Assembly: GCA_020523885.1 (NCBI GenBank)
Contig: JAJAPY010000017.1
Location: 2,492-66,491, forward strand
Origin: Candidatus Liberimonas magnetica
Lineage (GTDB): Bacteria; Elusimicrobiota; Endomicrobiia; Endomicrobiales; JAFGIL01
Length of the DNA: 64,000 bases
Reading direction: 5' to 3'
Shown one piece after another: positions 1-64,000 of the stretch (position 1 is its first letter; every line of letters starts with the position of its first letter). Under the pieces are notes generated by a model. The model saw only the letters and a list, made by a program, of their open reading frames with translations, was not told where the DNA came from and made no database searches. A program made the translations under genes and the position numbers.

Positions 1-1040
1 AGATCGCTTAATATCTGAGCTCCTATTCCGTAGTCCCTTAGATCCGCAGGAAATCCAAGAGCAAGGTTTGCTTCCACTGTGTCGAGTCCCTTTTTCTGCT
101 GGAGTTCGTAAGCATGCATCTTATTTACAAGACCTATTCCCCTACCTTCCTGAAGCATATATAGTACTACACCCGTGCCTACTTTGTCCACTATTTTCAT
201 AGCTTTATCAAGCTGGCCGCCGCAATCGCACCTTAAAGAATGGAATATATCCCCCGTGATGCAGGATGAATGAACCCGTACTAAAACGTTCTTCTTACCA
301 CTAACTTTACCTTTTACAAGGGCTATATGAGTTTCTTTTTTTAGGATATCTTCGTAAAGGTAAAGTTTAAAATCGCCGAATTTCGTAGGAAGGTCTACGG
401 AAATAAGTTCTTTTACAAGTTTTTCGTTCTTACGCCTGAATTCTATAAGGTCTTTAATGGTTATTATCTTAAGGCCGTAAGTCTTGGAAAATTTTATAAG
501 TTCCGGAACCCTTGACATCGTACCGTCTTCGTGCATTATTTCACAGATGACACCGGCAGGATAAAGGCCTGCCAGGCGGGAGATGTCAACAGATGCCTCT
601 GTGTGGCCTGCACGAACCAAAACCCCGCCGTCCTTATACCTGAGCGGGAATACATGCCCGGGCTTATAGAGGTCGGCCGGCTTAGTTTTTGGATTTAAAA
701 CTGTCCTGATAGTTACTGCCCTATCATGTGCGGAAATCCCTGTAGACGTACCGTGTTTTGCATCTATTGAAACGGTAAAATAAGCGTCTTTTACTTCATC
801 TGAACGCTCAACCATGCGCTGGATCTTGAGTTCATCAAGCCGTGAGCCAATAAGCGGAAGGCAGATAAGGCCTCTGCCGTACTTTGCCATAAAATTAATT
901 ATCTCCGGTGTGACCTTTTCTGCTGCGCAGACAAGGTCACCTTCATTTTCACGGCCCGGGTCATCTACAATAATTATCATTTTACCTTTTCTTATGTCTT
1001 CAATTGCTTCCGGTATAGTTGAAAATTTAAATTGATTCAT
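1..1040 (-). CDS. ribBA: Bifunctional 3,4-dihydroxy-2-butanone-4-phosphate synthase / GTP cyclohydrolase II (3' end outside window)
   Basis: Absent from the ORF track; manual translation from ATG at 1040 (RBS GGGAG) gives [35 protein letters not shown]...RAGHTEA...[20 protein letters not shown]...EGRGIG...[12 protein letters not shown]; lies downstream of ribD-ribE. Confidence 0.95.
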
Positions 1041-1055
1041 TTTAGCTCCCACTCA

Positions 1056-1150
1056 AGCGTTTAGCGTAGAGCGTATAGCGGATAGAAAAGTCAAAATCTT
1101 TAAGGACTTTTAGCATTTCCTATACGCTAAACGCTATCCGCTCTACGCTA
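1056..1150. repeat. Inverted repeat built from AGCGTAT-type heptamers
   Basis: Left arm AGCGTTT AGCGTAG AGCGTAT AGCGGAT AG; right arm CTATACG CTAAACG CTATCCG CTCTACG CTA; inner stem AAAAGTC...GACTTTT. Confidence 0.85.
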
Positions 1151-1774
1151 AATAAATCCGTTCTCTTTTAAAAAATTTGCGGTTAATTTATTATATTTTT
1201 TATGATATTTTACTATATTTTCAATGTATTTTGCTAATATATCTGTTTCAATATTCACTAAGTCACCTATTTTCTTATGCGAAAGCGAGGTATTCTTAAA
1301 TGTGAGAGGTACTATAGCAGTCATAAATGAGTTCTCATTGATTTCAGCTATTGTTAGGCTTATTCCATCAACCGCAATTGAACCTTTTAAGGCAATATAA
1401 GGCATTAATTCACGATTAATTTCAATATAGAATTCAAAGAAATCGTTATTATTATGAGTAATTTTTGTTACTTTGCCTGTGCCTTCAATATGACCTAAAA
1501 CAATATGACCCCCAAAACGTGAATTTGCATACATGGCTCTTTCAAGGTTAACAAAATCCCCAGCTTTTAATTTAGAAAAATTACTTTTTCTTGCAGTTTC
1601 AGGGCTGACATCAAAACCTATCTTATTTCCAATTGTTTTTGTAGAAGTAAGGCATATTCCGTTTACAGATACGCTATCGCCTGTTTTAATATTGTCAAGA
1701 TTTGTGCTTAAAACAATGTTTTTGCCTGTTATCTTTTCAATTTTGCCTAAATCTTCAATTATCCCGGTAAACAT
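1148..1774 (-). CDS. ribE: Riboflavin synthase alpha chain
   Basis: N-terminal MFTGII signature, GDSVSVNGICLT, VNLERA, GGHIVLGH, GSIAVDGISLT, VNIETD; start overlaps ribD stop. Confidence 0.96.
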   Translation of the reverse strand: MFTGIIEDLGKIEKITGKNIVLSTNLDNIKTGDSVSVNGICLTSTKTIGNKIGFDVSPETARKSNFSKLKAGDFVNLERAMYANSRFGGHIVLGHIEGTGKVTKITHNNNDFFEFYIEINRELMPYIALKGSIAVDGISLTIAEINENSFMTAIVPLTFKNTSLSHKKIGDLVNIETDILAKYIENIVKYHKKYNKLTANFLKENGFI

Positions 1775-2865
1775 TATATTCTGCCCCTCAAGATAAAATC
1801 CTTACCCAGTTTTGAAACATGGAAAGTTTTCAGGTTTATGGCCTTTGAAACCTTAGCTACACCCGTACCTTCAATGGGAGTTTTGGCATCCCTGCCGCCT
1901 ATTATCTTTGGTGAAACAGCTAAAATAATTTCATCAACTATACCGTCTTCTAATGCCTTTGCAGCTGTTTCGCCTCCACCTTCAAGCAATACATTATATA
2001 TTCCATATTTCATTAACAATTTCAATATATTTTTAAAGTTAATATATCCTTTCACAGATGGCATTTTTACAGGTATAACGCCAGGTCTTTTAGCTAAAGC
2101 TTCAAGTTTTGCTTTAACTTTATTTGATGAATATATTATGATGGTTGATATATTGCCGTCAACTACTTTGTAGTTTAAAGGTGTCTTTAGCTCCGGGTCA
2201 ATAATTATTCTAACCGGATTTGAACCAAATCCATGGCTTGAAAGCTCAGGATTATCCTTTAATACAGTGTTTACCCCCACTAAGATGCCGTCCATTTTAG
2301 ATCTAAGCTTATGAACAAATGCCCTGGACTCTGGGCCTGATATCCATTTGGAGTCGCCGGTTCTTGCAGCTATTTTACCATCAACTGACATCGCCATTTT
2401 AAGCACTACACGGCTCCTATTATACTTTAATCCGGTCAAATAACGTTCGTTTTGAAGCATACTTTGTTGACTTAAAACACCTGTAGTAACTTTTATTCCT
2501 TTCTTTGAAAGATATTTTATTCCCTTTCCAAAAACTTCCGGGTTCGGGTCTTCAATGGATGTTACAACCCTTTTTACCCCTGCTTTTACAATACTTTCTG
2601 CGCAAGGCGGTGTTTTTGCCCAATGTGTGCATGGTTCTAGGGTAACATACAAAGTTGAACCTGAAGCGTTCCTGCCTGCCTGTTTTAAAGCGTTTATTTC
2701 TGCATGTGGACCGCCAAAATACTCGTGATACCCTCTGCCGATTATCTTATTATCTTTAACTAAAACACATCCGACCATTGGGTTTGGATGAACACGGCTT
2801 GCCCCGCGTTTTGCAAGAGCAAACGCTATTTTCATATATTTTTTGTCTAAGGCCTGCTTTTCCAT
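1774..2865 (-). CDS. ribD: Diaminohydroxyphosphoribosylaminopyrimidine deaminase / reductase
   Basis: PNPMVGC, HAE...TLEPC.H..KTPPC Zn-deaminase motif; SVDGKIA, SKWIS, DNP.L, LEGG reductase motifs. Confidence 0.97.
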   Translation of the reverse strand: MEKQALDKKYMKIAFALAKRGASRVHPNPMVGCVLVKDNKIIGRGYHEYFGGPHAEINALKQAGRNASGSTLYVTLEPCTHWAKTPPCAESIVKAGVKRVVTSIEDPNPEVFGKGIKYLSKKGIKVTTGVLSQQSMLQNERYLTGLKYNRSRVVLKMAMSVDGKIAARTGDSKWISGPESRAFVHKLRSKMDGILVGVNTVLKDNPELSSHGFGSNPVRIIIDPELKTPLNYKVVDGNISTIIIYSSNKVKAKLEALAKRPGVIPVKMPSVKGYINFKNILKLLMKYGIYNVLLEGGGETAAKALEDGIVDEIILAVSPKIIGGRDAKTPIEGTGVAKVSKAINLKTFHVSKLGKDFILRGRI

Positions 2866-2933
2866 ATGGAATCCCCCGGCATTACAACCTTCATCTCCTA
2901 TCTCGTCAAGTCGTGATGCGGCGAGATAAAATC

Positions 2934-2968
2934 AAAAGTCCTCGAAAAGATAATTTCTTCGGGGACTT
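2934..2968 (-). terminator. Riboswitch-coupled intrinsic terminator
   Basis: Minus strand AAGTCCCCGAAG...TTTCGAGGACTTTT hairpin with T tract; its 5' arm CCCCGAAG is complementary to the aptamer 5' end CTTCGGGG (antiterminator). Confidence 0.8.
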
Positions 2969-3007
2969 AGCTTATTTAATAAATTAATTATTTAATTAAT
3001 ATTATTC

Positions 3008-3185
3008 AATCTTCTTTTATCCGGACTTACCGCCATAGGCGGATCACCGTCGGCATCCGATTTTCACGGATTCAGTCCTGAACTTTATATTTAGGACACG
3101 TAGGCTTTCTCCGCTAAAACGCTTTTTAAATTAAAGATACGGAGTTTACTACCGATAGGGATTTTCACCCTTCCCCGAAGATATG
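3008..3185 (-). ncRNA. FMN riboswitch (RFN element)
   Basis: Minus strand TATCTTCGGGGAAGGGTGAAAATCCCTATCGGTAGT...AAGCCTACG...GTGAAAATCGGATGCCGACGGT...AGTCCGGATAAAAGAAGA matches the RFN consensus; directly upstream of ribD. Confidence 0.93.
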
Positions 3186-3200
3186 CTTAAATTCTATACA

Positions 3201-3229
3201 AATTTATAAAAAAATTAGAGATATGTCAA
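3201..3229 (-). promoter_or_regulatory. Putative sigma70 promoter of the rib operon
   Basis: TTGACA-N17-TAAATT just upstream of the riboswitch. Confidence 0.5.
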
Positions 3230-3271
3230 GTTTTTGCGTCTATCACGCTGCGTCTTGCCGCCTTTTTTGCC

Positions 3272-5710
3272 CTACTGTAAATACCCCAGGGTTTTCATTG
3301 TTTTTATTTTTTCCTGAGTCAGCTTGTTTTCTGACATACCTGTTTTAACGATATTTTTAAATATCTTAACATTATTAGCCTGAAATTCATGAAGGAATTC
3401 TGTGACTTTTTTATAAAGAAAAAGATTAGGCAGGTAATTATTAAAATAGCCCTCTTCTGTTTTATCGGTATTTAAGTTAAAGAACCTTAATAAATAATAA
3501 TTCGTTTTTGTCTTTTTAGACAAGTACGAAATGAAATCGCCCTCAACACTCTTTGAATAAAGAATATGCATATTTTTATGGATTAGCGAAGCATCGTTAT
3601 CCTTCAGAGGGCTAGAATACTCTTTATTGGTCATCTCCTCCGAAATCAATGCCCTGTTATTCCAGTAGGGCATATCTTTGCCAAAAATTAACGGCAGCAG
3701 TGAATCTCCCTGTAATAAAAAAGATGACTTGTCGATTTTTACCAGGTCTAAAACTGTCGGAGTTATATCCAGAAGCTGGACAGGCTGTTTGATTTTAAGG
3801 TTTTTTGGCAGTTTATCAGGGTAATAAATTAAAAATGGGACTTTGATAACCTGCCTGTAGCTTGGCGGCTGGTGCAGCCAGAAAGTATGTTCACCCAAAA
3901 ATTCTCCATGGTCAGCGATATGAATTATTACCGTAGTATCATACATTCCGAGTTTTTTTAGCTTATTTACCAGTTTATTAAAAATAAAATCATTATGCCT
4001 GACTGAACCGTCATACAGGTCACGCCTTCCCTGTAAAGTTGGCGAACTTATATAGGGCGGATCAAATTCCGGGTCTCTTTTCTCAGCGATAGATATCTTT
4101 GTATCTTTATTATTTAAATACCAGGCATCAAAAGGCTTTGGCGCTTGATAGGGGCCGTGTGGTTTTATTTTATGCACGTAAAGAAACAGATTTCTATCGG
4201 TATTATTGTCAAGCCATTCAAATAAGATGCCCGGATTCATAGGTCCCTTTGAAATCTTATCTGCAGTAAAGCTGTATCCGGGGTGAAGGTTTGTAGCGTG
4301 AGTAGAAAATGTATTCTCGGAAAATGCAGCTGTTTCAAAACCCTGGTTTCTCATGATTTCAGGCAGTCTGAGGAATTTGTCATCCAAAATGTCAAACACA
4401 CGCCAGACTCCGTTTGAAGAAGCGTAAAGTGAAGTCATAAATGAAGAGCACGAAGTTGCTGTATCTGTGGTTTGCGATATGGCATTAAGGAATAGGATAC
4501 CATCTTTGAGCAAAAATGTCTTAGCAGGAGTAGTATTTCTTTTGTAGTCGTAACAAGACATATTATCGGCTCTTAACGCGTCTTCAAGCCAAATTATTAC
4601 ATTAACCCGGTCTTTTGGTGGTTCATAAATAACAGGGTTTCCCCAAAAAGCGATGTTGCCTCCGGAGCTGATAGTTTCAAAGGTAATTTCTACCAGGGTG
4701 TCCGACCATTTACTTACATCTATCTTGAAATCAAACCAATTTGATGAATTATTTATTGTCTTGGTATAGATTACTTGATTATTACCGCCGTTTTTAAATG
4801 TAACATTGAATTTTACAGGATTAGTATTTTTTAGTACCCCGATCGATGATTTAAAAAACATCCTGCCTTTAGGGATCTTAAGAGTATATTTGGCTTTTGC
4901 AGGGGTTAGAAAATACATAGCCTTTTTTATAATACCATCCTTGGCTTCGTAAGTATCGCCATAAAGAGCTTTGGAGTATTTATTGTTTGATGAAATAAAA
5001 TTTATATATTTTATTTCGATTTTATCCTCACTTCTAAAGTAAAGGCATATATTATTTACCGTCATTTCAGATTCCTTAAATAACAAGGAATCAATTATGT
5101 AAGTATGATAATTACCGTCCGGAATTATGTCTAGATTCAATATAGTTGCTATTTTTGGATCCATAGCTATTTTCTTAAAATCAAATTCAGCCTTATCTGT
5201 CATATAAAGTGTCATTTTATTGTTATTGTTTGTTTTTAGTTTTATTTCAATGTTTTTAATATTTTTAAAAGGTATATTTAAATCCTTCTTAATATTAATG
5301 TATTTATCGCTTTCAACAAGATCTTTAAGTTTATTGGCGGAAATATATACTTTGCGAAGCTTACCGTCAAACAATTTTTTGTCAGCGTCAAAATTAATTA
5401 AATAAGAACTGTCTCCCCGTGTATTTATTCTTGATTTTGGGATGGCCAATTTTGCATCCGAAAGATGTTCGTCAAACAGGTAATAGAAGGAATTAAGGGG
5501 GTTTGGTTTAAGATTTTTAAGTACCTTGGTTTTATCAAATTGTGAGGAATTCTTTAGGGTCAATTGCTGCCTATTAATTATTGAGCTCATAGCTTTTGAT
5601 AAACCAAATAAATTCAACCCGTATGAAATAGTATTAATGACTAAGGCAATTGAAATCAGCACAGCGGCTAATAAGGTTAATAGGAAAAGATATTTTAATA
5701 TTTTATTCAT
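3272..5710 (-). CDS. Membrane-anchored sulfatase-like hydrolase/transferase (AlkP superfamily), paralog 1
   Basis: N-terminal TM helix; EDALRAD, TTP, SQTTDTATSCSSFMTSLY, PHGPY, YDG.V, ADHGE, QVIKVPFLI, DITPT; no C/SxPxR motif. Confidence 0.85.
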   Translation of the reverse strand: MNKILKYLFLLTLLAAVLISIALVINTISYGLNLFGLSKAMSSIINRQQLTLKNSSQFDKTKVLKNLKPNPLNSFYYLFDEHLSDAKLAIPKSRINTRGDSSYLINFDADKKLFDGKLRKVYISANKLKDLVESDKYINIKKDLNIPFKNIKNIEIKLKTNNNNKMTLYMTDKAEFDFKKIAMDPKIATILNLDIIPDGNYHTYIIDSLLFKESEMTVNNICLYFRSEDKIEIKYINFISSNNKYSKALYGDTYEAKDGIIKKAMYFLTPAKAKYTLKIPKGRMFFKSSIGVLKNTNPVKFNVTFKNGGNNQVIYTKTINNSSNWFDFKIDVSKWSDTLVEITFETISSGGNIAFWGNPVIYEPPKDRVNVIIWLEDALRADNMSCYDYKRNTTPAKTFLLKDGILFLNAISQTTDTATSCSSFMTSLYASSNGVWRVFDILDDKFLRLPEIMRNQGFETAAFSENTFSTHATNLHPGYSFTADKISKGPMNPGILFEWLDNNTDRNLFLYVHKIKPHGPYQAPKPFDAWYLNNKDTKISIAEKRDPEFDPPYISSPTLQGRRDLYDGSVRHNDFIFNKLVNKLKKLGMYDTTVIIHIADHGEFLGEHTFWLHQPPSYRQVIKVPFLIYYPDKLPKNLKIKQPVQLLDITPTVLDLVKIDKSSFLLQGDSLLPLIFGKDMPYWNNRALISEEMTNKEYSSPLKDNDASLIHKNMHILYSKSVEGDFISYLSKKTKTNYYLLRFFNLNTDKTEEGYFNNYLPNLFLYKKVTEFLHEFQANNVKIFKNIVKTGMSENKLTQEKIKTMKTLGYLQ

Positions 5711-5733
5711 AAAAGAGCCAATAATAAAATCTA

Positions 5734-6528
5734 TCAGCCGGAAGCTATCTTAAATAACGTAGAAACGCCCAAAAAAGTTATGAATACCCCAACATATAAT
5801 TTAAGTTTAACAACATTGACTTTTTTTACTGTAAGAGCGGCAAAGGGAACAGCAGGAACAGCTGCCAGGATCAATAAACCTGTAAGTTTCCAGTCTATAG
5901 CTTTTCCCATGACAATATAGACAAGGAACCCAACCAGACAGGTAACGGCTTCAGCAAAAGCAGTTATACCTACTGCATTTTTTGCGCTTACACCTGAAAG
6001 TATCTGGCCTCCCATCACAAGAGGGCCGTATCCGCCTCCGGATATACCCTTGTTAAAAGCAGCAAGGAAACTAATACCCATTATCTTACGCCACGAAAAT
6101 GCCATGGGCTTAGTAACGGAAAAAAGTATCAATAAACCCATTGCAGTAACTAAAATACCGATATAGAGGATCAACAGCCACTTTGGGACCTTTAAGGCTA
6201 TAATAACGGATATTATTGCTCCAAGCGAACTTATAATACCGAGATACAATGCTACTTTAAAATCATCGGACTTCATACTAAGATCTACATTTGATAAGTT
6301 GTGGTGCAATAAACATGCAGCGATATCCGTAATGAGCTGTGATATTAGTATGGCAGGAACAACGTATACAGGGTTATATCCTAAGATGATCAGGATAGGG
6401 GCAAGAGCTGTCCCGTACCCCATGCCCAGGCTGGAGTCAAGATACTCGCTTATAAATGCTATTATTCCTACTAAAGGATTCATAAATTCTGAGACAAGCC
6501 GCTTAAATTTAATATTTGATTTTAACAA
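5734..6528 (-). CDS. TauE/SafE (TSUP) family sulfite/organosulfur transporter
   Basis: DSSLGMGYG and GISGGGYG half-repeat motifs, about 8 TM helices; real start may be the ATG at 6483. Confidence 0.88.
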   Translation of the reverse strand: MLKSNIKFKRLVSEFMNPLVGIIAFISEYLDSSLGMGYGTALAPILIILGYNPVYVVPAILISQLITDIAACLLHHNLSNVDLSMKSDDFKVALYLGIISSLGAIISVIIALKVPKWLLILYIGILVTAMGLLILFSVTKPMAFSWRKIMGISFLAAFNKGISGGGYGPLVMGGQILSGVSAKNAVGITAFAEAVTCLVGFLVYIVMGKAIDWKLTGLLILAAVPAVPFAALTVKKVNVVKLKLYVGVFITFLGVSTLFKIASG

Positions 6529-6624
6529 ACTAGGCCGGACAAGTCAAGGAATCTAGGCTAAATGAGGATTTTAATTGATTTTTATCTATAATTTTGATAG
6601 TTTATTCACAAATGGAGGCTGCAA

Positions 6625-8691
6625 TTGTTTTTTGGATACATTGACACCGGAACCGGTTACACTATAATTAGTTCTTTTACCTGGATACTGGGGTTATTAA
6701 TTAGTATATTCGGGGTATTTTTATTATATATTAAGCGTATATTTAAATTCATAAAAAATAATTATGAATTATTAATAATTATCCTTATTTTTATAATTCT
6801 ATCAATTTGTACCTTAGGAGTAATTATGAATAAAGGTAAATCGACTTTTGAAAAAAAACTTGTGATCCTGGGTTTTGACGGCTTAAGCCCGGAGATACTT
6901 GAACCAATGATGAAGGAAGGCAGACTTCCTAATTTTTCATACCTTAAAGAGAAAGGTTCTTACAGCAGGCTGTCTACAACCAACCCGTCGCAATCCCCGG
7001 TTGCCTGGTCTTCATTTGCTACCGGTAAAAATCCCGGCAAAACCGCAATATTTGATTTTATCGTGAGGGACCCGAAAACTTACGCATTGGACCTATCTAT
7101 CTCAAATATGAAAAACGGCAAACCTGTCAAGATAGTTCAATCAAAAGCATTCTGGGATTATACTTCAGAGCTTAAAATACCTACAGTTATTATTACCTGC
7201 CCGGTAACTTTTCCTCCAGATAAGATCTACGGCAGGATGCTTTCAGGCATAGGCGTTCCGGACATACTTGGGACTGAAGGCACATTCACTTTCTACACTT
7301 CACAAGAGCTGGATAAATCCAAATTTATCGGAGGAAATGTCTTTAAGGTAGAAATGGCTTCCGAAATGGAGCTAGACCTCATAGGGCCGAAGGTAAATAC
7401 CGTTACGAAGCAATCAGAGAACGTAAAGGTTCCTTTTAAAGTGAAGGCCCTTAAAGATGAAAACGGCATAGAGATAGAATGTCAAAATGATAAATTTACT
7501 CTCAGGCAGGGCCAATGGAGCGGCTGGAAGGAAGTGGAGTTTAAAATTGACTGGGTAACGAAATTAAAAGGTATTTTTAAATTCTACCTGGTTGACACAA
7601 GCCAGGGATTTAACCTTTATATAAGCCCTATAAATTATGATCCAAGAGATCCTTTCTACCAGATATCTTACCCCAAAGGTTACAGCAAAGAACTGGCAGG
7701 AGCTATCGGCCTTTATTATACCCAGGGAATGCCCATGGATACCTGGGCGGTCAATGAAAATCGGATCACAGAAGAACCTTTTATAGAACAGGTCAACGAA
7801 GTTTTTAAAGAAAAAAATGCAATGCTTGATTTTGAAATGAACAGGTTTGAGAAAGGTGTTTTGTTCTGTTATTTTGAATCATCAGATATAATCCAGCATA
7901 TGTTCTGGCGCTATAGGGATACCAAACACCCGTTGTATGATAAAACTGCAGCACGGAAATACGGCAATATGATCCGGGATTGGTATATAAAACTGGATGA
8001 AACTCTCGGCAAGATTCTTAAGAACCTGGGCAGCAAAGATACTATCCTGGTTTTATCCGACCATGGATTTAATACTTACAGAAGAAGCGTACATGTAAAT
8101 ACCTGGCTTATGAAGAACGGCTATTTAAAACTTGTTAATGAGAATGAATTCGCCGGAAATGAATTATTAAATAATATCGACTGGTCAAAAACAAAAGCTT
8201 ATGCAATAGGTTTCGGGTCTGTTTACATCAATCAGGAAGGCAGAGAAAAGCAAGGCCTAGTTAAGCCCGGAAAAGAAACTGATACGGTAATAGATGAAAT
8301 AATACAAAAAATGGAAAAATGGACAGACGGCAGGTCAAATGATAAAATAATACACAAGGTATATAAAAAAGAGGATATTTTCAAAGGCCCTTATCTAAAA
8401 GAGGCGCCCGACCTTTATATAGGCTTTAATATCGGTTATCAGTCCTCCTGGCAAACCGCACTCGGAGGAGTACCAGATAAACTCGTTGAAGACAACATAA
8501 AAAAATGGTCGGGTTCACATTTGTTCGATCCATCTCTGGTGCCTGGAGTATTTTTGTCCAATAAAAAGGGTTTAATAGAACATCCGTCTATTTACGATAT
8601 TGCCTTTACAATATTAAAAATGATAGGCATCAGCGATAAGAAAATAAAAGAGTATGATCTGGATGGAACCTCATTATTTACGGAGCAATGA
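6625..8691 (+). CDS. Type I phosphodiesterase / nucleotide pyrophosphatase (AlkP superfamily) with N-terminal membrane segments
   Basis: GFDG, PSQSPVAWSSFATGKNPG, D.IQHMFW, SDHGF, WSGSH; GGAGG RBS before TTG start. Confidence 0.88.
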   Translation: MFFGYIDTGTGYTIISSFTWILGLLISIFGVFLLYIKRIFKFIKNNYELLIIILIFIILSICTLGVIMNKGKSTFEKKLVILGFDGLSPEILEPMMKEGRLPNFSYLKEKGSYSRLSTTNPSQSPVAWSSFATGKNPGKTAIFDFIVRDPKTYALDLSISNMKNGKPVKIVQSKAFWDYTSELKIPTVIITCPVTFPPDKIYGRMLSGIGVPDILGTEGTFTFYTSQELDKSKFIGGNVFKVEMASEMELDLIGPKVNTVTKQSENVKVPFKVKALKDENGIEIECQNDKFTLRQGQWSGWKEVEFKIDWVTKLKGIFKFYLVDTSQGFNLYISPINYDPRDPFYQISYPKGYSKELAGAIGLYYTQGMPMDTWAVNENRITEEPFIEQVNEVFKEKNAMLDFEMNRFEKGVLFCYFESSDIIQHMFWRYRDTKHPLYDKTAARKYGNMIRDWYIKLDETLGKILKNLGSKDTILVLSDHGFNTYRRSVHVNTWLMKNGYLKLVNENEFAGNELLNNIDWSKTKAYAIGFGSVYINQEGREKQGLVKPGKETDTVIDEIIQKMEKWTDGRSNDKIIHKVYKKEDIFKGPYLKEAPDLYIGFNIGYQSSWQTALGGVPDKLVEDNIKKWSGSHLFDPSLVPGVFLSNKKGLIEHPSIYDIAFTILKMIGISDKKIKEYDLDGTSLFTEQ

Positions 8692-8751
8692 AAAATGCCT
8701 TACCTGTTCCACTACAAGGAAATATATTTGTTTTTGTCCTGCTTTACTGCC

Positions 8752-11202
8752 CTACTGTAAATACCCCATGGATCTCAATGTCTTTATTTCTTCCTGAGTC
8801 AACTTATTCTGCGGCTTTTTTGTTTTAACTATATTTTCAAATATCTTTAAATTGTTAGCCTGAAAGTCATAAAGGAATTTTTTGACTTTTCTATAAAGAA
8901 ACAAATTAGGCAGGTAATTATTAAAATAGCCCTCCTCTGTTTTATCGGTATTTAAGTTAAAAAACCTTAATAAATGACAGTTTGCCTTACTCTTTTGTAG
9001 TAACCATGACAAAAAATCGTTCGTAACACTATTTGAATAAAGGATATGCGTCCTTTTATAAATCAGCGACGCGTCGGTATTGTTCAAAGGCCCAGAATAG
9101 TTTTTAGCTGTAATTTCTTCGGAAATTAATAACCTGTTATTCCAGTAATCCTTATCTTTGCCGAAAATCAACGACAAGAGGGAATCGCCTTGCAATATGA
9201 AGGGTGATGTGTCTATATTTGCGAGGTCCAAAATTGTCGGAGCTACATCCAAAAGCTGGACAGACTGTTTGATTTTAAGGTTTTTAGGCAGTTTATCCGG
9301 ATAATAAATTAAAAGAGGTACTTTAATAACCTGCCTGTAGCTCGGAGGCTGATGCTGCCAAAAATTATGTTCCCCTAAAAATTCTCCGTGGTCAGCTATA
9401 TGAATTATTAATGTTTTATCGTAAATCCCCAGTTTTTTTAGCTTATTCACCAGCTTGGCAAAAACAAAATCATTATGCCTGACTGCACCGTCATAGAGAT
9501 CGCGCCTGCCCTGTAATGTAGGTGTGCTTATGTAGGGAGGATCAAGCCAGACGTGTCTTTGCTCAACTTTAGATGTTTTTGTATCTCTATTATTTAAATA
9601 CCAGAGATCAAAAGGCCTGGGTGCTTTATAAGGGCCGTGCGGGTCTAATTGATGTACATAAACAAAAATATTCCTGTCAGTATTAGAGTCAAGCCAGCCG
9701 AGCAGGATATTTGATGTATCGGGGTCCAATATATTGCGTAAATGCTCTTCATTTGAAGTCATGCTATAGCCCAAGTGCAGGTTAGACATCTTGGAAGAAC
9801 CCATATTCTGGGAAAACGCTGCTGTTTCAAAACCCTGGTTTCTCATTATTTCAGGTAATCTTAAGAATTTATCGTCTAAAAGGTCTCCTTCACACCAGAC
9901 CCCGTTCAAAGAAGGATAAAGCGAAGTCATAAATGAAGAACAGGATGTCGGCGTTTCTGTAGTCTGTGAAATGGCATTTAAGAAGATGATACCGTCTTTA
10001 AATAAAGATGTTTTGACTGGAGTGGTATTCCTTTTATAGCCGTAGCAAGACATCTTATCCGGCCTTAATGTGTCTTCAAGCCATATTATTATATTAAACC
10101 GTTCTTTTGGCAGTTCATAAATAACGGGATTTCCCCAAAAAGCTATATTTCCTCCGTCGCTAAAGGCCTCAAGGATAAGTTCTACAGGACTGTCCGTCCA
10201 TTTAGTGACGTCTATCTTGAAATCGAACCAGTTTGAGGGATTGCTTATTGTTTTGGAATAAATTATTTCGTTTTTAATGCTGTTTTTGAATATAACATTG
10301 AATTTTACAGGGTCATTATCTTTCAATACTCCTATTGATGATTTAAAAAATATCCTGCCTTTAGGGATTTTAAGAGAATACCTGGCTTTGCCCGGGGTTG
10401 CGAAATACAGCGCCATTTTTATAATATCGTTCTTGCTTTCGTAAGTATTACCAAAACCAGTCTTATAGTATTTATTCTTTGATGGGACAAAATTTATGTA
10501 TTCAATATCTATATTGTCTTCAACCCTGAAATACAAACACATGCTTTTTACAGTATTTTTCGAGTAGTAGCACAACAACAAAGGGTCGATTATATAAGTA
10601 TGATAATTTCCGTCAGGAATAACATCTATGTTCTGCCCTTTGATGCTTGTATCTATCTTGTTGGAGTCAAATTCAGTTTCGTCGCTTAAATAAACCATCA
10701 TTTTGTTGTTCCTGTTTGTTTTTAGTTTAATTTCAATATCTTTGATGTTTTCAAGCGGTATATTTAGATCTTTCCTTATATTAACGTACTTGCCGCCTTT
10801 AAAATAACCTGTAAGCTGGCTGGAGGAAATATATACTTCTTTATAGCTTCCGGAAAATGATTTTTTATCAGGGGCAAACTTAATCAGATAGGAACGCACA
10901 TCGCCGCCTGGTGCGCTTATCTTGTTTTTCGGCACGGATATCTCTGCATCTGAAAGATGCTCGTCAAACATGTAATAAAATGAATTTATGGGGTTTGGTT
11001 TAAGGTTTTTAAGTATTTTGGCTTTGTCAAATTGTGCGGAATTGTTTAATATCAATTGCTGCCTTTTAATTATGGAATTCATGGCTTTTGACAAGCCAAA
11101 ATAGTTTAATCCATACGAAAGAGTATTAAGGGCTATGGCAATTGTAATCAGTGCAGCGAATGACAGGATTAATAAAATAAAGTATTTAAAGAATTTATTC
11201 AT
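8752..11202 (-). CDS. Membrane-anchored sulfatase-like hydrolase/transferase, paralog 2
   Basis: Collinear with 3272-5710 over its full length; EDTLRPD, SQTTETPTSCSSFMTSLY, DPHGPY, ADHGE. Confidence 0.85.
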   Translation of the reverse strand: MNKFFKYFILLILSFAALITIAIALNTLSYGLNYFGLSKAMNSIIKRQQLILNNSAQFDKAKILKNLKPNPINSFYYMFDEHLSDAEISVPKNKISAPGGDVRSYLIKFAPDKKSFSGSYKEVYISSSQLTGYFKGGKYVNIRKDLNIPLENIKDIEIKLKTNRNNKMMVYLSDETEFDSNKIDTSIKGQNIDVIPDGNYHTYIIDPLLLCYYSKNTVKSMCLYFRVEDNIDIEYINFVPSKNKYYKTGFGNTYESKNDIIKMALYFATPGKARYSLKIPKGRIFFKSSIGVLKDNDPVKFNVIFKNSIKNEIIYSKTISNPSNWFDFKIDVTKWTDSPVELILEAFSDGGNIAFWGNPVIYELPKERFNIIIWLEDTLRPDKMSCYGYKRNTTPVKTSLFKDGIIFLNAISQTTETPTSCSSFMTSLYPSLNGVWCEGDLLDDKFLRLPEIMRNQGFETAAFSQNMGSSKMSNLHLGYSMTSNEEHLRNILDPDTSNILLGWLDSNTDRNIFVYVHQLDPHGPYKAPRPFDLWYLNNRDTKTSKVEQRHVWLDPPYISTPTLQGRRDLYDGAVRHNDFVFAKLVNKLKKLGIYDKTLIIHIADHGEFLGEHNFWQHQPPSYRQVIKVPLLIYYPDKLPKNLKIKQSVQLLDVAPTILDLANIDTSPFILQGDSLLSLIFGKDKDYWNNRLLISEEITAKNYSGPLNNTDASLIYKRTHILYSNSVTNDFLSWLLQKSKANCHLLRFFNLNTDKTEEGYFNNYLPNLFLYRKVKKFLYDFQANNLKIFENIVKTKKPQNKLTQEEIKTLRSMGYLQ

Positions 11203-11219
11203 ATAAATTGTATTTTGTT

Positions 11220-12434
11220 TTATGGATGAGATATAATAAACCCTATGCCGGTAATTTCGTTATTGTTTATGAGAAGCAACCTGTTCAGGTGTTTAAGAGA
11301 ATTAAATGTTTCATAGACAAATAGATTATCACTTTTTAGGTTAATTGTCGCATACTCATTTCTTAAGACAGAATCCGGTTTTTCAATAAGGTTAAAAGAA
11401 TTTGGCTGAATTTTATTTGTAATTGAGCAGGCGGCACAATTTATTTTCTGAAAAACAGTCTTGATTGTATAATTTTTGTCTATCCTGAGAGGTTTATTTG
11501 AGAGCCAAAATATTTTAGCAGATACCGACCTTGAAAAAACAGGCTGTTTATTAATATCGAGGACTAAATCACCTCTTTTAGCAGGAATATTTGTGGCTAA
11601 GACCAGGCCTACATTTTCATGGGTTTTAGCTGATGCTCCGGGTTTTAAAAGCTCCACCTTGGATCTTTTAAAATACGGGAATACAATAACTTCCCGCCCT
11701 TTTCCTATTGATCCTGATATTATAATCCCTGCCAGTACTTTTATTTTGCCTAGGGTATAAACATCCTGCACAGGGAACCTTAAAGCCCGGGGATTATACT
11801 GTCTGGACGGTTTTAAATCATCCAGTGCCTTGACCAGAGAACAACCAGCATACCACTTCGTTCTTGGCGATAGTTTTGATATATTGTCGCCGTAGGCAGC
11901 TGATATGGGGAAAGCGGCAGTATATTTGAACGGAATAGGGGACAACTGGCCGAGGATCTGTTTTTTAGCCTGCTCATAAATCTTAGATAAAAAATCAACT
12001 TTATCCATCTTATTGACAGCTAGGATAATCTTATCTATTCCCATAAGGCTTAACAATAATAGTTCAAGCCTTGTTTTTATTGTTACGCCTTTTGTGACGT
12101 CAATCACCAGCACCGCTATATCTGCATAGCCCATCCCGGAGATCATGCTGTTTATGAATTCGAGATGTCCCGGGGTGTCTATGATTATGTACTCTTTTTT
12201 GCGTGTTTTAAACGGTATATGGGCAGAGTCTATAGTGTTTCCTGTCCTTCTTTCTTCGAGCAGCTGGTCTGTGACTATAGAATAATTGAGGTATGTTTTA
12301 TATTTATTTGAGGAAGCAAGGAGTTCGGAAAGTTTTTCCCTGTTTAGCGAGCCCGTGTCGTACAAGAGCCTGCCGATGAGGGTTGATTTTCCGTGGTCGT
12401 GGTCGCCGATAAATACTATTTTTAATGGGTTCAT
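11220..12434 (-). CDS. cysN: Sulfate adenylyltransferase GTPase subunit
   Basis: GDHDHGKSTLIGRLLYD, DTPGH, NKMD, PISA, LRFPVQDVY; adjacent to cysD; no fused APS-kinase domain. Confidence 0.88.
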   Translation of the reverse strand: MNPLKIVFIGDHDHGKSTLIGRLLYDTGSLNREKLSELLASSNKYKTYLNYSIVTDQLLEERRTGNTIDSAHIPFKTRKKEYIIIDTPGHLEFINSMISGMGYADIAVLVIDVTKGVTIKTRLELLLLSLMGIDKIILAVNKMDKVDFLSKIYEQAKKQILGQLSPIPFKYTAAFPISAAYGDNISKLSPRTKWYAGCSLVKALDDLKPSRQYNPRALRFPVQDVYTLGKIKVLAGIIISGSIGKGREVIVFPYFKRSKVELLKPGASAKTHENVGLVLATNIPAKRGDLVLDINKQPVFSRSVSAKIFWLSNKPLRIDKNYTIKTVFQKINCAACSITNKIQPNSFNLIEKPDSVLRNEYATINLKSDNLFVYETFNSLKHLNRLLLINNNEITGIGFIISHP

Positions 12435-12441
12435 CTGTATA

Positions 12442-13242
12442 TCACATATAGCCTAAACTTCTTAATTTTTGCATCGTATTTGGATCTTCTTTGTCTTGGG
12501 CCCTGCCGTACCTTTCGCTTATTTTTGTCGTGCTCAGTTCTTTTATGATCTTATTTATGGTATCTGCCTTTGAACGCACAGCTTTGCAACAAGGTTCACA
12601 GCCTATACTGCGGTATCTTTTTCCAAATCTTGAAAAATAAAGGCCTACTACGGGAATCTTTTCTCTTTTAATATATCTCCAGATATCTATTTCCCTCCAG
12701 TGCAGGAGGGGGTGTATCCTAAAATGCTCTTTCTCCTTTATTGAAGAAGAAAATAAGTCCCATAATTCTATGGGCTGGTGCAAATAATCCCATTTAAAGT
12801 TCTGGTTCCTTGGTGAAAAATACCTTTCTTTTGCCCTTACACCGTGTTCGTCCCTTCTAATACCTAAAAGCAGGGCCTTTAAACCATGTTTTAACAGTGT
12901 TTGTTTCAAAGCCTCGGTTTTTAAAGCATTACAGCACCTGAATTTATTGTTTTTCGGGCACAGGCCTTTTTCTAATTGCCGGAAATTCTTGCTTATGATT
13001 ACATCCAACATCCATTCTTTTGCATACATCTGTCTGAATTTATATATTTCTGTGAATTTGTAGCCTGTATCTATATGTATAATGGGAAATGGGATTTTTC
13101 CAAAAAAAGCTTTGCGGGCCATCCATAACAACGTGGTTGAATCCTTGCCGATAGACCACAGAAGCCCAAGTTTTCTAAATTGCGCATACGCCTCTCTGAT
13201 TATATAAATAGTTTTACTTTCCAGCGAATCAAGATAGTCCAA
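12442..13242 (-). CDS. cysD: Sulfate adenylyltransferase catalytic subunit
   Basis: LESKTIYIIREA, WSIGKDS, HIDTG, RRDE..RAKER.FS.R, YRSIGC.PC; TTG start with AAGGAG RBS. Confidence 0.95.
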   Translation of the reverse strand: MDYLDSLESKTIYIIREAYAQFRKLGLLWSIGKDSTTLLWMARKAFFGKIPFPIIHIDTGYKFTEIYKFRQMYAKEWMLDVIISKNFRQLEKGLCPKNNKFRCCNALKTEALKQTLLKHGLKALLLGIRRDEHGVRAKERYFSPRNQNFKWDYLHQPIELWDLFSSSIKEKEHFRIHPLLHWREIDIWRYIKREKIPVVGLYFSRFGKRYRSIGCEPCCKAVRSKADTINKIIKELSTTKISERYGRAQDKEDPNTMQKLRSLGYM

Positions 13243-13463
13243 GCTTAATACTCCTTTAATATGACTAAATATTACTGCAATATTTCATTCACACGATATA
13301 TTTAGTTAGGTTGATATTCAGACAGAAAGGGCATACTAAATCATAGGTATTAGTTGAATAAGGAAAATATATAACGATAGAGGCAATAAAACAATGAAAC
13401 TTGCAGGGATCTTTTTTTACAAACCTGTATTAAAAGCCTTAGGCCGCATTATTTGAATATGAA

Positions 13464-13910
13464 CTAGGGCTTTTGCTTCATTACTTCTTTGATTCCGTCT
13501 AAGACTTCCTTTAGCATAACTATCGGAAAAGATATCCCTTTGCCGGGAACAAGTTCGCCGTTTTTAGTGAAATAGGTCCGGATGTGAACAAGCCTGTTAT
13601 TCTTAAAGTCAGCCACATATACTCTAAGTTTTTCTGTTGACCGCGGTTTATCGAATTCAAGGCTTAAGGGTTTATCGTTATCTTTTAGGACTTCTTCAAA
13701 TCCTTCTATTATAGCAGAAAGGTTATCGAACGGGACCCAGGCTCCTTTTTTTGTTGGTTTAGCCTCGGTTTCATTCGGGAAAAACATATGGATCCGGAAA
13801 TCAACCATATTATTTTTTAAAATCGAGATGCGCAGTTCTTCAAGAGCACTTTTCTTCAGCTTAGTTATCAGCTTGCTGCTTTGAAAGATTGAGTTGTCAT
13901 TAAAAGCCAT
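13464..13910 (-). CDS. PC4/YdbC-family ssDNA-binding protein with two tandem domains
   Basis: Two copies of E.LR(I/V)...(VDFR/VHIR)...P(TK)KG(AWV/ISF)P. Confidence 0.7.
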   Translation of the reverse strand: MAFNDNSIFQSSKLITKLKKSALEELRISILKNNMVDFRIHMFFPNETEAKPTKKGAWVPFDNLSAIIEGFEEVLKDNDKPLSLEFDKPRSTEKLRVYVADFKNNRLVHIRTYFTKNGELVPGKGISFPIVMLKEVLDGIKEVMKQKP

Positions 13911-14014
13911 TTTTATCTCCTTTTATTAGCGTAAAGCATATTGCGGTGCCGAAAAACAAACAGTCGTTTTACGCCATATATTAGTATAGGGATTTAAATA
14001 CTCTATACTTGGTC

Positions 14015-14749
14015 CTAATTACTCTTTTGCCTTGCCTGGTTTAACAGGATTCCGCAAGCTATGGCTGCATTCAAAGACTCGATATTATTTGAAATCTGAA
14101 TAGAAACTACCGCTACTGCAGAATCCTTTAGTGTTTTTGATAAACCGTTAGCTTCATTCCCTATAGCCAGAATAAAATATCCCGGCCAGCTGAAACCGTC
14201 AATACTCACCCCCCCCTTATCCGCTGCTATGATTGTAAAATCCTTGATTTCAGAAACAGAACCTATCTTTATAATTTTTATCTTCTCCAGCGCACCCATA
14301 CTCGAACGTACTACCTTGGGTGAAAACGGGTCCACACAACCCGGAGTTATTATTATTCCGTCTATAGAGAAAGCACAGGCTGTCCGGATTATCGTACCCA
14401 GGTTCCCCGGGTCCTGGAGCTTATCCAAAAGTACGTACCTTGCATTTTTTCTTATCTCTTCCTTGCCCGATATATTCAAGGCTGTCAGGGCCAGAAAACC
14501 CTGGCTATTTTCAGTATCGGATATTTTATCGAATACGGCTTCAGAAACCAAAAATAGCTGCTTGCATTTTACGTCCGGTATTTTTTTATCTTTTCTTACA
14601 AATAGATATTCTATGTTTTTTGAAGTATCAAGCGCCCTTAAGCCTTCTAGTACATATTCTCTGCACAAATACCTGTAATCTCTATCACTCAACAACTTTT
14701 TTAAGTGCTTTATCCTGACATTATCTGCAGAATCTATTTTATTATACAT
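14015..14749 (-). CDS. TrmH/SpoU family RNA 2'-O-methyltransferase
   Basis: LDKLQDPGNLGTIIRTA, KVVRSSMGA, GNEANGLS, ESLNAAIA. Confidence 0.93.
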   Translation of the reverse strand: MYNKIDSADNVRIKHLKKLLSDRDYRYLCREYVLEGLRALDTSKNIEYLFVRKDKKIPDVKCKQLFLVSEAVFDKISDTENSQGFLALTALNISGKEEIRKNARYVLLDKLQDPGNLGTIIRTACAFSIDGIIITPGCVDPFSPKVVRSSMGALEKIKIIKIGSVSEIKDFTIIAADKGGVSIDGFSWPGYFILAIGNEANGLSKTLKDSAVAVVSIQISNNIESLNAAIACGILLNQARQKSN

Positions 14750-14751
14750 AA

Positions 14752-15927
14752 TTATTTTATTCTTTCCAAAGCCCTGATTACTTCTTTTTTGTCCGTCTGG
14801 TAAACGAGGGCCTTTTTAAAATATTCTTTAGCATTGTCCGTTTTATCGTCCATCATTAGCTCCATGCCCTTCTCGTAATATTTCTGGGCCAATGTTTCTT
14901 TAAGTTTCTCGTATCTGGACTTGGCTTTTGAATTTTCAGGGTTGTACTTAAGAGCTTCTGCGTATGATTCGTAGGCGTCTTCAAGCTCGCCTTTTTCAAA
15001 ATGTTTTTCAGCAGCCTTAAAGGTATCGCTGGCAAGTATGGATTTGGTTTCGGATGCCATTTTTTCTATTTGGCTTAGTTCGTCTTTGAAACCGTACGTA
15101 GATGCGATCTTGAGGCCTTCTTCAAGTTCTGCTAAAGCAGCTTTATAATAGCCCCTGGTAAAGAACTTCTCTCCTCTAGAGTAATTTGACAGTACTCTTT
15201 CTCTAACCTTTTCTTTAGCCAGTGTTTCCACTCTTTCAGCATCTTCTTTGATCTTTTGTTTTGAATCATTTATAAAATCAAGGGTATCAAGCCTTTGAGA
15301 ATTGTCAAGTATGACGGCATCAAAGTATTTTAAAGCAGCCATAGTAGTAGCTTCAAAATATTTTATAGCTTCGGCATATTTTCCGTTTATATAGAGTTCA
15401 AGTGCTTGCGTATAAAGCTCGTTCACATGAGCAGCTGCTATTGTGTTTATAGAATTATCGATTTTCCCGAGATATGAAGATGCTGTTTCGTTGTTCGGAT
15501 CTATCACCAGCACGTGGTTAAAGAGTTTTTTAGCATTTTCATGGTCTCCCTTATCGTTGCAGGTTATAGCTTTTTTTAGGAGCTTAGCAATCTCTTTTGA
15601 GCTTTTTTGCTTGGTTTTTATTGAATTTAAATATGAATAAGTTTTTTCAAGATATCTTTTTGATGGTGCATGTCCCGGGTAGACCGAAAGGATCGCCTCG
15701 AATTGTTTCTTAGCTGCAGTGTAATCCTTTTCATTAAAGGAATCCAGGGCTACCTTAAAAAATTTATCAGTCAATGCTCTGTTCAGCTCTGAACTTGCGG
15801 CCTTATCGGTATTTCTTTCATCATCAGTACTGGCTTCTGAATGAAGCAAGGAGGCTGTTAAAAGCATTACAGACAAAACAATAAAAATAATTAATGCCCT
15901 AGTTTTATTCATTTTATTTAAAGCCAT
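14752..15927 (-). CDS. Exported tetratricopeptide-repeat protein
   Basis: Signal peptide and repeated TPR signatures (A...F..VL.IDPNN..A..Y; AL.YNPEN..A). Confidence 0.85.
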   Translation of the reverse strand: MALNKMNKTRALIIFIVLSVMLLTASLLHSEASTDDERNTDKAASSELNRALTDKFFKVALDSFNEKDYTAAKKQFEAILSVYPGHAPSKRYLEKTYSYLNSIKTKQKSSKEIAKLLKKAITCNDKGDHENAKKLFNHVLVIDPNNETASSYLGKIDNSINTIAAAHVNELYTQALELYINGKYAEAIKYFEATTMAALKYFDAVILDNSQRLDTLDFINDSKQKIKEDAERVETLAKEKVRERVLSNYSRGEKFFTRGYYKAALAELEEGLKIASTYGFKDELSQIEKMASETKSILASDTFKAAEKHFEKGELEDAYESYAEALKYNPENSKAKSRYEKLKETLAQKYYEKGMELMMDDKTDNAKEYFKKALVYQTDKKEVIRALERIK

Positions 15928-16415
15928 TTTTTTTTAAACTCTTCATTTATCTTATCCATGTTATCAAGCTCGGCCTGGCTCTTTGCCTGATAATTATTTA
16001 TATTTTTTTTAAATAGTTTGTTACAGAAATCTGCCGTAGACATAAACCTTGCATTTGTACGCCCAAGGTTATGCCTGATCCCTTTATCATCAGTAACTAC
16101 GACTATATTTGAAGTATTCTTATGCTCGCTGACTGTTCTTTCGATTAGCCTGTCAGCATTTTCCACTAGGCTGAATATAACGGTAATTCCATTTATTACT
16201 GACTTATTATAATTGCCTCCCCAGAATGCGTCTTCATTTGAAGATAACCCGTCAAAAACAATCGTTATTTTATTATTAAGGCTCCCTTGGGGTCTGGCCT
16301 TCGTTATAAATTCTATAAGGCTGTTTCTCTGCTGCTCCAGGGAACCGGTATTGAGTTTTCCGGTATTATCGGATTTTATAATATTATAACCGTCAAGGAT
16401 ATAAGCTATTGACAT
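15918..16415 (-). CDS. NYN-domain RNase, YacP/Rae1-like
   Basis: ILDGYNII, IVFDG, NADRLI, VVVTDD. Confidence 0.85.
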   Translation of the reverse strand: MSIAYILDGYNIIKSDNTGKLNTGSLEQQRNSLIEFITKARPQGSLNNKITIVFDGLSSNEDAFWGGNYNKSVINGITVIFSLVENADRLIERTVSEHKNTSNIVVVTDDKGIRHNLGRTNARFMSTADFCNKLFKKNINNYQAKSQAELDNMDKINEEFKKKWL

Positions 16416-16429
16416 ATTATTAACTTAAT

Positions 16430-16551
16430 AATTCAAAATACAAAATGAGAAATGCAAAATTAAGGTGTCCCGCTTTGCGGGACTTATTTAAATTGATACC
16501 TTGGCGGGATACAACAATTTTGCATTTTACAATTTTCATTTTGCATTTTCA
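16430..16551. repeat. Inverted repeat built from TGCAAAA-type heptamers with inner GC hairpin
   Basis: TTCAAAA TACAAAA TGAGAAA TGCAAAA ... GTCCCGC-TTT-GCGGGAC ... TTTTGCA TTTTACA ATTTTCA TTTTGCA TTTTCA. Confidence 0.85.
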
Positions 16552-16552
16552 G

Positions 16553-17434
16553 TTAGGGCTTTTTTGTTTTCCATCTTCTATGCATCCAGAACCAGTGTTC
16601 AGGGTGCCTGCGGCAATAATCCTCAATTATTTTTGTATAAGAAGAAGTATAATTTTCAATATCTTTCTCCAAGTCGCCGATAATTTCGGGCTTAGGCACC
16701 TGATTGAATATTATATGAAAATTTCCGTTCATCCTGATAATATGCCCTGTGATGATCGGGCATCCCTGCCTTAGGGCAAACTGTGCAGCTGCTTTAGGCG
16801 TAGAAGCAGGCCTGCCGAAAAAATCTACAAACGTCCCATTTTCGTGTGCATCCTGGTCAGAGACCAAGGCGACAAATTCGTTTTTTTTCAAAGCTTTCAT
16901 TACACCTCTTAATGCGAACTTTAGAGGTATAACAGTAACGCCTTTTGCCCTCCTGTAGGAGTTTAAAAGGTCATCAGTCATTTTATTGGTCTGTTCTCCG
17001 ACCACAAAAGTCAAAGGGTAGCGGGCCGCAACGGCGATTCCCATAAGTTCCCAGTTCCCGAAATGCGAACCGACAAGTATGCACCCTTTATTGTTTTTTA
17101 GAGCTTCATCAAGAAAATGAAGGTTCTGGAAAGCTACCATTTTCAAGATATCTTCTTTGCTAAGCCTCGGAAAATAAGCTAGCTCAAAAAACGTTTGTGC
17201 GAACTGCTCATAAGTCTTTTTTGCTATATGCCTTATTTCGCTTTTTGTTTTAGAATCCCCAAAGGCCTGTGTAAGGTTTTCTATCGATTCTTTTTTTCTT
17301 ACAGGAATAAAATAATAAACAAGGTCAGCCAGCCTCCTTGCTAAATATCTAACCGTGCTTAAAGGTAGCAGCCGTATGATAAAACCCATGGCTATTAAGA
17401 AACCGTACTCGAAATAATGCCGTATTCGTTTCAT
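16553..17434 (-). CDS. Lipid A late acyltransferase (LpxL/HtrB family)
   Basis: HFGNWE, ALVSDQ, VDFFGRPAST, PEHWFWMHRRWK. Confidence 0.9.
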   Translation of the reverse strand: MKRIRHYFEYGFLIAMGFIIRLLPLSTVRYLARRLADLVYYFIPVRKKESIENLTQAFGDSKTKSEIRHIAKKTYEQFAQTFFELAYFPRLSKEDILKMVAFQNLHFLDEALKNNKGCILVGSHFGNWELMGIAVAARYPLTFVVGEQTNKMTDDLLNSYRRAKGVTVIPLKFALRGVMKALKKNEFVALVSDQDAHENGTFVDFFGRPASTPKAAAQFALRQGCPIITGHIIRMNGNFHIIFNQVPKPEIIGDLEKDIENYTSSYTKIIEDYCRRHPEHWFWMHRRWKTKKP

Positions 17435-17439
17435 AGGTT

Positions 17440-18567
17440 TTAGTGTCGTATAAGTATTTTAGCCAGCAGACTCTTTTTTAGTTCAATAGCCTTAAAAGTG
17501 CACAGTTCATGGCAGCACAAACAGGCTATGCATTCATCAGTAATTACCACCGGCTTGGCACCGGGAACGTTTTTTATCGCTTTTATAGGGCACGAATCAA
17601 CGCACATCTGGCAGTTTGTGCACACCTCGCTATTTATGAACGGTTTAAGCCATAGATAGCTTCCGATAATATTTATCAGCCATTTCGGAATAAGTTTCAA
17701 ATACCAGTTTGACGGAAATTTGAAATCCTTTAAATTAAAATCAGAATGGCTGTTACCGGCCCATTCTATTTTTTCCAGATTCTGCTTATTAGCAAGGTAA
17801 TTGATCGACTCAATATGTGCAGGTTTTAGTCCCAAAAGCTGTGTTACTGCAAGGTCAAGGATAACAGCATCTTTGGATGCAACTATCATAGCAAGTTTCC
17901 TTTTGTCTCCTGAACTTGGGCCGTTGCCTTCCATCCCCATTATTCCGTCAATAAGGGTAAAGCGTATTTTCTCTTTATAGACTAGATATATCTCATCAAG
18001 GAGATGTGAAAAATCATCGGGATGAGGGGCCATTTTATGATACTCTGCCTTGCGCATGCCAGGGACACAGCCAAAAAGATTTTTTATGGCACCGGTATAA
18101 ATCATTAGCCCGTGTGTTTTTAATTTTGGAAGGTTTATTATGCCGTCAACATCCAGAGTTATACTTGCCAAGTGTATTTTTGAGATGGTAGGATGATTGA
18201 TATTCCTTGAGACCGCTCCCGATGTTTCAAAATTTACAAGCTGCACATTCTCTTCATCTGCAAGCTTTTTCATCCCGGTTTCTGTCCAGACACGTTCTAC
18301 CCCTTTTACTGCGCCGCCGGGACTATCCCCTAAAAGAGGGATGGCTCCAGCATTTCTTACAAGCCTCAAGATAGCGCGTACTACCTCAGGATGGGTCGTT
18401 ACTGCACGCTCAGGCAACCTTGCGCTTAGGAGGTTCGGTTTGACAAGTATCTTTTCACCCGGTTTTATAAAATTGTTTATTCCCCCGATAAGTTCAACAG
18501 CCCTGGTTACGGACTGTGACACTTCGTTACTGTCATAACTTTGGCACTTAATTAAACTTACTTTCAT
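17440..18567 (-). CDS. DUF362 protein with C-terminal 2x[4Fe-4S] ferredoxin
   Basis: ILVKPNLL, TTHPE, NLPKLKTH, TGAIKNLFG, MEGNGP; CTNCQMCVDSCP and CIACLCCHELC. Start set at ATG of MKVSLIKC because the track's extension lies in a repeat. Confidence 0.9.
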   Translation of the reverse strand: MKVSLIKCQSYDSNEVSQSVTRAVELIGGINNFIKPGEKILVKPNLLSARLPERAVTTHPEVVRAILRLVRNAGAIPLLGDSPGGAVKGVERVWTETGMKKLADEENVQLVNFETSGAVSRNINHPTISKIHLASITLDVDGIINLPKLKTHGLMIYTGAIKNLFGCVPGMRKAEYHKMAPHPDDFSHLLDEIYLVYKEKIRFTLIDGIMGMEGNGPSSGDKRKLAMIVASKDAVILDLAVTQLLGLKPAHIESINYLANKQNLEKIEWAGNSHSDFNLKDFKFPSNWYLKLIPKWLINIIGSYLWLKPFINSEVCTNCQMCVDSCPIKAIKNVPGAKPVVITDECIACLCCHELCTFKAIELKKSLLAKILIRH

Positions 18568-18588
18568 TTTTTTATATGTATTTACCTT

Positions 18589-18675
18589 GAAAATTGCAAA
18601 GCGCAAATTTCCCGACGTAAAAGATTATTGTCTTTCAATTTACAATTTGCAATTTCACGATTTATATTTTGTAAT
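18589..18675. repeat. Inverted repeat built from GCAAATT-type heptamers
   Basis: GAAAATT GCAAAGC GCAAATT ... AATTTAC AATTTGC AATTTCA. Confidence 0.65.
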
Positions 18676-18688
18676 TAATTAGTTTAGT

Positions 18689-19411
18689 TTATTTTCCCCA
18701 CGAAAGCCTTTCAATTAAGAACGCAGGAAGCCTGGCTTTATGCATTTTTTCCTGTGTTAAAGCTAGATCATATTCAAGCCTGCATACCTTTAATTCATTT
18801 GTATTCGTATCGTAGACCGAACAGGAAGTCCTGAAATTCCCGTCTCTTGGCTGGCCTACAGAACCGGAGTTTATGATATATTTTTCATCTTTATTCAGGC
18901 GGGTTGATTCGGTATTGCGAAAAATGTGGATCGATGTATTAGCCATAACGAACGGTATATGGCTGTGCCCTACAAAAGTAAACGGTGTTTTCAGCAGTGC
19001 CAGGTTCTCTTTATATTGAGCCGGTGTCAGCAGATAATCGCTTAACGGATCGATCAATGAACCGTGTACCAGAGTAAAATCCGAATGAAAAACGGTTTTT
19101 GGGAGTTCCGATAAGTATATCTGGTTTGATTCTGTGAGCTGCTGGCGCGTCCATATAATTGCCTTCTGTGCATACTCGTTGAACCATGTTATGTCCCTAA
19201 GCCCGCAGGCAGCCCAGTCATGGTTCCCTACGACTACCCATAAAGGGAACAGGTCTCTCAATTTATATACACACTCATTTGGATTAGGCCCATAGCCGAC
19301 CAGGTCGCCGCAGGAAAGGTAACCGTCAACATTTTCAGATTTCAAATGAGCCAAAACCACTTCAAGCGCTTCCAGGTTTGCGTGTATATCAGATAATATT
19401 CCGTATTTCAT
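18689..19411 (-). CDS. Calcineurin-like metallophosphoesterase
   Basis: SDIHAN, GDLVGYG, GNHD, VHGS, GHSH, NSGSVGQPRDG. Confidence 0.92.
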   Translation of the reverse strand: MKYGILSDIHANLEALEVVLAHLKSENVDGYLSCGDLVGYGPNPNECVYKLRDLFPLWVVVGNHDWAACGLRDITWFNEYAQKAIIWTRQQLTESNQIYLSELPKTVFHSDFTLVHGSLIDPLSDYLLTPAQYKENLALLKTPFTFVGHSHIPFVMANTSIHIFRNTESTRLNKDEKYIINSGSVGQPRDGNFRTSCSVYDTNTNELKVCRLEYDLALTQEKMHKARLPAFLIERLSWGK

Positions 19412-19427
19412 AGATTTTATTAAATCG

Positions 19428-19525
19428 CAATTACCAAGATACAGGTTTCAGACAAATTGAAATAACCAATCAAACTTTGGAATTTGGTAATTGTTTGGTT
19501 ATTGTTTCTTGGTTATTGGTTATTT
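19428..19525. repeat. Inverted repeat built from AATAACC-type heptamers, partly inside the 3' end of the upstream CDS
   Basis: AATTACCAAGATAC...AAATAACCAATC versus TTTGGAATTTGGTAATTGTTTGGTTATTGTTTCTTGGTTATTGGTTATT. Confidence 0.75.
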
Positions 19526-20240
19526 TTAACTTTATAATATTGCTTACAAAAACAAATAGGCCTAAGATACGAAAGAATCGTTTTGGCTGTTGAATTAACC
19601 TGAAAAACCATTCAAGCCCTACTATTTGCATGAGCCTAGGCGCTCTCTTTAGGCTGCCGCTTAGCACATCAAAACTTCCTCCTACGCCCATAGCCAGCTT
19701 TATGCCAAACCTGTTGAGATTTTTCGATATCCATATTTCCTGACGCGGTACATCCAGGGCAACAAGAAGGATATCAGCCGCAGATTTTTTTATTTCTTCA
19801 ATAACCTTTTCTTCGTCTTCCTTTTTAAAATATCCATGGTGAATTCCTGATATCTTTAGGTCAGGGTATTTAATTAACAGGCTCTTAGACGCCTTTTCCA
19901 AAATATCGGTTTTTGAGCCCAGTAAAAATATTTTGTATCCGTTTTCATTGGAAAGATTACAGATATCTTCTATTATGTCTATGCCGGCAAAACGCGATAT
20001 TTTCTTGCCGAAAAGATAATGTACCGACCACACAATGCCTATCGAATCAGGTATTACGAATGCTGCATCCTGTATAGTCTTTGAAAGTATCTTATCCTTA
20101 ACTGCCCGATTATACATCAGGGCATTCAAGGTTACTATCTGAGCGGGTATATTTTTATTTATTAAATTACGGATTATACCCTCTATATGCTCTTTTTCTG
20201 TAATATCAAGACAACCCGGGCCAAAGTTTATACGGTTCAT
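19470..20240 (-). CDS. WecB/TagA/CpsF family glycosyltransferase
   Basis: IVTLN, PDSIG, AGID, HHGYF, VPRQE.WI, MGVGGSFDV.SG..KRAP, GLEW..RL.QQP.R. Confidence 0.92.
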   Translation of the reverse strand: MNRINFGPGCLDITEKEHIEGIIRNLINKNIPAQIVTLNALMYNRAVKDKILSKTIQDAAFVIPDSIGIVWSVHYLFGKKISRFAGIDIIEDICNLSNENGYKIFLLGSKTDILEKASKSLLIKYPDLKISGIHHGYFKKEDEEKVIEEIKKSAADILLVALDVPRQEIWISKNLNRFGIKLAMGVGGSFDVLSGSLKRAPRLMQIVGLEWFFRLIQQPKRFFRILGLFVFVSNIIKLKITNNQETITKQLPNSKV

Positions 20241-20248
20241 AGGAGAGA

Positions 20249-23200
20249 TTATGCTGTGGCAGCCAATTCCCTCTGCAAGCGTACAGATATAATCTTTGAT
20301 ACCCCCTGTTCTTCCATCGTTACGCCGTAAAGGATATTGGCCATTTCCATGGTGCGTTTATTGTGGGTAACCACCAGGAACTGGGTTTTAGAAGAGAAGG
20401 ATCTTACCATGTTAATGTACCTTCCGATATTGGCATCGTCAAGCGGTGCATCGACTTCATCCATTATGCAGAAAGGGGAAGGCCTGACCATGAAGAAGGC
20501 GAACAATAAAGCTATCGCAGTAAGGGCTTTTTCTCCACCTGAAAGAAGTGCGATGTTCTGGAACTTTTTTCCCGGCGGCTGGGCAATGATGTCAACTCCG
20601 CTTTCAAGCAGGTTATTTTCATCTGTAAGCACAAGGTCTGCTTCCCCTCCTTCAAACAGCTGTTTATAGATCGTTCTGAAATTACTCTGCACTTCGTAGA
20701 AAGTTTTCTTAAAGTTTTCCAAAGTATTCTGGTTAATTTTTACTATAACCTGGTGGAGGTCTTCTTTTGCCTTAACCAGGTCCTGCTGCTGTGTCAGGAG
20801 GAAATTATAGCGCTCCTGTAACACCGCATATTCTTCAGGCGCTGCCATATTAACAGGTCCTATGGCTTCTATCCTCCTTTTTAAGCGCAGTATCTCTTCT
20901 TCCTGAACCGCCCCTTGAGCGTATTCGTCTTTTACTTCTTCAAAAGCGCATTCATATTCTTCTTTTAATCTGGCAATTGAAGCTTGCTTTTTTAGTTCCG
21001 AGCTTCTCATTTCAAGCTGGTATTTATGAATGTCCTGTTTTAGCTGTTCGGTCTGATTTTTTAATTCATGAAGGACTTTGTTTTTTTCATTGAAACTGTT
21101 GAGGAGTTCCTGCCGTTCTATCAAGCTTGCCTGTACTTCTTTTTCTTTTTTCTCCTGCTTTTTATAGAACTCCTTTAATTTATCGCTTTCGTTAGCTTGT
21201 ACATCCTTTTGTTCCTCCAGTTTTAGCTTATTCGCTTCGAATTCTTTATGAAACTGGCCCAGCCTTTCTTTTACCGTTACTAAAGTCTCTTTTAATGTTT
21301 CATCTTCTCTTTTCCTTGAAGTAAGCTCGTTCACCTGTGTCGCCCAAGCGACCTTTGACTCTGTCAGGATCGGAGCTAATTCACTTTCTTTACGGTTAAG
21401 TTCGGACAGCCTGTTAAGAAGCTGCTGCTGGCTTGATTTTATTTCTTTTTCCTCATTCTCAATGTTTGAGAGGCTCTCAACAAAGGTTTTTAAATTATCT
21501 TTTGTTTTAGATTCCTCATTCTCATTCTTGCTCAATTCTTCCCGCGTGATTTGTATTTCTTTTTCCATGTACTCTTCATCCTGTTTTATGGTCCCGATCT
21601 GCTTTCTCTGCATTTCAAGAGTAAAGGCGAGCCTCTGCTGATTAGTGTCAATTTGTTTCATTTGTGCCGTTAACTGCTCGATTTCACAGCTTAAGTTTTT
21701 GGTTACATCAATGAGTTTATCCAGTTCATTCTTTTTTGATAAAAGTTCTTTTTCAAGGTCTTTGACCATAGTGGTGTTTATTTTTAAAGTTTCATCAAGG
21801 TTTATCTGCCCGCCGCCCTGAAGAACCGCATATCCGTAGATCGTATTTCCTGAGACCAGGGTCTCTCCGCATAAAAACGTAAGGGCTTTTTCTAATGTCT
21901 GGTCGTACCGTATCATGGATATTAAAGAGCGTGCTCCTGGAAGATGGATAACCGTGCTTGTATGGATATTTTCAGGCAGCCTTTCAAGCACTAGGAATGT
22001 TACTCTTCCCAGGTTATTTTCTTCCAGGTATTTTATAGCTGCGTTCGCCGATTCCACTGTATCCGAAACCAGGTAATCAAGTTTTTCGCCAAGAGCTTCA
22101 ATAACTATATCCTGATAGACATCATCGATAGTTATCAAATCACGGATAGGCCCGCGTAGACCTTGAAACCCCATAGACAAAACAGAACGCGCTGCGGATT
22201 TTCTGGGGTCTCTCATCTCTATTTCTAAAAGCGTCTGTCTTCTAGATTCTATTGAAACTATACTTTCTTTAAGGGCAAGTATAGTGTTAGCTATTTTGGC
22301 TCTTTCATCTTCAAGTTTTGTCATTTTACTTCTTAGGTTTTCCTGCATCTCTAACGTCTGAGAATTTACCGCTTCGCTCTCGGAAAGGTCCTTCTCGAAC
22401 CGGGCTATCTGTTCTTTTACAGGGGTGAGTTTTTCATTAAACCTATTTAAGTCTTTTTGCAGGGAAAGTATCTGTACCTGGCAGTGAGACTGATATGAAT
22501 TAAGCCTGTTCTGTTCGTTATGGTTCTTGCTTTTTTCCGTATTTAGCTCGAATAACCTGTTCTTGAATATGTTCTCTTCATTATTTGCGTTAAAAAGGAC
22601 GCTCCTTATTTCATTTAACTGGGCTTCTTTTTCTTTGTATTCTTTCTCAAGCTTAATTACCTGCTCATTGATCTCATCACAAAGGCGTGTTATGGAGGCT
22701 ATCTCAGTTTCATGTTTTTTTATCAGTTCAGAATAATTCTTTATTTCATTTTTTAAATCAGCCTGGCGCTCAAGGAGTTCCTTTTCTCTTGCATCGGCAG
22801 ATTGTATCCTTTCATCCGAGAGGCTGATATCGGATTTTATATTCGAAAAGTCATCCTGGAGCTTGATATAGGTTTCGTCTTTTTCCGTCTGCAAGAGCCT
22901 GATCTGTGAAATCTCAGAATCTATCTGGTTAAGACTGGTGTTGAATTTCTCAAATTCTTCTGTCTTAGGCACTAGCTCCAGATTGATGTTATCTATTTCA
23001 GCCTGATGCGAAGTTACATTCTTTACGAGGTTCGCTATTTCAAACCTCTTCAGGTCTTCCTGGTATTTTTTATACTGCCTTGCTTTCCTTGCAGCTGCAT
23101 CAAGAGAACTGATCTGTTCTTTGAGAAGCGCCAGCATGTCGTTGACCCTGTTCATGTCTATGTCTATCTTCTCGAGTTTTCTTAATGTCTCTTCCCTTCT

Positions 23201-23716
23201 TACTTTATACTTTGAAACTCCTGCGGCTTCTTCAAATAGTTCGCGCCTTTCTTCAGGTTTAGCGGAAAGTACGAATTCGACTTTCCCCTGCTCCATTACA
23301 GCATAACCTTCTGTCCCTATGCCGGTATCAAGGAACATGTCGCGGACATCTTTTAAACGGCATTGTGTTTTATTCATAAAATATTCGCTTTCGCCGCTCC
23401 TGAATAGCCTGCGCGTAACCGTAACTTCTGAATAATCTATGGGTAAAAGGTTTTGGGAGTTGTCAAAGGTAATAGATACTTCTGCCATACCTGTTATAGA
23501 ACGCGACTGTGACCCGTTAAAAATTACGTCCATCATCTGGCGGCTGCGCAAGGAATGAGCGCTCTGCTCTCCGAGGCACCAGCGGACTGCATCTGCAACG
23601 TTTGATTTTCCGCATCCGTTTGGGCCGATTATGGCTGTAATTCCTTGCTCAAAATCAAGCTTTATTTTGTCAGCAAAAGACTTAAAACCACAAATTTCAA
23701 TCTTCTTTAGATACAT
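20249..23716 (-). CDS. smc: Chromosome segregation protein SMC
   Basis: GFKSF, GPNGCGKSN Walker A, coiled coils with hinge (GRVTFL), LSGGE signature, MDEVDAPLD Walker B. Confidence 0.98.
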   Translation of the reverse strand: MYLKKIEICGFKSFADKIKLDFEQGITAIIGPNGCGKSNVADAVRWCLGEQSAHSLRSRQMMDVIFNGSQSRSITGMAEVSITFDNSQNLLPIDYSEVTVTRRLFRSGESEYFMNKTQCRLKDVRDMFLDTGIGTEGYAVMEQGKVEFVLSAKPEERRELFEEAAGVSKYKVRREETLRKLEKIDIDMNRVNDMLALLKEQISSLDAAARKARQYKKYQEDLKRFEIANLVKNVTSHQAEIDNINLELVPKTEEFEKFNTSLNQIDSEISQIRLLQTEKDETYIKLQDDFSNIKSDISLSDERIQSADAREKELLERQADLKNEIKNYSELIKKHETEIASITRLCDEINEQVIKLEKEYKEKEAQLNEIRSVLFNANNEENIFKNRLFELNTEKSKNHNEQNRLNSYQSHCQVQILSLQKDLNRFNEKLTPVKEQIARFEKDLSESEAVNSQTLEMQENLRSKMTKLEDERAKIANTILALKESIVSIESRRQTLLEIEMRDPRKSAARSVLSMGFQGLRGPIRDLITIDDVYQDIVIEALGEKLDYLVSDTVESANAAIKYLEENNLGRVTFLVLERLPENIHTSTVIHLPGARSLISMIRYDQTLEKALTFLCGETLVSGNTIYGYAVLQGGGQINLDETLKINTTMVKDLEKELLSKKNELDKLIDVTKNLSCEIEQLTAQMKQIDTNQQRLAFTLEMQRKQIGTIKQDEEYMEKEIQITREELSKNENEESKTKDNLKTFVESLSNIENEEKEIKSSQQQLLNRLSELNRKESELAPILTESKVAWATQVNELTSRKREDETLKETLVTVKERLGQFHKEFEANKLKLEEQKDVQANESDKLKEFYKKQEKKEKEVQASLIERQELLNSFNEKNKVLHELKNQTEQLKQDIHKYQLEMRSSELKKQASIARLKEEYECAFEEVKDEYAQGAVQEEEILRLKRRIEAIGPVNMAAPEEYAVLQERYNFLLTQQQDLVKAKEDLHQVIVKINQNTLENFKKTFYEVQSNFRTIYKQLFEGGEADLVLTDENNLLESGVDIIAQPPGKKFQNIALLSGGEKALTAIALLFAFFMVRPSPFCIMDEVDAPLDDANIGRYINMVRSFSSKTQFLVVTHNKRTMEMANILYGVTMEEQGVSKIISVRLQRELAATA

Positions 23717-23790
23717 TTTTTCATCCTTTTTTCCATAGATTATTTATTGTTATCATCTATTATCTAATAGTTATAAATGATAACAAATAA

Positions 23791-23819
23791 AAGATACAAA
23801 ATTATATTTAATTTGTCAA
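23791..23819 (-). promoter_or_regulatory. Putative sigma70 promoter of the smc operon
   Basis: TTGACA-N17-TATCTT; followed by an inverted repeat at 23747-23786. Confidence 0.55.
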
Positions 23820-23917
23820 GGGGTATACTAAATGTAGTTTAAAAATAGATTATATTACTAAGGGTTGGTGTTATCTGCATCATATATTAGGGCAAAATAG
23901 GGTTCTAATGGTCCGTA

Positions 23918-24139
23918 TTAAAACTCATCGGGTGAAAGGCCTGAATAGGCTTTATGGATGGCATCAATAGAAATCATTCTTTTTTTCGGGGTTTTTGCTA
24001 CAAAATAAATGCCTGCAAGAGCTGCTGCAGCTATGACATTAAAAACAAATAATAATTCAGCTGAACAACCGCCGTTATCGCACATTCTAGATTTTTCTTC
24101 AAGATAAATAGCTTCTTTCTGTTGTGGTGTAAGCTCCAT
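23918..24139 (-). CDS. Small single-TM hypothetical protein (73 aa)
   Basis: ATG of MELTPQQKEAIYLEEK preceded by AAGGGG RBS; one hydrophobic helix. Confidence 0.65.
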   Translation of the reverse strand: MELTPQQKEAIYLEEKSRMCDNGGCSAELLFVFNVIAAAALAGIYFVAKTPKKRMISIDAIHKAYSGLSPDEF

Positions 24140-24165
24140 TTCTTTCCCCTTTATCAATAAAATCC

Positions 24166-24232
24166 GGCAGTCAAAAGGCAAAAAGTAAACGCTGATTTTC
24201 TATACGCCTACCCTTTACCTTTTGATGCTGCC
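24166..24232. repeat. Imperfect inverted repeat with AAAAGG(C/T)-type heptamers
   Basis: GGCAGTCAAAAGGCAAAAAGTA ... TACCCTTTACCTTTTGATGCTGCC. Confidence 0.6.
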
Positions 24233-24241
24233 ATAGATTTA

Positions 24242-24643
24242 TTATAAAACTTCAACCTTAACTATGCTTGATTTTGCCAAGACCTTATCATCGCTGTTTT
24301 TTATTCTTGCAGTTATCTTGTATTTTCCAGGTGCAAAATTTACCCAGTCGAACCACCAATAACCGGCTGTATGACGGCAAGGCATCCAGGAAGAATTATT
24401 TATCTGTATCTCAGCAATACCGTCAGAAGCGCCCAGCCGCATAGCATAATGCGGCGGATACAATTTTTCGTTTTGGACAGGATGGTCTATAACAACAAAA
24501 GCGCTTGGCGCCTGGACGCTTTCCTTAACCTGTTGTTTGACCTGATTTGAGGCCGGCGCCTTTTCCGAAATAGTTGCTACAGCTGATGCGATTTTCGTCT
24601 TTAATGCATCTGTTGTCTTTTTTGCTGCTTTTCTTGGTGACAT
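24242..24643 (-). CDS. Hypothetical protein: Lys/Ala-rich N-terminus plus Ig-like beta domain
   Basis: GGAGGG RBS before MSPRKAAKK; C-terminal VIDHP...W.PCR...GYWWFDW....PGKYKITAR. Confidence 0.7.
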   Translation of the reverse strand: MSPRKAAKKTTDALKTKIASAVATISEKAPASNQVKQQVKESVQAPSAFVVIDHPVQNEKLYPPHYAMRLGASDGIAEIQINNSSWMPCRHTAGYWWFDWVNFAPGKYKITARIKNSDDKVLAKSSIVKVEVL

Positions 24644-24662
24644 TTTACCCTCCATTTTTATT

Positions 24663-24736
24663 TAGCGTTTAGCGGATAGTTAAAGCCTTTGACTTTCTCC
24701 TATACGCTCCACGCTGCATTTTGTGCGCTATACGCT
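24663..24736. repeat. Degenerate second copy of the AGCGTAT heptamer inverted repeat
   Basis: TAGCGTTTAGCGGATAG ... CTATACGCTCCACGCT...CGCTATACGCT, same units as 1056-1150. Confidence 0.7.
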
Positions 24737-25837
24737 TGTTTGATATACTCTATACTTCTTGTATAGTTTACCGCCCATCATTTCACAAGCTCTTTGCGTC
24801 ATTATATTATCTTCTAAAATCCATGAAAACTCACACTTTTTAAATCCAAGCCTAAGCGAATTTTTCAGTGACTCATTATATAACACCCCCTCAATCCCGC
24901 GTTGGCGGTTTTCTTTTACTACGCCCATTATCATAAGCCTTAGGGCATTGATTTTATTTTTGTAATAAAGAAACTTAAAAATACCGAGAGGCCACAAGTT
25001 TCCGTTCATTTTTTTCATTACAAAATTATAATCAGGTACGGCGATCAGCATCGCTACAGGTTTTCCGTCTATTTCAGCAAGTAGCGTCGTATCCAGGAGC
25101 AGAAGATCCTTGAGCCGTTTTGCTATAGTATAGAACTCTTTTTGCGTCCAGGGTACAAAACCCCAGTTTTTTTCCCAGGCTGCATTGTATATTTCTACCG
25201 CTCTGGCTATTTCGTTTTCAAAATCCTTTATGTTCAGTTTTCTTACTTTCAAACCCGGATTTTTTTTATAAGCTATTTGTGAAAGACGCTCCAGCCTTTC
25301 GAGATTTTCGCCGGACACATCCATATCATAAGCATAGAGCTCTTTTGCCTTGGATAGGCCGCTTTTTTCTGCAAGATACAGGTAATAGTCCGGGTTGTAG
25401 GGCATCATTAAACGCGGGGGCGTATCAAAACCTGAGCATAAGAAACCCATCTCATCGTTCGTAGAAGGATTCGTAGGTCCTATCATCTTCTGCATGCCTT
25501 TTGATCTCAGCCAAACAATAGCTTTGTCAAATAAGGCTTTTGCTGCATTGTGGTCGTTTATTGATTCATAAAAGCCAAAGAACCCTGTCTTTTCATTATG
25601 AAATTTTATAAAATTCTGGTCAGTTACAGCGGCTATCCTTCCAATACACCTGCCGTTTTCATCATACGCTAGGTAAAGTTCTTTTTCTGCATGTTCCCAA
25701 AAAGGATTTTCAGTTAATGTAAATTTATAGTCATCTATCAATTGAGGGACCCAGTTAGGGTCATTCTTATATATTTTCCACGGAAATTTAATAAACTCCA
25801 TCAATTCGCTTTCAGTTTTTACTATTTTTATTTCCAT
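24728..25837 (-). CDS. GNAT-fold N-acyltransferase, probable bacterial ceramide synthase (CerS-like)
   Basis: F..FPW.IY..DP.WVP, GRIAA, GFFGFYE, MIGP, MPYNP.YY, YN.AW..NWGFVP, SWILEDN; directly downstream of the Spt-like gene. Confidence 0.75.
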   Translation of the reverse strand: MEIKIVKTESELMEFIKFPWKIYKNDPNWVPQLIDDYKFTLTENPFWEHAEKELYLAYDENGRCIGRIAAVTDQNFIKFHNEKTGFFGFYESINDHNAAKALFDKAIVWLRSKGMQKMIGPTNPSTNDEMGFLCSGFDTPPRLMMPYNPDYYLYLAEKSGLSKAKELYAYDMDVSGENLERLERLSQIAYKKNPGLKVRKLNIKDFENEIARAVEIYNAAWEKNWGFVPWTQKEFYTIAKRLKDLLLLDTTLLAEIDGKPVAMLIAVPDYNFVMKKMNGNLWPLGIFKFLYYKNKINALRLMIMGVVKENRQRGIEGVLYNESLKNSLRLGFKKCEFSWILEDNIMTQRACEMMGGKLYKKYRVYQTSV

Positions 25838-25841
25838 AGAG

Positions 25842-27149
25842 CTATTGTTTATTGAGCCACCAAAGGTTCTTTATCCATTTTTTTGTTGCGTTAAGCATTT
25901 GTTCTCTTGAAAAACTGAATTTCCAGGTTTTTTCCGCCTGTTTTTTCTTTCTCATGCTAGCACCGGGTATGATGCCAAGCTGTTTACCTACTTTTTCAAA
26001 AGAATCAAGGACAAAGTCAAGCTGTTCATCGGTATGCGTTGCCATGTAACTTGTTCGTATTATGGCGTGGCCTTCAGGAACAGCCGGGCTTACTACTGGC
26101 GAAGTAAATATACCTCCGTCGAACAATATCCTCCACATCTGGAAAGCTTTCATGTCCTCGCCGACCGTTATAGGAATGATGGGGGACGCTGAGGTGCCTG
26201 TATTGAATCCGAGGTCTTCAAATCCTTCTTTCATTTTTTTAGTATTCTTCCAAAGTCTTATTCTCCGTTCAGGTTCTTTTTCTATTAGATCCAAAGCTGC
26301 AATAATTGCAGCTACCTGAGCAGGCGGCAGGCTTGCTGTAAATATCAATGACCTGGCAAGATGTTTGACATAATGTACCACTTCTTCTCTTGCGGCTATA
26401 AAACCTCCGATGGAGGCAAGGGATTTTGATGCTGTTGCCATTATTACGTCAACCTCGGATTCGATGCCGAAATGTTCGCCTGTGCCCCGCCCGTTATCAC
26501 CTAAGACGCCTATCGAATGCGCTTCATCGCACATTACCCGTGCACCGTAACTCCGTGCAAGTTCTATTATTTTAGGCAGGTTTGCTATATCTCCTTCCAT
26601 GCTGAACACGCCGTCAACAACTATTAATTTACCCATGTCTTTATGGCGGATCAACTGGCGTTCCAGGTCATCCATATCGTTATGCCTGTAACGCACCATT
26701 TCGCCTAAGGACAGCCTGCACCCGTCAATTATGGAGGCATGGTCAAGCTTATCTGTAATTACTATATCGCCTTTTCCTACAAGCGTTGAAATAGCGCCTA
26801 GGTTCGAGTGGTGCCCAGTTGTAAACAAGATAGAGGCCTCTTTTCCTACAAACCGCGCAAATTTTCTTTCGGCTATTTCGTGAAGGTCAAAGGTTCCGTT
26901 AAGGAAACGCGAGCCTGTAGGAGATGTCCCGTACTTTCTTATAGCCTCAATGCTGGCCTCTTTGACTTTAGGATGGCCTGCAAGCCCTAAATAGTTATTT
27001 GAACAGATAATTATCTTTTTCTTGCCTTCGACTATAGTCTCAGGTCCCTGCTCTGACTCTGTTTTATGGAAATAAGGGTATACTCCAGCAGCCATTACTT
27101 CCCGGGCAGTCGTAAATTTTACACATTTAGTAAAAATATCCTGATGCAT
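25842..27149 (-). CDS. spt: Alpha-oxoamine synthase, probable serine palmitoyltransferase
   Basis: GVYPYF, SNNYLGL, GSRFLNGT.DLH, DHASIIDG, DEAH, PLP-lysine motif TASKSLAS.GG; resembles Bacteroidota-type Spt. Confidence 0.75.
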   Translation of the reverse strand: MHQDIFTKCVKFTTAREVMAAGVYPYFHKTESEQGPETIVEGKKKIIICSNNYLGLAGHPKVKEASIEAIRKYGTSPTGSRFLNGTFDLHEIAERKFARFVGKEASILFTTGHHSNLGAISTLVGKGDIVITDKLDHASIIDGCRLSLGEMVRYRHNDMDDLERQLIRHKDMGKLIVVDGVFSMEGDIANLPKIIELARSYGARVMCDEAHSIGVLGDNGRGTGEHFGIESEVDVIMATASKSLASIGGFIAAREEVVHYVKHLARSLIFTASLPPAQVAAIIAALDLIEKEPERRIRLWKNTKKMKEGFEDLGFNTGTSASPIIPITVGEDMKAFQMWRILFDGGIFTSPVVSPAVPEGHAIIRTSYMATHTDEQLDFVLDSFEKVGKQLGIIPGASMRKKKQAEKTWKFSFSREQMLNATKKWIKNLWWLNKQ

Positions 27150-27169
27150 AATGAACTCCTGAACAAGCT

Positions 27170-27253
27170 AATGACTAAATCCCAATTGAATAAATCCAAA
27201 ACTTAAAAATCAAAAAATATTTTTATGTCATGGGATTTGTTTTGTTTGTCATT
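27170..27253. repeat. Degenerate inverted repeat (AATGAC/AAATCCCA type)
   Basis: AATGACTAAATCCCA ... TGGGATTTG...TTGTCATT. Confidence 0.5.
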
Positions 27254-27258
27254 CTTTT

Positions 27259-28242
27259 TTAAAGCCAATTATTATCTTTATACCAAGTGTATGTTATTTT
27301 AGCACCTATTTCAAGATTTGTAAAGCCTATACTGAAATCTTTTTTTGTTTGAGAGTTATCTGCAAGCCAAAAACTACGTTCCATTTCACGTATTTTCTGT
27401 TTGTTCAAGACGGCAGGTCTGCCGGTTATTTTTGAAGCAGTCTCACAAAAAAAAGCCGTTAAATGAAAAACAATGCTGGGAACCGGTACGGGAAATGTAA
27501 ATTTGCCGATTGATCCGGCTATGACTTTGCCGACGTCAAATAAAGCATAGGGTTTTTCGTCGCTTATAAAATATGTCTTATTTATGGCCTTTTTATTTAA
27601 TATAGAATCAACCGCAAATTTTGCCAGGTCTTTTACAAAAACGAGTTGAAAATAACTTTTTTTTATCGGGTAAGGCCGCAGGTGATAGTTTATCAGTTTA
27701 AAAAAAATGAATATATCCTTGTCTCTCGGCCCATACACGGATGACGGCCTTAAGATCGTATAAGGCACTTTGTTTTTCAGTATTTCAACTTCTTTTTCTC
27801 CTGCCAGTTTGCTTGTTCCGTAATCAGAAACAGGGGTTTCCTGTTCGGTCAATGTTTTCGGTAATGCACTTGTGCTGGGACCCATGGCTGCCTGCGATGA
27901 GATATATATTAATTTTTTGATCTTTGGATTGTATTGAAGGATTGTTTCTACAAGGTTTCTCGTTCCGGTCTGGTTTGCCTGAAAATAGGCATCTTTACTG
28001 AAAGCACGTACAACGCCTGCATTATGAATGATAACATCGGCATGTTTTACAGGTTCTACCAGGGATTGAAGAGTGCACATATCACCGTAATAATATTTTA
28101 TAGGCAGGTTTTTTAAAAAACCGAGGAAACTAGTCCGTCTTACCAGCGCTAATACTTCATGGCCGTTTTCAATAAGCTCCTCAGCGATATTACTTCCTAC
28201 GAAACCATTTGCTCCTGTCAAAAGAATTTTCATGTTAATCAA
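27259..28242 (-). CDS. Extended SDR / NAD-dependent epimerase-dehydratase, probable ceramide reductase (CerR-like)
   Basis: TGANGFVG, HNAG, YISS.AA.G, YGTSK, RP..VYGPRD; upstream of spt. Confidence 0.8.
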   Translation of the reverse strand: MINMKILLTGANGFVGSNIAEELIENGHEVLALVRRTSFLGFLKNLPIKYYYGDMCTLQSLVEPVKHADVIIHNAGVVRAFSKDAYFQANQTGTRNLVETILQYNPKIKKLIYISSQAAMGPSTSALPKTLTEQETPVSDYGTSKLAGEKEVEILKNKVPYTILRPSSVYGPRDKDIFIFFKLINYHLRPYPIKKSYFQLVFVKDLAKFAVDSILNKKAINKTYFISDEKPYALFDVGKVIAGSIGKFTFPVPVPSIVFHLTAFFCETASKITGRPAVLNKQKIREMERSFWLADNSQTKKDFSIGFTNLEIGAKITYTWYKDNNWL

Positions 28243-28346
28243 GGATTACCAGGCTTGGGGTTAGTTTATAGAGCACAGCAGATTTTCTACTGAGAACTAA
28301 ATGAATCTGATCAGTTGAATTTAATTAGTAATTCTACTATTATTCT

Positions 28347-28637
28347 CTAGAAAAATTCGTTTTGTATTTCCAAGAACTGGATTTCTTCCAAAAACTTTAC
28401 GCCTACATAATAGCACTTTGTGCTTCTTTGGCACCAGACAACTTTGCCGGCTGTTTTTATCGGGTTATTCTTCTTGTAGATAGTGATGTAGAGGTTTTTC
28501 CCTTCACTTAAATGCTTCATCGATTTGAAGCACATTCCCCCGCTACTGATGTTGTCCAGAAGTCCTTTGTGAAGCTCGGCAATATCATCCCTGAATTCAA
28601 TCGGAACGTTAAGTTTGTAACGTTCGTAAGTTTTCAT
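28347..28637 (-). CDS. Single-domain PilZ protein
   Basis: KTYER...DNISSGGMCF...GKVVW...VGVKF; AAGGAG RBS before ATG at 28637. Confidence 0.85.
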   Translation of the reverse strand: MKTYERYKLNVPIEFRDDIAELHKGLLDNISSGGMCFKSMKHLSEGKNLYITIYKKNNPIKTAGKVVWCQRSTKCYYVGVKFLEEIQFLEIQNEFF

Positions 28638-28755
28638 GCTTGCTCCTTTAAACGTCATTTCTTTGAACTAATAAAATACGTTTATTTTGTGTTCTTATGT
28701 CCGCAATTTATCTAATAAAAAAATCCCGGCACTTCATCCTGTTTCCAATGCAGGT

Positions 28756-28784
28756 ATTTTAGCACCTATTTATCGATTTGTAAA
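28756..28784 (-). promoter_or_regulatory. Putative sigma70 promoter upstream of pilZ
   Basis: TTTACA-N17-TAAAAT with extended -10 TG. Confidence 0.5.
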
Positions 28785-28866
28785 GAGTTCCCGGGATTTT
28801 CGAGTCCGTAATAGCGGCCATATTTTGGAAGTATCGTGCGTTTTTGTCTGCTTTGTTTGGTCGGTT

Positions 28867-31800
28867 TTATGCGGCGCTTAATATCTGTTTAGTGCCGATT
28901 ACTATGCCTGTTTGTATCTCTTTTTTAAAAGGTATTTTTTGATCATTGTCTTTAGTATAGAACTGGAGCATTTCTCCTATTAATGTCCATGCCTCATCGT
29001 CAGTTAAAAAAGATGCCTCATTGCCAACTAAAAAAGATATACTTTTTAGGTTATCTTTTAAAGCTATTAAGTTAGGGTTATTCGGCATTTTTATAGAAGG
29101 ATTAATTCTGCTTTTTTCAATATTATTAATGATGGCTTTTATTTCATCAAGTTTTAAAGTGCCTGCAAGTGTATCAAAATCAGCGATTCTGGAGTTAACT
29201 ACGCCAAAGGAAACTCCTCCCATATAACCTATAATTGCAGCCCTTGCTTCACTTAGGTAAATCCTGATAATATTCGGGTCTTCTTCTGATTTAATCTTTT
29301 CTATAAGGCTTTTAATTTTATTATCTATAAGTACTTTTATTAGTTTCTTAATATTGTCTGCTGCATCTATCTGGCCATAGAGATTATTAATGGCAGTGCA
29401 TATTTCTTCTTTACTGACAACTTCATTTTTTGACATTCTTAAAAGAATAGTATCTATTGCTTCTATTTTTTCAAAAATAGGTTTGAGCCTAATAAATAAC
29501 TTTTCAGCGTCTTCTTTGGTTGTCATTTTATCTGCAATTTCCCAGGTTTCATTTCTTGCAACAGCCTGGCGCACATCTTCAGAAAGGATATTGCTCTTAG
29601 GTATCATTCCCCAGATCATGTTTAAGAGACCGATCTTAAATACTCCTGGCTGCGGTTTCTTATCTATGTATGATTCATCTATTATCAGCCTTCTGGCCTT
29701 CATAGATTCTTCACATAGGGGTTTTAACTGTTCAGGATTTTCAATAGTATCGCTTATATTTAAAGATATTGATGCACCGTTTTGAACAGCTGTTTTAACA
29801 GATGAACTTGCCTCATCGAGATTTTCATTTTCAGTGGTAATACTATATATTACTTCAAAGCCGTATTGTCTTCTGACTGCGGCAGCATCAACATTATTTT
29901 TTGTTAAAACCAGAATATTGCAATTTAACGGTATGAGGCCCTTATTTTTATTAGCGGTAATATTATTATTAAGAGTATCTAAGTCGGTTGTTTCAGAAGC
30001 GCTCAAATCTACATAAATATCAAAGTTTATCGGTAAAGATTGCTCAACAAGCCATTCCTTTTTAATATTGACTATCAATTGGATGCCCATTTCCTTGAGT
30101 TCTTTACTTGCAGTATTCAATTTCTCGATGACGCCTGCTTCATTAGGATTTTTTATATCAACTATTATACTGCTTATATTTGGATTATCCTTAGCATAGT
30201 TAACCAAACCTGATTCTCTTTGGGTTTTCAACGTAACCTGGGTAACTCCTATTACGCCCTTATTTGTTGAGTTCTTTGCCATCTGGTACAATCCGATATT
30301 TGCAAGTATATGCTGCTCATCGGTTTCTTTTTCAGCTAAAGTGAACGAACGCTTTACAACTTTTCTTAATTCAGGGTACATTTTGGCAGAAAGGCTTTCT
30401 ACCGGACCGGATAGTTCGCTTGGATATTCAATTGCCCAGGCCTGCATACCGAACTCTGAAACTGATATTAATCCTTTTTCATTTAACTGCTGGGTAAGGG
30501 TTAAGCCTATTCTTGCTTCAATGTCCGGGCCGGCTTTCTTAGAATCTTCTGGCATAATACTATAATGCAGAATACCGTCATAATAAGACAAATTAATAAG
30601 TATATAATTATTATCATCATAAATTTCTGTATTTGTACCTATACAAACAGGCAGTACAAAATTCTTTGCATCTTCTTTTACTTTGCCGGCTGTTATCGGC
30701 AAGGATTTTACGCCAGCTTCATTTCTTTTATCTATTAAATTCTTTATTTGATCCGGCGGCATAGCTGACGGGATTATCAGAAGGCTTACTTTTGAAACTA
30801 AATCCCTTGCAAGTTCTCTATTCCCTGCTTTTTCTGCCAATATTTTAAAACGGTCCTCAATAACTGAATTTCCTGTAATATCATCAACTAACTGCTTTAT
30901 CATATGTAAAGGCTGGACAATATTTTTGCATACATTTAAGATAAATGTAGCTGACATAGCAGTATTCGGCGCAGTAGTTTTATTTACAGTGCGTGAGTTC
31001 TCTGACCGTACAATATATTCTAAAATATCAAGAATTACTATAATACCTCTACCATCGACAAAATATCTTGCATAATCTTCTATTTTGGGAATTAGTGCAG
31101 TCTCAATGTTGGCAACTATGCTATCTGGCGCATGGGAAGCCAGTGTATCTAGTATTACAGATGAATCGGTTATTTCTTGGTCTTTTCCACTCAATTTTTG
31201 ATAAGAGGAACTTTGGGGATAAGGATTCTTAATTCCGAATGGGAAGCATTGAACATGCCACATTTCTGGTAAACTGTTTACTATCTTTGATAGTGAACGT
31301 TCTGTGCTCCGTTCTTCGCAAATAGTTATATTGTGCTCACAATCAATACGAATACCTTGCTGTTCAATAATTCTCTTTAAATAACCAAATAAAATATCTT
31401 TATCATAAACTCCCTCACTTTCGTTAGATACTGGCAAAATAATTATATTTTTAGGATTGATATTATATCTTGGCGCAAGAGATTTTACAGCTTCAGCTAA
31501 TGGTATAGAACCTCTACCAACAAATAATAATAGATCTCCACCAAATGTATTATAATTATTTAAAATATAGGTAGCATAGTCAACAATGTTTTCTACAGTA
31601 GGACCTAAGACACGTAACCGGTCTTCATAAGTATCTTGAGGCAATTTTTTATGTAATAATGCTAATAATGAAGCTATTTTCAAGATATAAGAACAAGTAT
31701 CTGGGTTTTTATCAATATAATCTAATAGCCCAGAATAGCCATATTTATCTAGGATTCTAATAATTTCTGCTTTTTCTATTGAAGAAATTAGAGAACCGGG

Positions 31801-34800
31801 GGATGTAGTTGCCTCAGGTCCTAGTGCACGGGCTGCGTTGATACTAATGTCTTTGAGTGTTTTTATAAATTGTGCGCCGGGATATACCCTGCGAACGAAC
31901 TCTGTTATTTTAGCTGCTGTTGTTTGCGGCAAGGGAGTGGAAAGGATATACTCTCTTGAGCGCTGATGGATTTCCTTGTCTTTCGTGTAGGGGCTTCCGT
32001 CCGGCGCTTGTTCCAGCATCCTGTGCCAGGATTCCTGACGGGATAATGTGCCAGAAATATAACTATTTAACACTTCATATTCCGCACTGCCTTGTATGTT
32101 TATGGCTGAAAACTCATGGAGCTCAGTATCTATGACGTCAGCCCACTCGTCTTTACTGTAAATATCATAAAACACTTTAGACACCAGGAGTTTTAGCCTG
32201 GTTCCGTCTTGAGCTATACCGCAGTGACCATAGACAGCTTTACCATCTTTGGTTTTACCTATCTCTATTAATCCCATCTCATTGGGCCTATGCCTCTCAA
32301 CTTCTATAGTCAGACCAGCCAATGAGGGATAGACGGCCAGCTTTTTTTGTGCTAATTCTTCAAACCTTAAGTCTATATCTTTTTTATCAACAACCGGTGT
32401 AGCACCTGCCAAAATTGCCTTCTTTACCTCGGAAGCTATGGCATCAGTTGAATCCTTTAAGGAACCGAGCGTTGTTGATGCCTGCAAGTTTTCGAGCACC
32501 GCATCCACCGCACCGTCCCAATAGCCTACGGCTGCCTGTGAGGCTGAGGCCGTTTGGCCGCTTGTTTCAAGTGAATCCTTAAGGAGTTGAAGTAATGCAC
32601 TGACGCGTTCTGGCTCAGACATGCCTTTGGTGTCTTGGATAAGCTGTTCACCTTTAATCTTAAGCGCACGAACTTCAGCGGTTGATAAACTGGTTGTTTT
32701 CGCATCCAGCATTTCCTTCCATAGGGTGACAAAAGCATTGGTAAAGGAATACTTTTTTGGTTTATTTACTATGGTACCGTCCCAATCTGAGACATATAAT
32801 GTAATACGTTTTTCAGGCCTGTTGCCGCATACAATAACACCATCAGGTTCAGAATGCTTTTTGTCGTCATCATTTATCCTCATCCACCACAGGAGGTAGC
32901 CACGTACATCCGGATTGTAGTTTGGAATGACTATATCTGCACCAGCTTTGATAAGCTCTTGTTTCCGTTCCTCGCTGTTATAAACACCTATACAGAAGAC
33001 TCCGGCCCGTTTTCCTGCCTTTATATCATCAGGGCTGTCCCCTATCATAACCGCAGTGTCAGCTTTTCTGACGCTGTCTTTCAAAGCCTGTTTTATAGCT
33101 TCTGTTTTATTGAGATAGGGATAATCATTTCTGCTTCCCTGTCCTGCACAATACATTTTTCTTATGGGCAGGCTGTGTCCGGCACTGGCAATCCACAGCA
33201 GAGCTTTAGTCATAATGTCTTTCCATGTGGCTGTAGCAACTGCCAGGTATACATCCTTGCCTTTAAGTTCATTGAAGAATTCTTCTGTACCTGTTACAAA
33301 ACCTTCCTGATCAATATTTTCAAGAAACTCCTGATAGATCGGTTCATATATCTGTTTAAATCTATTGAACCACAGGTCCTTTCTTATTACTTCATCAATT
33401 GATTCTTTTATTGTTATTCCAGGTTTTTTATCGAGGCAGGCTATTATGTCAGATTCCAATTGATTGTTTGAAGACCCAAATGAAATCGAAATACACTCTC
33501 TTTTTATGCTGTTTATCAATTCATCAGCCTCTGCTTCTATTTCTGAATCTGACAATTGCTCAACATGTTTACTATATCTATAATCTGCAACATCAATAAC
33601 CATGGGTAAACCATTATTTGTTACTAAAATATTTTGGTGTATATCTTTCGGATAGAACCCAGCTTTTAAAATGTCTTTGATTATATTTCTCAATTCAACG
33701 AAAAATTTACCATTTAATTTTTCGGCTATAGATCTATGCATAATATTGTCGCCTTTTATATATTGTAAAAGCAAGGCTTTATCTCCAAGTCTGTCAAAAC
33801 TTTGCAGGTCTAGTTGGACAATTCCATTAACCGTGGTCAAATTTTCCAAAATTTCTCTTGTGTTTTTTACTATAACGTAACCTCTAGTTAATGGAATTAA
33901 TAAAACTTTAAGCTTTAATGAGTCATTTTTATCTTTTACCAGAATACCAGCGAAATCTTGCCCTATCCCAAGCAATTTGACAAATTCGAGAGCATTAGAA
34001 CTGTCATATTTATCTAACTGCAAATAATCTTCATCTTTAACTTGTTTGTTAATAGAATTCATGTTATGAATTATCATCGAAATATCAAGGCCGAATTTTC
34101 CAAGATGTTCCATGCAAATATTACGGACTTCTTCACTTAAAATTGTTTTATCAAAACCATTATTGTCTAAATAAGTTACCAATTCTTTATAAAGTTCAGA
34201 AAACATATCCTTTAAAGATTCTTTAGGCCACGACATAAATTCTTCTAGATCTAAAAGGTTGTATAACATCCTTTGTATAATTATGCGGTATCGGATTTTA
34301 TATATTGTATCAGCTTGGTCAATCATAGTAATTTCTTTATTAGGTTCAGTATTCTGCGTAACTGTTTTTGTATCTTCAAGCGGTTCTGTTTTTTGAGTTT
34401 CAGCAAAAGAAGGAGACTCATTCGTGCCATTTTGTATAAATTCATATACTTTATGTAACGATGTTGTTAGAAGTTTTAACTCAGCATATAATTGTTCCAA
34501 ATCCATTGCTGTATCCTTGCCGTTTAAAATATTTTCGATATGTGTAATAACCTGGCAGAGGAGTACAAAATTAATTTGTTCCATATAGATTTTGCGTTCT
34601 TCTCCCTTGAGCCCATATGCAGTATTTTCTTCAAGTGATCTGAGAGAAAGGCACTCTGTCATACCTATCATTAAACCATTCAATTCATTTTTTAAGGCTA
34701 TAAGGTCATCGGGCATTTTATTAAAATCATTCCCTAATCTTAACTTGATCAGATCATAAGGTTCGCCTTTAGCAAGGCTTGAGGATACTATTCGGAGGGT

Positions 34801-37800
34801 ATCTTCTATTTTGCGGGATTTGTCTATCGCAGTTAAAATATTATTATGGGCAAAATATGACTTGTTATAGCTGTCAACAATTGAAAAAATAAAATCCAGG
34901 ATTCTTGTTTTATGAAGCAAATAATATACTCTTGTGGAAATATCTGTCTGCATAAGGTTAAATAGCAGTTTCTTAAACGGCGGTGCCCTATTATCTACAG
35001 AAGCGAACAAAAGGTTTTTATAATCTGACTTTACTAATGTAGTCTTAATATATTCCTGGATAGATCTGGTTAGGACCGGGCCAAATACACTGGATGCATA
35101 CGTATTTCCTTCTCTTTTTATGTTGTTTAATTCCCTGAGGCTTAATTGAGGCTTAAGTTTCATAACCTCAAGCTGTTTGGCTATATTGGCTAATAAAGCA
35201 ACAACCCTTAAATTACTGTCTTTTTCTTCTCCTGCTTTGCCTATAATAGACTGTTCCCAGAAATCATGTTCTATATAGATAACAGGCTTTCCGCTTTCAT
35301 TTAACTGAGGGTCTACAAATACGAAATTAGGTACATTAAATGGGTCCATTAAATACGATTTTACCTGTTCATCCGGGTCAAAGAACATAATTTCACATTC
35401 GCCCAAATAGTTATCGATAAGGTTTGTTGCTTCATTGAAAGTCTTGCCCTTTTTTTGTTCGGAAATGTCGTTTGAATCGGTTAGGGCTTGCCCGAAGTCT
35501 TTAATTTCTGTTTTTGCTTTTAAGATTAGGTCTCCCTCTTCCGTGCTTAGGGGATATTCATCCGCTATGTGGTAATCGATGATATCCCTTGCGGACATTT
35601 CTGCATTATGAATATGATGGAGTTTGTTTTTTATATTTATTAATACCATTAATATTATTTTATTGGAAATTAAAATATAATGGTCAGGGTCTTTTACAAT
35701 AGAAGGCTTTAAAAATAGGTTTGCAGGGCATTTCAATGTTCCTGAAAGGCTAAGTTCAGTAGAACCTTTTAATGCTTTCAAGCCGTCCGGATAATCATTG
35801 AATTTAATTTCTTTTACTCCTGCCTTTCTTGCTTCAATAATAAATTCCCTTAAACGGTAAAAATCATAGTAAGAAAATAGTTTTTTAAGGTCGTCGTCGT
35901 TCAGGCTCAACTGCTCTTTGAATTGTTCTTGCAGCCAGATGGAAAGGTTGTTAGCATTTAGATTGTAGGTGTCATAGATATCAAGAGAGACATTATTTAT
36001 TGACACAGGAATGTTCCTGGGTGTAGCGCTTAATATTTTTTCAGAATTGATCCTAAGGGATATGTGCGACAGTAATGAATATGTGAATTTTATTAAAAGC
36101 CCCGTAAATATCAGAACGAAAACAGTTGATGCAATAAATAAAATAACATTATGCAAAATAAGAATGAGGTATACCCCCAAAGCCGCACTTATACCTGCAA
36201 GGCCTGACATAAAGATCAAATGTTTAAGATCCGAATTTATTTCGTCTTTCCAGAAATCAACTGAAAAGACTTTTTCTTTCAGAAAAGGTATTTTTTGATT
36301 TTTATATATAAAATGTTCTCTTTTTTTCTCGTTTGTTTCCTTGGTGTACTCGAACTGAAATTCGTTTATAATTCCTACAATTCCTTTACCATCAATGAGC
36401 ATGTGCATGATTTCATACCCAGTAGTTTGCTTTCTTGTCTTTCTATCTAAGAAAAATTCATCTCCCACATCTCCGGCATACGGGTATGGACTTTTACTCG
36501 TGTTTGATATATCAGCCTGGCATGCTATAAGCATCCTGATATTAACATCAGGATATCTGTCTTTCCATTCCTTTATTTTCTTTGCTACTAATTCCATCCC
36601 ATCAGGCACATCGTAAATACTAAGAATTGTTATTGATTTCGGCTTGATTGGCACTCTTTGTCCTTCAGGTATAGTCGTCAGTAATTCTTCGACAGTTTCT
36701 ATGATTGTTTTCCCGGTTACAAGCAGGGTATCGGCAAGTATTATGTTGCTTCCTTCTATCTGTAGTTTGTCCGGTTCTTTTTTCCAGTCGATTCCATAAT
36801 CCAAAATGAGGCCAGCATCGCTTCTTCTTGTTGTTACATCACATACCTTGGCATCCGGGTAAGTATCATGGATAGCCTGCTCCAATACAGCACCGCCTCT
36901 TAAAATAGGCATAATAATGACTCTTTCATCCTTATTCAGGTTTAAAAATTTTAATGTCTCTTTTGTTAATCTTGATATTATATTGAACCTGGTTGTTAAA
37001 GAGCCTTCCCTAAGATCAATAAATTGTCTTATCAAGACACTTATTTTTTTTATTCCTTCAGTCCTGTATTTTGCCTCAGGCATATCCTCTTCAGTAAGGG
37101 CAGTTGAAAGCACAATGGCTTTATCTTTGAGGGTTTTTATGGCATCATCCTTGGATTCCAGTTGTTTAGCCAGATTATTTATAACTTCTAGCATAGAAGT
37201 ACGAAGATTAGACGAGGTTGTTATTTCGGTTTCAAGCGATTTGCCGGTAAACACGCCTTTGTTAGATATAATGCTTTTTACTGAAAGCGCCAGGGTTTTA
37301 TCATTAGGCAGATATTTAAGGTATTCTTTCAGTTCATCCGATGTTAAATATTTAATGCCATTATCCGTGGCCTCATAAGCTACAACATTTCCCTGACCCT
37401 TTATGCCAAGGCCTCTTGTAATATATAATTTATGCCCATGTATCACTAATTCTATGGAGTTTATGCTTACGGTTTTTCCTTCGATCTTTAACAAGCTGAT
37501 ACCTATAAGATTGTTAACTACATAATTCAATATGGCTCCTATGTTAGCTATCCTGTCTTTATTACAATTTTTGGGAATATCCATTGAATTAGTACATATT
37601 ATATCGGAGTGCTCTTTGCTCATGTCTTCAGAAAATTTGTTGTGGACAATTCCACGGAATATCATTTCTTTCTTAAAATGCAACTTGCTTAAAATCTCTT
37701 TTGCAGTATCTAATGTGGCGCCGGTATTGGTTTCATCATCAATTATGAAAACAGTTGAATTGTTAACAGGGATACCGTTAATTTCTAAAATAACACCCAC

Positions 37801-40800
37801 ATAGTTGGCGAAACTATTTGATTTTAGGATGTCTATGAACAACCAGCCAAATAAAAGGTATAATAACCTTTTATGGCCTACAGGCAATTTCCTAAAAATA
37901 TTTTCATTAATACTAACTTTCGCAGTAATGTTTTTATTTTTATAGACTAAACCGCTTTCTATTTGAATTGGAATATCCAACCCGTATCTGGTAGCAATGC
38001 TGTCTTTAAGTCCTATAACTGCCTCGGCTATGTAATTCGGTGACCGGACATCAGGTGACAACAGAAGCAACGGATGAGATTTTAAATACAGCAAAATCTT
38101 AACTTTCTGCTCAGGGGTCAGGGTCAGGCCATTGCCGTCTTTGAGAGATTTTTTATCTTTATCGGACAATAATTCTGGAATTGAATCCAGCAGTATTTCA
38201 AACTGTTTTTCAGCAACTTGTACAAATGCGTTTAAATTATATAAGACATGCCCCATAAAACTAGTTCGGCCGCTTTCATCGCCAAAATGTGCATTAAAAA
38301 CAGCATGGTTATCAACAAAGGCATCTATCATTTTCAGCATTGTGTCTGCAGCTATACCGCTATAGCCATATTCATTAACAAATATTTTATCCTGTTTTAA
38401 ATAGCTTTCATACTCATCAATTAAGCTTATGCTGGCTACACCGGCGTCGCGCAATGCAGCTAAAATAAGCCATAATTCCAATATGTCTTTATTATTTTCA
38501 GTAGAATGGATTAAAACTACATTTTTCCCTGCTATAGCCTGCGGTACATTAACTACCCAATTAAGAGGGTTCTCATCTTCCTTGTTTTCTATAATTATTC
38601 TTTTGCTGCCTTCTACTTTTAGATTTTTCGCTGCCATATCAGCATCATCTTTTAATCTGCCATGTTCATATAAAACATCTTGTATCCAAACAGATGATTT
38701 TCTGCTAGAGTCATTCAAGGGTATAATAGGTTTTTCGATCCGGTATGGTTTTTCATAATTAGCCGAGCTTAGATAAATCTCATCGCAATGAAGGGCTAAA
38801 AGAGAGTCTATACTATTGCTGAATTTGTTGACATTTATTAATTTTAATTTGACTATCAAATGCGTGTTTCCGAAATTACTTGCTAACAGTTTTAACATAT
38901 CTGCTGCAGCTATTATTTTTACAACATCGTCATAGTTATAAATGTTGGTTTCAATTGTCACATATTCTGCGGTTTTTAAATATTCCGGATCTTTTATCCT
39001 TAAGTCTATCTCCTGGCCAAGCTCCGTTCCTTCTTTAAGTTCTTTTCCGGGAAAACGGCTTACATTAAATCTTAATAAGGCCCCTTTGTTTGTTCGTACG
39101 GTTAAATCAGATGTTGATTCAATTATAGGAGGAGCTTTTAAATATAAAAGAGCGGTATTATTATGCAGCGCATGGGAGATTATATTGCTTAACCAAATAG
39201 AGAATATTGATTTGTTTAAAGAAGAATTAACGGCATCATATATACTTTTAACTCCAGAAACGAGGATATCCCGATTACTGTCATAACTGCGGTGTTTTTT
39301 TAAGAATTTATCCAGTTTTTCATTCTTTTCAATATCTTCCCACTTCAGGAGTTTGTTAACTGAAGCATACGTCAAACTTTCCATACCAATACCGGTAAAA
39401 ATACCCATTAATTCTTTAGCTTCAATAATGGGTGCAAATATTACTGCCGCCACCCATAAAGCAGCTGAAACCCTGAAAGTGTCTAGGAATATGGCAAGAT
39501 CAGTGTCTAGGTTCCTAAAAAAGAAACCTAATATTGGAATTGACCTTATTTTTAGCGTTGTTATTGATGACACGAGAGGGTTAGAATTTCCTTTTTTTGT
39601 TTCATCAATTGCTTCTTGTATTGTTAGCTCTGGTTTATTATCAAGCATAGTTTCAATATTTTTAACCCGTTTGGCCCTAAAATCATCTAACGGCCATACC
39701 GGGATTATTTTCAGGGCATCTGTAATTATATCTCTTCTTATTTGATTGATTACGAAGGAAGAGGCAGATTTTATTTCCGAATCTGTCACTGGCTGAACTA
39801 AAGGATCAAAATCTGCAACATTTATAATAAAGGGTAAACCATCATTCCCCAATAGTATACTGTTATATATGTCGACCGGGTAAAATCCGCACTTAAGTGC
39901 AGCTTCGACAATATTTGTTAGCTCAATAAAAGATTTATTTGTTAAAGAGTTATAAACATCTTCGCTCAAAATGTTTTTCCCTTCGAAATATTCCAATAAT
40001 AAGGCTTGATCCTCAAATCTATCAAGACTTTGCGGGTCCTCTTGTGAAACTCTTTTAACTGGAGCCAATTTCTGTAATATAATCCTTAGTCCTTTAACGG
40101 CCTCTTTGCTTCCATTTAATGGGATTAATAAGACTTTTAATTTGGAAGAATCGTTTTTATCCTTAACTAATATCCTGGCAAAACTTCCTCCGACCCCCAG
40201 CAAGTTAACAAATTCCAGCGCATTGTCCTTGTCATATTTTTCAAATGGCAGAAAATTAGGATTATTGGCCCTATCAGGTATACCTTTTGTAATACTTTCA
40301 ATAAAAGGATCATTGAAGAAGTCATATTGTCTAAGATGTTTTTTAAACAGGATAGAAATCCCGCCTCTTACAGCCGGGTCCTTTAGGTCAACAGTGTCTA
40401 AATAATCTGTCAATTCTTTGTAAAGTTCAGAAAACGTCCTGTTTACCAGGTACTTGGGCCAGGGAAGGTCTTCATTCCTAAGGCTATTTAATACCCCTTT
40501 TATAATTATATGGTATCGTATTTTACTAATTAAAACGGCTTGGTCCACAATTTCTGCGGCAGTACCGGGTAATAGTATAGGAGCAACTTCAACAGGCCCT
40601 TTACCCAAATTATCTTTTCTTTTCTTTTTAGTTTGCGAAAGAATACCGGGTTCTGGATTTACTGCAGATAGAATGCCTTCATCGAAAAGTTTCTCTTTAG
40701 ATTCTTCAATAAGTTGTTCGGGAGAAGAAGCGGTATGTTCCTTTTTTTGTTTAGCCAATGGATTGGGCATGTTTTTCAATACCGGTATTTTTGTCTTAAC

Positions 40801-43800
40801 CTGAGAAGGCTTGTCTTTTTCTCTGCTTTTTTGCACCAATTTATTAACTGTTTCTAGTTTGCTAATTAAGATCTGAAGTTTTATCTGCAATTGCTCTATA
40901 TCTATAGCAGTATCTTTACTGTTTAAAACATCTTCTATCTGTGCTATAACCTGGCAAAGAAGCACAAAGCTTATTTGTTCAACATAGATTTTACGTTCTT
41001 CACCCGTAAGCCCGTATGAGTTCGTTTCTCCCATGGACCTTATGAACAGCCAATCAGCCAGAGGTATCATCAGCCCATTCAATTCTTTTCTTAAGGCTAA
41101 AAGGTTTTCGTTAAGTTTACTGAAGTCATCGCCTAACCTCATTTGTATCAGTTCGTTAGATTCGCCTTTAGAATAACTTGAAGATATTCTTTGGATGGTG
41201 GTTTCAATCTTTTTAGCTTTTTCTATTGTTTTCGTTATATCCTTATGCGCGAAATAAAACTTATTATGAAAATCTATTATAAAATAAATAAAATTCATAA
41301 TCTTTAACTTATTTAATAGATAATATATACTTGTTACAATATTAGTCTGGATAAATTCGAATATCAGTCTCCTAAAAGGTGTAGCTCTGTCCCGGAGACA
41401 AGTGATCAGCAGGTTCTTGTCAGCCGATTCTATCAGCGTCTTCTGAATATATTCCTCAATAGACCTGTTAAAAATCGGGCCAAATACACTTGCGGTATAC
41501 ATATTTCCTTCTCTGTTCATCCTTCCTAATTCTATAAGGCCTAACTGCTCCTGGTCTTTAGTTTGTTGGGAAACATGTTCTCTGATCGTTGTGACTAATT
41601 TCATCCTTGCCATTATTGATAGCTCGTCGTATGTAAACCGCTTAGCATCAAGGTAATGACTAAGATGCATAACGTCCATGTAATGAATCTGTTTGGAAAT
41701 ATTAGCCAATAAAGAAACAATCCTGAGATTCTCGTTTCGCTTTTCATCTTCTTTGCCTAGAATAGAGCTATTCCAGAAATCAAGGTCTATATAAACGGTG
41801 TACTTGCCTTCATCTAATTTTGGATCTATGAATATTACACTTGAGTCAGTAAAGGGATTCATTATATTTGATTTTAACGGATTATCCGGAGTAAAGAATT
41901 TAATATTAAAACCCTCTTTATATTCAGTAATTAAATCTATGGCTTCTCTAAATAACTTTCCTTTACCTTGTTCTGAAATATCTGCTGAATTAGATAATTC
42001 CTCAGCTAAATTTTTAATATCAGCTTCTGCCCTCATTCTTGCTTCTTCATCTTTCCGGCTAAAGTCATGCGTTATTATGTGATTTTTTACGATATCTGTT
42101 GTTGACATATAGGCCTTATAGCTGAAAGCTAGTTTATGCCTTGCCTTTATCAATATTGAATCAGTTATCTTGTTAATTGTTGCAATATCGCTGCGGTTTT
42201 GATTCATCTTAAAAAAGATATTTACTGAACATTTCAATGTTCCTGACAGGCTCAATTCGGTAAAATTCTTGAATATTGTCGGCTTAGCCGTATAAGCATT
42301 GAACTTAATTTTTCTTACACCTGATTTCCTTGCTTTGATAACGAATTCCATTAAACGGAAAATATCTAAAGATAGATTATCCCAGCCTTCGTCATCTAAC
42401 TTCATTTGGCGTTTAAACTGTTCCTGAATCCATTTAACAAGTTCATTTCCGTCCAAGTTAGATGAATCGTATATATCAAGGGAGACTTCATTTATTGTTG
42501 AAGGTATATTAATTTTTGGCATACGGCTTAAAGCTATTTCGGAATTTATCGCAAGCGACATATTTGATATTAATGAATATATCGGTTTTAATAGAAGTAC
42601 GGCAAATGTTAAAAAGAAAACAGAAGAAGTTATAATCAATAAAACGTTATTTAAAACAAATGTAAAATATGAACCCAAGGCTAAACTTATTCCTATTAAA
42701 CTCAAAACAGCAATCAATTGCTCCAGGTTAGATCTAAAGTTAATGTTCCAAAAATCAACTGTAAAAACATTTTCCTTTAATAACCGGGTTTTTTGATGTC
42801 TGACTATAATCTCTCTTTTTAGCTGCTCGTTTCTTTTTTCTGTGTACTTGGACTGAAATTCGTTTATAATTCCTGCTATTCCAGTACCATCCATGAGCTT
42901 GTGCAGGATATCTGTAGCATCCTTACTGAATTCATTTCCTACATCTCCTGCATACGGGTATGGTACATTGCCCGCGTTTGAGACATCGGCCTGGCAAGCT
43001 ACAAGCATCCTGATATCAGTATCAGGGAATCTGTCTTCCCATTCCTTTATTTTTTTTGCTATTGATTCCATCCCGTCAGGTAGGTCGTAAATACTAAGGA
43101 TAGTTATTGATTTTGGATTTTCCGGGAGTAAATCTTCAATAATATCTATGATTGTATTCCCGGTTACAAGGAGAGAGTCGGCAAGTATTATATTGCCCCC
43201 TTGTATTTGAAGTTTACCCGGGTTATCTTTCCAGTCGATCCCATAATTTAGAACAGGGCCGCTGGCAGATCGCTCACTTGTTACAGGACATACTTTGGCC
43301 TTAGGATAAGTATCATAGATAGCCTGCTGTAATACCACGCCGCCTTTCAAAACAGGCATAATAATAATGTTTTCATCCTTGTTAAAATCTAAAAATGTCT
43401 CATTTAGGGCTTCATTTAAATATTTTAGATATTTCAAAGTTTCTTTAGTTAACCTTGATATTATATTGTACCTGGTTGTCAAGGAACTTGTTCGTAAATC
43501 AATGAATTGCCGCATCAGGATTCCAATTTGTCTTATCCCTTCAATCCTGTAATCCGGTTGAGTTTTATTTTCTTCTGTAATGGCAGATGAAAGAACAATA
43601 GTTTTATCCTTCAGAGTCTGTATAACATCATCCTTGGATTCCAGCTGTTTAACCAGGTTTTTTATAACTTCAGCTAAAGAAGTCCGCAGGTCAGCTGAGC
43701 TTTTTAATTCTGCTTCAAACGGTTCCCCTTTATATACGCCTTTATTAGATATAATGCTTTTTACTGTATAGGCTAAGTCATAAGACGTATAAGCCAGATA

Positions 43801-46800
43801 CTCTTTCACGTCCTTGGATGTTAAATATTTAATGCCGTTATCCGTGACCTCATAAGCCACGACATTTCCCAGACCCTTTAGGCCAAGTCCTCTTGTAATA
43901 TATATTTTATGCCCCTGTAACACTAATTCTATGGCGTTTATGCTTACGGTTTTTCCTGAGATCCTTAACAAGCTGATACCTATAAGGTTGTTGACTACGT
44001 ATTTAAGTACGGCCCCGATGTTGGCTATCCTGTTAGGATCATAATTTTTAGGTATATCCATTGAATTAGTGCATGTTATATCGGAGTCCTCTTCGCTTAT
44101 TTTATCAGAAAATTTGCCGTGAACAACTCCACGGAATATCAGTTTTTCACCAAATTTTCTTTTTACTAAAATATTTTTTGCAGCAGTTAAGGTAGTACCC
44201 GTTGAAATTTCATCGTCAATTAGGAAGACAGTTGCATTGCTTATAGGTACCCCGTTAATTTCTAATATAACTCCCACATATTTTGCAAACCAGTTTATTT
44301 TTAGAACGTCTATTAACAACCAGCCGAACAGCTTATATGGCAATTTTTTACTGCCGGCAGGAAATTTTTGATAAATTTTATTGTCCTTGTATTCCGCTAA
44401 TTTGTCCTTATTTAAAAAACCGCTTTCTATTACAACGGGTATATCCAGGCCGTACCTGTTAGCGATGCTGTCTTTAAGCGATAACGCTGCTTCTTCTGCA
44501 TAGCTTGAAGACCCCATATCCGGCGATAACAATAATAAAGGATGAGAATTTAAATGCTGATAAATATTGACTTTCTGTTCATTAGTCAGAGTCAGGCTCT
44601 TGCCGTCTTTAAGGAATTGTTTCTGTTCTTCGGACAATTCTAATTCCGGGATCGAATTAAGAAGTAATTCAAATTGTTTTTCAGCAACGTGGACAAAAGC
44701 ATTCAAATTATACAAAACATGCCCCATAAAAGTAACCTGGCCGCTTTTTCCATTTCCATAAGGAGCGTTTAAAACCACATGCGTATCAACCAAGGCGTCT
44801 ATCATTGTCAGCATTGTATCGGCCGCTAGGCCGCTGTGCCCGAATTCATCCTCGGACACTTTATTCTGCCTGGCATAGCTTTCGTATTCATTGATGAGGC
44901 TGATACTATTTACGCCCGCATCACGTAAAGCAACAAGGATAAGCCACAGTTCCATAATATCCTTATTGTTTTCAGTACTATGCATTAAAACAATATTTTT
45001 TCCGGCTATATCCTTTGGTACCTTAATTACCCAGTTAAGGGGGTTCTGGTCGTCTTTATTTTCTATTATAATCCTTTCCGCATTTTTGGGTACATCACTT
45101 AAAAAGCCAAAGAAACGTTTGTTTTCTGTCATCCATTCGCTTTGAATTGATTTTAAATTTTTTGCTGCTATGTCGGCATCAGACCGCAGTCTTGTATGTT
45201 CATAGAGAACATCCTGCAATACAACAGAGGTTTTTCTCTTATCAGGAGTTAGCGGTACAATAGGCTTTTCAATAACATGTTCCTTGTCTCCATAATGTTT
45301 ATAAATGATGTCACAATGCTGGCTTAGGAGCCTGTCAACCCCGTTTTTAAATTCCTGCACATTCCTTAATTTTAATATGACTTTGAAATCTTTATTTCCA
45401 TATTTTTTTGCATATAGTTTCAACATGTCTGCAACTAATATTATTGTTACTATATCATCATAGCTGTCAATGTCACATTCCAGGGTCACATTTTTTGCGG
45501 TTTTTAAGGGTTCAGGATTCTTAAGCCTAAGATCAATTTCTTTGCCAAGGTTAGTCCCTTTTCTTAGTTCTTTTCCCGCAAGCCTTCTCTCATTAAATTC
45601 TATAGAAATTTTTTCATCTGTTATCGCTAATAAATTAAGCGGTTTATTTTCAGAATCAGCTCTCTTGACCCAGTCTCTAATAAAATTCAATAAGAACCTT
45701 TTTGCAGTTTTAAATGTAAGTCCTAACATAACAGTAAAATTGATCCATGTTTCAACAGCATAAATCATCCAGTCTGCTGTCATCTTGTACTGTATCAATT
45801 TATGTAGATAGTGTTTTCTCTGCAGTTCTATTTCTTCCATAGATGTCGGCCTTATTACTTTTTCACTTTCCTTGTTGGTTGAAATGATGTTACCGCTTCC
45901 ATCAATTATATCTAACCTGATCTCATAATCACCTGCCTCTATGTCATCCCCGATCTGCCAAGCTGACTTATCTAGGGATAGTTTGGTAGTATCATTTGAA
46001 GGTATAACAACATCCATCGTTTTTTCCTTTATAACCTTTCTAGCTCCGGATGTTTTGTCAACTTTAAAAATGCTTATCTTCAATTTTGAATTAGGTACTA
46101 TGTTTAAATCGTTTACCAGCCACAGCTCTTCAAACCAGTGACTATGTATTCTTTTCTCGTCCTGATTTTTCGTAACTGCAGACGCCATTAAAGGCTGGTT
46201 GGCCAACCGCATCAGCTCGAAAGAAGATTTTTCATTCCTGAAAAAATCCACCACAGACCAGGTAATAGAATTCCATATATCATTAAAGGTAAACATTATC
46301 TGGCCTTTAAAATGTTTTTCTCTCCTGAATTTTTCTGTATACCTTTTTATCAACTTACCCTGATAGTCCTGCGAATTTGCTATAAATTCGGATAAGGTCT
46401 TGGCAGGCTCAACCCCTGCCATGCCAAACATATAATACGGCTGGAAATTATGATATATCAGCCTTTTGAGAACCTTCTTTGCCAGCTGGTCTTCTGGAGA
46501 CAGATCATCAGGTTTCGATTTCATTAATTTATAGTAGTTTTTTAATCTTCTCCAGTCCATTTGTTTTATTATATTCCAGTTATTTTCTTCATCCTTGTCG
46601 TCCGCTACACCTACAAGCATTCTCCTTATCATCTCTTCTGAGGGCAGGGATTGTGCCCCGAATTCAGATGGAAAAACCGTATTATATATGCGATACATAA
46701 ATGAAGGCATGTACCATTCAGGATAAATATGTTCATCATGGCCGGAAAACTCTTTTACTATTCTTGACCTGTCTAATCTGCGGACTTTTTCAAACATCAG

Positions 46801-49800
46801 CTGGTCTAAGGTTTTTGACTTATCTGTCTGGCCGGACAAGGCAGGTTCATTGTGGCAGCACCATAATACTACTGAAGGATGGTTATAGAGCATATTGACC
46901 ATTTCAGCTATCTGCTTTACAGCCTGATGTCTGAATTCTTCTGAATCAGAATACTGCCATTGCAGTGTAAAATCCTGCCAGACCATTATTCCATTTTCAT
47001 CACATAACTTATAAAATTCATACGGCTCTACATGGGCATGGACCCGGACCAGGTTCATATTGAGTTTTTTTAATAGTTCTATATCTCTTTCAAAAAAACC
47101 TTTGCTCTGGCTAAGCATCAGGCTGGAAACATAACTTGTTCCTCTGGGCTTAATTTTTCTTCCGTTCAGATACCAGGTGCCGTCATCAGCCTGTTTAATT
47201 TCTCTGATGCCAACTTGATTTTTGTAAGAATCTAAACGTTGTTTTTTAGAATCTTGAGAAAGAGTTATCTCAACATCATATAAAGCCGGTTTATGACCCG
47301 GGTCACAGAGATCCCAAGTCCACCACAACTGCGGGTCCGGTATAGTGACATCAACTATTTGTTTATTCTGTCCCGGAACAAGTTCTAGTGTAACTTTTTT
47401 AGTATATGGTTCAAATATTTTCTCACGTGGAGTTAATGGTTTCCCATCCTCGTTTAAAATGTTCCCATCCGGGTCTCTGATTATTATTTCATATATAACA
47501 GTTTGGTTTACATCCAGCTTATTTTCTCCGTTTATCTCAATAGCTATATTGGCATCTCCCTTTGGCCCCTTATTTAAATTAGTAGTAATCTTAGCATTCT
47601 CTATTCTTACTTTATCTTTAACAATTAGAGTGACATCATTCCATATACCTCCGGTATTCATATCCTGGCCGTCCATGGGATTCCAGTCTTCCGTATATGG
47701 AACCAACCTGGAACCAGGCCTTAAATCCCATATTTGGAATATACCTTTTAGCAGTCTTTTCATCTGAGGCCAGATTGTCGAATAAGTATGTGCATAGCCT
47801 GCTTGTTCATTCGGCGAATTGACTTCTACGACAATATCATTGTCTCCTGCTACTAAGTATGGAGCAATATCAACTTCAAAAGGCTGGAAATATCCCTCGT
47901 GTGAAATAACCAGGCGGCCGTTAACATAAACTCTGGTAAAATAATCAACACCGTCAAAATGCAGCAATATCTGTTTGTCTTTAGGTACTGAGGCTATATT
48001 TAACTTCTTATGGAACAACATCGCACCTGCATAATTATGGACACCTTCTGCTAATTCCCAGTTGGTAGGCAGGTTCATGGCAGTAGTTGTAATATCTCCA
48101 TCTTTTGCTATTACACCCCAATTACCATTTAATAGTGTTTTTTCTTGGCTCAGATCAACAGGCACAACTTCAGTGGGCGTAAAATCAACAGGCAAGTCTT
48201 CTATCGGCCTTTCTTTTATCGGGATAGATTCTATTATTCTTGTATTATCATAGAGTTTTTTATTTGCTTGTTCAGATATATCAGAAAAGGCATTCATCTG
48301 TCCTTCAAACTCGGCATTGTCTCGGGTACCGGCTATTGCGGAAGTAAATATAGATTCAGGAGGAGTATAAACTTCAACTTTTTGAAATCTTGATTCACCT
48401 GACAAAGACTTCAAAGAATCGAAAATTGTCCAGTAAAAATCCTGGTCTTGTGCTGACAGCTCCGCTTCTCCGTTTTGTTCCATGAAATTCATTAATTTGG
48501 CGTAAAATGTATAAGGATTTTCTTTATTCGATAATATGATATACGGGATCAAGAAGTGAGCTATCATTTCAAGCATGGGCGGGGACCTTCCAGAGGATTC
48601 TTGGACTATTTGATTTTTTAGTTTTGAAATAACGCTGCAGAATGAACTAAACTGTGCAGGGTCGTCAAAACTAAAAAGAGTTATTCCTGTATATGCCTGT
48701 ATTTGTTTAATATCCGGGTTATTAAAATCATATAAGCCTATTACTGACCGTTTTGTCAATTGATTGGCTAGATCAGATCCTGTATTAAACTTATGAAATA
48801 ACCTGTTTAGACGGCCATTTTGCATAATAATAGATAAAGATTGTGAAACTGTTTGACTATAACTTACATTTGACCCTATTAGTGTAATATTGCCGGTACG
48901 CTTTATTTTCCCCAAATAAGCATAACCCGGGTCAATGACTACCCGGCCGCCTCTTGGACCATCTTTTGTAGAACCTAAATTCTGTAAGGCTTTTATACCG
49001 TTAAGAAGCGCCAATTCAAGCGGAGTTACAGATTTTCCTCTTATCTTAATATTTAATTTAGAATTTAAAATATTTCTGTCTATACCGTCACAATTAAGTA
49101 CTACTATTCTAAGTTTGCTGGGGTCTTTGCCTTGAAGTGCAGGGTGTTTTGATGTCAAATTATTTATGAAAAATGAATCAAAAAACGATATCCCATTGCC
49201 CAGGCTGGCACTTGGTATACATTCAAAAGGGGTATCTTTCAGCTTTGGATTTCTTTTTTCAAACAATTCGTTGAAATATTCAGTGTCAGATGCATTATTG
49301 CCGGTCATGACAAGAACTAAATCCGGTAATTCGCCATCAACTGCTTCGTTTAGTTGTTCGCACTCATTTTCCAGGATATCATTATGATAAGGTGCTGCGG
49401 TTGAGGTTTTGTCACCCATAGCTTTATATTTTTTAATTATTTTGCCGCCTTTTCTATAACTATTAGTAAACAAGCCCAGGATTATCGGTGTCCAATGGAA
49501 AAGAATTAACAGGCCTACTCCTGTAACAAAAGAATAAAGAAAACCAGCGGCAGTTATACTGGTACCCCAGATAAAATATATTACAAAGGGCTTTAAAAGC
49601 AGGACTAAAGGCAAAAACCTTGAAAGCATTCTTCTTACTCTCCACCCTTCTGACATGCCCAGTTCAAAATATGTATGACTATTTTTACTTCTGAAATAAG
49701 TTTCTTGTTCTTTGTCAAGTTCCTCTTTATTATATAAACCAAGGATAATATAATTCCCGGAATTAATAATATTTTGCATGAGTTTTAATATGTATCTCTT

Positions 49801-52800
49801 TGATAAGGCAGAGCCGACGCTTACGCCAAATATCAGTCTTACTAAATCCATCAGATGTGTTTTCTCCAAGAAATACCAAGTGCTGTTTTTTGATATCTCA
49901 TATTTTGAAAGAATTTCTATATTATTAATATAACCGTGGATTTTGCAATAGGCGATTACATAGCTGTACATTTCAGCCAAGGCTTTGATCTCAGGATTTA
50001 ATTTTACACTCTCTTCACTATTTAGTTCAGATATTTTATCAAACGTTAAATCTAAAAGTATCTGGAGATGCCCGTAGAGGTTCATAATCTTGTCTCTGTG
50101 CGCAATTTCTTCAGTTTTAAATGAAATAGGAGTGATCTTTATAATTTTTTTAAGGTCGTCTCTCATAGAATCAATATCATCACTTGACAGGCTTTGATTA
50201 TTTCCCAGGACGCTATACCAGTGCCCGATGTAATGGTTTGATACATCAAATACATCTGCCGGGTTATATGTTTCACTTTCTATTGATTTTATCTTGTTTT
50301 GGAAGCGGATTTTAGAGTCATAAATAATCTTTTCAAGTTTATTTTTATTATCGCTTAGTTGTTTAGTTGCATCCTTTGAACCTTCATTATCTTTAGTATT
50401 CTCCAGTCTTTTGACAGCCTCTAATATGGAATCTAAGGCAGTAATAGCCAATTTCTCATCGGCATTATGCAGCGCTTTCATCAATGCATGGGATAAACGA
50501 ATAATATCTTCTTTTGCTGATTTTATTGTTTTAAGAACAAGTTTGTTTGATCTATTAGCCTGATATAATTTATCAATAAGGCTGATAGACGAATCAATAA
50601 GTGTTTTTATTTCATCGGCCTTAGTTATTGCTTTGCTTATATTTTCTTTTAATTCCGGCGTTATATAACCGTTGATCGTTTTGATGCGGCTGTCATAAAA
50701 ATAGTTATCTCTGCCAATAATAATAAATGTCCAGTGCAGGAACATGGATAAGCCAATGCCTGTTACAAAAGGTATTATAAAAGATAATAGAATAATTGTG
50801 CTTAATTGAGTAGATACATAATTCGAACCGATACTCCAAACAATTGTGGCTATGATTGACTGCAAAGAAATTAAAAGATTTAAGGTTCTTTGCAGAGCTT
50901 TTCTCTGATTCCATGCTTTATTCATTCCAAGTGCGATTTGTTCAGGCGGGTTTTCCATATCCTTTATGTAGTGCTCTATATCTAACCTTAGTTCTTCATT
51001 ATTGTATAACGATTCTAAAATCATGTTCCCCAAACCGGATATTTTATCTATCTGCTTTCTAAGGTCATTTTTCGAAACCCTGATGCCGTATCCCATGCCA
51101 AATACAAGTCTATTCAAGGGCATGATCCCAGTCCGCTCAAAAAAGGATTTCTTATTAAAAATATAGCCTGACATAATATCCAGATTCCTGGCAAAATCAA
51201 GCCCGCGGAGGTACTCTAGTCCATACAAGGACAAGGGAATAAAACGATTTTTGAAATTATTAAGCGCTGATAAGGTTAATTGCAGGTTTTCTGATCCAAT
51301 ATATTTAGCATTTGTTTCAATGGTTTGATTATCAATACTTTCTATTGTTTTTAAAGATAATTCGGTAAATTTTTTGTAGAGCTGTGCAGAGGATTTGGCA
51401 TTAAACCCAAACATTTTATTTGAAAACTTTGTTATTGATATAAAATTTTTTGAAATTTCAAAAATTCTTTCAAGCCCTACAAAATCACCGGTGGTATTAT
51501 ATTCTTCAAGAGTTTTTTCCCATTCATCCAAATAAGTCTTGGCTGATTTAAATATTACCCCTGACTTGGGATCAATTTGCGAAATATCAGCTGTCAATTC
51601 TTCATCAATTTCCTTGCCCATCGTTGGTTTTAAACGGAATAATGTTAATGACACTTTTGTTCTAATTCTTTTTAGAATCGAATCTTTTGGTTTTGCGCTT
51701 AAAGGATACTCTGGCTTTTCTGATATTCTTTGGAATGTTTCTAATTGTTTTTTGCAACTGGAAGGAATAGCCTCGGTATCAGGATAGCTTCTGGTAATAA
51801 GGGATGCTTCGGGAGTGAAAGAAGTCAAAGAAAAATTGCTGAAATGGCTGTCTCTGAATAAGTTTCTATAAAATCTGAAAATGTTTAAGTAATAATCCTT
51901 GTTGCCTTTTAGAGTTTTTCTAAATAGCATTAAATAGGTGAAAGGGTCTTCATTGTTAGATAACATTACAAGAGGTATTAAGATATGTTTAACAAGGTCT
52001 AATTTCGGCGGCGACCTATTGACGTAACCTGCAGTTGCAGCAGCTTTTAGCTTTTTCATCGACTTAAGGAAGAAAAGGTATTTTTCAGTGTCTTCAAAAC
52101 TGATTGTCAGGTTGCCTGTAAAAGCATAGTTTTGTTCAACTTTTGGGTCTTTGAGTTTTGGCGGCATCTGACTCTTTTCTATGGTTTCATCGATTTTTTC
52201 GGTATCATAATCCGGAAATAATTTTAGTATCCTTGCATTCCCGTTCTTCAACACAGTAGGATGTTTTTGTTCATCCATCTGGTCATCGCTTACTTTAGCC
52301 AGTTCGCAGGTTACGTCTCCGACTCTATTCATATAGCCCAGGACTATATTGCCTGGGTCTTTAACTACAATGCCGTACCTGTTTTTGTCTTTGAGCCTTT
52401 GAGTTTCCCTGACCCCTCTAAGCAATGCGAGCTCTAAGGGTGTTATTTTTTTGCCTTTGATTTGTATAGGCAGTTCGTTTGTTATTCTACTGGGCTCAGA
52501 TTCGCTTATGTTAAGCACAACGATTCTCATTTTAGTAATATCTTTACCGGCAAGCTGCGGATATTGTCTTCTTAATATTTCCATTCTTTCAGAGTCTTGA
52601 TAGGTTAAGGCATCTATAAGGCTTATGCCGTCTCCAGTTTGTGCGCTTGGTACAACATCAAACGGAATATTTGACAAGGATGGATCCAGGCCGGATTTAA
52701 TAAAGTCTCTATAATAGTTTTCCATTCGTTTATTATTCCCGGTCATTACAAGTACAAGGTCGGGTAAATCTCCGTTTGAAGCATTTTCAAGTTCTTTAAA

Positions 52801-55800
52801 ATCATTAATAAGTGTTGCATCTTTTAATGAAATATCTTCTTTGGGATGACCGTCTCTTGAAGATGCTTGATCGTGGTCAATAGATGGTATTGAAGAAGTT
52901 TTTTCGATACGTTCATTTAAAACATCCAATAATTGTATTGTGTCTTCAGTGCCTTGAGTCCAGATGACCTTTGCCCCTTCTGGTATCAAATCAGCTACAG
53001 GTAAATCATTTGTGGTTTCACCTTCAATTATTTTATTTATTACACTTTTTTCTACCTTTTTCATGCCGAAAGAATCACCAACATAAGCAACTTTATTTAA
53101 CGGGAAATCATAGTATTTAGCCATCTTCACTATTGTATCTTTTTTACTTGGGCGCATTTTTAATAAAACATATAAAAACTTTAATAATCCAGGCAAATAT
53201 TTATTTTTATAAATAACTTTTTTGTGTATCTTTTTATCTGTTCCAATTGTGAATTCATAAGCATTAAGCCCGTTCAATTCATAAAGTCTTATAGATTTCC
53301 CATCTAATTTTTCCAAAAGCGGCCTTAGCCCGTTTAGTTTATGTTCGTATATACCGCCAGTTAAAATTGTCAAATGTCTGCCCTCGGCTAATACTTTTAG
53401 TAAATCCGTTTCTTTATCTGACATTTTTGCAGTGCCTTCCCAAAGGGTATGGTCATAATCGAAAATGAATTGATCGATATTATCAAATTCCCCTGATTTA
53501 ATGGCTTCAATAGCTTTGGCGATTGTCATCGGTATAGGCTTCTCTTTATTTTCTTTGGCCTGATTGGCAATAATAAGTTCCTTGGCATAAGTTAAGAGAT
53601 TGATATTACTTTGAGCATCTTCCTTACTGATGCCCTGTATAGGCTGGTTTGAATTGGCAACAAAATAAAGGAATTTGTGGAAGTTATCTGGAGTTCTGTT
53701 GTTATCTTTTATCTTTGGCTGAAATAGGTATTCCGAGAATGATTTGTATATTAGAGAGGATTGTTCGTTTATGCCATCAAATTCTAATTTCTCATGCTGA
53801 GCGATTATTCTTAGAGCGTCTTCTATAGTTTGTCCTTCAGGAGGCGCCCGAAGGAGTGAATATGCAAGGACAGAATTTAAAAGGAGCTTATTGTCTTCTA
53901 TGGTAGCAAGGGCATAAGCGTTCTCATCCAGGATCAAGTCCGGGCTGTCCCATATTTCTATATCGGTAATATCATGCGTGTTAAGAGATGCCGCCAGTTT
54001 ATTAATATCTGGCAAGTTAACCTCTTTAAGGGCTGAATCGAAATCTTCCGTGACATTCTTTCCTGACCTAAAAAGCTCTATGAGTTTTTTTGCAAGGATT
54101 ACTGATCCTTTATGGATAATACTAGAAATAAATAGGCTTAGAAAAACTGTGGTTTTTGCAGCTTTTAGCAGTCTGTTCAGATCTTCCCCGACCGCAGTCG
54201 CTTTTTCAGGCTTCTTTAGTTTTTGTCTTGTTTTTGATCTTGCAGCTGGCTGTTCAGTTACAGGAGATGACAGAGTTCCTAATTGATATTCTTGAATTAA
54301 TAAAGCGTTTATTGATTCCAATATTAAATTCTTTACTTTCCAGACATTAAATTTATCTATGCTCCTGGCTGAAATAGAAATCCTGCTGTTTTGTGCATCT
54401 ATCTGGTAATCTTTTTGTTTCCCGGAGGCTTCTATCTCGTCAACTATCTCAAATCTCAACTTCTGTCCCAAAATATAGGAATAAACATCTACTTTTATTC
54501 CTTCGACAGATAAATTCTCTTTGTCTTTACGCAATAAACGCAATGCATCCAAAACGTCATTTTTTCTGCGCCTATCCTTACTGAATATAAAAAATCCACG
54601 CTTTGCATAATCTGCATACATCATCTTGAAAATATATAAACCCTGATAATCATCCGGTATATAATTCAATACATTATCCAAAAGAAGGTTTTCTCTCCTT
54701 AGCAATATATTTATTATTTCTTTTATCCTGTATAAGATATTGGCTTTAAGCTTCGGCCTTACCTCCAACAGTCTTTCCATAAAATCCCTGTATTCCAGAA
54801 AGACCATGAAATCGTTCTTTATAAGGCCCTCCAGTTTCTCCAGTGACTTAGTGTTATTTGTATCTCTTAAATAATTCAGGAAATCGTCAAAATTGTTGGG
54901 TGGATAGTTTTTCCAATTCGCTACCCTCTCTTTCCTCTCCTCGCCGGTCATCGAAATAATGAACGAGTCTGCTTTCAGTTTGTTCATTTTTTCTATCCAG
55001 GCAGACTTATTTGCAATATATGCTCCTAAGATCTTGCCTTCCTTCGAAGAGGACAAGAACTCGCCTGCTATCTTTGGATTTAATTGCAATAAACCTTTTA
55101 TGCTATTTATATCTTTTATAATGCCTTTATTTATTCCTTCGTTTATCAATTCAACCAATTTAAGGAATTCTACCTTCCCGCTGTCTGTTAAGACCGACAC
55201 ATCTTTTTTTGTTTTCTTTCTCCGTGCTGCTATTACTAGATTTGCCAAAGCAGCTATAGAGGAGTATATCAATAGTTCTTGTAACGGCTGCAACGGCCAA
55301 ACAATGTTGAAAGTTTCATAAAGCATGTCAGACTTATATAGCGTATAACCCGAATTTAAAGACTTGCCATGGGTATTAACAGCTACATAACGCTGTGTAT
55401 ACAAATACCTGAAATCTTGACTTGCAGCTACGGAAATAGTTATCTTATTTACATCCTTAGGCAGCGCTGTGCCAAATGTGTCCCTGAAATCTTTTGAAGC
55501 GGCAAATTTTATGGCGTCTTCAAACGTTGCTGAGTTTAGTATTATATTTACATAAGGGCTCATGATATTCCATTTCTCTGTCTTAATGTCCCGGTATATA
55601 ATGAATTCATGCACAAAATGTGAGCGTATGCTATCCTGTATTGAATTACTTTTCGGTTTGGTCTGCCAGTCTATCAAGATTGTATAAGTCTTGTAGCCGT
55701 GCAACTGCAAGGCTTTTTCCGCAAACCTTGAATAGCCTGAACACAGAGTCCCGTACTTATCATACTGGCCTTTTGTCCTGTTTAATCCCCAGATAACTTC

Positions 55801-58800
55801 CGATGAAGCAGATTGAAAAGCTTCTATCCTGGGTTTCCAAGGTGCCATATATTTTGCTATTTTTGTTGGAGTATCTAGACTGGCCATCGTTTCATTATAT
55901 GCTTTTCTATCAAAATCTTTATCTACCAATTGTGGCACCTCAGAAAGGGTTCTTAGATAAATGGCATCTGCCAAGGATGTGGTCTGGTAACCGAAAACCG
56001 CTGCTGTCCCGATACTACACAGCATTATTATCAGAAAAGATGTAAGTACCCCTTTCTCTATACGTTTCCAAGTTTTTCGCCAAGCGTTTTGTATAAGCGC
56101 TTGTCCTACATACTGCCTTAGAACCGTCTTTAGGGTATTTATGTTCCCGAATATCTTTCTCGGCTCGCCCTCATAGATCTCTTTGCGTTTGTCATGCCTT
56201 GCATCCACTGTCTTAGGAAGCCCATACTCTGCTATATGAGCTAAATAGTAAAGTATTTCAGGCAGATTCAATATATTCTTCCTTAGAAAATCTGCCGGCA
56301 GTACTATCTGATTATTCTTTGTATATCCCAAAAGGAACTTCTCTTTACCCTCAATTATAGGATTAAATTTCATTATACTGCCGTTTGCTATACCTTCGCT
56401 GATCGAATTTAACCGTGCCAGTACCCTTAGCGCTCTTAAACTGTCGTCTGTGTCCAGATTGCCCAATCTTATGGAAGAATATACTTTTTTCTTTACTGTC
56501 TGGACTGCTCTTAACACGATCTTTTCTTCCCGGGGATTTAAAGTAAAATTTATTACTTTAACTCTATTGATAGGGAAGGTCCCTATTTCGCCTGATTTTG
56601 CGCCTTTTAATTCCTTGACTTTTGACAGCTCAAGGAAATTTTTTAACCTTTCATCAGCCCGCCTGGCATTTATATACAACAAAACAACAGTATTTGCCGC
56701 AAGTAATACTCCTGAAACAATACCAAACCAGGTAGGCATTACTCCCGCAAAAGTCAATAATACCCCGGCGAACCCGACTGCAATGGACATTGCCATAGCA
56801 ACCTCTATCATAGATTGCCCTATTTCTTCTTTAGACTGCACAATTTCTTCGGTAGGCAATTCCAAACTCCTGCCCTGCTGAAGCTGTTCTTCCAGCGAGG
56901 AAAGAGCACTTTCAATTGCTTCTACCGGATTGGCATTAAAGGTTGTATAGGTTTTTATTTCATTCAAAATATGTTCTGTCAATTGTTCTGCAGTTTTGTT
57001 TTCCTTATAAACCTGGACAAGAACAGCCCCAATCCTGACAAGGAAGCCATTGAACTGAAAATACCCTAAGGATGAAGCCTTTAGCACCGGTACCAGGAGA
57101 TTCTCTAAAAGCAATTCCTTTTCCCGGGGTTGCATGTTCTCCGGCAGGTTGTTTACAAATGCAGCTAAGGCTTTCATGTAGAGGTTCCATTCACTGAAAA
57201 CATTTGCAGCCGCAGACTGGTTTGATATTAAATTCTTTCTTGAAGAATCAAGGCTAAGTTTAAAAACTTGCAGCAGGAGTTCTTTAACCGCTGTATATGA
57301 AACCCCCTTCTTATTAAGGTTTTTCAGTAATTCTGTCAGGGAATTTAGATAGGCATAGAATTCCACAGGTGTTCCTGTTTCCTGAATAAGGACCGGCAAA
57401 ACATCGCTCATCAGGCCTTTAATACCCATCTTTACAACGTCATCTACTTGTCCTGATCCAGGGATAAGGCCCAGGGCAAATTCCTGGATCTTATTAAGAT
57501 AAGGCTTGAATTCAGTCCCTGCATACTGTGAAGGTGCTAATATTACTGACCCTGATATTTTGATATTCAAAAATGCGATAACTATCGGTGTGATTGCTCC
57601 GTTAAACTCAAGGCCCTTATCTTTAAGAGCTGCCATAAAAGCCGTGAGGTTATTAAGATAATCCATATATTCAAAAAAAGTTTTAGATTTTTCAATTAAA
57701 GCTTTCACATAGTCTTCAGTTTCTGTAAGATTAGCGCCTAAACCCGGCAAAGATATGACGAACTTGCTTGTCTTATCTAAGTAAGCAATAATTTCTTTAG
57801 CCGAAGAGGTTTTATTGATTATTGATAAAATGATAATTTGAAGTACGGAAGGCTTAATTTTAAGGTTTTGCAGGCTCGAAATTAATTCTGTAATATGCAT
57901 GAGAACAGTAAGCTTCTCCACTGGGTCAAACTTTTTATTATTAATTGATTTGGATATTCCAACCGCAGTAAGCAATGAGACCTGGGATGCTATTATTTTA
58001 AGCTGGCTTCCATCGAGACTTGTATCGTTTAAGATCGCAGTCGCTGTCGCAATATCATCAGGAGATAATTGGTTCAATTGTTCAAGTAAGTTATCTTGAG
58101 CAGGAAGTGCTATCTGGCCTTCACTTTTAGAAAGGCCGGGTTGTCCGATTATGTAAGGTTTAGTTAATTTGTGTTTACTGAAATTTAGGTTATACCAGGC
58201 GTGAGATCTTATGTTTGCTCGTTTTGCAGAGTGTTTTGCGATTTTCAAAGCCGCATTAAAAGCATTTTTGTGGATGAGCGAAGAAAGGAAGTTATAGGTC
58301 CAGGCAGCATACATAGTGGCTGTTATGGCCGCAACGCCGAAAGCTCTTTGAATGTACCCTCCCCTGTATCTATTTTCACCTCTATAGTGGTCTAAGTAAA
58401 ATCTTATCGGATTAAGCGTATCTTCAAACTCCCTGGTTGCTATCTGCCAGGCAACCCAGCTATCAAATTCTTCCTGTTTTTTTATTGGAGCGGTTGCTTC
58501 CAGATTCTCATTTTCTGTTTCATTCCCGTTTATTGTATCTCTCAAGTCAGTAACGATATTTTTAATCGTTTTTACAAGTTTTTCTTTTTCAAAAATGTTC
58601 GATGAATCTTTACCGGCTATGACGGGCAGAATACCGTTGTCCAATTCATCATAACTCCTGTTTTTAAAAGGGTTTTCAACCGAGGCAGCATCTTCTATCA
58701 GATCTTGGGCTGAGCGTAATTCACTGGATGTAAAATGCTTTGCATTTTTCTGGTTCCAGAGTATATTTAGAAACAATTTTTCTTCCACTGATTTTGCTGT

Positions 58801-61800
58801 AGGTCCTGTAACAATAACACCGTAGTCGAATATATCGGCGCTACCTCCGATATTATGGCCAAAATTCCCCGGATAGGTATTCTGCGAACCTATATAAAAT
58901 GCTTTCCCGTCAACAGCTACGTATTTATTATGGTTCATAGTTTTAGCTTTGGCAAAATGGACCCTGTCCAAAGCTTTCTGTATCTCTTGCGGGTCTTTTA
59001 TCCCTGCATTCAGCATCCATAACACGCCAGCAAGCCTTAGTTTATTCACCTGTTCCGGAGTGTTCCTTGAAACTATAATATCGACATCCAAGCCGTCAAG
59101 AGCCTTCTTAAACAGCCTTGCTATGATTCCCGGGTTATATGAATCTCCAAGGTAAGCCAGCATATCCTGAGACATATAAATATGGTTTTCAGCCGCGTCA
59201 AGAAGCGCATAAAGAGCTTTATCTCCGGAGTAATCTTCCTTTTGTTCCAGCAAATTGAACCTTCCCCTAAGAGTTGAATAAGCGGTTACTTTTTCTTCCG
59301 GGTTATTATAAACCTCTTTATCAATTTGAGGAACAGGAGGCGTGTTGTGACAGTCTTTCCAGCCGCCCCAACTGCACCGGGCACCCATCCTGAATATCAT
59401 ATTTGAACCTACGTCATAAAGCCTGTCAAACGCTGCCTGGGCTTCCTGAGCTATCTGGCCATGCAATATCAAAGACAGGTCTGACCACGGCCTGTTTTTA
59501 CGGACATAAACGTTCCCAAAATTGTGCCCGCCCGTTATGAGCGTGCCTCCGGAAGCGCCATCTATAAGAACCATTTTTGAATGATTGAAATTAAGACCCG
59601 GTTTATTATAATTAACGGAAATGAAAGCAATATTTACTTTCCACTTTCTATCTTGCGGCAGCATGCTTGTAAGCGCATCATATAATATATTTATTCTTTT
59701 CTTACTAAAATTCATGCCGGCGATAATACGGATCAAGGGATATGTACCACTTTCGTTTTCCGGTATACTGGCTTCCAGTTCTGCTATTGCCGGCGCTAAA
59801 TATTTTCTGACCATATCCTCATCATAGGACAGCGAAGATATGTCAACAGTTGATTTTGCTTTAGGTATTGCTTTTCCCAGCCTTTCAAAAAATGCTTCCC
59901 CGCTCTCTTTTGAGTTAGTAAAAAACAGCCAGTCAGGCAAGCCTTCAATAGCGTTATGCTCGGTTTCCGGAAGCAGGTATGTTTCCGGCGCATAATTTTC
60001 ATCACCTAAGGCAGCTATCAGCGTGCTATGAAGCTTTTCTTCAAAGTTTTTATATTTTACCTGATTTCTTTTCTTGTCTTTTATAAGGCCGGTTTTTTTA
60101 ATAAGCCTCCACCACAGGTCTGCGGAAAATAGGATTCCCCCTAAAATAATATCCTTTGTAAAACCTATTATAGATAATATCCAGTGAAAAACACTTGGCG
60201 ATTCTTCACTCTTATCATTGTCAACGTTTGTTTCGTTTTCAGGCAAAGCCTGAGGCAAATTGGCTTTTTTCCTCTCTTCTTCTACCCAGGCCCTGTGTTT
60301 GGGAAGTATAAGGCCGGCTTGTTCTTCAGGAATAACTTCGGTTGCCACAGAGGCATTATCTGAAACGTCTAAAACAGGCTTTAATTGCGGCGTTTCATCC
60401 CGAACATCATTTAATTCTGTTTCATCGTTTAAATCGTACCTGAAATACTCCGTAGCAGGTACAGTCCCAGTTTCCTCTTCTGATATAACCTCGGCATTTT
60501 CGCCGAACAATATTTCCGCCGTACCGGGTAGGACATGCCCGCTGATGTATTTGTACTTAATTCTGCCTGTCCTTGCTATGTCTATCAATTGCGACCGCAG
60601 AGCGGTAGTTATTCCTTTATCTCGGAATTCACTGCTTACTGCGACCTCTTCTATGTAAAGCGTGTTTCTTCTGCCAAGATTGCTGTCTATATCCCTATTC
60701 ACCACATCAGATTCATTTTCAAGCGGCCTTGCTATGAGAAAGCCTACAACCTTGTTTTCACGTTCTGCAATAAGGAATATACTCCTTGAATCCCTAAGAG
60801 CATCAGTAAGAGACCTTGTCTCAGGCACTACATCACTGCTAAAGCACTCAAAATTTATTCTCTTTATATCGTTTTTATATAATTTCCAATCTCTGTTGTC
60901 AGACCTTCTAATTTTTATGTCGCCCACAACTGTTACTTCCGGCGGCACAGTCTTAATTGATTTTTTAGTTTGTTTGGTTTTTCTCGCTTTTACTTCAGGC
61001 TCAGGAGCTTGTACTCCAAATGCAGTTACAGGAGGGACAAACCTCTTAACATCGTCTGGCACGGGCAGGTTTTTAGCCTGCATCCAGGCCGAATACCATA
61101 TATCTGCAACTGCCTGGCATGTAAATTTATACACAGCATCTTTCTTCTCCTCTAAATCGGCAGTTGAGCTGTGGACAGCTTTGCTCATTGAGGGTAAGGA
61201 TACTATATAAGCTTTCAAATTTTTCACATACCTGGCGCTTTCAATCGGAATACCTTCTAAATCACGCGTCTTGAATTTATTCTCTATAGTATGATGATCT
61301 TCAACAGAATGTACTACCGTATCTGCTGTATAATGAGCTATTATTCCCAGGCTGAATGCTATCGCTCCTGGATCTTTGTTCATTTTTATAAGGTTTTGTA
61401 AAACCCCTATCTCTTGAATCAGCCTGGATCGGGGATCAGTATGGTTCGTCCCGTCTCTGACCCGGTCGGGAGATACTGAACCCTCAAGAAGCCTGCCCAT
61501 GTTCTGTTTTAAAAGGTCCTTAAGATCGTCCGGCATTACTTTAAAAGCGTACTCCGAAACACGCCTGTGGGTTCCCTGCGCATAGGGCATTTCTAATTGG
61601 TCGGAAAATCTTGACAAATTACGTGGATTCATTTCAGAAGGCTGAGATAAGGCCAGACCGTCAATATTTGAGTGTTCATCAGTTCCTTCAGCAGTCAACG
61701 CTAATAGATTCTGCAGATCAACGACACCCTGAGTTTTCCCAGCTGCTGCAGTATCTACATTTTCATTGACTACAGGTATTTGCGAACGGACGATACCGAT

Positions 61801-63999
61801 AGGTGTGTCCGCTTTAGTACCGTATTTCCTGAGTTTATTAGCCAGCATAACGGCTTTTGCTGCTGCTGAATCTATTGCGACCTGGAAAATATATTTAAGT
61901 AAAACCCCTACTTTTTTAAATGAATCATTCCCTTTATAATTAAATAACATAACGATAGGAACCCCGATGTATACACCGATAAACGGTATGAAACAAAAAA
62001 GTGAGATCAATAAAGCCTGTTTCTTGCTTATTTTAAACATGTCTGCAATGACAAAAGAAGCAATTATAGAATAGATGTAACTTGGAATAGCTGTGATTAC
62101 TGATGCAACAGTAAATGCGAAAAGAGCGGCCCATGACCCTGTAAAAGCTGCAGCTGACAACGATGATGCAATCCCCAGAAAAGCTATAGGCAGACCTGGC
62201 AAAGCAGGCATAACCAATAACGAATAAAGCAGGATATAACCTAAGGTTTTCCTGTCGCTCATCAGCCCTTTTAGCGTTAAATAAGTTCCTTCAGTTAATT
62301 TGTTCGAACTGTGCCTTTCATCAATATCTTTAGATAGTTTGTCTTCGGTTGAGCTTATCTCTATCGTTAAGGATCTCTTCAATAACCTGGGCAGTAATCT
62401 AAGATATTTCTGCCGTCCGTCACTTTTAATGTTTTTAGCAAAAGCCTTAATATCTATTAATTTATAGGTAATTTTAGCATCAGGTACTGCCTTGTTTTGA
62501 CTTTGGTTTTCGATTGCGGGTTTTAAGGATGCATTTGGCTGGGTTGTTTTTTCAGTAATAGAGAGCTTGTTTTTATCGCTTACTTCAATTACAGCGATAT
62601 TGCCGGAATTGTGTTTTAATTCGATTATCAGGCTGTTAGTTGCAGGATTGATATTTATTGTTGGAACTTCTAATTTATATTCCGCAACACTTTTATCGCT
62701 CATCCATGCACCAAAAAGTTTATCGAGGTCAGCTTTCAAAGCGGATAAGTTATCTTTTGACGAAGGTGCTCTTTTCTTGATCTCATTGTCAATCATTGCA
62801 GCTAACAAGACTATGAACTTTTCATCACATATCTTTTTTATTTTTTCATCATAACCAGGGCTGCCGGGTTCAAATCCTTCCCATTTAGCGATGACCGGGC
62901 TAAGGCTCGAGCCAGAAAATAATCCGACCAGTTCGGTATCCATTTTGCCAGTGAGTATTTTTTCATAACGGCCCTCATCATACGGTTTCGTCACATTAGG
63001 TGTTATGGATATAAAAGAAACACCTTTCCCCTTTAATTTTTTAACTACTTCACTGTGAAAACCGCCTGCTACAACGATTTCTATGGATTTAAAGTCTTTA
63101 AGATGTGATATAACCAGCGAACTATCGCAATTTTTAGGGCCATTCGGGGTTTTGCCCGGCATGAAATTATTGATGTTATTTGTAAATATTTCATTACGAG
63201 CAACATTTGTCTGGTAATATTTAATGATTTCCTGGTCTTTTGAAAGATTTATTATTGTTTCTAATTGAGGGTCATTGTAAAGGTATTTCTTTAACAATAA
63301 TGCAAATCTGCTTGAATTATTAATAAAATAACTAAAGCTCTCCGAGGATGACTTTAACTGTACAAAGCTTTCAAAGTCTTTGGCCATTGAAGTCAGGAAT
63401 AACAACTCTTTATCTAATAGCCTGTCAGCATGCTTATATAAAACCTGATCTATGAATACGTCTTCTTCTTTTATCAGAAATATGGGGTTTAATATATGAT
63501 TTAGGTAAATATAAGAAAGGAATTTCGCTACATTAGGGTATCTCGCTTCTATTTCTTTTGTATTATATTTAGATATTTCATATAAGGCTGTATAATAATC
63601 TTCATAATTATTGTTTTTATCCAGTTTATCAGCGAGTTTTTGGTAGATAGTGTACGGCAGTTTCTGCTTTAATTCGCTTACATACGTCCTTAATTCATTC
63701 GGAAGGCTCTTGTATTTTATTTCTTTTTTAAGGTCTATTATATTTATATAAGTGGACAGGTCCGGGTATTTTTCCAGAGCTTCATTGTTTTTTACCGAAA
63801 GTTTTTTTAGTGTTAAATAATATTTATCATCTTTAGTTTTAGTTTTCAAATTGGTCTTTAGATATTTCTCTAAGACTGATATATCTTTAGATAAATATGT
63901 CTTCTTAAGCCCGATTAGCTTGTTTCTCAGGTCATCGGCCAGCATTTTATATTTGTTCTTATTTTCACAAAGCTCTTTAATTCTTTTTATATTAGCTAT
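28867..63999 (-). CDS. Giant multi-enzyme membrane protein (>11,700 aa; N-terminus outside window)
   Basis: 35 kb with no stop codon; frame stays open upstream of ATG 63945 (IANIKRIKELCENKNKYK-M) to the window edge; contains PLC-like, GNAT, PLD, transglutaminase-like, HAD, GH2, PRPP-synthetase-like, UPRTase-like and kinase-like motifs and many TM helices. Confidence 0.95.
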   Translation of the reverse strand: MANIKRIKELCENKNKYKMLADDLRNKLIGLKKTYLSKDISVLEKYLKTNLKTKTKDDKYYLTLKKLSVKNNEALEKYPDLSTYINIIDLKKEIKYKSLPNELRTYVSELKQKLPYTIYQKLADKLDKNNNYEDYYTALYEISKYNTKEIEARYPNVAKFLSYIYLNHILNPIFLIKEEDVFIDQVLYKHADRLLDKELLFLTSMAKDFESFVQLKSSSESFSYFINNSSRFALLLKKYLYNDPQLETIINLSKDQEIIKYYQTNVARNEIFTNNINNFMPGKTPNGPKNCDSSLVISHLKDFKSIEIVVAGGFHSEVVKKLKGKGVSFISITPNVTKPYDEGRYEKILTGKMDTELVGLFSGSSLSPVIAKWEGFEPGSPGYDEKIKKICDEKFIVLLAAMIDNEIKKRAPSSKDNLSALKADLDKLFGAWMSDKSVAEYKLEVPTININPATNSLIIELKHNSGNIAVIEVSDKNKLSITEKTTQPNASLKPAIENQSQNKAVPDAKITYKLIDIKAFAKNIKSDGRQKYLRLLPRLLKRSLTIEISSTEDKLSKDIDERHSSNKLTEGTYLTLKGLMSDRKTLGYILLYSLLVMPALPGLPIAFLGIASSLSAAAFTGSWAALFAFTVASVITAIPSYIYSIIASFVIADMFKISKKQALLISLFCFIPFIGVYIGVPIVMLFNYKGNDSFKKVGVLLKYIFQVAIDSAAAKAVMLANKLRKYGTKADTPIGIVRSQIPVVNENVDTAAAGKTQGVVDLQNLLALTAEGTDEHSNIDGLALSQPSEMNPRNLSRFSDQLEMPYAQGTHRRVSEYAFKVMPDDLKDLLKQNMGRLLEGSVSPDRVRDGTNHTDPRSRLIQEIGVLQNLIKMNKDPGAIAFSLGIIAHYTADTVVHSVEDHHTIENKFKTRDLEGIPIESARYVKNLKAYIVSLPSMSKAVHSSTADLEEKKDAVYKFTCQAVADIWYSAWMQAKNLPVPDDVKRFVPPVTAFGVQAPEPEVKARKTKQTKKSIKTVPPEVTVVGDIKIRRSDNRDWKLYKNDIKRINFECFSSDVVPETRSLTDALRDSRSIFLIAERENKVVGFLIARPLENESDVVNRDIDSNLGRRNTLYIEEVAVSSEFRDKGITTALRSQLIDIARTGRIKYKYISGHVLPGTAEILFGENAEVISEEETGTVPATEYFRYDLNDETELNDVRDETPQLKPVLDVSDNASVATEVIPEEQAGLILPKHRAWVEEERKKANLPQALPENETNVDNDKSEESPSVFHWILSIIGFTKDIILGGILFSADLWWRLIKKTGLIKDKKRNQVKYKNFEEKLHSTLIAALGDENYAPETYLLPETEHNAIEGLPDWLFFTNSKESGEAFFERLGKAIPKAKSTVDISSLSYDEDMVRKYLAPAIAELEASIPENESGTYPLIRIIAGMNFSKKRINILYDALTSMLPQDRKWKVNIAFISVNYNKPGLNFNHSKMVLIDGASGGTLITGGHNFGNVYVRKNRPWSDLSLILHGQIAQEAQAAFDRLYDVGSNMIFRMGARCSWGGWKDCHNTPPVPQIDKEVYNNPEEKVTAYSTLRGRFNLLEQKEDYSGDKALYALLDAAENHIYMSQDMLAYLGDSYNPGIIARLFKKALDGLDVDIIVSRNTPEQVNKLRLAGVLWMLNAGIKDPQEIQKALDRVHFAKAKTMNHNKYVAVDGKAFYIGSQNTYPGNFGHNIGGSADIFDYGVIVTGPTAKSVEEKLFLNILWNQKNAKHFTSSELRSAQDLIEDAASVENPFKNRSYDELDNGILPVIAGKDSSNIFEKEKLVKTIKNIVTDLRDTINGNETENENLEATAPIKKQEEFDSWVAWQIATREFEDTLNPIRFYLDHYRGENRYRGGYIQRAFGVAAITATMYAAWTYNFLSSLIHKNAFNAALKIAKHSAKRANIRSHAWYNLNFSKHKLTKPYIIGQPGLSKSEGQIALPAQDNLLEQLNQLSPDDIATATAILNDTSLDGSQLKIIASQVSLLTAVGISKSINNKKFDPVEKLTVLMHITELISSLQNLKIKPSVLQIIILSIINKTSSAKEIIAYLDKTSKFVISLPGLGANLTETEDYVKALIEKSKTFFEYMDYLNNLTAFMAALKDKGLEFNGAITPIVIAFLNIKISGSVILAPSQYAGTEFKPYLNKIQEFALGLIPGSGQVDDVVKMGIKGLMSDVLPVLIQETGTPVEFYAYLNSLTELLKNLNKKGVSYTAVKELLLQVFKLSLDSSRKNLISNQSAAANVFSEWNLYMKALAAFVNNLPENMQPREKELLLENLLVPVLKASSLGYFQFNGFLVRIGAVLVQVYKENKTAEQLTEHILNEIKTYTTFNANPVEAIESALSSLEEQLQQGRSLELPTEEIVQSKEEIGQSMIEVAMAMSIAVGFAGVLLTFAGVMPTWFGIVSGVLLAANTVVLLYINARRADERLKNFLELSKVKELKGAKSGEIGTFPINRVKVINFTLNPREEKIVLRAVQTVKKKVYSSIRLGNLDTDDSLRALRVLARLNSISEGIANGSIMKFNPIIEGKEKFLLGYTKNNQIVLPADFLRKNILNLPEILYYLAHIAEYGLPKTVDARHDKRKEIYEGEPRKIFGNINTLKTVLRQYVGQALIQNAWRKTWKRIEKGVLTSFLIIMLCSIGTAAVFGYQTTSLADAIYLRTLSEVPQLVDKDFDRKAYNETMASLDTPTKIAKYMAPWKPRIEAFQSASSEVIWGLNRTKGQYDKYGTLCSGYSRFAEKALQLHGYKTYTILIDWQTKPKSNSIQDSIRSHFVHEFIIYRDIKTEKWNIMSPYVNIILNSATFEDAIKFAASKDFRDTFGTALPKDVNKITISVAASQDFRYLYTQRYVAVNTHGKSLNSGYTLYKSDMLYETFNIVWPLQPLQELLIYSSIAALANLVIAARRKKTKKDVSVLTDSGKVEFLKLVELINEGINKGIIKDINSIKGLLQLNPKIAGEFLSSSKEGKILGAYIANKSAWIEKMNKLKADSFIISMTGEERKERVANWKNYPPNNFDDFLNYLRDTNNTKSLEKLEGLIKNDFMVFLEYRDFMERLLEVRPKLKANILYRIKEIINILLRRENLLLDNVLNYIPDDYQGLYIFKMMYADYAKRGFFIFSKDRRRKNDVLDALRLLRKDKENLSVEGIKVDVYSYILGQKLRFEIVDEIEASGKQKDYQIDAQNSRISISARSIDKFNVWKVKNLILESINALLIQEYQLGTLSSPVTEQPAARSKTRQKLKKPEKATAVGEDLNRLLKAAKTTVFLSLFISSIIHKGSVILAKKLIELFRSGKNVTEDFDSALKEVNLPDINKLAASLNTHDITDIEIWDSPDLILDENAYALATIEDNKLLLNSVLAYSLLRAPPEGQTIEDALRIIAQHEKLEFDGINEQSSLIYKSFSEYLFQPKIKDNNRTPDNFHKFLYFVANSNQPIQGISKEDAQSNINLLTYAKELIIANQAKENKEKPIPMTIAKAIEAIKSGEFDNIDQFIFDYDHTLWEGTAKMSDKETDLLKVLAEGRHLTILTGGIYEHKLNGLRPLLEKLDGKSIRLYELNGLNAYEFTIGTDKKIHKKVIYKNKYLPGLLKFLYVLLKMRPSKKDTIVKMAKYYDFPLNKVAYVGDSFGMKKVEKSVINKIIEGETTNDLPVADLIPEGAKVIWTQGTEDTIQLLDVLNERIEKTSSIPSIDHDQASSRDGHPKEDISLKDATLINDFKELENASNGDLPDLVLVMTGNNKRMENYYRDFIKSGLDPSLSNIPFDVVPSAQTGDGISLIDALTYQDSERMEILRRQYPQLAGKDITKMRIVVLNISESEPSRITNELPIQIKGKKITPLELALLRGVRETQRLKDKNRYGIVVKDPGNIVLGYMNRVGDVTCELAKVSDDQMDEQKHPTVLKNGNARILKLFPDYDTEKIDETIEKSQMPPKLKDPKVEQNYAFTGNLTISFEDTEKYLFFLKSMKKLKAAATAGYVNRSPPKLDLVKHILIPLVMLSNNEDPFTYLMLFRKTLKGNKDYYLNIFRFYRNLFRDSHFSNFSLTSFTPEASLITRSYPDTEAIPSSCKKQLETFQRISEKPEYPLSAKPKDSILKRIRTKVSLTLFRLKPTMGKEIDEELTADISQIDPKSGVIFKSAKTYLDEWEKTLEEYNTTGDFVGLERIFEISKNFISITKFSNKMFGFNAKSSAQLYKKFTELSLKTIESIDNQTIETNAKYIGSENLQLTLSALNNFKNRFIPLSLYGLEYLRGLDFARNLDIMSGYIFNKKSFFERTGIMPLNRLVFGMGYGIRVSKNDLRKQIDKISGLGNMILESLYNNEELRLDIEHYIKDMENPPEQIALGMNKAWNQRKALQRTLNLLISLQSIIATIVWSIGSNYVSTQLSTIILLSFIIPFVTGIGLSMFLHWTFIIIGRDNYFYDSRIKTINGYITPELKENISKAITKADEIKTLIDSSISLIDKLYQANRSNKLVLKTIKSAKEDIIRLSHALMKALHNADEKLAITALDSILEAVKRLENTKDNEGSKDATKQLSDNKNKLEKIIYDSKIRFQNKIKSIESETYNPADVFDVSNHYIGHWYSVLGNNQSLSSDDIDSMRDDLKKIIKITPISFKTEEIAHRDKIMNLYGHLQILLDLTFDKISELNSEESVKLNPEIKALAEMYSYVIAYCKIHGYINNIEILSKYEISKNSTWYFLEKTHLMDLVRLIFGVSVGSALSKRYILKLMQNIINSGNYIILGLYNKEELDKEQETYFRSKNSHTYFELGMSEGWRVRRMLSRFLPLVLLLKPFVIYFIWGTSITAAGFLYSFVTGVGLLILFHWTPIILGLFTNSYRKGGKIIKKYKAMGDKTSTAAPYHNDILENECEQLNEAVDGELPDLVLVMTGNNASDTEYFNELFEKRNPKLKDTPFECIPSASLGNGISFFDSFFINNLTSKHPALQGKDPSKLRIVVLNCDGIDRNILNSKLNIKIRGKSVTPLELALLNGIKALQNLGSTKDGPRGGRVVIDPGYAYLGKIKRTGNITLIGSNVSYSQTVSQSLSIIMQNGRLNRLFHKFNTGSDLANQLTKRSVIGLYDFNNPDIKQIQAYTGITLFSFDDPAQFSSFCSVISKLKNQIVQESSGRSPPMLEMIAHFLIPYIILSNKENPYTFYAKLMNFMEQNGEAELSAQDQDFYWTIFDSLKSLSGESRFQKVEVYTPPESIFTSAIAGTRDNAEFEGQMNAFSDISEQANKKLYDNTRIIESIPIKERPIEDLPVDFTPTEVVPVDLSQEKTLLNGNWGVIAKDGDITTTAMNLPTNWELAEGVHNYAGAMLFHKKLNIASVPKDKQILLHFDGVDYFTRVYVNGRLVISHEGYFQPFEVDIAPYLVAGDNDIVVEVNSPNEQAGYAHTYSTIWPQMKRLLKGIFQIWDLRPGSRLVPYTEDWNPMDGQDMNTGGIWNDVTLIVKDKVRIENAKITTNLNKGPKGDANIAIEINGENKLDVNQTVIYEIIIRDPDGNILNEDGKPLTPREKIFEPYTKKVTLELVPGQNKQIVDVTIPDPQLWWTWDLCDPGHKPALYDVEITLSQDSKKQRLDSYKNQVGIREIKQADDGTWYLNGRKIKPRGTSYVSSLMLSQSKGFFERDIELLKKLNMNLVRVHAHVEPYEFYKLCDENGIMVWQDFTLQWQYSDSEEFRHQAVKQIAEMVNMLYNHPSVVLWCCHNEPALSGQTDKSKTLDQLMFEKVRRLDRSRIVKEFSGHDEHIYPEWYMPSFMYRIYNTVFPSEFGAQSLPSEEMIRRMLVGVADDKDEENNWNIIKQMDWRRLKNYYKLMKSKPDDLSPEDQLAKKVLKRLIYHNFQPYYMFGMAGVEPAKTLSEFIANSQDYQGKLIKRYTEKFRREKHFKGQIMFTFNDIWNSITWSVVDFFRNEKSSFELMRLANQPLMASAVTKNQDEKRIHSHWFEELWLVNDLNIVPNSKLKISIFKVDKTSGARKVIKEKTMDVVIPSNDTTKLSLDKSAWQIGDDIEAGDYEIRLDIIDGSGNIISTNKESEKVIRPTSMEEIELQRKHYLHKLIQYKMTADWMIYAVETWINFTVMLGLTFKTAKRFLLNFIRDWVKRADSENKPLNLLAITDEKISIEFNERRLAGKELRKGTNLGKEIDLRLKNPEPLKTAKNVTLECDIDSYDDIVTIILVADMLKLYAKKYGNKDFKVILKLRNVQEFKNGVDRLLSQHCDIIYKHYGDKEHVIEKPIVPLTPDKRKTSVVLQDVLYEHTRLRSDADIAAKNLKSIQSEWMTENKRFFGFLSDVPKNAERIIIENKDDQNPLNWVIKVPKDIAGKNIVLMHSTENNKDIMELWLILVALRDAGVNSISLINEYESYARQNKVSEDEFGHSGLAADTMLTMIDALVDTHVVLNAPYGNGKSGQVTFMGHVLYNLNAFVHVAEKQFELLLNSIPELELSEEQKQFLKDGKSLTLTNEQKVNIYQHLNSHPLLLLSPDMGSSSYAEEAALSLKDSIANRYGLDIPVVIESGFLNKDKLAEYKDNKIYQKFPAGSKKLPYKLFGWLLIDVLKINWFAKYVGVILEINGVPISNATVFLIDDEISTGTTLTAAKNILVKRKFGEKLIFRGVVHGKFSDKISEEDSDITCTNSMDIPKNYDPNRIANIGAVLKYVVNNLIGISLLRISGKTVSINAIELVLQGHKIYITRGLGLKGLGNVVAYEVTDNGIKYLTSKDVKEYLAYTSYDLAYTVKSIISNKGVYKGEPFEAELKSSADLRTSLAEVIKNLVKQLESKDDVIQTLKDKTIVLSSAITEENKTQPDYRIEGIRQIGILMRQFIDLRTSSLTTRYNIISRLTKETLKYLKYLNEALNETFLDFNKDENIIIMPVLKGGVVLQQAIYDTYPKAKVCPVTSERSASGPVLNYGIDWKDNPGKLQIQGGNIILADSLLVTGNTIIDIIEDLLPENPKSITILSIYDLPDGMESIAKKIKEWEDRFPDTDIRMLVACQADVSNAGNVPYPYAGDVGNEFSKDATDILHKLMDGTGIAGIINEFQSKYTEKRNEQLKREIIVRHQKTRLLKENVFTVDFWNINFRSNLEQLIAVLSLIGISLALGSYFTFVLNNVLLIITSSVFFLTFAVLLLKPIYSLISNMSLAINSEIALSRMPKINIPSTINEVSLDIYDSSNLDGNELVKWIQEQFKRQMKLDDEGWDNLSLDIFRLMEFVIKARKSGVRKIKFNAYTAKPTIFKNFTELSLSGTLKCSVNIFFKMNQNRSDIATINKITDSILIKARHKLAFSYKAYMSTTDIVKNHIITHDFSRKDEEARMRAEADIKNLAEELSNSADISEQGKGKLFREAIDLITEYKEGFNIKFFTPDNPLKSNIMNPFTDSSVIFIDPKLDEGKYTVYIDLDFWNSSILGKEDEKRNENLRIVSLLANISKQIHYMDVMHLSHYLDAKRFTYDELSIMARMKLVTTIREHVSQQTKDQEQLGLIELGRMNREGNMYTASVFGPIFNRSIEEYIQKTLIESADKNLLITCLRDRATPFRRLIFEFIQTNIVTSIYYLLNKLKIMNFIYFIIDFHNKFYFAHKDITKTIEKAKKIETTIQRISSSYSKGESNELIQMRLGDDFSKLNENLLALRKELNGLMIPLADWLFIRSMGETNSYGLTGEERKIYVEQISFVLLCQVIAQIEDVLNSKDTAIDIEQLQIKLQILISKLETVNKLVQKSREKDKPSQVKTKIPVLKNMPNPLAKQKKEHTASSPEQLIEESKEKLFDEGILSAVNPEPGILSQTKKKRKDNLGKGPVEVAPILLPGTAAEIVDQAVLISKIRYHIIIKGVLNSLRNEDLPWPKYLVNRTFSELYKELTDYLDTVDLKDPAVRGGISILFKKHLRQYDFFNDPFIESITKGIPDRANNPNFLPFEKYDKDNALEFVNLLGVGGSFARILVKDKNDSSKLKVLLIPLNGSKEAVKGLRIILQKLAPVKRVSQEDPQSLDRFEDQALLLEYFEGKNILSEDVYNSLTNKSFIELTNIVEAALKCGFYPVDIYNSILLGNDGLPFIINVADFDPLVQPVTDSEIKSASSFVINQIRRDIITDALKIIPVWPLDDFRAKRVKNIETMLDNKPELTIQEAIDETKKGNSNPLVSSITTLKIRSIPILGFFFRNLDTDLAIFLDTFRVSAALWVAAVIFAPIIEAKELMGIFTGIGMESLTYASVNKLLKWEDIEKNEKLDKFLKKHRSYDSNRDILVSGVKSIYDAVNSSLNKSIFSIWLSNIISHALHNNTALLYLKAPPIIESTSDLTVRTNKGALLRFNVSRFPGKELKEGTELGQEIDLRIKDPEYLKTAEYVTIETNIYNYDDVVKIIAAADMLKLLASNFGNTHLIVKLKLINVNKFSNSIDSLLALHCDEIYLSSANYEKPYRIEKPIIPLNDSSRKSSVWIQDVLYEHGRLKDDADMAAKNLKVEGSKRIIIENKEDENPLNWVVNVPQAIAGKNVVLIHSTENNKDILELWLILAALRDAGVASISLIDEYESYLKQDKIFVNEYGYSGIAADTMLKMIDAFVDNHAVFNAHFGDESGRTSFMGHVLYNLNAFVQVAEKQFEILLDSIPELLSDKDKKSLKDGNGLTLTPEQKVKILLYLKSHPLLLLSPDVRSPNYIAEAVIGLKDSIATRYGLDIPIQIESGLVYKNKNITAKVSINENIFRKLPVGHKRLLYLLFGWLFIDILKSNSFANYVGVILEINGIPVNNSTVFIIDDETNTGATLDTAKEILSKLHFKKEMIFRGIVHNKFSEDMSKEHSDIICTNSMDIPKNCNKDRIANIGAILNYVVNNLIGISLLKIEGKTVSINSIELVIHGHKLYITRGLGIKGQGNVVAYEATDNGIKYLTSDELKEYLKYLPNDKTLALSVKSIISNKGVFTGKSLETEITTSSNLRTSMLEVINNLAKQLESKDDAIKTLKDKAIVLSTALTEEDMPEAKYRTEGIKKISVLIRQFIDLREGSLTTRFNIISRLTKETLKFLNLNKDERVIIMPILRGGAVLEQAIHDTYPDAKVCDVTTRRSDAGLILDYGIDWKKEPDKLQIEGSNIILADTLLVTGKTIIETVEELLTTIPEGQRVPIKPKSITILSIYDVPDGMELVAKKIKEWKDRYPDVNIRMLIACQADISNTSKSPYPYAGDVGDEFFLDRKTRKQTTGYEIMHMLIDGKGIVGIINEFQFEYTKETNEKKREHFIYKNQKIPFLKEKVFSVDFWKDEINSDLKHLIFMSGLAGISAALGVYLILILHNVILFIASTVFVLIFTGLLIKFTYSLLSHISLRINSEKILSATPRNIPVSINNVSLDIYDTYNLNANNLSIWLQEQFKEQLSLNDDDLKKLFSYYDFYRLREFIIEARKAGVKEIKFNDYPDGLKALKGSTELSLSGTLKCPANLFLKPSIVKDPDHYILISNKIILMVLINIKNKLHHIHNAEMSARDIIDYHIADEYPLSTEEGDLILKAKTEIKDFGQALTDSNDISEQKKGKTFNEATNLIDNYLGECEIMFFDPDEQVKSYLMDPFNVPNFVFVDPQLNESGKPVIYIEHDFWEQSIIGKAGEEKDSNLRVVALLANIAKQLEVMKLKPQLSLRELNNIKREGNTYASSVFGPVLTRSIQEYIKTTLVKSDYKNLLFASVDNRAPPFKKLLFNLMQTDISTRVYYLLHKTRILDFIFSIVDSYNKSYFAHNNILTAIDKSRKIEDTLRIVSSSLAKGEPYDLIKLRLGNDFNKMPDDLIALKNELNGLMIGMTECLSLRSLEENTAYGLKGEERKIYMEQINFVLLCQVITHIENILNGKDTAMDLEQLYAELKLLTTSLHKVYEFIQNGTNESPSFAETQKTEPLEDTKTVTQNTEPNKEITMIDQADTIYKIRYRIIIQRMLYNLLDLEEFMSWPKESLKDMFSELYKELVTYLDNNGFDKTILSEEVRNICMEHLGKFGLDISMIIHNMNSINKQVKDEDYLQLDKYDSSNALEFVKLLGIGQDFAGILVKDKNDSLKLKVLLIPLTRGYVIVKNTREILENLTTVNGIVQLDLQSFDRLGDKALLLQYIKGDNIMHRSIAEKLNGKFFVELRNIIKDILKAGFYPKDIHQNILVTNNGLPMVIDVADYRYSKHVEQLSDSEIEAEADELINSIKRECISISFGSSNNQLESDIIACLDKKPGITIKESIDEVIRKDLWFNRFKQIYEPIYQEFLENIDQEGFVTGTEEFFNELKGKDVYLAVATATWKDIMTKALLWIASAGHSLPIRKMYCAGQGSRNDYPYLNKTEAIKQALKDSVRKADTAVMIGDSPDDIKAGKRAGVFCIGVYNSEERKQELIKAGADIVIPNYNPDVRGYLLWWMRINDDDKKHSEPDGVIVCGNRPEKRITLYVSDWDGTIVNKPKKYSFTNAFVTLWKEMLDAKTTSLSTAEVRALKIKGEQLIQDTKGMSEPERVSALLQLLKDSLETSGQTASASQAAVGYWDGAVDAVLENLQASTTLGSLKDSTDAIASEVKKAILAGATPVVDKKDIDLRFEELAQKKLAVYPSLAGLTIEVERHRPNEMGLIEIGKTKDGKAVYGHCGIAQDGTRLKLLVSKVFYDIYSKDEWADVIDTELHEFSAINIQGSAEYEVLNSYISGTLSRQESWHRMLEQAPDGSPYTKDKEIHQRSREYILSTPLPQTTAAKITEFVRRVYPGAQFIKTLKDISINAARALGPEATTSPGSLISSIEKAEIIRILDKYGYSGLLDYIDKNPDTCSYILKIASLLALLHKKLPQDTYEDRLRVLGPTVENIVDYATYILNNYNTFGGDLLLFVGRGSIPLAEAVKSLAPRYNINPKNIIILPVSNESEGVYDKDILFGYLKRIIEQQGIRIDCEHNITICEERSTERSLSKIVNSLPEMWHVQCFPFGIKNPYPQSSSYQKLSGKDQEITDSSVILDTLASHAPDSIVANIETALIPKIEDYARYFVDGRGIIVILDILEYIVRSENSRTVNKTTAPNTAMSATFILNVCKNIVQPLHMIKQLVDDITGNSVIEDRFKILAEKAGNRELARDLVSKVSLLIIPSAMPPDQIKNLIDKRNEAGVKSLPITAGKVKEDAKNFVLPVCIGTNTEIYDDNNYILINLSYYDGILHYSIMPEDSKKAGPDIEARIGLTLTQQLNEKGLISVSEFGMQAWAIEYPSELSGPVESLSAKMYPELRKVVKRSFTLAEKETDEQHILANIGLYQMAKNSTNKGVIGVTQVTLKTQRESGLVNYAKDNPNISSIIVDIKNPNEAGVIEKLNTASKELKEMGIQLIVNIKKEWLVEQSLPINFDIYVDLSASETTDLDTLNNNITANKNKGLIPLNCNILVLTKNNVDAAAVRRQYGFEVIYSITTENENLDEASSSVKTAVQNGASISLNISDTIENPEQLKPLCEESMKARRLIIDESYIDKKPQPGVFKIGLLNMIWGMIPKSNILSEDVRQAVARNETWEIADKMTTKEDAEKLFIRLKPIFEKIEAIDTILLRMSKNEVVSKEEICTAINNLYGQIDAADNIKKLIKVLIDNKIKSLIEKIKSEEDPNIIRIYLSEARAAIIGYMGGVSFGVVNSRIADFDTLAGTLKLDEIKAIINNIEKSRINPSIKMPNNPNLIALKDNLKSISFLVGNEASFLTDDEAWTLIGEMLQFYTKDNDQKIPFKKEIQTGIVIGTKQILSAA
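33390..39090 (-). repeat. Copy 2 of the ~6.5 kb-period intragenic tandem duplication
   Basis: Collinear with 39590-45620; e.g. DNA at 37444 and 43921 nearly identical (offset 6477). Confidence 0.92.
39590..45620 (-). repeat. Copy 1 of the ~6.5 kb-period intragenic tandem duplication
   Basis: GKEL..GT.LG.EIDLR through L(D)NKP.(L/I)TI.E.IDE shared with 33390-39090. Confidence 0.92.
48330..52800 (-). repeat. A-B-B-A arrangement of two diverged intragenic protein repeats
   Basis: A modules (51780-52800, 48330-49360) share LPDLVLVMTGNN, TPLELALL.G, RSPP; B modules (50710-51150, 49470-49880) share E.T..M.L.RL.FG, LGM...W..R..L.R, TG.GL....HWT. Confidence 0.85.
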
Positions 64000-64000
64000 A

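Follow-up and report, generated by a model that had tools for sequence, protein, structure and literature searches.

The giant open reading frame (ORF) that runs through the 64,000-nucleotide stretch of DNA analyzed here (hereafter, the window) is real and complete, and its product, judging from its structural model, begins with a hydrolase head of the TIKI/ChaN/EreA fold in which the Asp, His, Glu, Arg and His residues of the catalytic set are kept. This head is a candidate processing protease that may cut the giant apart. We favor, at slightly less than an even chance, an export-gated, self-processing inner-membrane polyprotein whose periplasmic head would cut the chain into membrane-anchored enzyme modules.

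The initial annotation of this DNA had reported a 35 kb ORF open to the window edge, and this minus-strand frame (28867-63999) was recovered. Extension of the contig, which that annotation had called for, closed the frame at 11,894 codons from stop to stop and located both the start, a Met at residue 19 that lies 497 nt outside the window, and, on hydropathy scales, a signal-like hydrophobic segment at residues 25-43. Residue numbers are those of the stop-to-stop frame (Met = 19), residue i having the window coordinate 64551-3(i-1). The probability of such a frame arising by chance is ~1e-398, and the best-kept codon position in the duplicated blocks of the giant is the second (identity 0.68/0.80/0.54). 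One Logan contig (run X1) spans positions 33000-52999, inside which both large duplicate copies fall, without a break (0 differences, 0 gaps); run X1 being possibly the source sample, this contig is not independent data. An assembly chimera or a chance ORF is ruled out by the closed frame, the Logan contig without differences and the codon-position pattern. Long head-bearing frames are also present in the single-contig genomes G057 and G284. The giant is one of 18 paralogs that occupy 10.8% of an Endomicrobiales-like genome.

Table 1 Features of the giant ORF and of the region upstream of it (window coordinates unless stated)
Feature	Position	Strand	Basis or remark
Giant ORF, 11,876 aa from Met19	28867..64000	-	G000:C8:31358-66988; first 497 nt outside window
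196-aa leader ORF	outside window, L001:18982-19572	-	Signal-like start, spacer, hydrophobic stretch, LARASID (LPRGxID family)
Intrinsic-terminator-like hairpin	outside window		42 nt after leader's Arg codon, ~20 nt before giant's ATG
TIKI/ChaN/EreA-fold head (predicted), in-window part	62932..64000	-	Whole head aa 65-540
First TM bundle, aa 773-864	61960..62235	-	Hydropathy
Zn-dependent phospholipase C / P1-nuclease-fold domain	61201..61572	-	PF00882 E 6e-9
GNAT acetyltransferase	60553..60855	-	PF00583 E 1e-10
Phospholipase D (PLD) domain, two intact HKD motifs (H1657, H1874)	58747..59754	-	PF13091, NCBIfam, sequence
Three-helix E-H-H-N/D module, copy 1	58162..58485	-	
Transglutaminase-like segment (Cys2937)	55285..55992	-	Sequence, topology; no Pfam match
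RAPP (53839-53850) then HExxE module	53713..54207	-	Paralog has it too
HAD-like domain 1, DxD kept	52912..53484	-	Below Pfam cut-off
Unannotated ~370-aa module x2 (RSPP in each) around TM-bearing module x2	48268..52812	-	
GH2 glycoside hydrolase, NEP 5901-5903 and SEFG 5962-5965 present	46147..48087	-	Pfam, NCBIfam, sequence
Duplicated block copy 1: PRPP-synthetase-like, UPRTase-like, TM hairpin, unknown, kinase-like	39601..45621	-	
E-H-H-N module, copy 2	39133..39486	-	
Duplicated block copy 2	33391..39093	-	RAPP at aa 9855
HAD domain 2	32752..33420	-	PF13419 E 2e-11
Conserved C-terminal end (...ILSAA)	28870..28899	-	ssrA-tag-like

The N-terminal domain had initially been described as helical. 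A helical insertion of ~270 residues is indeed present, but the core is of the alpha/beta TIKI type and not simply helical, the AF2 model of the head (pLDDT 87) displaying an alpha/beta core with a parallel beta-sheet. When the head was searched against 48,161 chains, six structures of the TIKI/Ere superfamily fell within the top 32; ChaN was aligned over 183 residues (Z 8.6, rmsd 5.9) and EreC, the top match in a second fold comparison, over 168 (Z 8.1, rmsd 4.9). The Z-scores were middling (at most 8.6) and an unrelated helical bundle ranked first. Foldseek returned nothing at E<=0.001 with the head, and PDB sequence searches yielded no real match. The Pfam TIKI profile matched none of the 18 paralog heads and is linked to them only via relatives, PF04187 matching 4/26 distant head members (best E 3.7e-6, two G244 frames exceeding the cut-off). 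The set of two His, two acids and Arg comprises D96, H98 and E126, just outside the window, and R452 (63196-63198) and H499 of the GGFH motif (63055-63057) inside it, all assigned by motif order and 28-residue spacing rather than by residue-level superposition. The same His-to-Glu spacing of 28 is given for the protease RRSP and for Bcr135 in PMC6254334. Residues H34, E62, R388 and GGFH of the head are invariant in 18/18 paralogs, and D32 in 17/18. Selection of the distant members (set A4) relied on motif 1 and GGFH and took no account of Glu or Arg.

With 8,544 clusters at 50% identity, and members in 84/301 genomes of the phylum, the head family is so large that a single assay would serve to annotate proteins by the thousand. 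The head is also borne by 8 proteins that their source labels Omnitrophota, and it begins within the first 265 residues in the best 150 representatives listed. Its catalytic residues are unchanged across two phyla whatever cargo comes after, and their fixity despite variable cargo fits a head acting on the precursor itself. The proposal in the initial annotation that the polyprotein is processed gains a candidate enzyme, with its catalytic set kept, but no shared junction motif: RSE.R occurred twice (2.1 expected), and RSExR, GxSLG and SSPV were not enriched. Esterases, a haem-binding protein and members without activity also belong to the TIKI superfamily, which counts against reading the head as a protease.

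Seven enzyme types in the giant have library support on sequence comparison. Over the Pfam cut-off were the Zn-dependent phospholipase C (PLC; residues 994-1117), GNAT (1233-1333), PLD (~1650-1900), GH2 (5489-5960) and one HAD domain (10378-10523), together with the first PRPP-synthetase-like copy and both UPRTase-like domains; the second PRPP-synthetase copy, with a score of 24.5, just missed the cut-off of 25. These assignments agree with NCBIfam and with sequence searches of the PDB. The initial annotation had counted at least a dozen unrelated catalytic modules, a number inflated by internal duplications, which make some modules kin to one another, and by three calls without library support: the transglutaminase-like, two kinase-like and two nucleotidyltransferase-like modules had zero relevant Pfam or NCBIfam matches, and the first of its two HAD modules fell below the cut-off (E 1.3e-3). 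Its statement that NRPS/PKS and adhesin domains are absent was upheld, no condensation, adenylation, KS or adhesin-repeat domain being found in 29 chunks of the giant with Pfam and NCBIfam. About half of these chunks had no library match, and the cargo is strongly diverged from its PDB relatives. The former nucleotidyltransferase-like pair corresponds to positions 48268..52812; one copy had no PDB match and the other no Atlas match. The NEP and SEFG motifs are presumably the catalytic motifs of the GH2 domain. By eye, the DxD motif of HAD domain 2 follows motifs II-IV, suggestive of a possible circular permutation; searched alone, the DxD segment had no Pfam match.

The paired modules of the giant stem from internal duplications. 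Residues 6311-8317 and 8487-10387 form one duplication of ~2,000 aa (56% identical), the unit of which contains PRPP synthetase, UPRTase, a TM hairpin and a kinase-like module; two further duplications relate 3914-4279 to 5060-5428 (36%) and 4443-4613 to 4864-5026. Membrane insertion, as first proposed, was borne out by 21 TM windows on the Kyte-Doolittle scale and 13 on a stricter one, several of them hairpins. Flanking charges, a crude method, gave a clear non-cytoplasmic position for just two parts, the head and the transglutaminase-like segment; the latter is flanked by two single TM helices and is probably periplasmic. A family-wide test of TM parity and charge was uninformative, topology calls resting on crude scales. 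A large share of the cargo in the giant and its paralogs is cytoplasmic in type (PRPP synthetase, UPRTase, PFK, ADH, radical SAM, HTH), and most enzyme modules probably face the cytoplasm.

Upstream of the giant lie a leader ORF and a terminator-like hairpin [Table 1], a region without Pfam, NCBIfam or Rfam match at cut-off. The leader has an export signal, a spacer of >30 aa and a conserved C-terminal motif. This motif was found in 26/91 upstream regions, the terminator in all 26 and a spacing of 42-55 nt in 24/26, the control regions of the survey giving 1/298 and 14/298; the pattern was derived from paralogs of the same genome and matched strictly in only 14/73 related loci. All six codons are used for the motif Arg. 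Genome-wide, 15/17 sites with both leader and terminator precede family giants and 2/17 large signal-bearing proteins, with 0/17 upstream of secA, secDF or yidC; 3/18 paralogs have no leader or terminator. A riboswitch or known RNA leader was rejected, there being no Rfam match at gathering score and no predicted antiterminator fold at the leaders (mean z -0.04). Leader and terminator look like a switch by which the giant would be made only when protein export works.

Two further traits recur in the family. R[AGS]PP, a motif of the ribosome-stalling kind, accounted for 29/108 of x[AGS]PP in 211 deduplicated proteins versus 0/127 in the background and 5.3 expected from composition. Such motifs are missing in 10/18 paralogs and were not enriched in a distant family set (3 vs 1.8 expected); 6/29 sit before an HExxE module and may be structural. 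A C-terminal A[AGS] ends 11/13 closed paralogs versus 6/1,534 (22 expected), in a genome whose tmRNA tag ends in LAA and which encodes ClpX. In the literature searched, no prior description was found of the leader-terminator, R[AGS]PP enrichment or ssrA-like tail of giants, nor, setting aside subscription papers and bioRxiv supplements, any paper in which TIKI, arrest leaders or RAPP motifs are connected to giants of Elusimicrobiota/Omnitrophota.

Under the self-processing reading, a ribosome translating the leader would stall at LPRGxID. If Sec/YidC exerted no pull on the TM and signal peptide of the leader, folding of the terminator ~50 nt downstream would leave the 35-kb gene untranscribed; with export working, the ribosome would proceed into the hairpin, allowing read-through. 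The chain would then emerge in the order seen in the sequence: signal peptide, TIKI-fold head, and TM bundles and hairpins threading captured, duplicated enzyme modules. Internal RAPP-like motifs would match translation pace to membrane insertion, and the periplasmic head, possibly assisted by E-H-H-N or Rce1-like membrane modules, would cut at periplasmic loops to yield separately anchored enzymes, the C-terminal AA end marking the final fragment for ClpX-type or tail-specific proteolysis. One zinc ligand of PLC/P1-fold enzymes is the free amine of an N-terminus placed five residues ahead of the first His, so that the PLC module would have to be released from the chain. The 18 paralogs would represent interchangeable enzyme sets under one export-sensitive switch.

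The chain might instead remain uncut, as a membrane-stapled multi-enzyme array whose head hydrolyzes an ester, peptide or lipid from outside or serves as a ligand-binding domain. The hairpin nature of most TM segments, the missing junction motif, the best structural matches of the head (the esterase EreC and haem-binding ChaN) and the channelling that PRPP synthetase beside UPRTase would suit all speak for such a scaffold, which we nevertheless consider unlikely, given that paralog cargo varies wholesale without forming a pathway, whereas across two phyla the catalytic residues of the head do not change. An uncut chain could still be under the control of the leader switch.

The reading of the initial annotation, separate effectors for lipid and glycan attack and nucleotide scavenging, can be framed as a MARTX-like effector train: the precursor would be exported or handed to prey or host cells, and the lipases, glycosidases and nucleotide-scavenging enzymes cut from it would act there. 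Intact-looking motifs in the PLD, PLC-fold and GH2 modules, the TIKI domains known in the effectors HopBA1, PMT and RRSP, four secretins in the genome, and the predation for which West-Roberts et al. argue are consistent with such a train. Export of the modules as lipid- and glycan-attacking effectors is nonetheless weakly supported since most cargo looks cytoplasmic; the signal peptide is moreover followed by many stop-transfer helices, Pfam and NCBIfam detected no RHS, MARTX or adhesin family in the giant, the 23 downstream genes in the window are housekeeping without an immunity or secretion locus, and the family is also kept in termite-gut and rumen Endomicrobiaceae. We hold the effector train to be improbable. 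Least probable is a mostly silent gene store, kept off by the terminator, in which captured ORFs accumulate and drift with little selection, and in which rare translation lets RAPP motifs and odd enzymes persist. Strong terminators ahead of the start, far-diverged cargo and the many chunks without library match would suit it, but 35 kb without a stop, the purifying codon pattern of the duplicates, the conserved head and tail, and an excess of RAPP-like motifs beyond mere tolerance would not.

Whether giant multi-enzyme proteins act whole, cut or exported has been posed as an open question (West-Roberts 2023; PMC11573180; PMC12057145). An arrest peptide gating a Sec client by termination would widen the monitoring-substrate concept. 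The locus lends itself to small tests without the cultured organism, on the 476-residue head with its five named residues, the C-terminal tag, and the ~190-residue leader, in which a seven-residue motif stands at a fixed 50-nt distance from the terminator. Rather doubtful is the broader proposal that Elusimicrobiota giants form an undescribed expression platform. In it, an export-sensing arrest leader, acting through a transcription terminator in reverse of SecM, would permit a Sec client of 10,000 residues to be made, RAPP stall sites inside the client would pace its insertion, a periplasmic TIKI protease at its head would mature it as viral polyproteins are matured, and an encoded ssrA-like tail would clear the end; the head would also be the missing maturation enzyme of many Omnitrophota giants.

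Compared with known systems, the leader shares with monitoring-substrate arrest peptides (SecM, MifM, VemP, ApdA/ApdP; PMC10987492, PMC12992588) a small uORF in which an export signal is followed by a spacer of >30 aa and then by a conserved motif at the C-terminus, with an RNA hairpin after it. Its motif, however, is LPRGxID or LxxSNLPW rather than RAPP-like ('LPRG' has 0 occurrences in PMC10987492), and its hairpin is terminator-like rather than SD-masking; the predicted logic would be reversed because what lies downstream is not sec/yidC but the gene of an export client that is costly to make. The head resembles the TIKI/TraB/ChaN/EreA superfamily (ChaN 2G5G, EreC 6XCQ/6XCS, Bcr135/136, HopBA1, RRSP) in its parallel beta-sheet core and in the order acid-x-His, Glu 28 residues on, Arg and second His. 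Unlike these relatives, its first acid is Asp instead of Glu, it carries the helical insertion, and it has a fixed place at the front of giant membrane proteins.

The E-H-H-N modules are well conserved (E 41/45, first H 43/45, second H 44/45, N/D 44/45; 0 reversed-decoy matches) and resemble the CPBP/Rce1/Abi intramembrane proteases (PF02517) in the residue order E, F..H, HxxxN; full Rce1-like modules are present in other members of the giant family. Unlike CPBP/Rce1, those of the window span ~100 aa, with one Glu and without EExxFR, and neither HMM iteration, profile nor fold search tied them to Rce1: iteration from Rce1-like seeds recovered 0 known E-H-H-N modules, PF02517 matched 1/36 members (E 0.04), hhalign gave Prob 0.07 and 25%, and the fold search (VIA) listed unrelated helical proteins (best Z 6.7) and APH-1B at rank 35 (Z 4.9), Rce1 being absent from the list. 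No standalone-length homologs, Atlas match or PDB sequence match were found, and Foldseek returned nothing at E<=0.001.

MARTX toxins have repeats, a cysteine-protease domain and type I secretion. Like them, the giant links unrelated enzyme modules in a single very long chain and has a candidate protease for cutting itself; unlike them, it has no detected repeats or cysteine-protease domain, and it bears a Sec signal and inner-membrane helices. Also among the closest known kinds are the archaeovorin-type Omnitrophota giants (West-Roberts et al. 2023, 10.1101/2023.11.21.568195) and the 'multi-enzyme metabolic cluster' SP+TM giants (Nielsen & Lui 2026, 10.64898/2026.06.07.730766). The terms Tiki, ChaN, CAAX and terminator are absent as such from the main texts of both, and the former describes the N-terminal regions of giants as generally without identifiable domains. 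The archaeovorin traits SecA-DEAD, C39 and S8 were found neither in the 29 chunks of the giant (Pfam, NCBIfam) nor in the 34/73 paralog chunks scanned (E<=1e-6), and archaeovorins reach at least 30,000 aa in Omnitrophota versus 11,876 aa here. The kinship with Omnitrophota/Elusimicrobiota giants put forward in the initial annotation holds nonetheless, through the common head and the nearest loci, 77/79 of which are titled Elusimicrobiota/Endomicrobiia. Shared with both kinds are a length of >10,000 aa, a signal peptide, many TM helices and divergent mixed enzymes, including GNAT, HAD and glycoside hydrolases, with HEAT and TPR in paralogs, and post-translational cleavage has been proposed for them too.

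The giant open reading frame claimed by the initial annotation on the minus strand is open throughout the window and closes in the genome, 11,894 codons from stop; the start and signal peptide sought further along the contig correspond to Met19, 497 nt beyond the window, and to a signal-like stretch at residues 25-43. Residue numbers follow the frame from stop to stop, with Met as 19, and residue i lies at window position 64551-3(i-1); the gene start, leader and terminator, all outside the window edge, are given as locus L001 or contig coordinates. The probability of such a frame remaining open by chance is ~1e-398, and a large internal duplicate displayed codon-position identities of 0.68/0.80/0.54, the pattern of purifying selection. 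Window 33000-52999 was spanned by a single Logan contig with 0 differences and 0 gaps, from a sequencing run (X1) that is perhaps the source sample of the genome. The source genome (3.39 Mb, 29 contigs, 97.8% complete) harbors seven ORFs of more than 10,000 aa. On its contig C24, frames of 6,931 and 8,434 aa, the second with an SAA end, abut an N run and may represent a single ~15,000-aa giant of the same family.

Coordinates of the giant, its leader, its duplications and other loci discussed in the text
Feature	Location	Strand	Remark
Giant ORF	window 28867-63999	minus	open frame
Leader ORF of giant	L001:18982-19572	minus	196 aa; overlaps giant's start, directly outside window
Giant duplication	residues 6311-8317 vs 8487-10387		56% identity
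Giant duplication	residues 3914-4279 vs 5060-5428		36% identity
Giant duplication	residues 4443-4613 vs 4864-5026		
Motif after head	window ~62895-62915		aa 546-552
PLC-fold module start	window 61564-61587		aa 989-996
Sulfate-handling cluster	window 3272-13242		
C24 frames	G000:C24:110055-156045		L011, L114, L021, L113
Giant without TIKI head	G000:C11:237903-274472		L019, L111
Paralogs with LxxSNLPW leader	G000:C1:93595, C3:86811, C15:22389		
Short head frames	G284:C1:272343-272729 and 2369502-2369792		354 and 341 aa

Scanned with Pfam as 29 overlapping chunks, the giant yielded Zn-PLC, GNAT, PLD, GH2, two PRPP-synthetase-like (copy 2 slightly below cut-off), two UPRTase-like and one HAD module, on which NCBIfam and PDB agreed. 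This part of the catalytic inventory first proposed was thus upheld; the transglutaminase-, kinase- and nucleotidyltransferase-like segments, in contrast, found no library support, and the other HAD matched weakly. The paired modules are internal duplications. Paralog cargo differs, and includes adenosine deaminase, ADH, TPR, cNMP-binding, GH94, deaminase, radical SAM, PFK, HEAT and TrmB (34 of 73 chunks scanned). Flanking charge, a crude measure, points to an outward-facing head and transglutaminase-like segment and to an inward orientation of most other cargo. The PLC-fold module opens with Met-Pro a few residues ahead of its first His, a start resembling that of a captured stand-alone gene, and ahead of this Met no ribosome-binding site was evident. 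Downstream of the giant lie 23 housekeeping ORFs, and the window also carries a sulfate-handling cluster of two ~815-aa sulfatases and phosphodiesterase, TauE, CysN-like GTPase and PAPS-reductase-domain genes.

The N-terminal head ending in GGFH, whose paralogs the initial annotation had proposed to count, is carried by 18 of the source genome's 5,926 frames, which together make up 10.8% of its DNA. H34, E62, R388 and GGFH (alignment numbering) are invariant in 18/18 and D32 is present in 17/18. The predicted model (pLDDT 87) returned no match in Foldseek. Upon comparison with 48,161 structure chains, rank 1 was a designed bundle aligned to the helical insertion, followed by ChaN at rank 2 (Z 8.6, rmsd 5.9, 183 aligned), with Bcr136, HopBA1, Bcr135, EreC and PMT at ranks 5, 8, 11, 19 and 32; EreC ranked first in a second comparison (Z 8.1). 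Since these Z values are middling, the evidence lies in the convergence on one superfamily. PF04187 (ChaN, Tiki superfamily) matched 4 of 26 distant head members, two of them above cut-off, which confirms the predicted TIKI-superfamily assignment by way of relatives. The available text of PMC6254334 gives the catalytic set of RRSP as E3900, H3902, E3930 and H4030 with R4001, the 28-residue His-to-Glu spacing being that of the head, and includes esterases and inactive members in the superfamily.

Among the nearest loci, 77 of 79 were labelled Elusimicrobiota/Endomicrobiia, the search pattern already fixing the head's D and H. Within the phylum, 84 of 301 genomes have the head, which comprises 8,544 clusters at 50% identity and shows large expansions in distant families (e.g. 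a genome consisting of one contig, where a frame reaches 12,935 aa); 8 of 68 longer matches were named Omnitrophota, all 8 keeping the motifs. Head loci in MAGs labelled Nanoarchaeota and Bacteroidota (L025, L073) are probably misbinned. Genus g17 has the head in 14/14 genomes and genus g11 in just 14 of 44 small ones, hinting at loss with genome reduction. Two short head frames in a single-contig relative are possibly stand-alone versions that would be easier to assay. In many members the head is followed by a semi-conserved motif of small hydrophobic residues, S/A-L-A/S-P/L, which may be a first cut site or else belong to the fold; RSExR was not enriched here as a junction motif.

A recurring linker, a three-helix module in which E, H, H and N/D are conserved, is present in two copies in the giant; the whole set has 45 occurrences, decoys gave 0 matches, and the predicted model has a pLDDT of 90. 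Of 301 genomes, 46 carried the module, all 46 alongside the head, and every match listed lay in a frame of at least 667 aa. The module is similar to CPBP proteases in the order of its residues, and profile, iteration and fold tests gave no link to them; other members of the family carry complete Rce1-like modules.

Family-wide, the leader ahead of the giants opens with a signal-like segment and continues through a spacer and a hydrophobic stretch to LPRGxID; beyond it come an AT-rich gap and a hairpin of terminator type. This motif, its pattern derived from the source genome's own paralogs, was found in 26 of 91 upstream regions (12/18 own, 14/73 related, six related loci with <700 nt upstream being excluded) and in 1/298 controls. 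Terminators were present in 57 of the 91, in 14/298 controls and in 26/26 motif-bearing regions, the distance to the Arg codon being 42-55 nt in 24 of the latter. All six Arg codons are used, so the conserved element is the peptide. A further 28 related loci have a terminator but lack the strict motif; in 22 of them a frame of 117-215 codons lies at this place, in most cases closed by a hydrophobic stretch and a variant of the motif. Across the source genome the motif matches 44 times, and a terminator comes after 17 of these matches: 15 before family giants, one before a 955-aa protein and one before a 12,189-aa giant outside the family. The latter lacks the TIKI head and has a GAA end as well as leader and terminator, indicating control elements common to a second giant type. 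A second leader family, ending in LxxSNLPW and with equal terminator spacing, precedes three paralogs, and YASIKKLY, RRGSLP and LARSVP variants occur in relatives. No Rfam family matched the leader region at gathering score, and no antiterminator was predicted there. Leaders stop at least 14 codons past the Arg or continue in frame into the giant, reading through the terminator in three paralogs (L008, L009, L012); a moving ribosome would therefore reach the hairpin and a motif-stalled one would not. That stalling permits intrinsic terminators to form is established (PMC5021804). We infer that functioning export would switch the giant gene on.

R[AGS]PP, described as ribosome-stalling and excluded from proteomes (PMC12992588), occurs four times in the giant. 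In 211 deduplicated family proteins, 29 of 108 x[AGS]PP sites carry R, against 0/127 in the source genome's other frames (702,604 aa) and 0 in the ORFs that flank related loci (127,083 aa). Evidence to the contrary is its absence from 10/18 paralogs, the location of 6/29 ahead of an HExxE module and the lack of enrichment in the distant family set. Chains end in A[AGS] in 11/13 closed paralogs and 61/101 representatives >1,500 aa, compared to 6/1,534 background frames; only 1/8 Omnitrophota-named matches, several partial, do so. C-terminal ends of this kind can act as degrons. The tmRNA tag of the source genome ends in LAA, and ClpX is present. R[AGS]PP and C-terminal A[AGS] are two signals avoided by the rest of the proteome.

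The ORF, its domains, the head's fold and residues, the leader geometry and the motif biases are established at the sequence level. Tentatively, and at slightly less than an even chance, we read the giant as an export-gated self-processing polyprotein: the ribosome would stall on the leader, export would relieve the stall, the head would proteolyse the chain, the modules would take up their predicted membrane topology and the C-terminal end may act as a degron. The giant might instead serve as an uncut scaffold, which we consider less likely. An exported effector train is more doubtful still, and a silent store is highly improbable. The head is a testable candidate maturation enzyme.

Giants of Omnitrophota and Elusimicrobiota have been described (West-Roberts 2023), the available text proposing cleavage by C39/S8 domains and describing N-termini as generally devoid of identifiable domains. 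Neither TIKI head nor leader was found in the accessible text of Nielsen & Lui 2026, PMC11573180, PMC12057145 and PMC3482391, and no paper joining head, leader and motif biases emerged from a search of text outside subscription journals and bioRxiv supplements; the putative regulatory leader has apparently not been described so far. In size, signal, spacer and motif the leader fits the criteria by which monitoring substrates were sought, as given in the available text of PMC10987492, and it stands outside the sec/yidC context of these. Although it falls outside the length and SecA/C39 definitions of Archaeovorin, the giant would work like an Archaeovorin-style giant.
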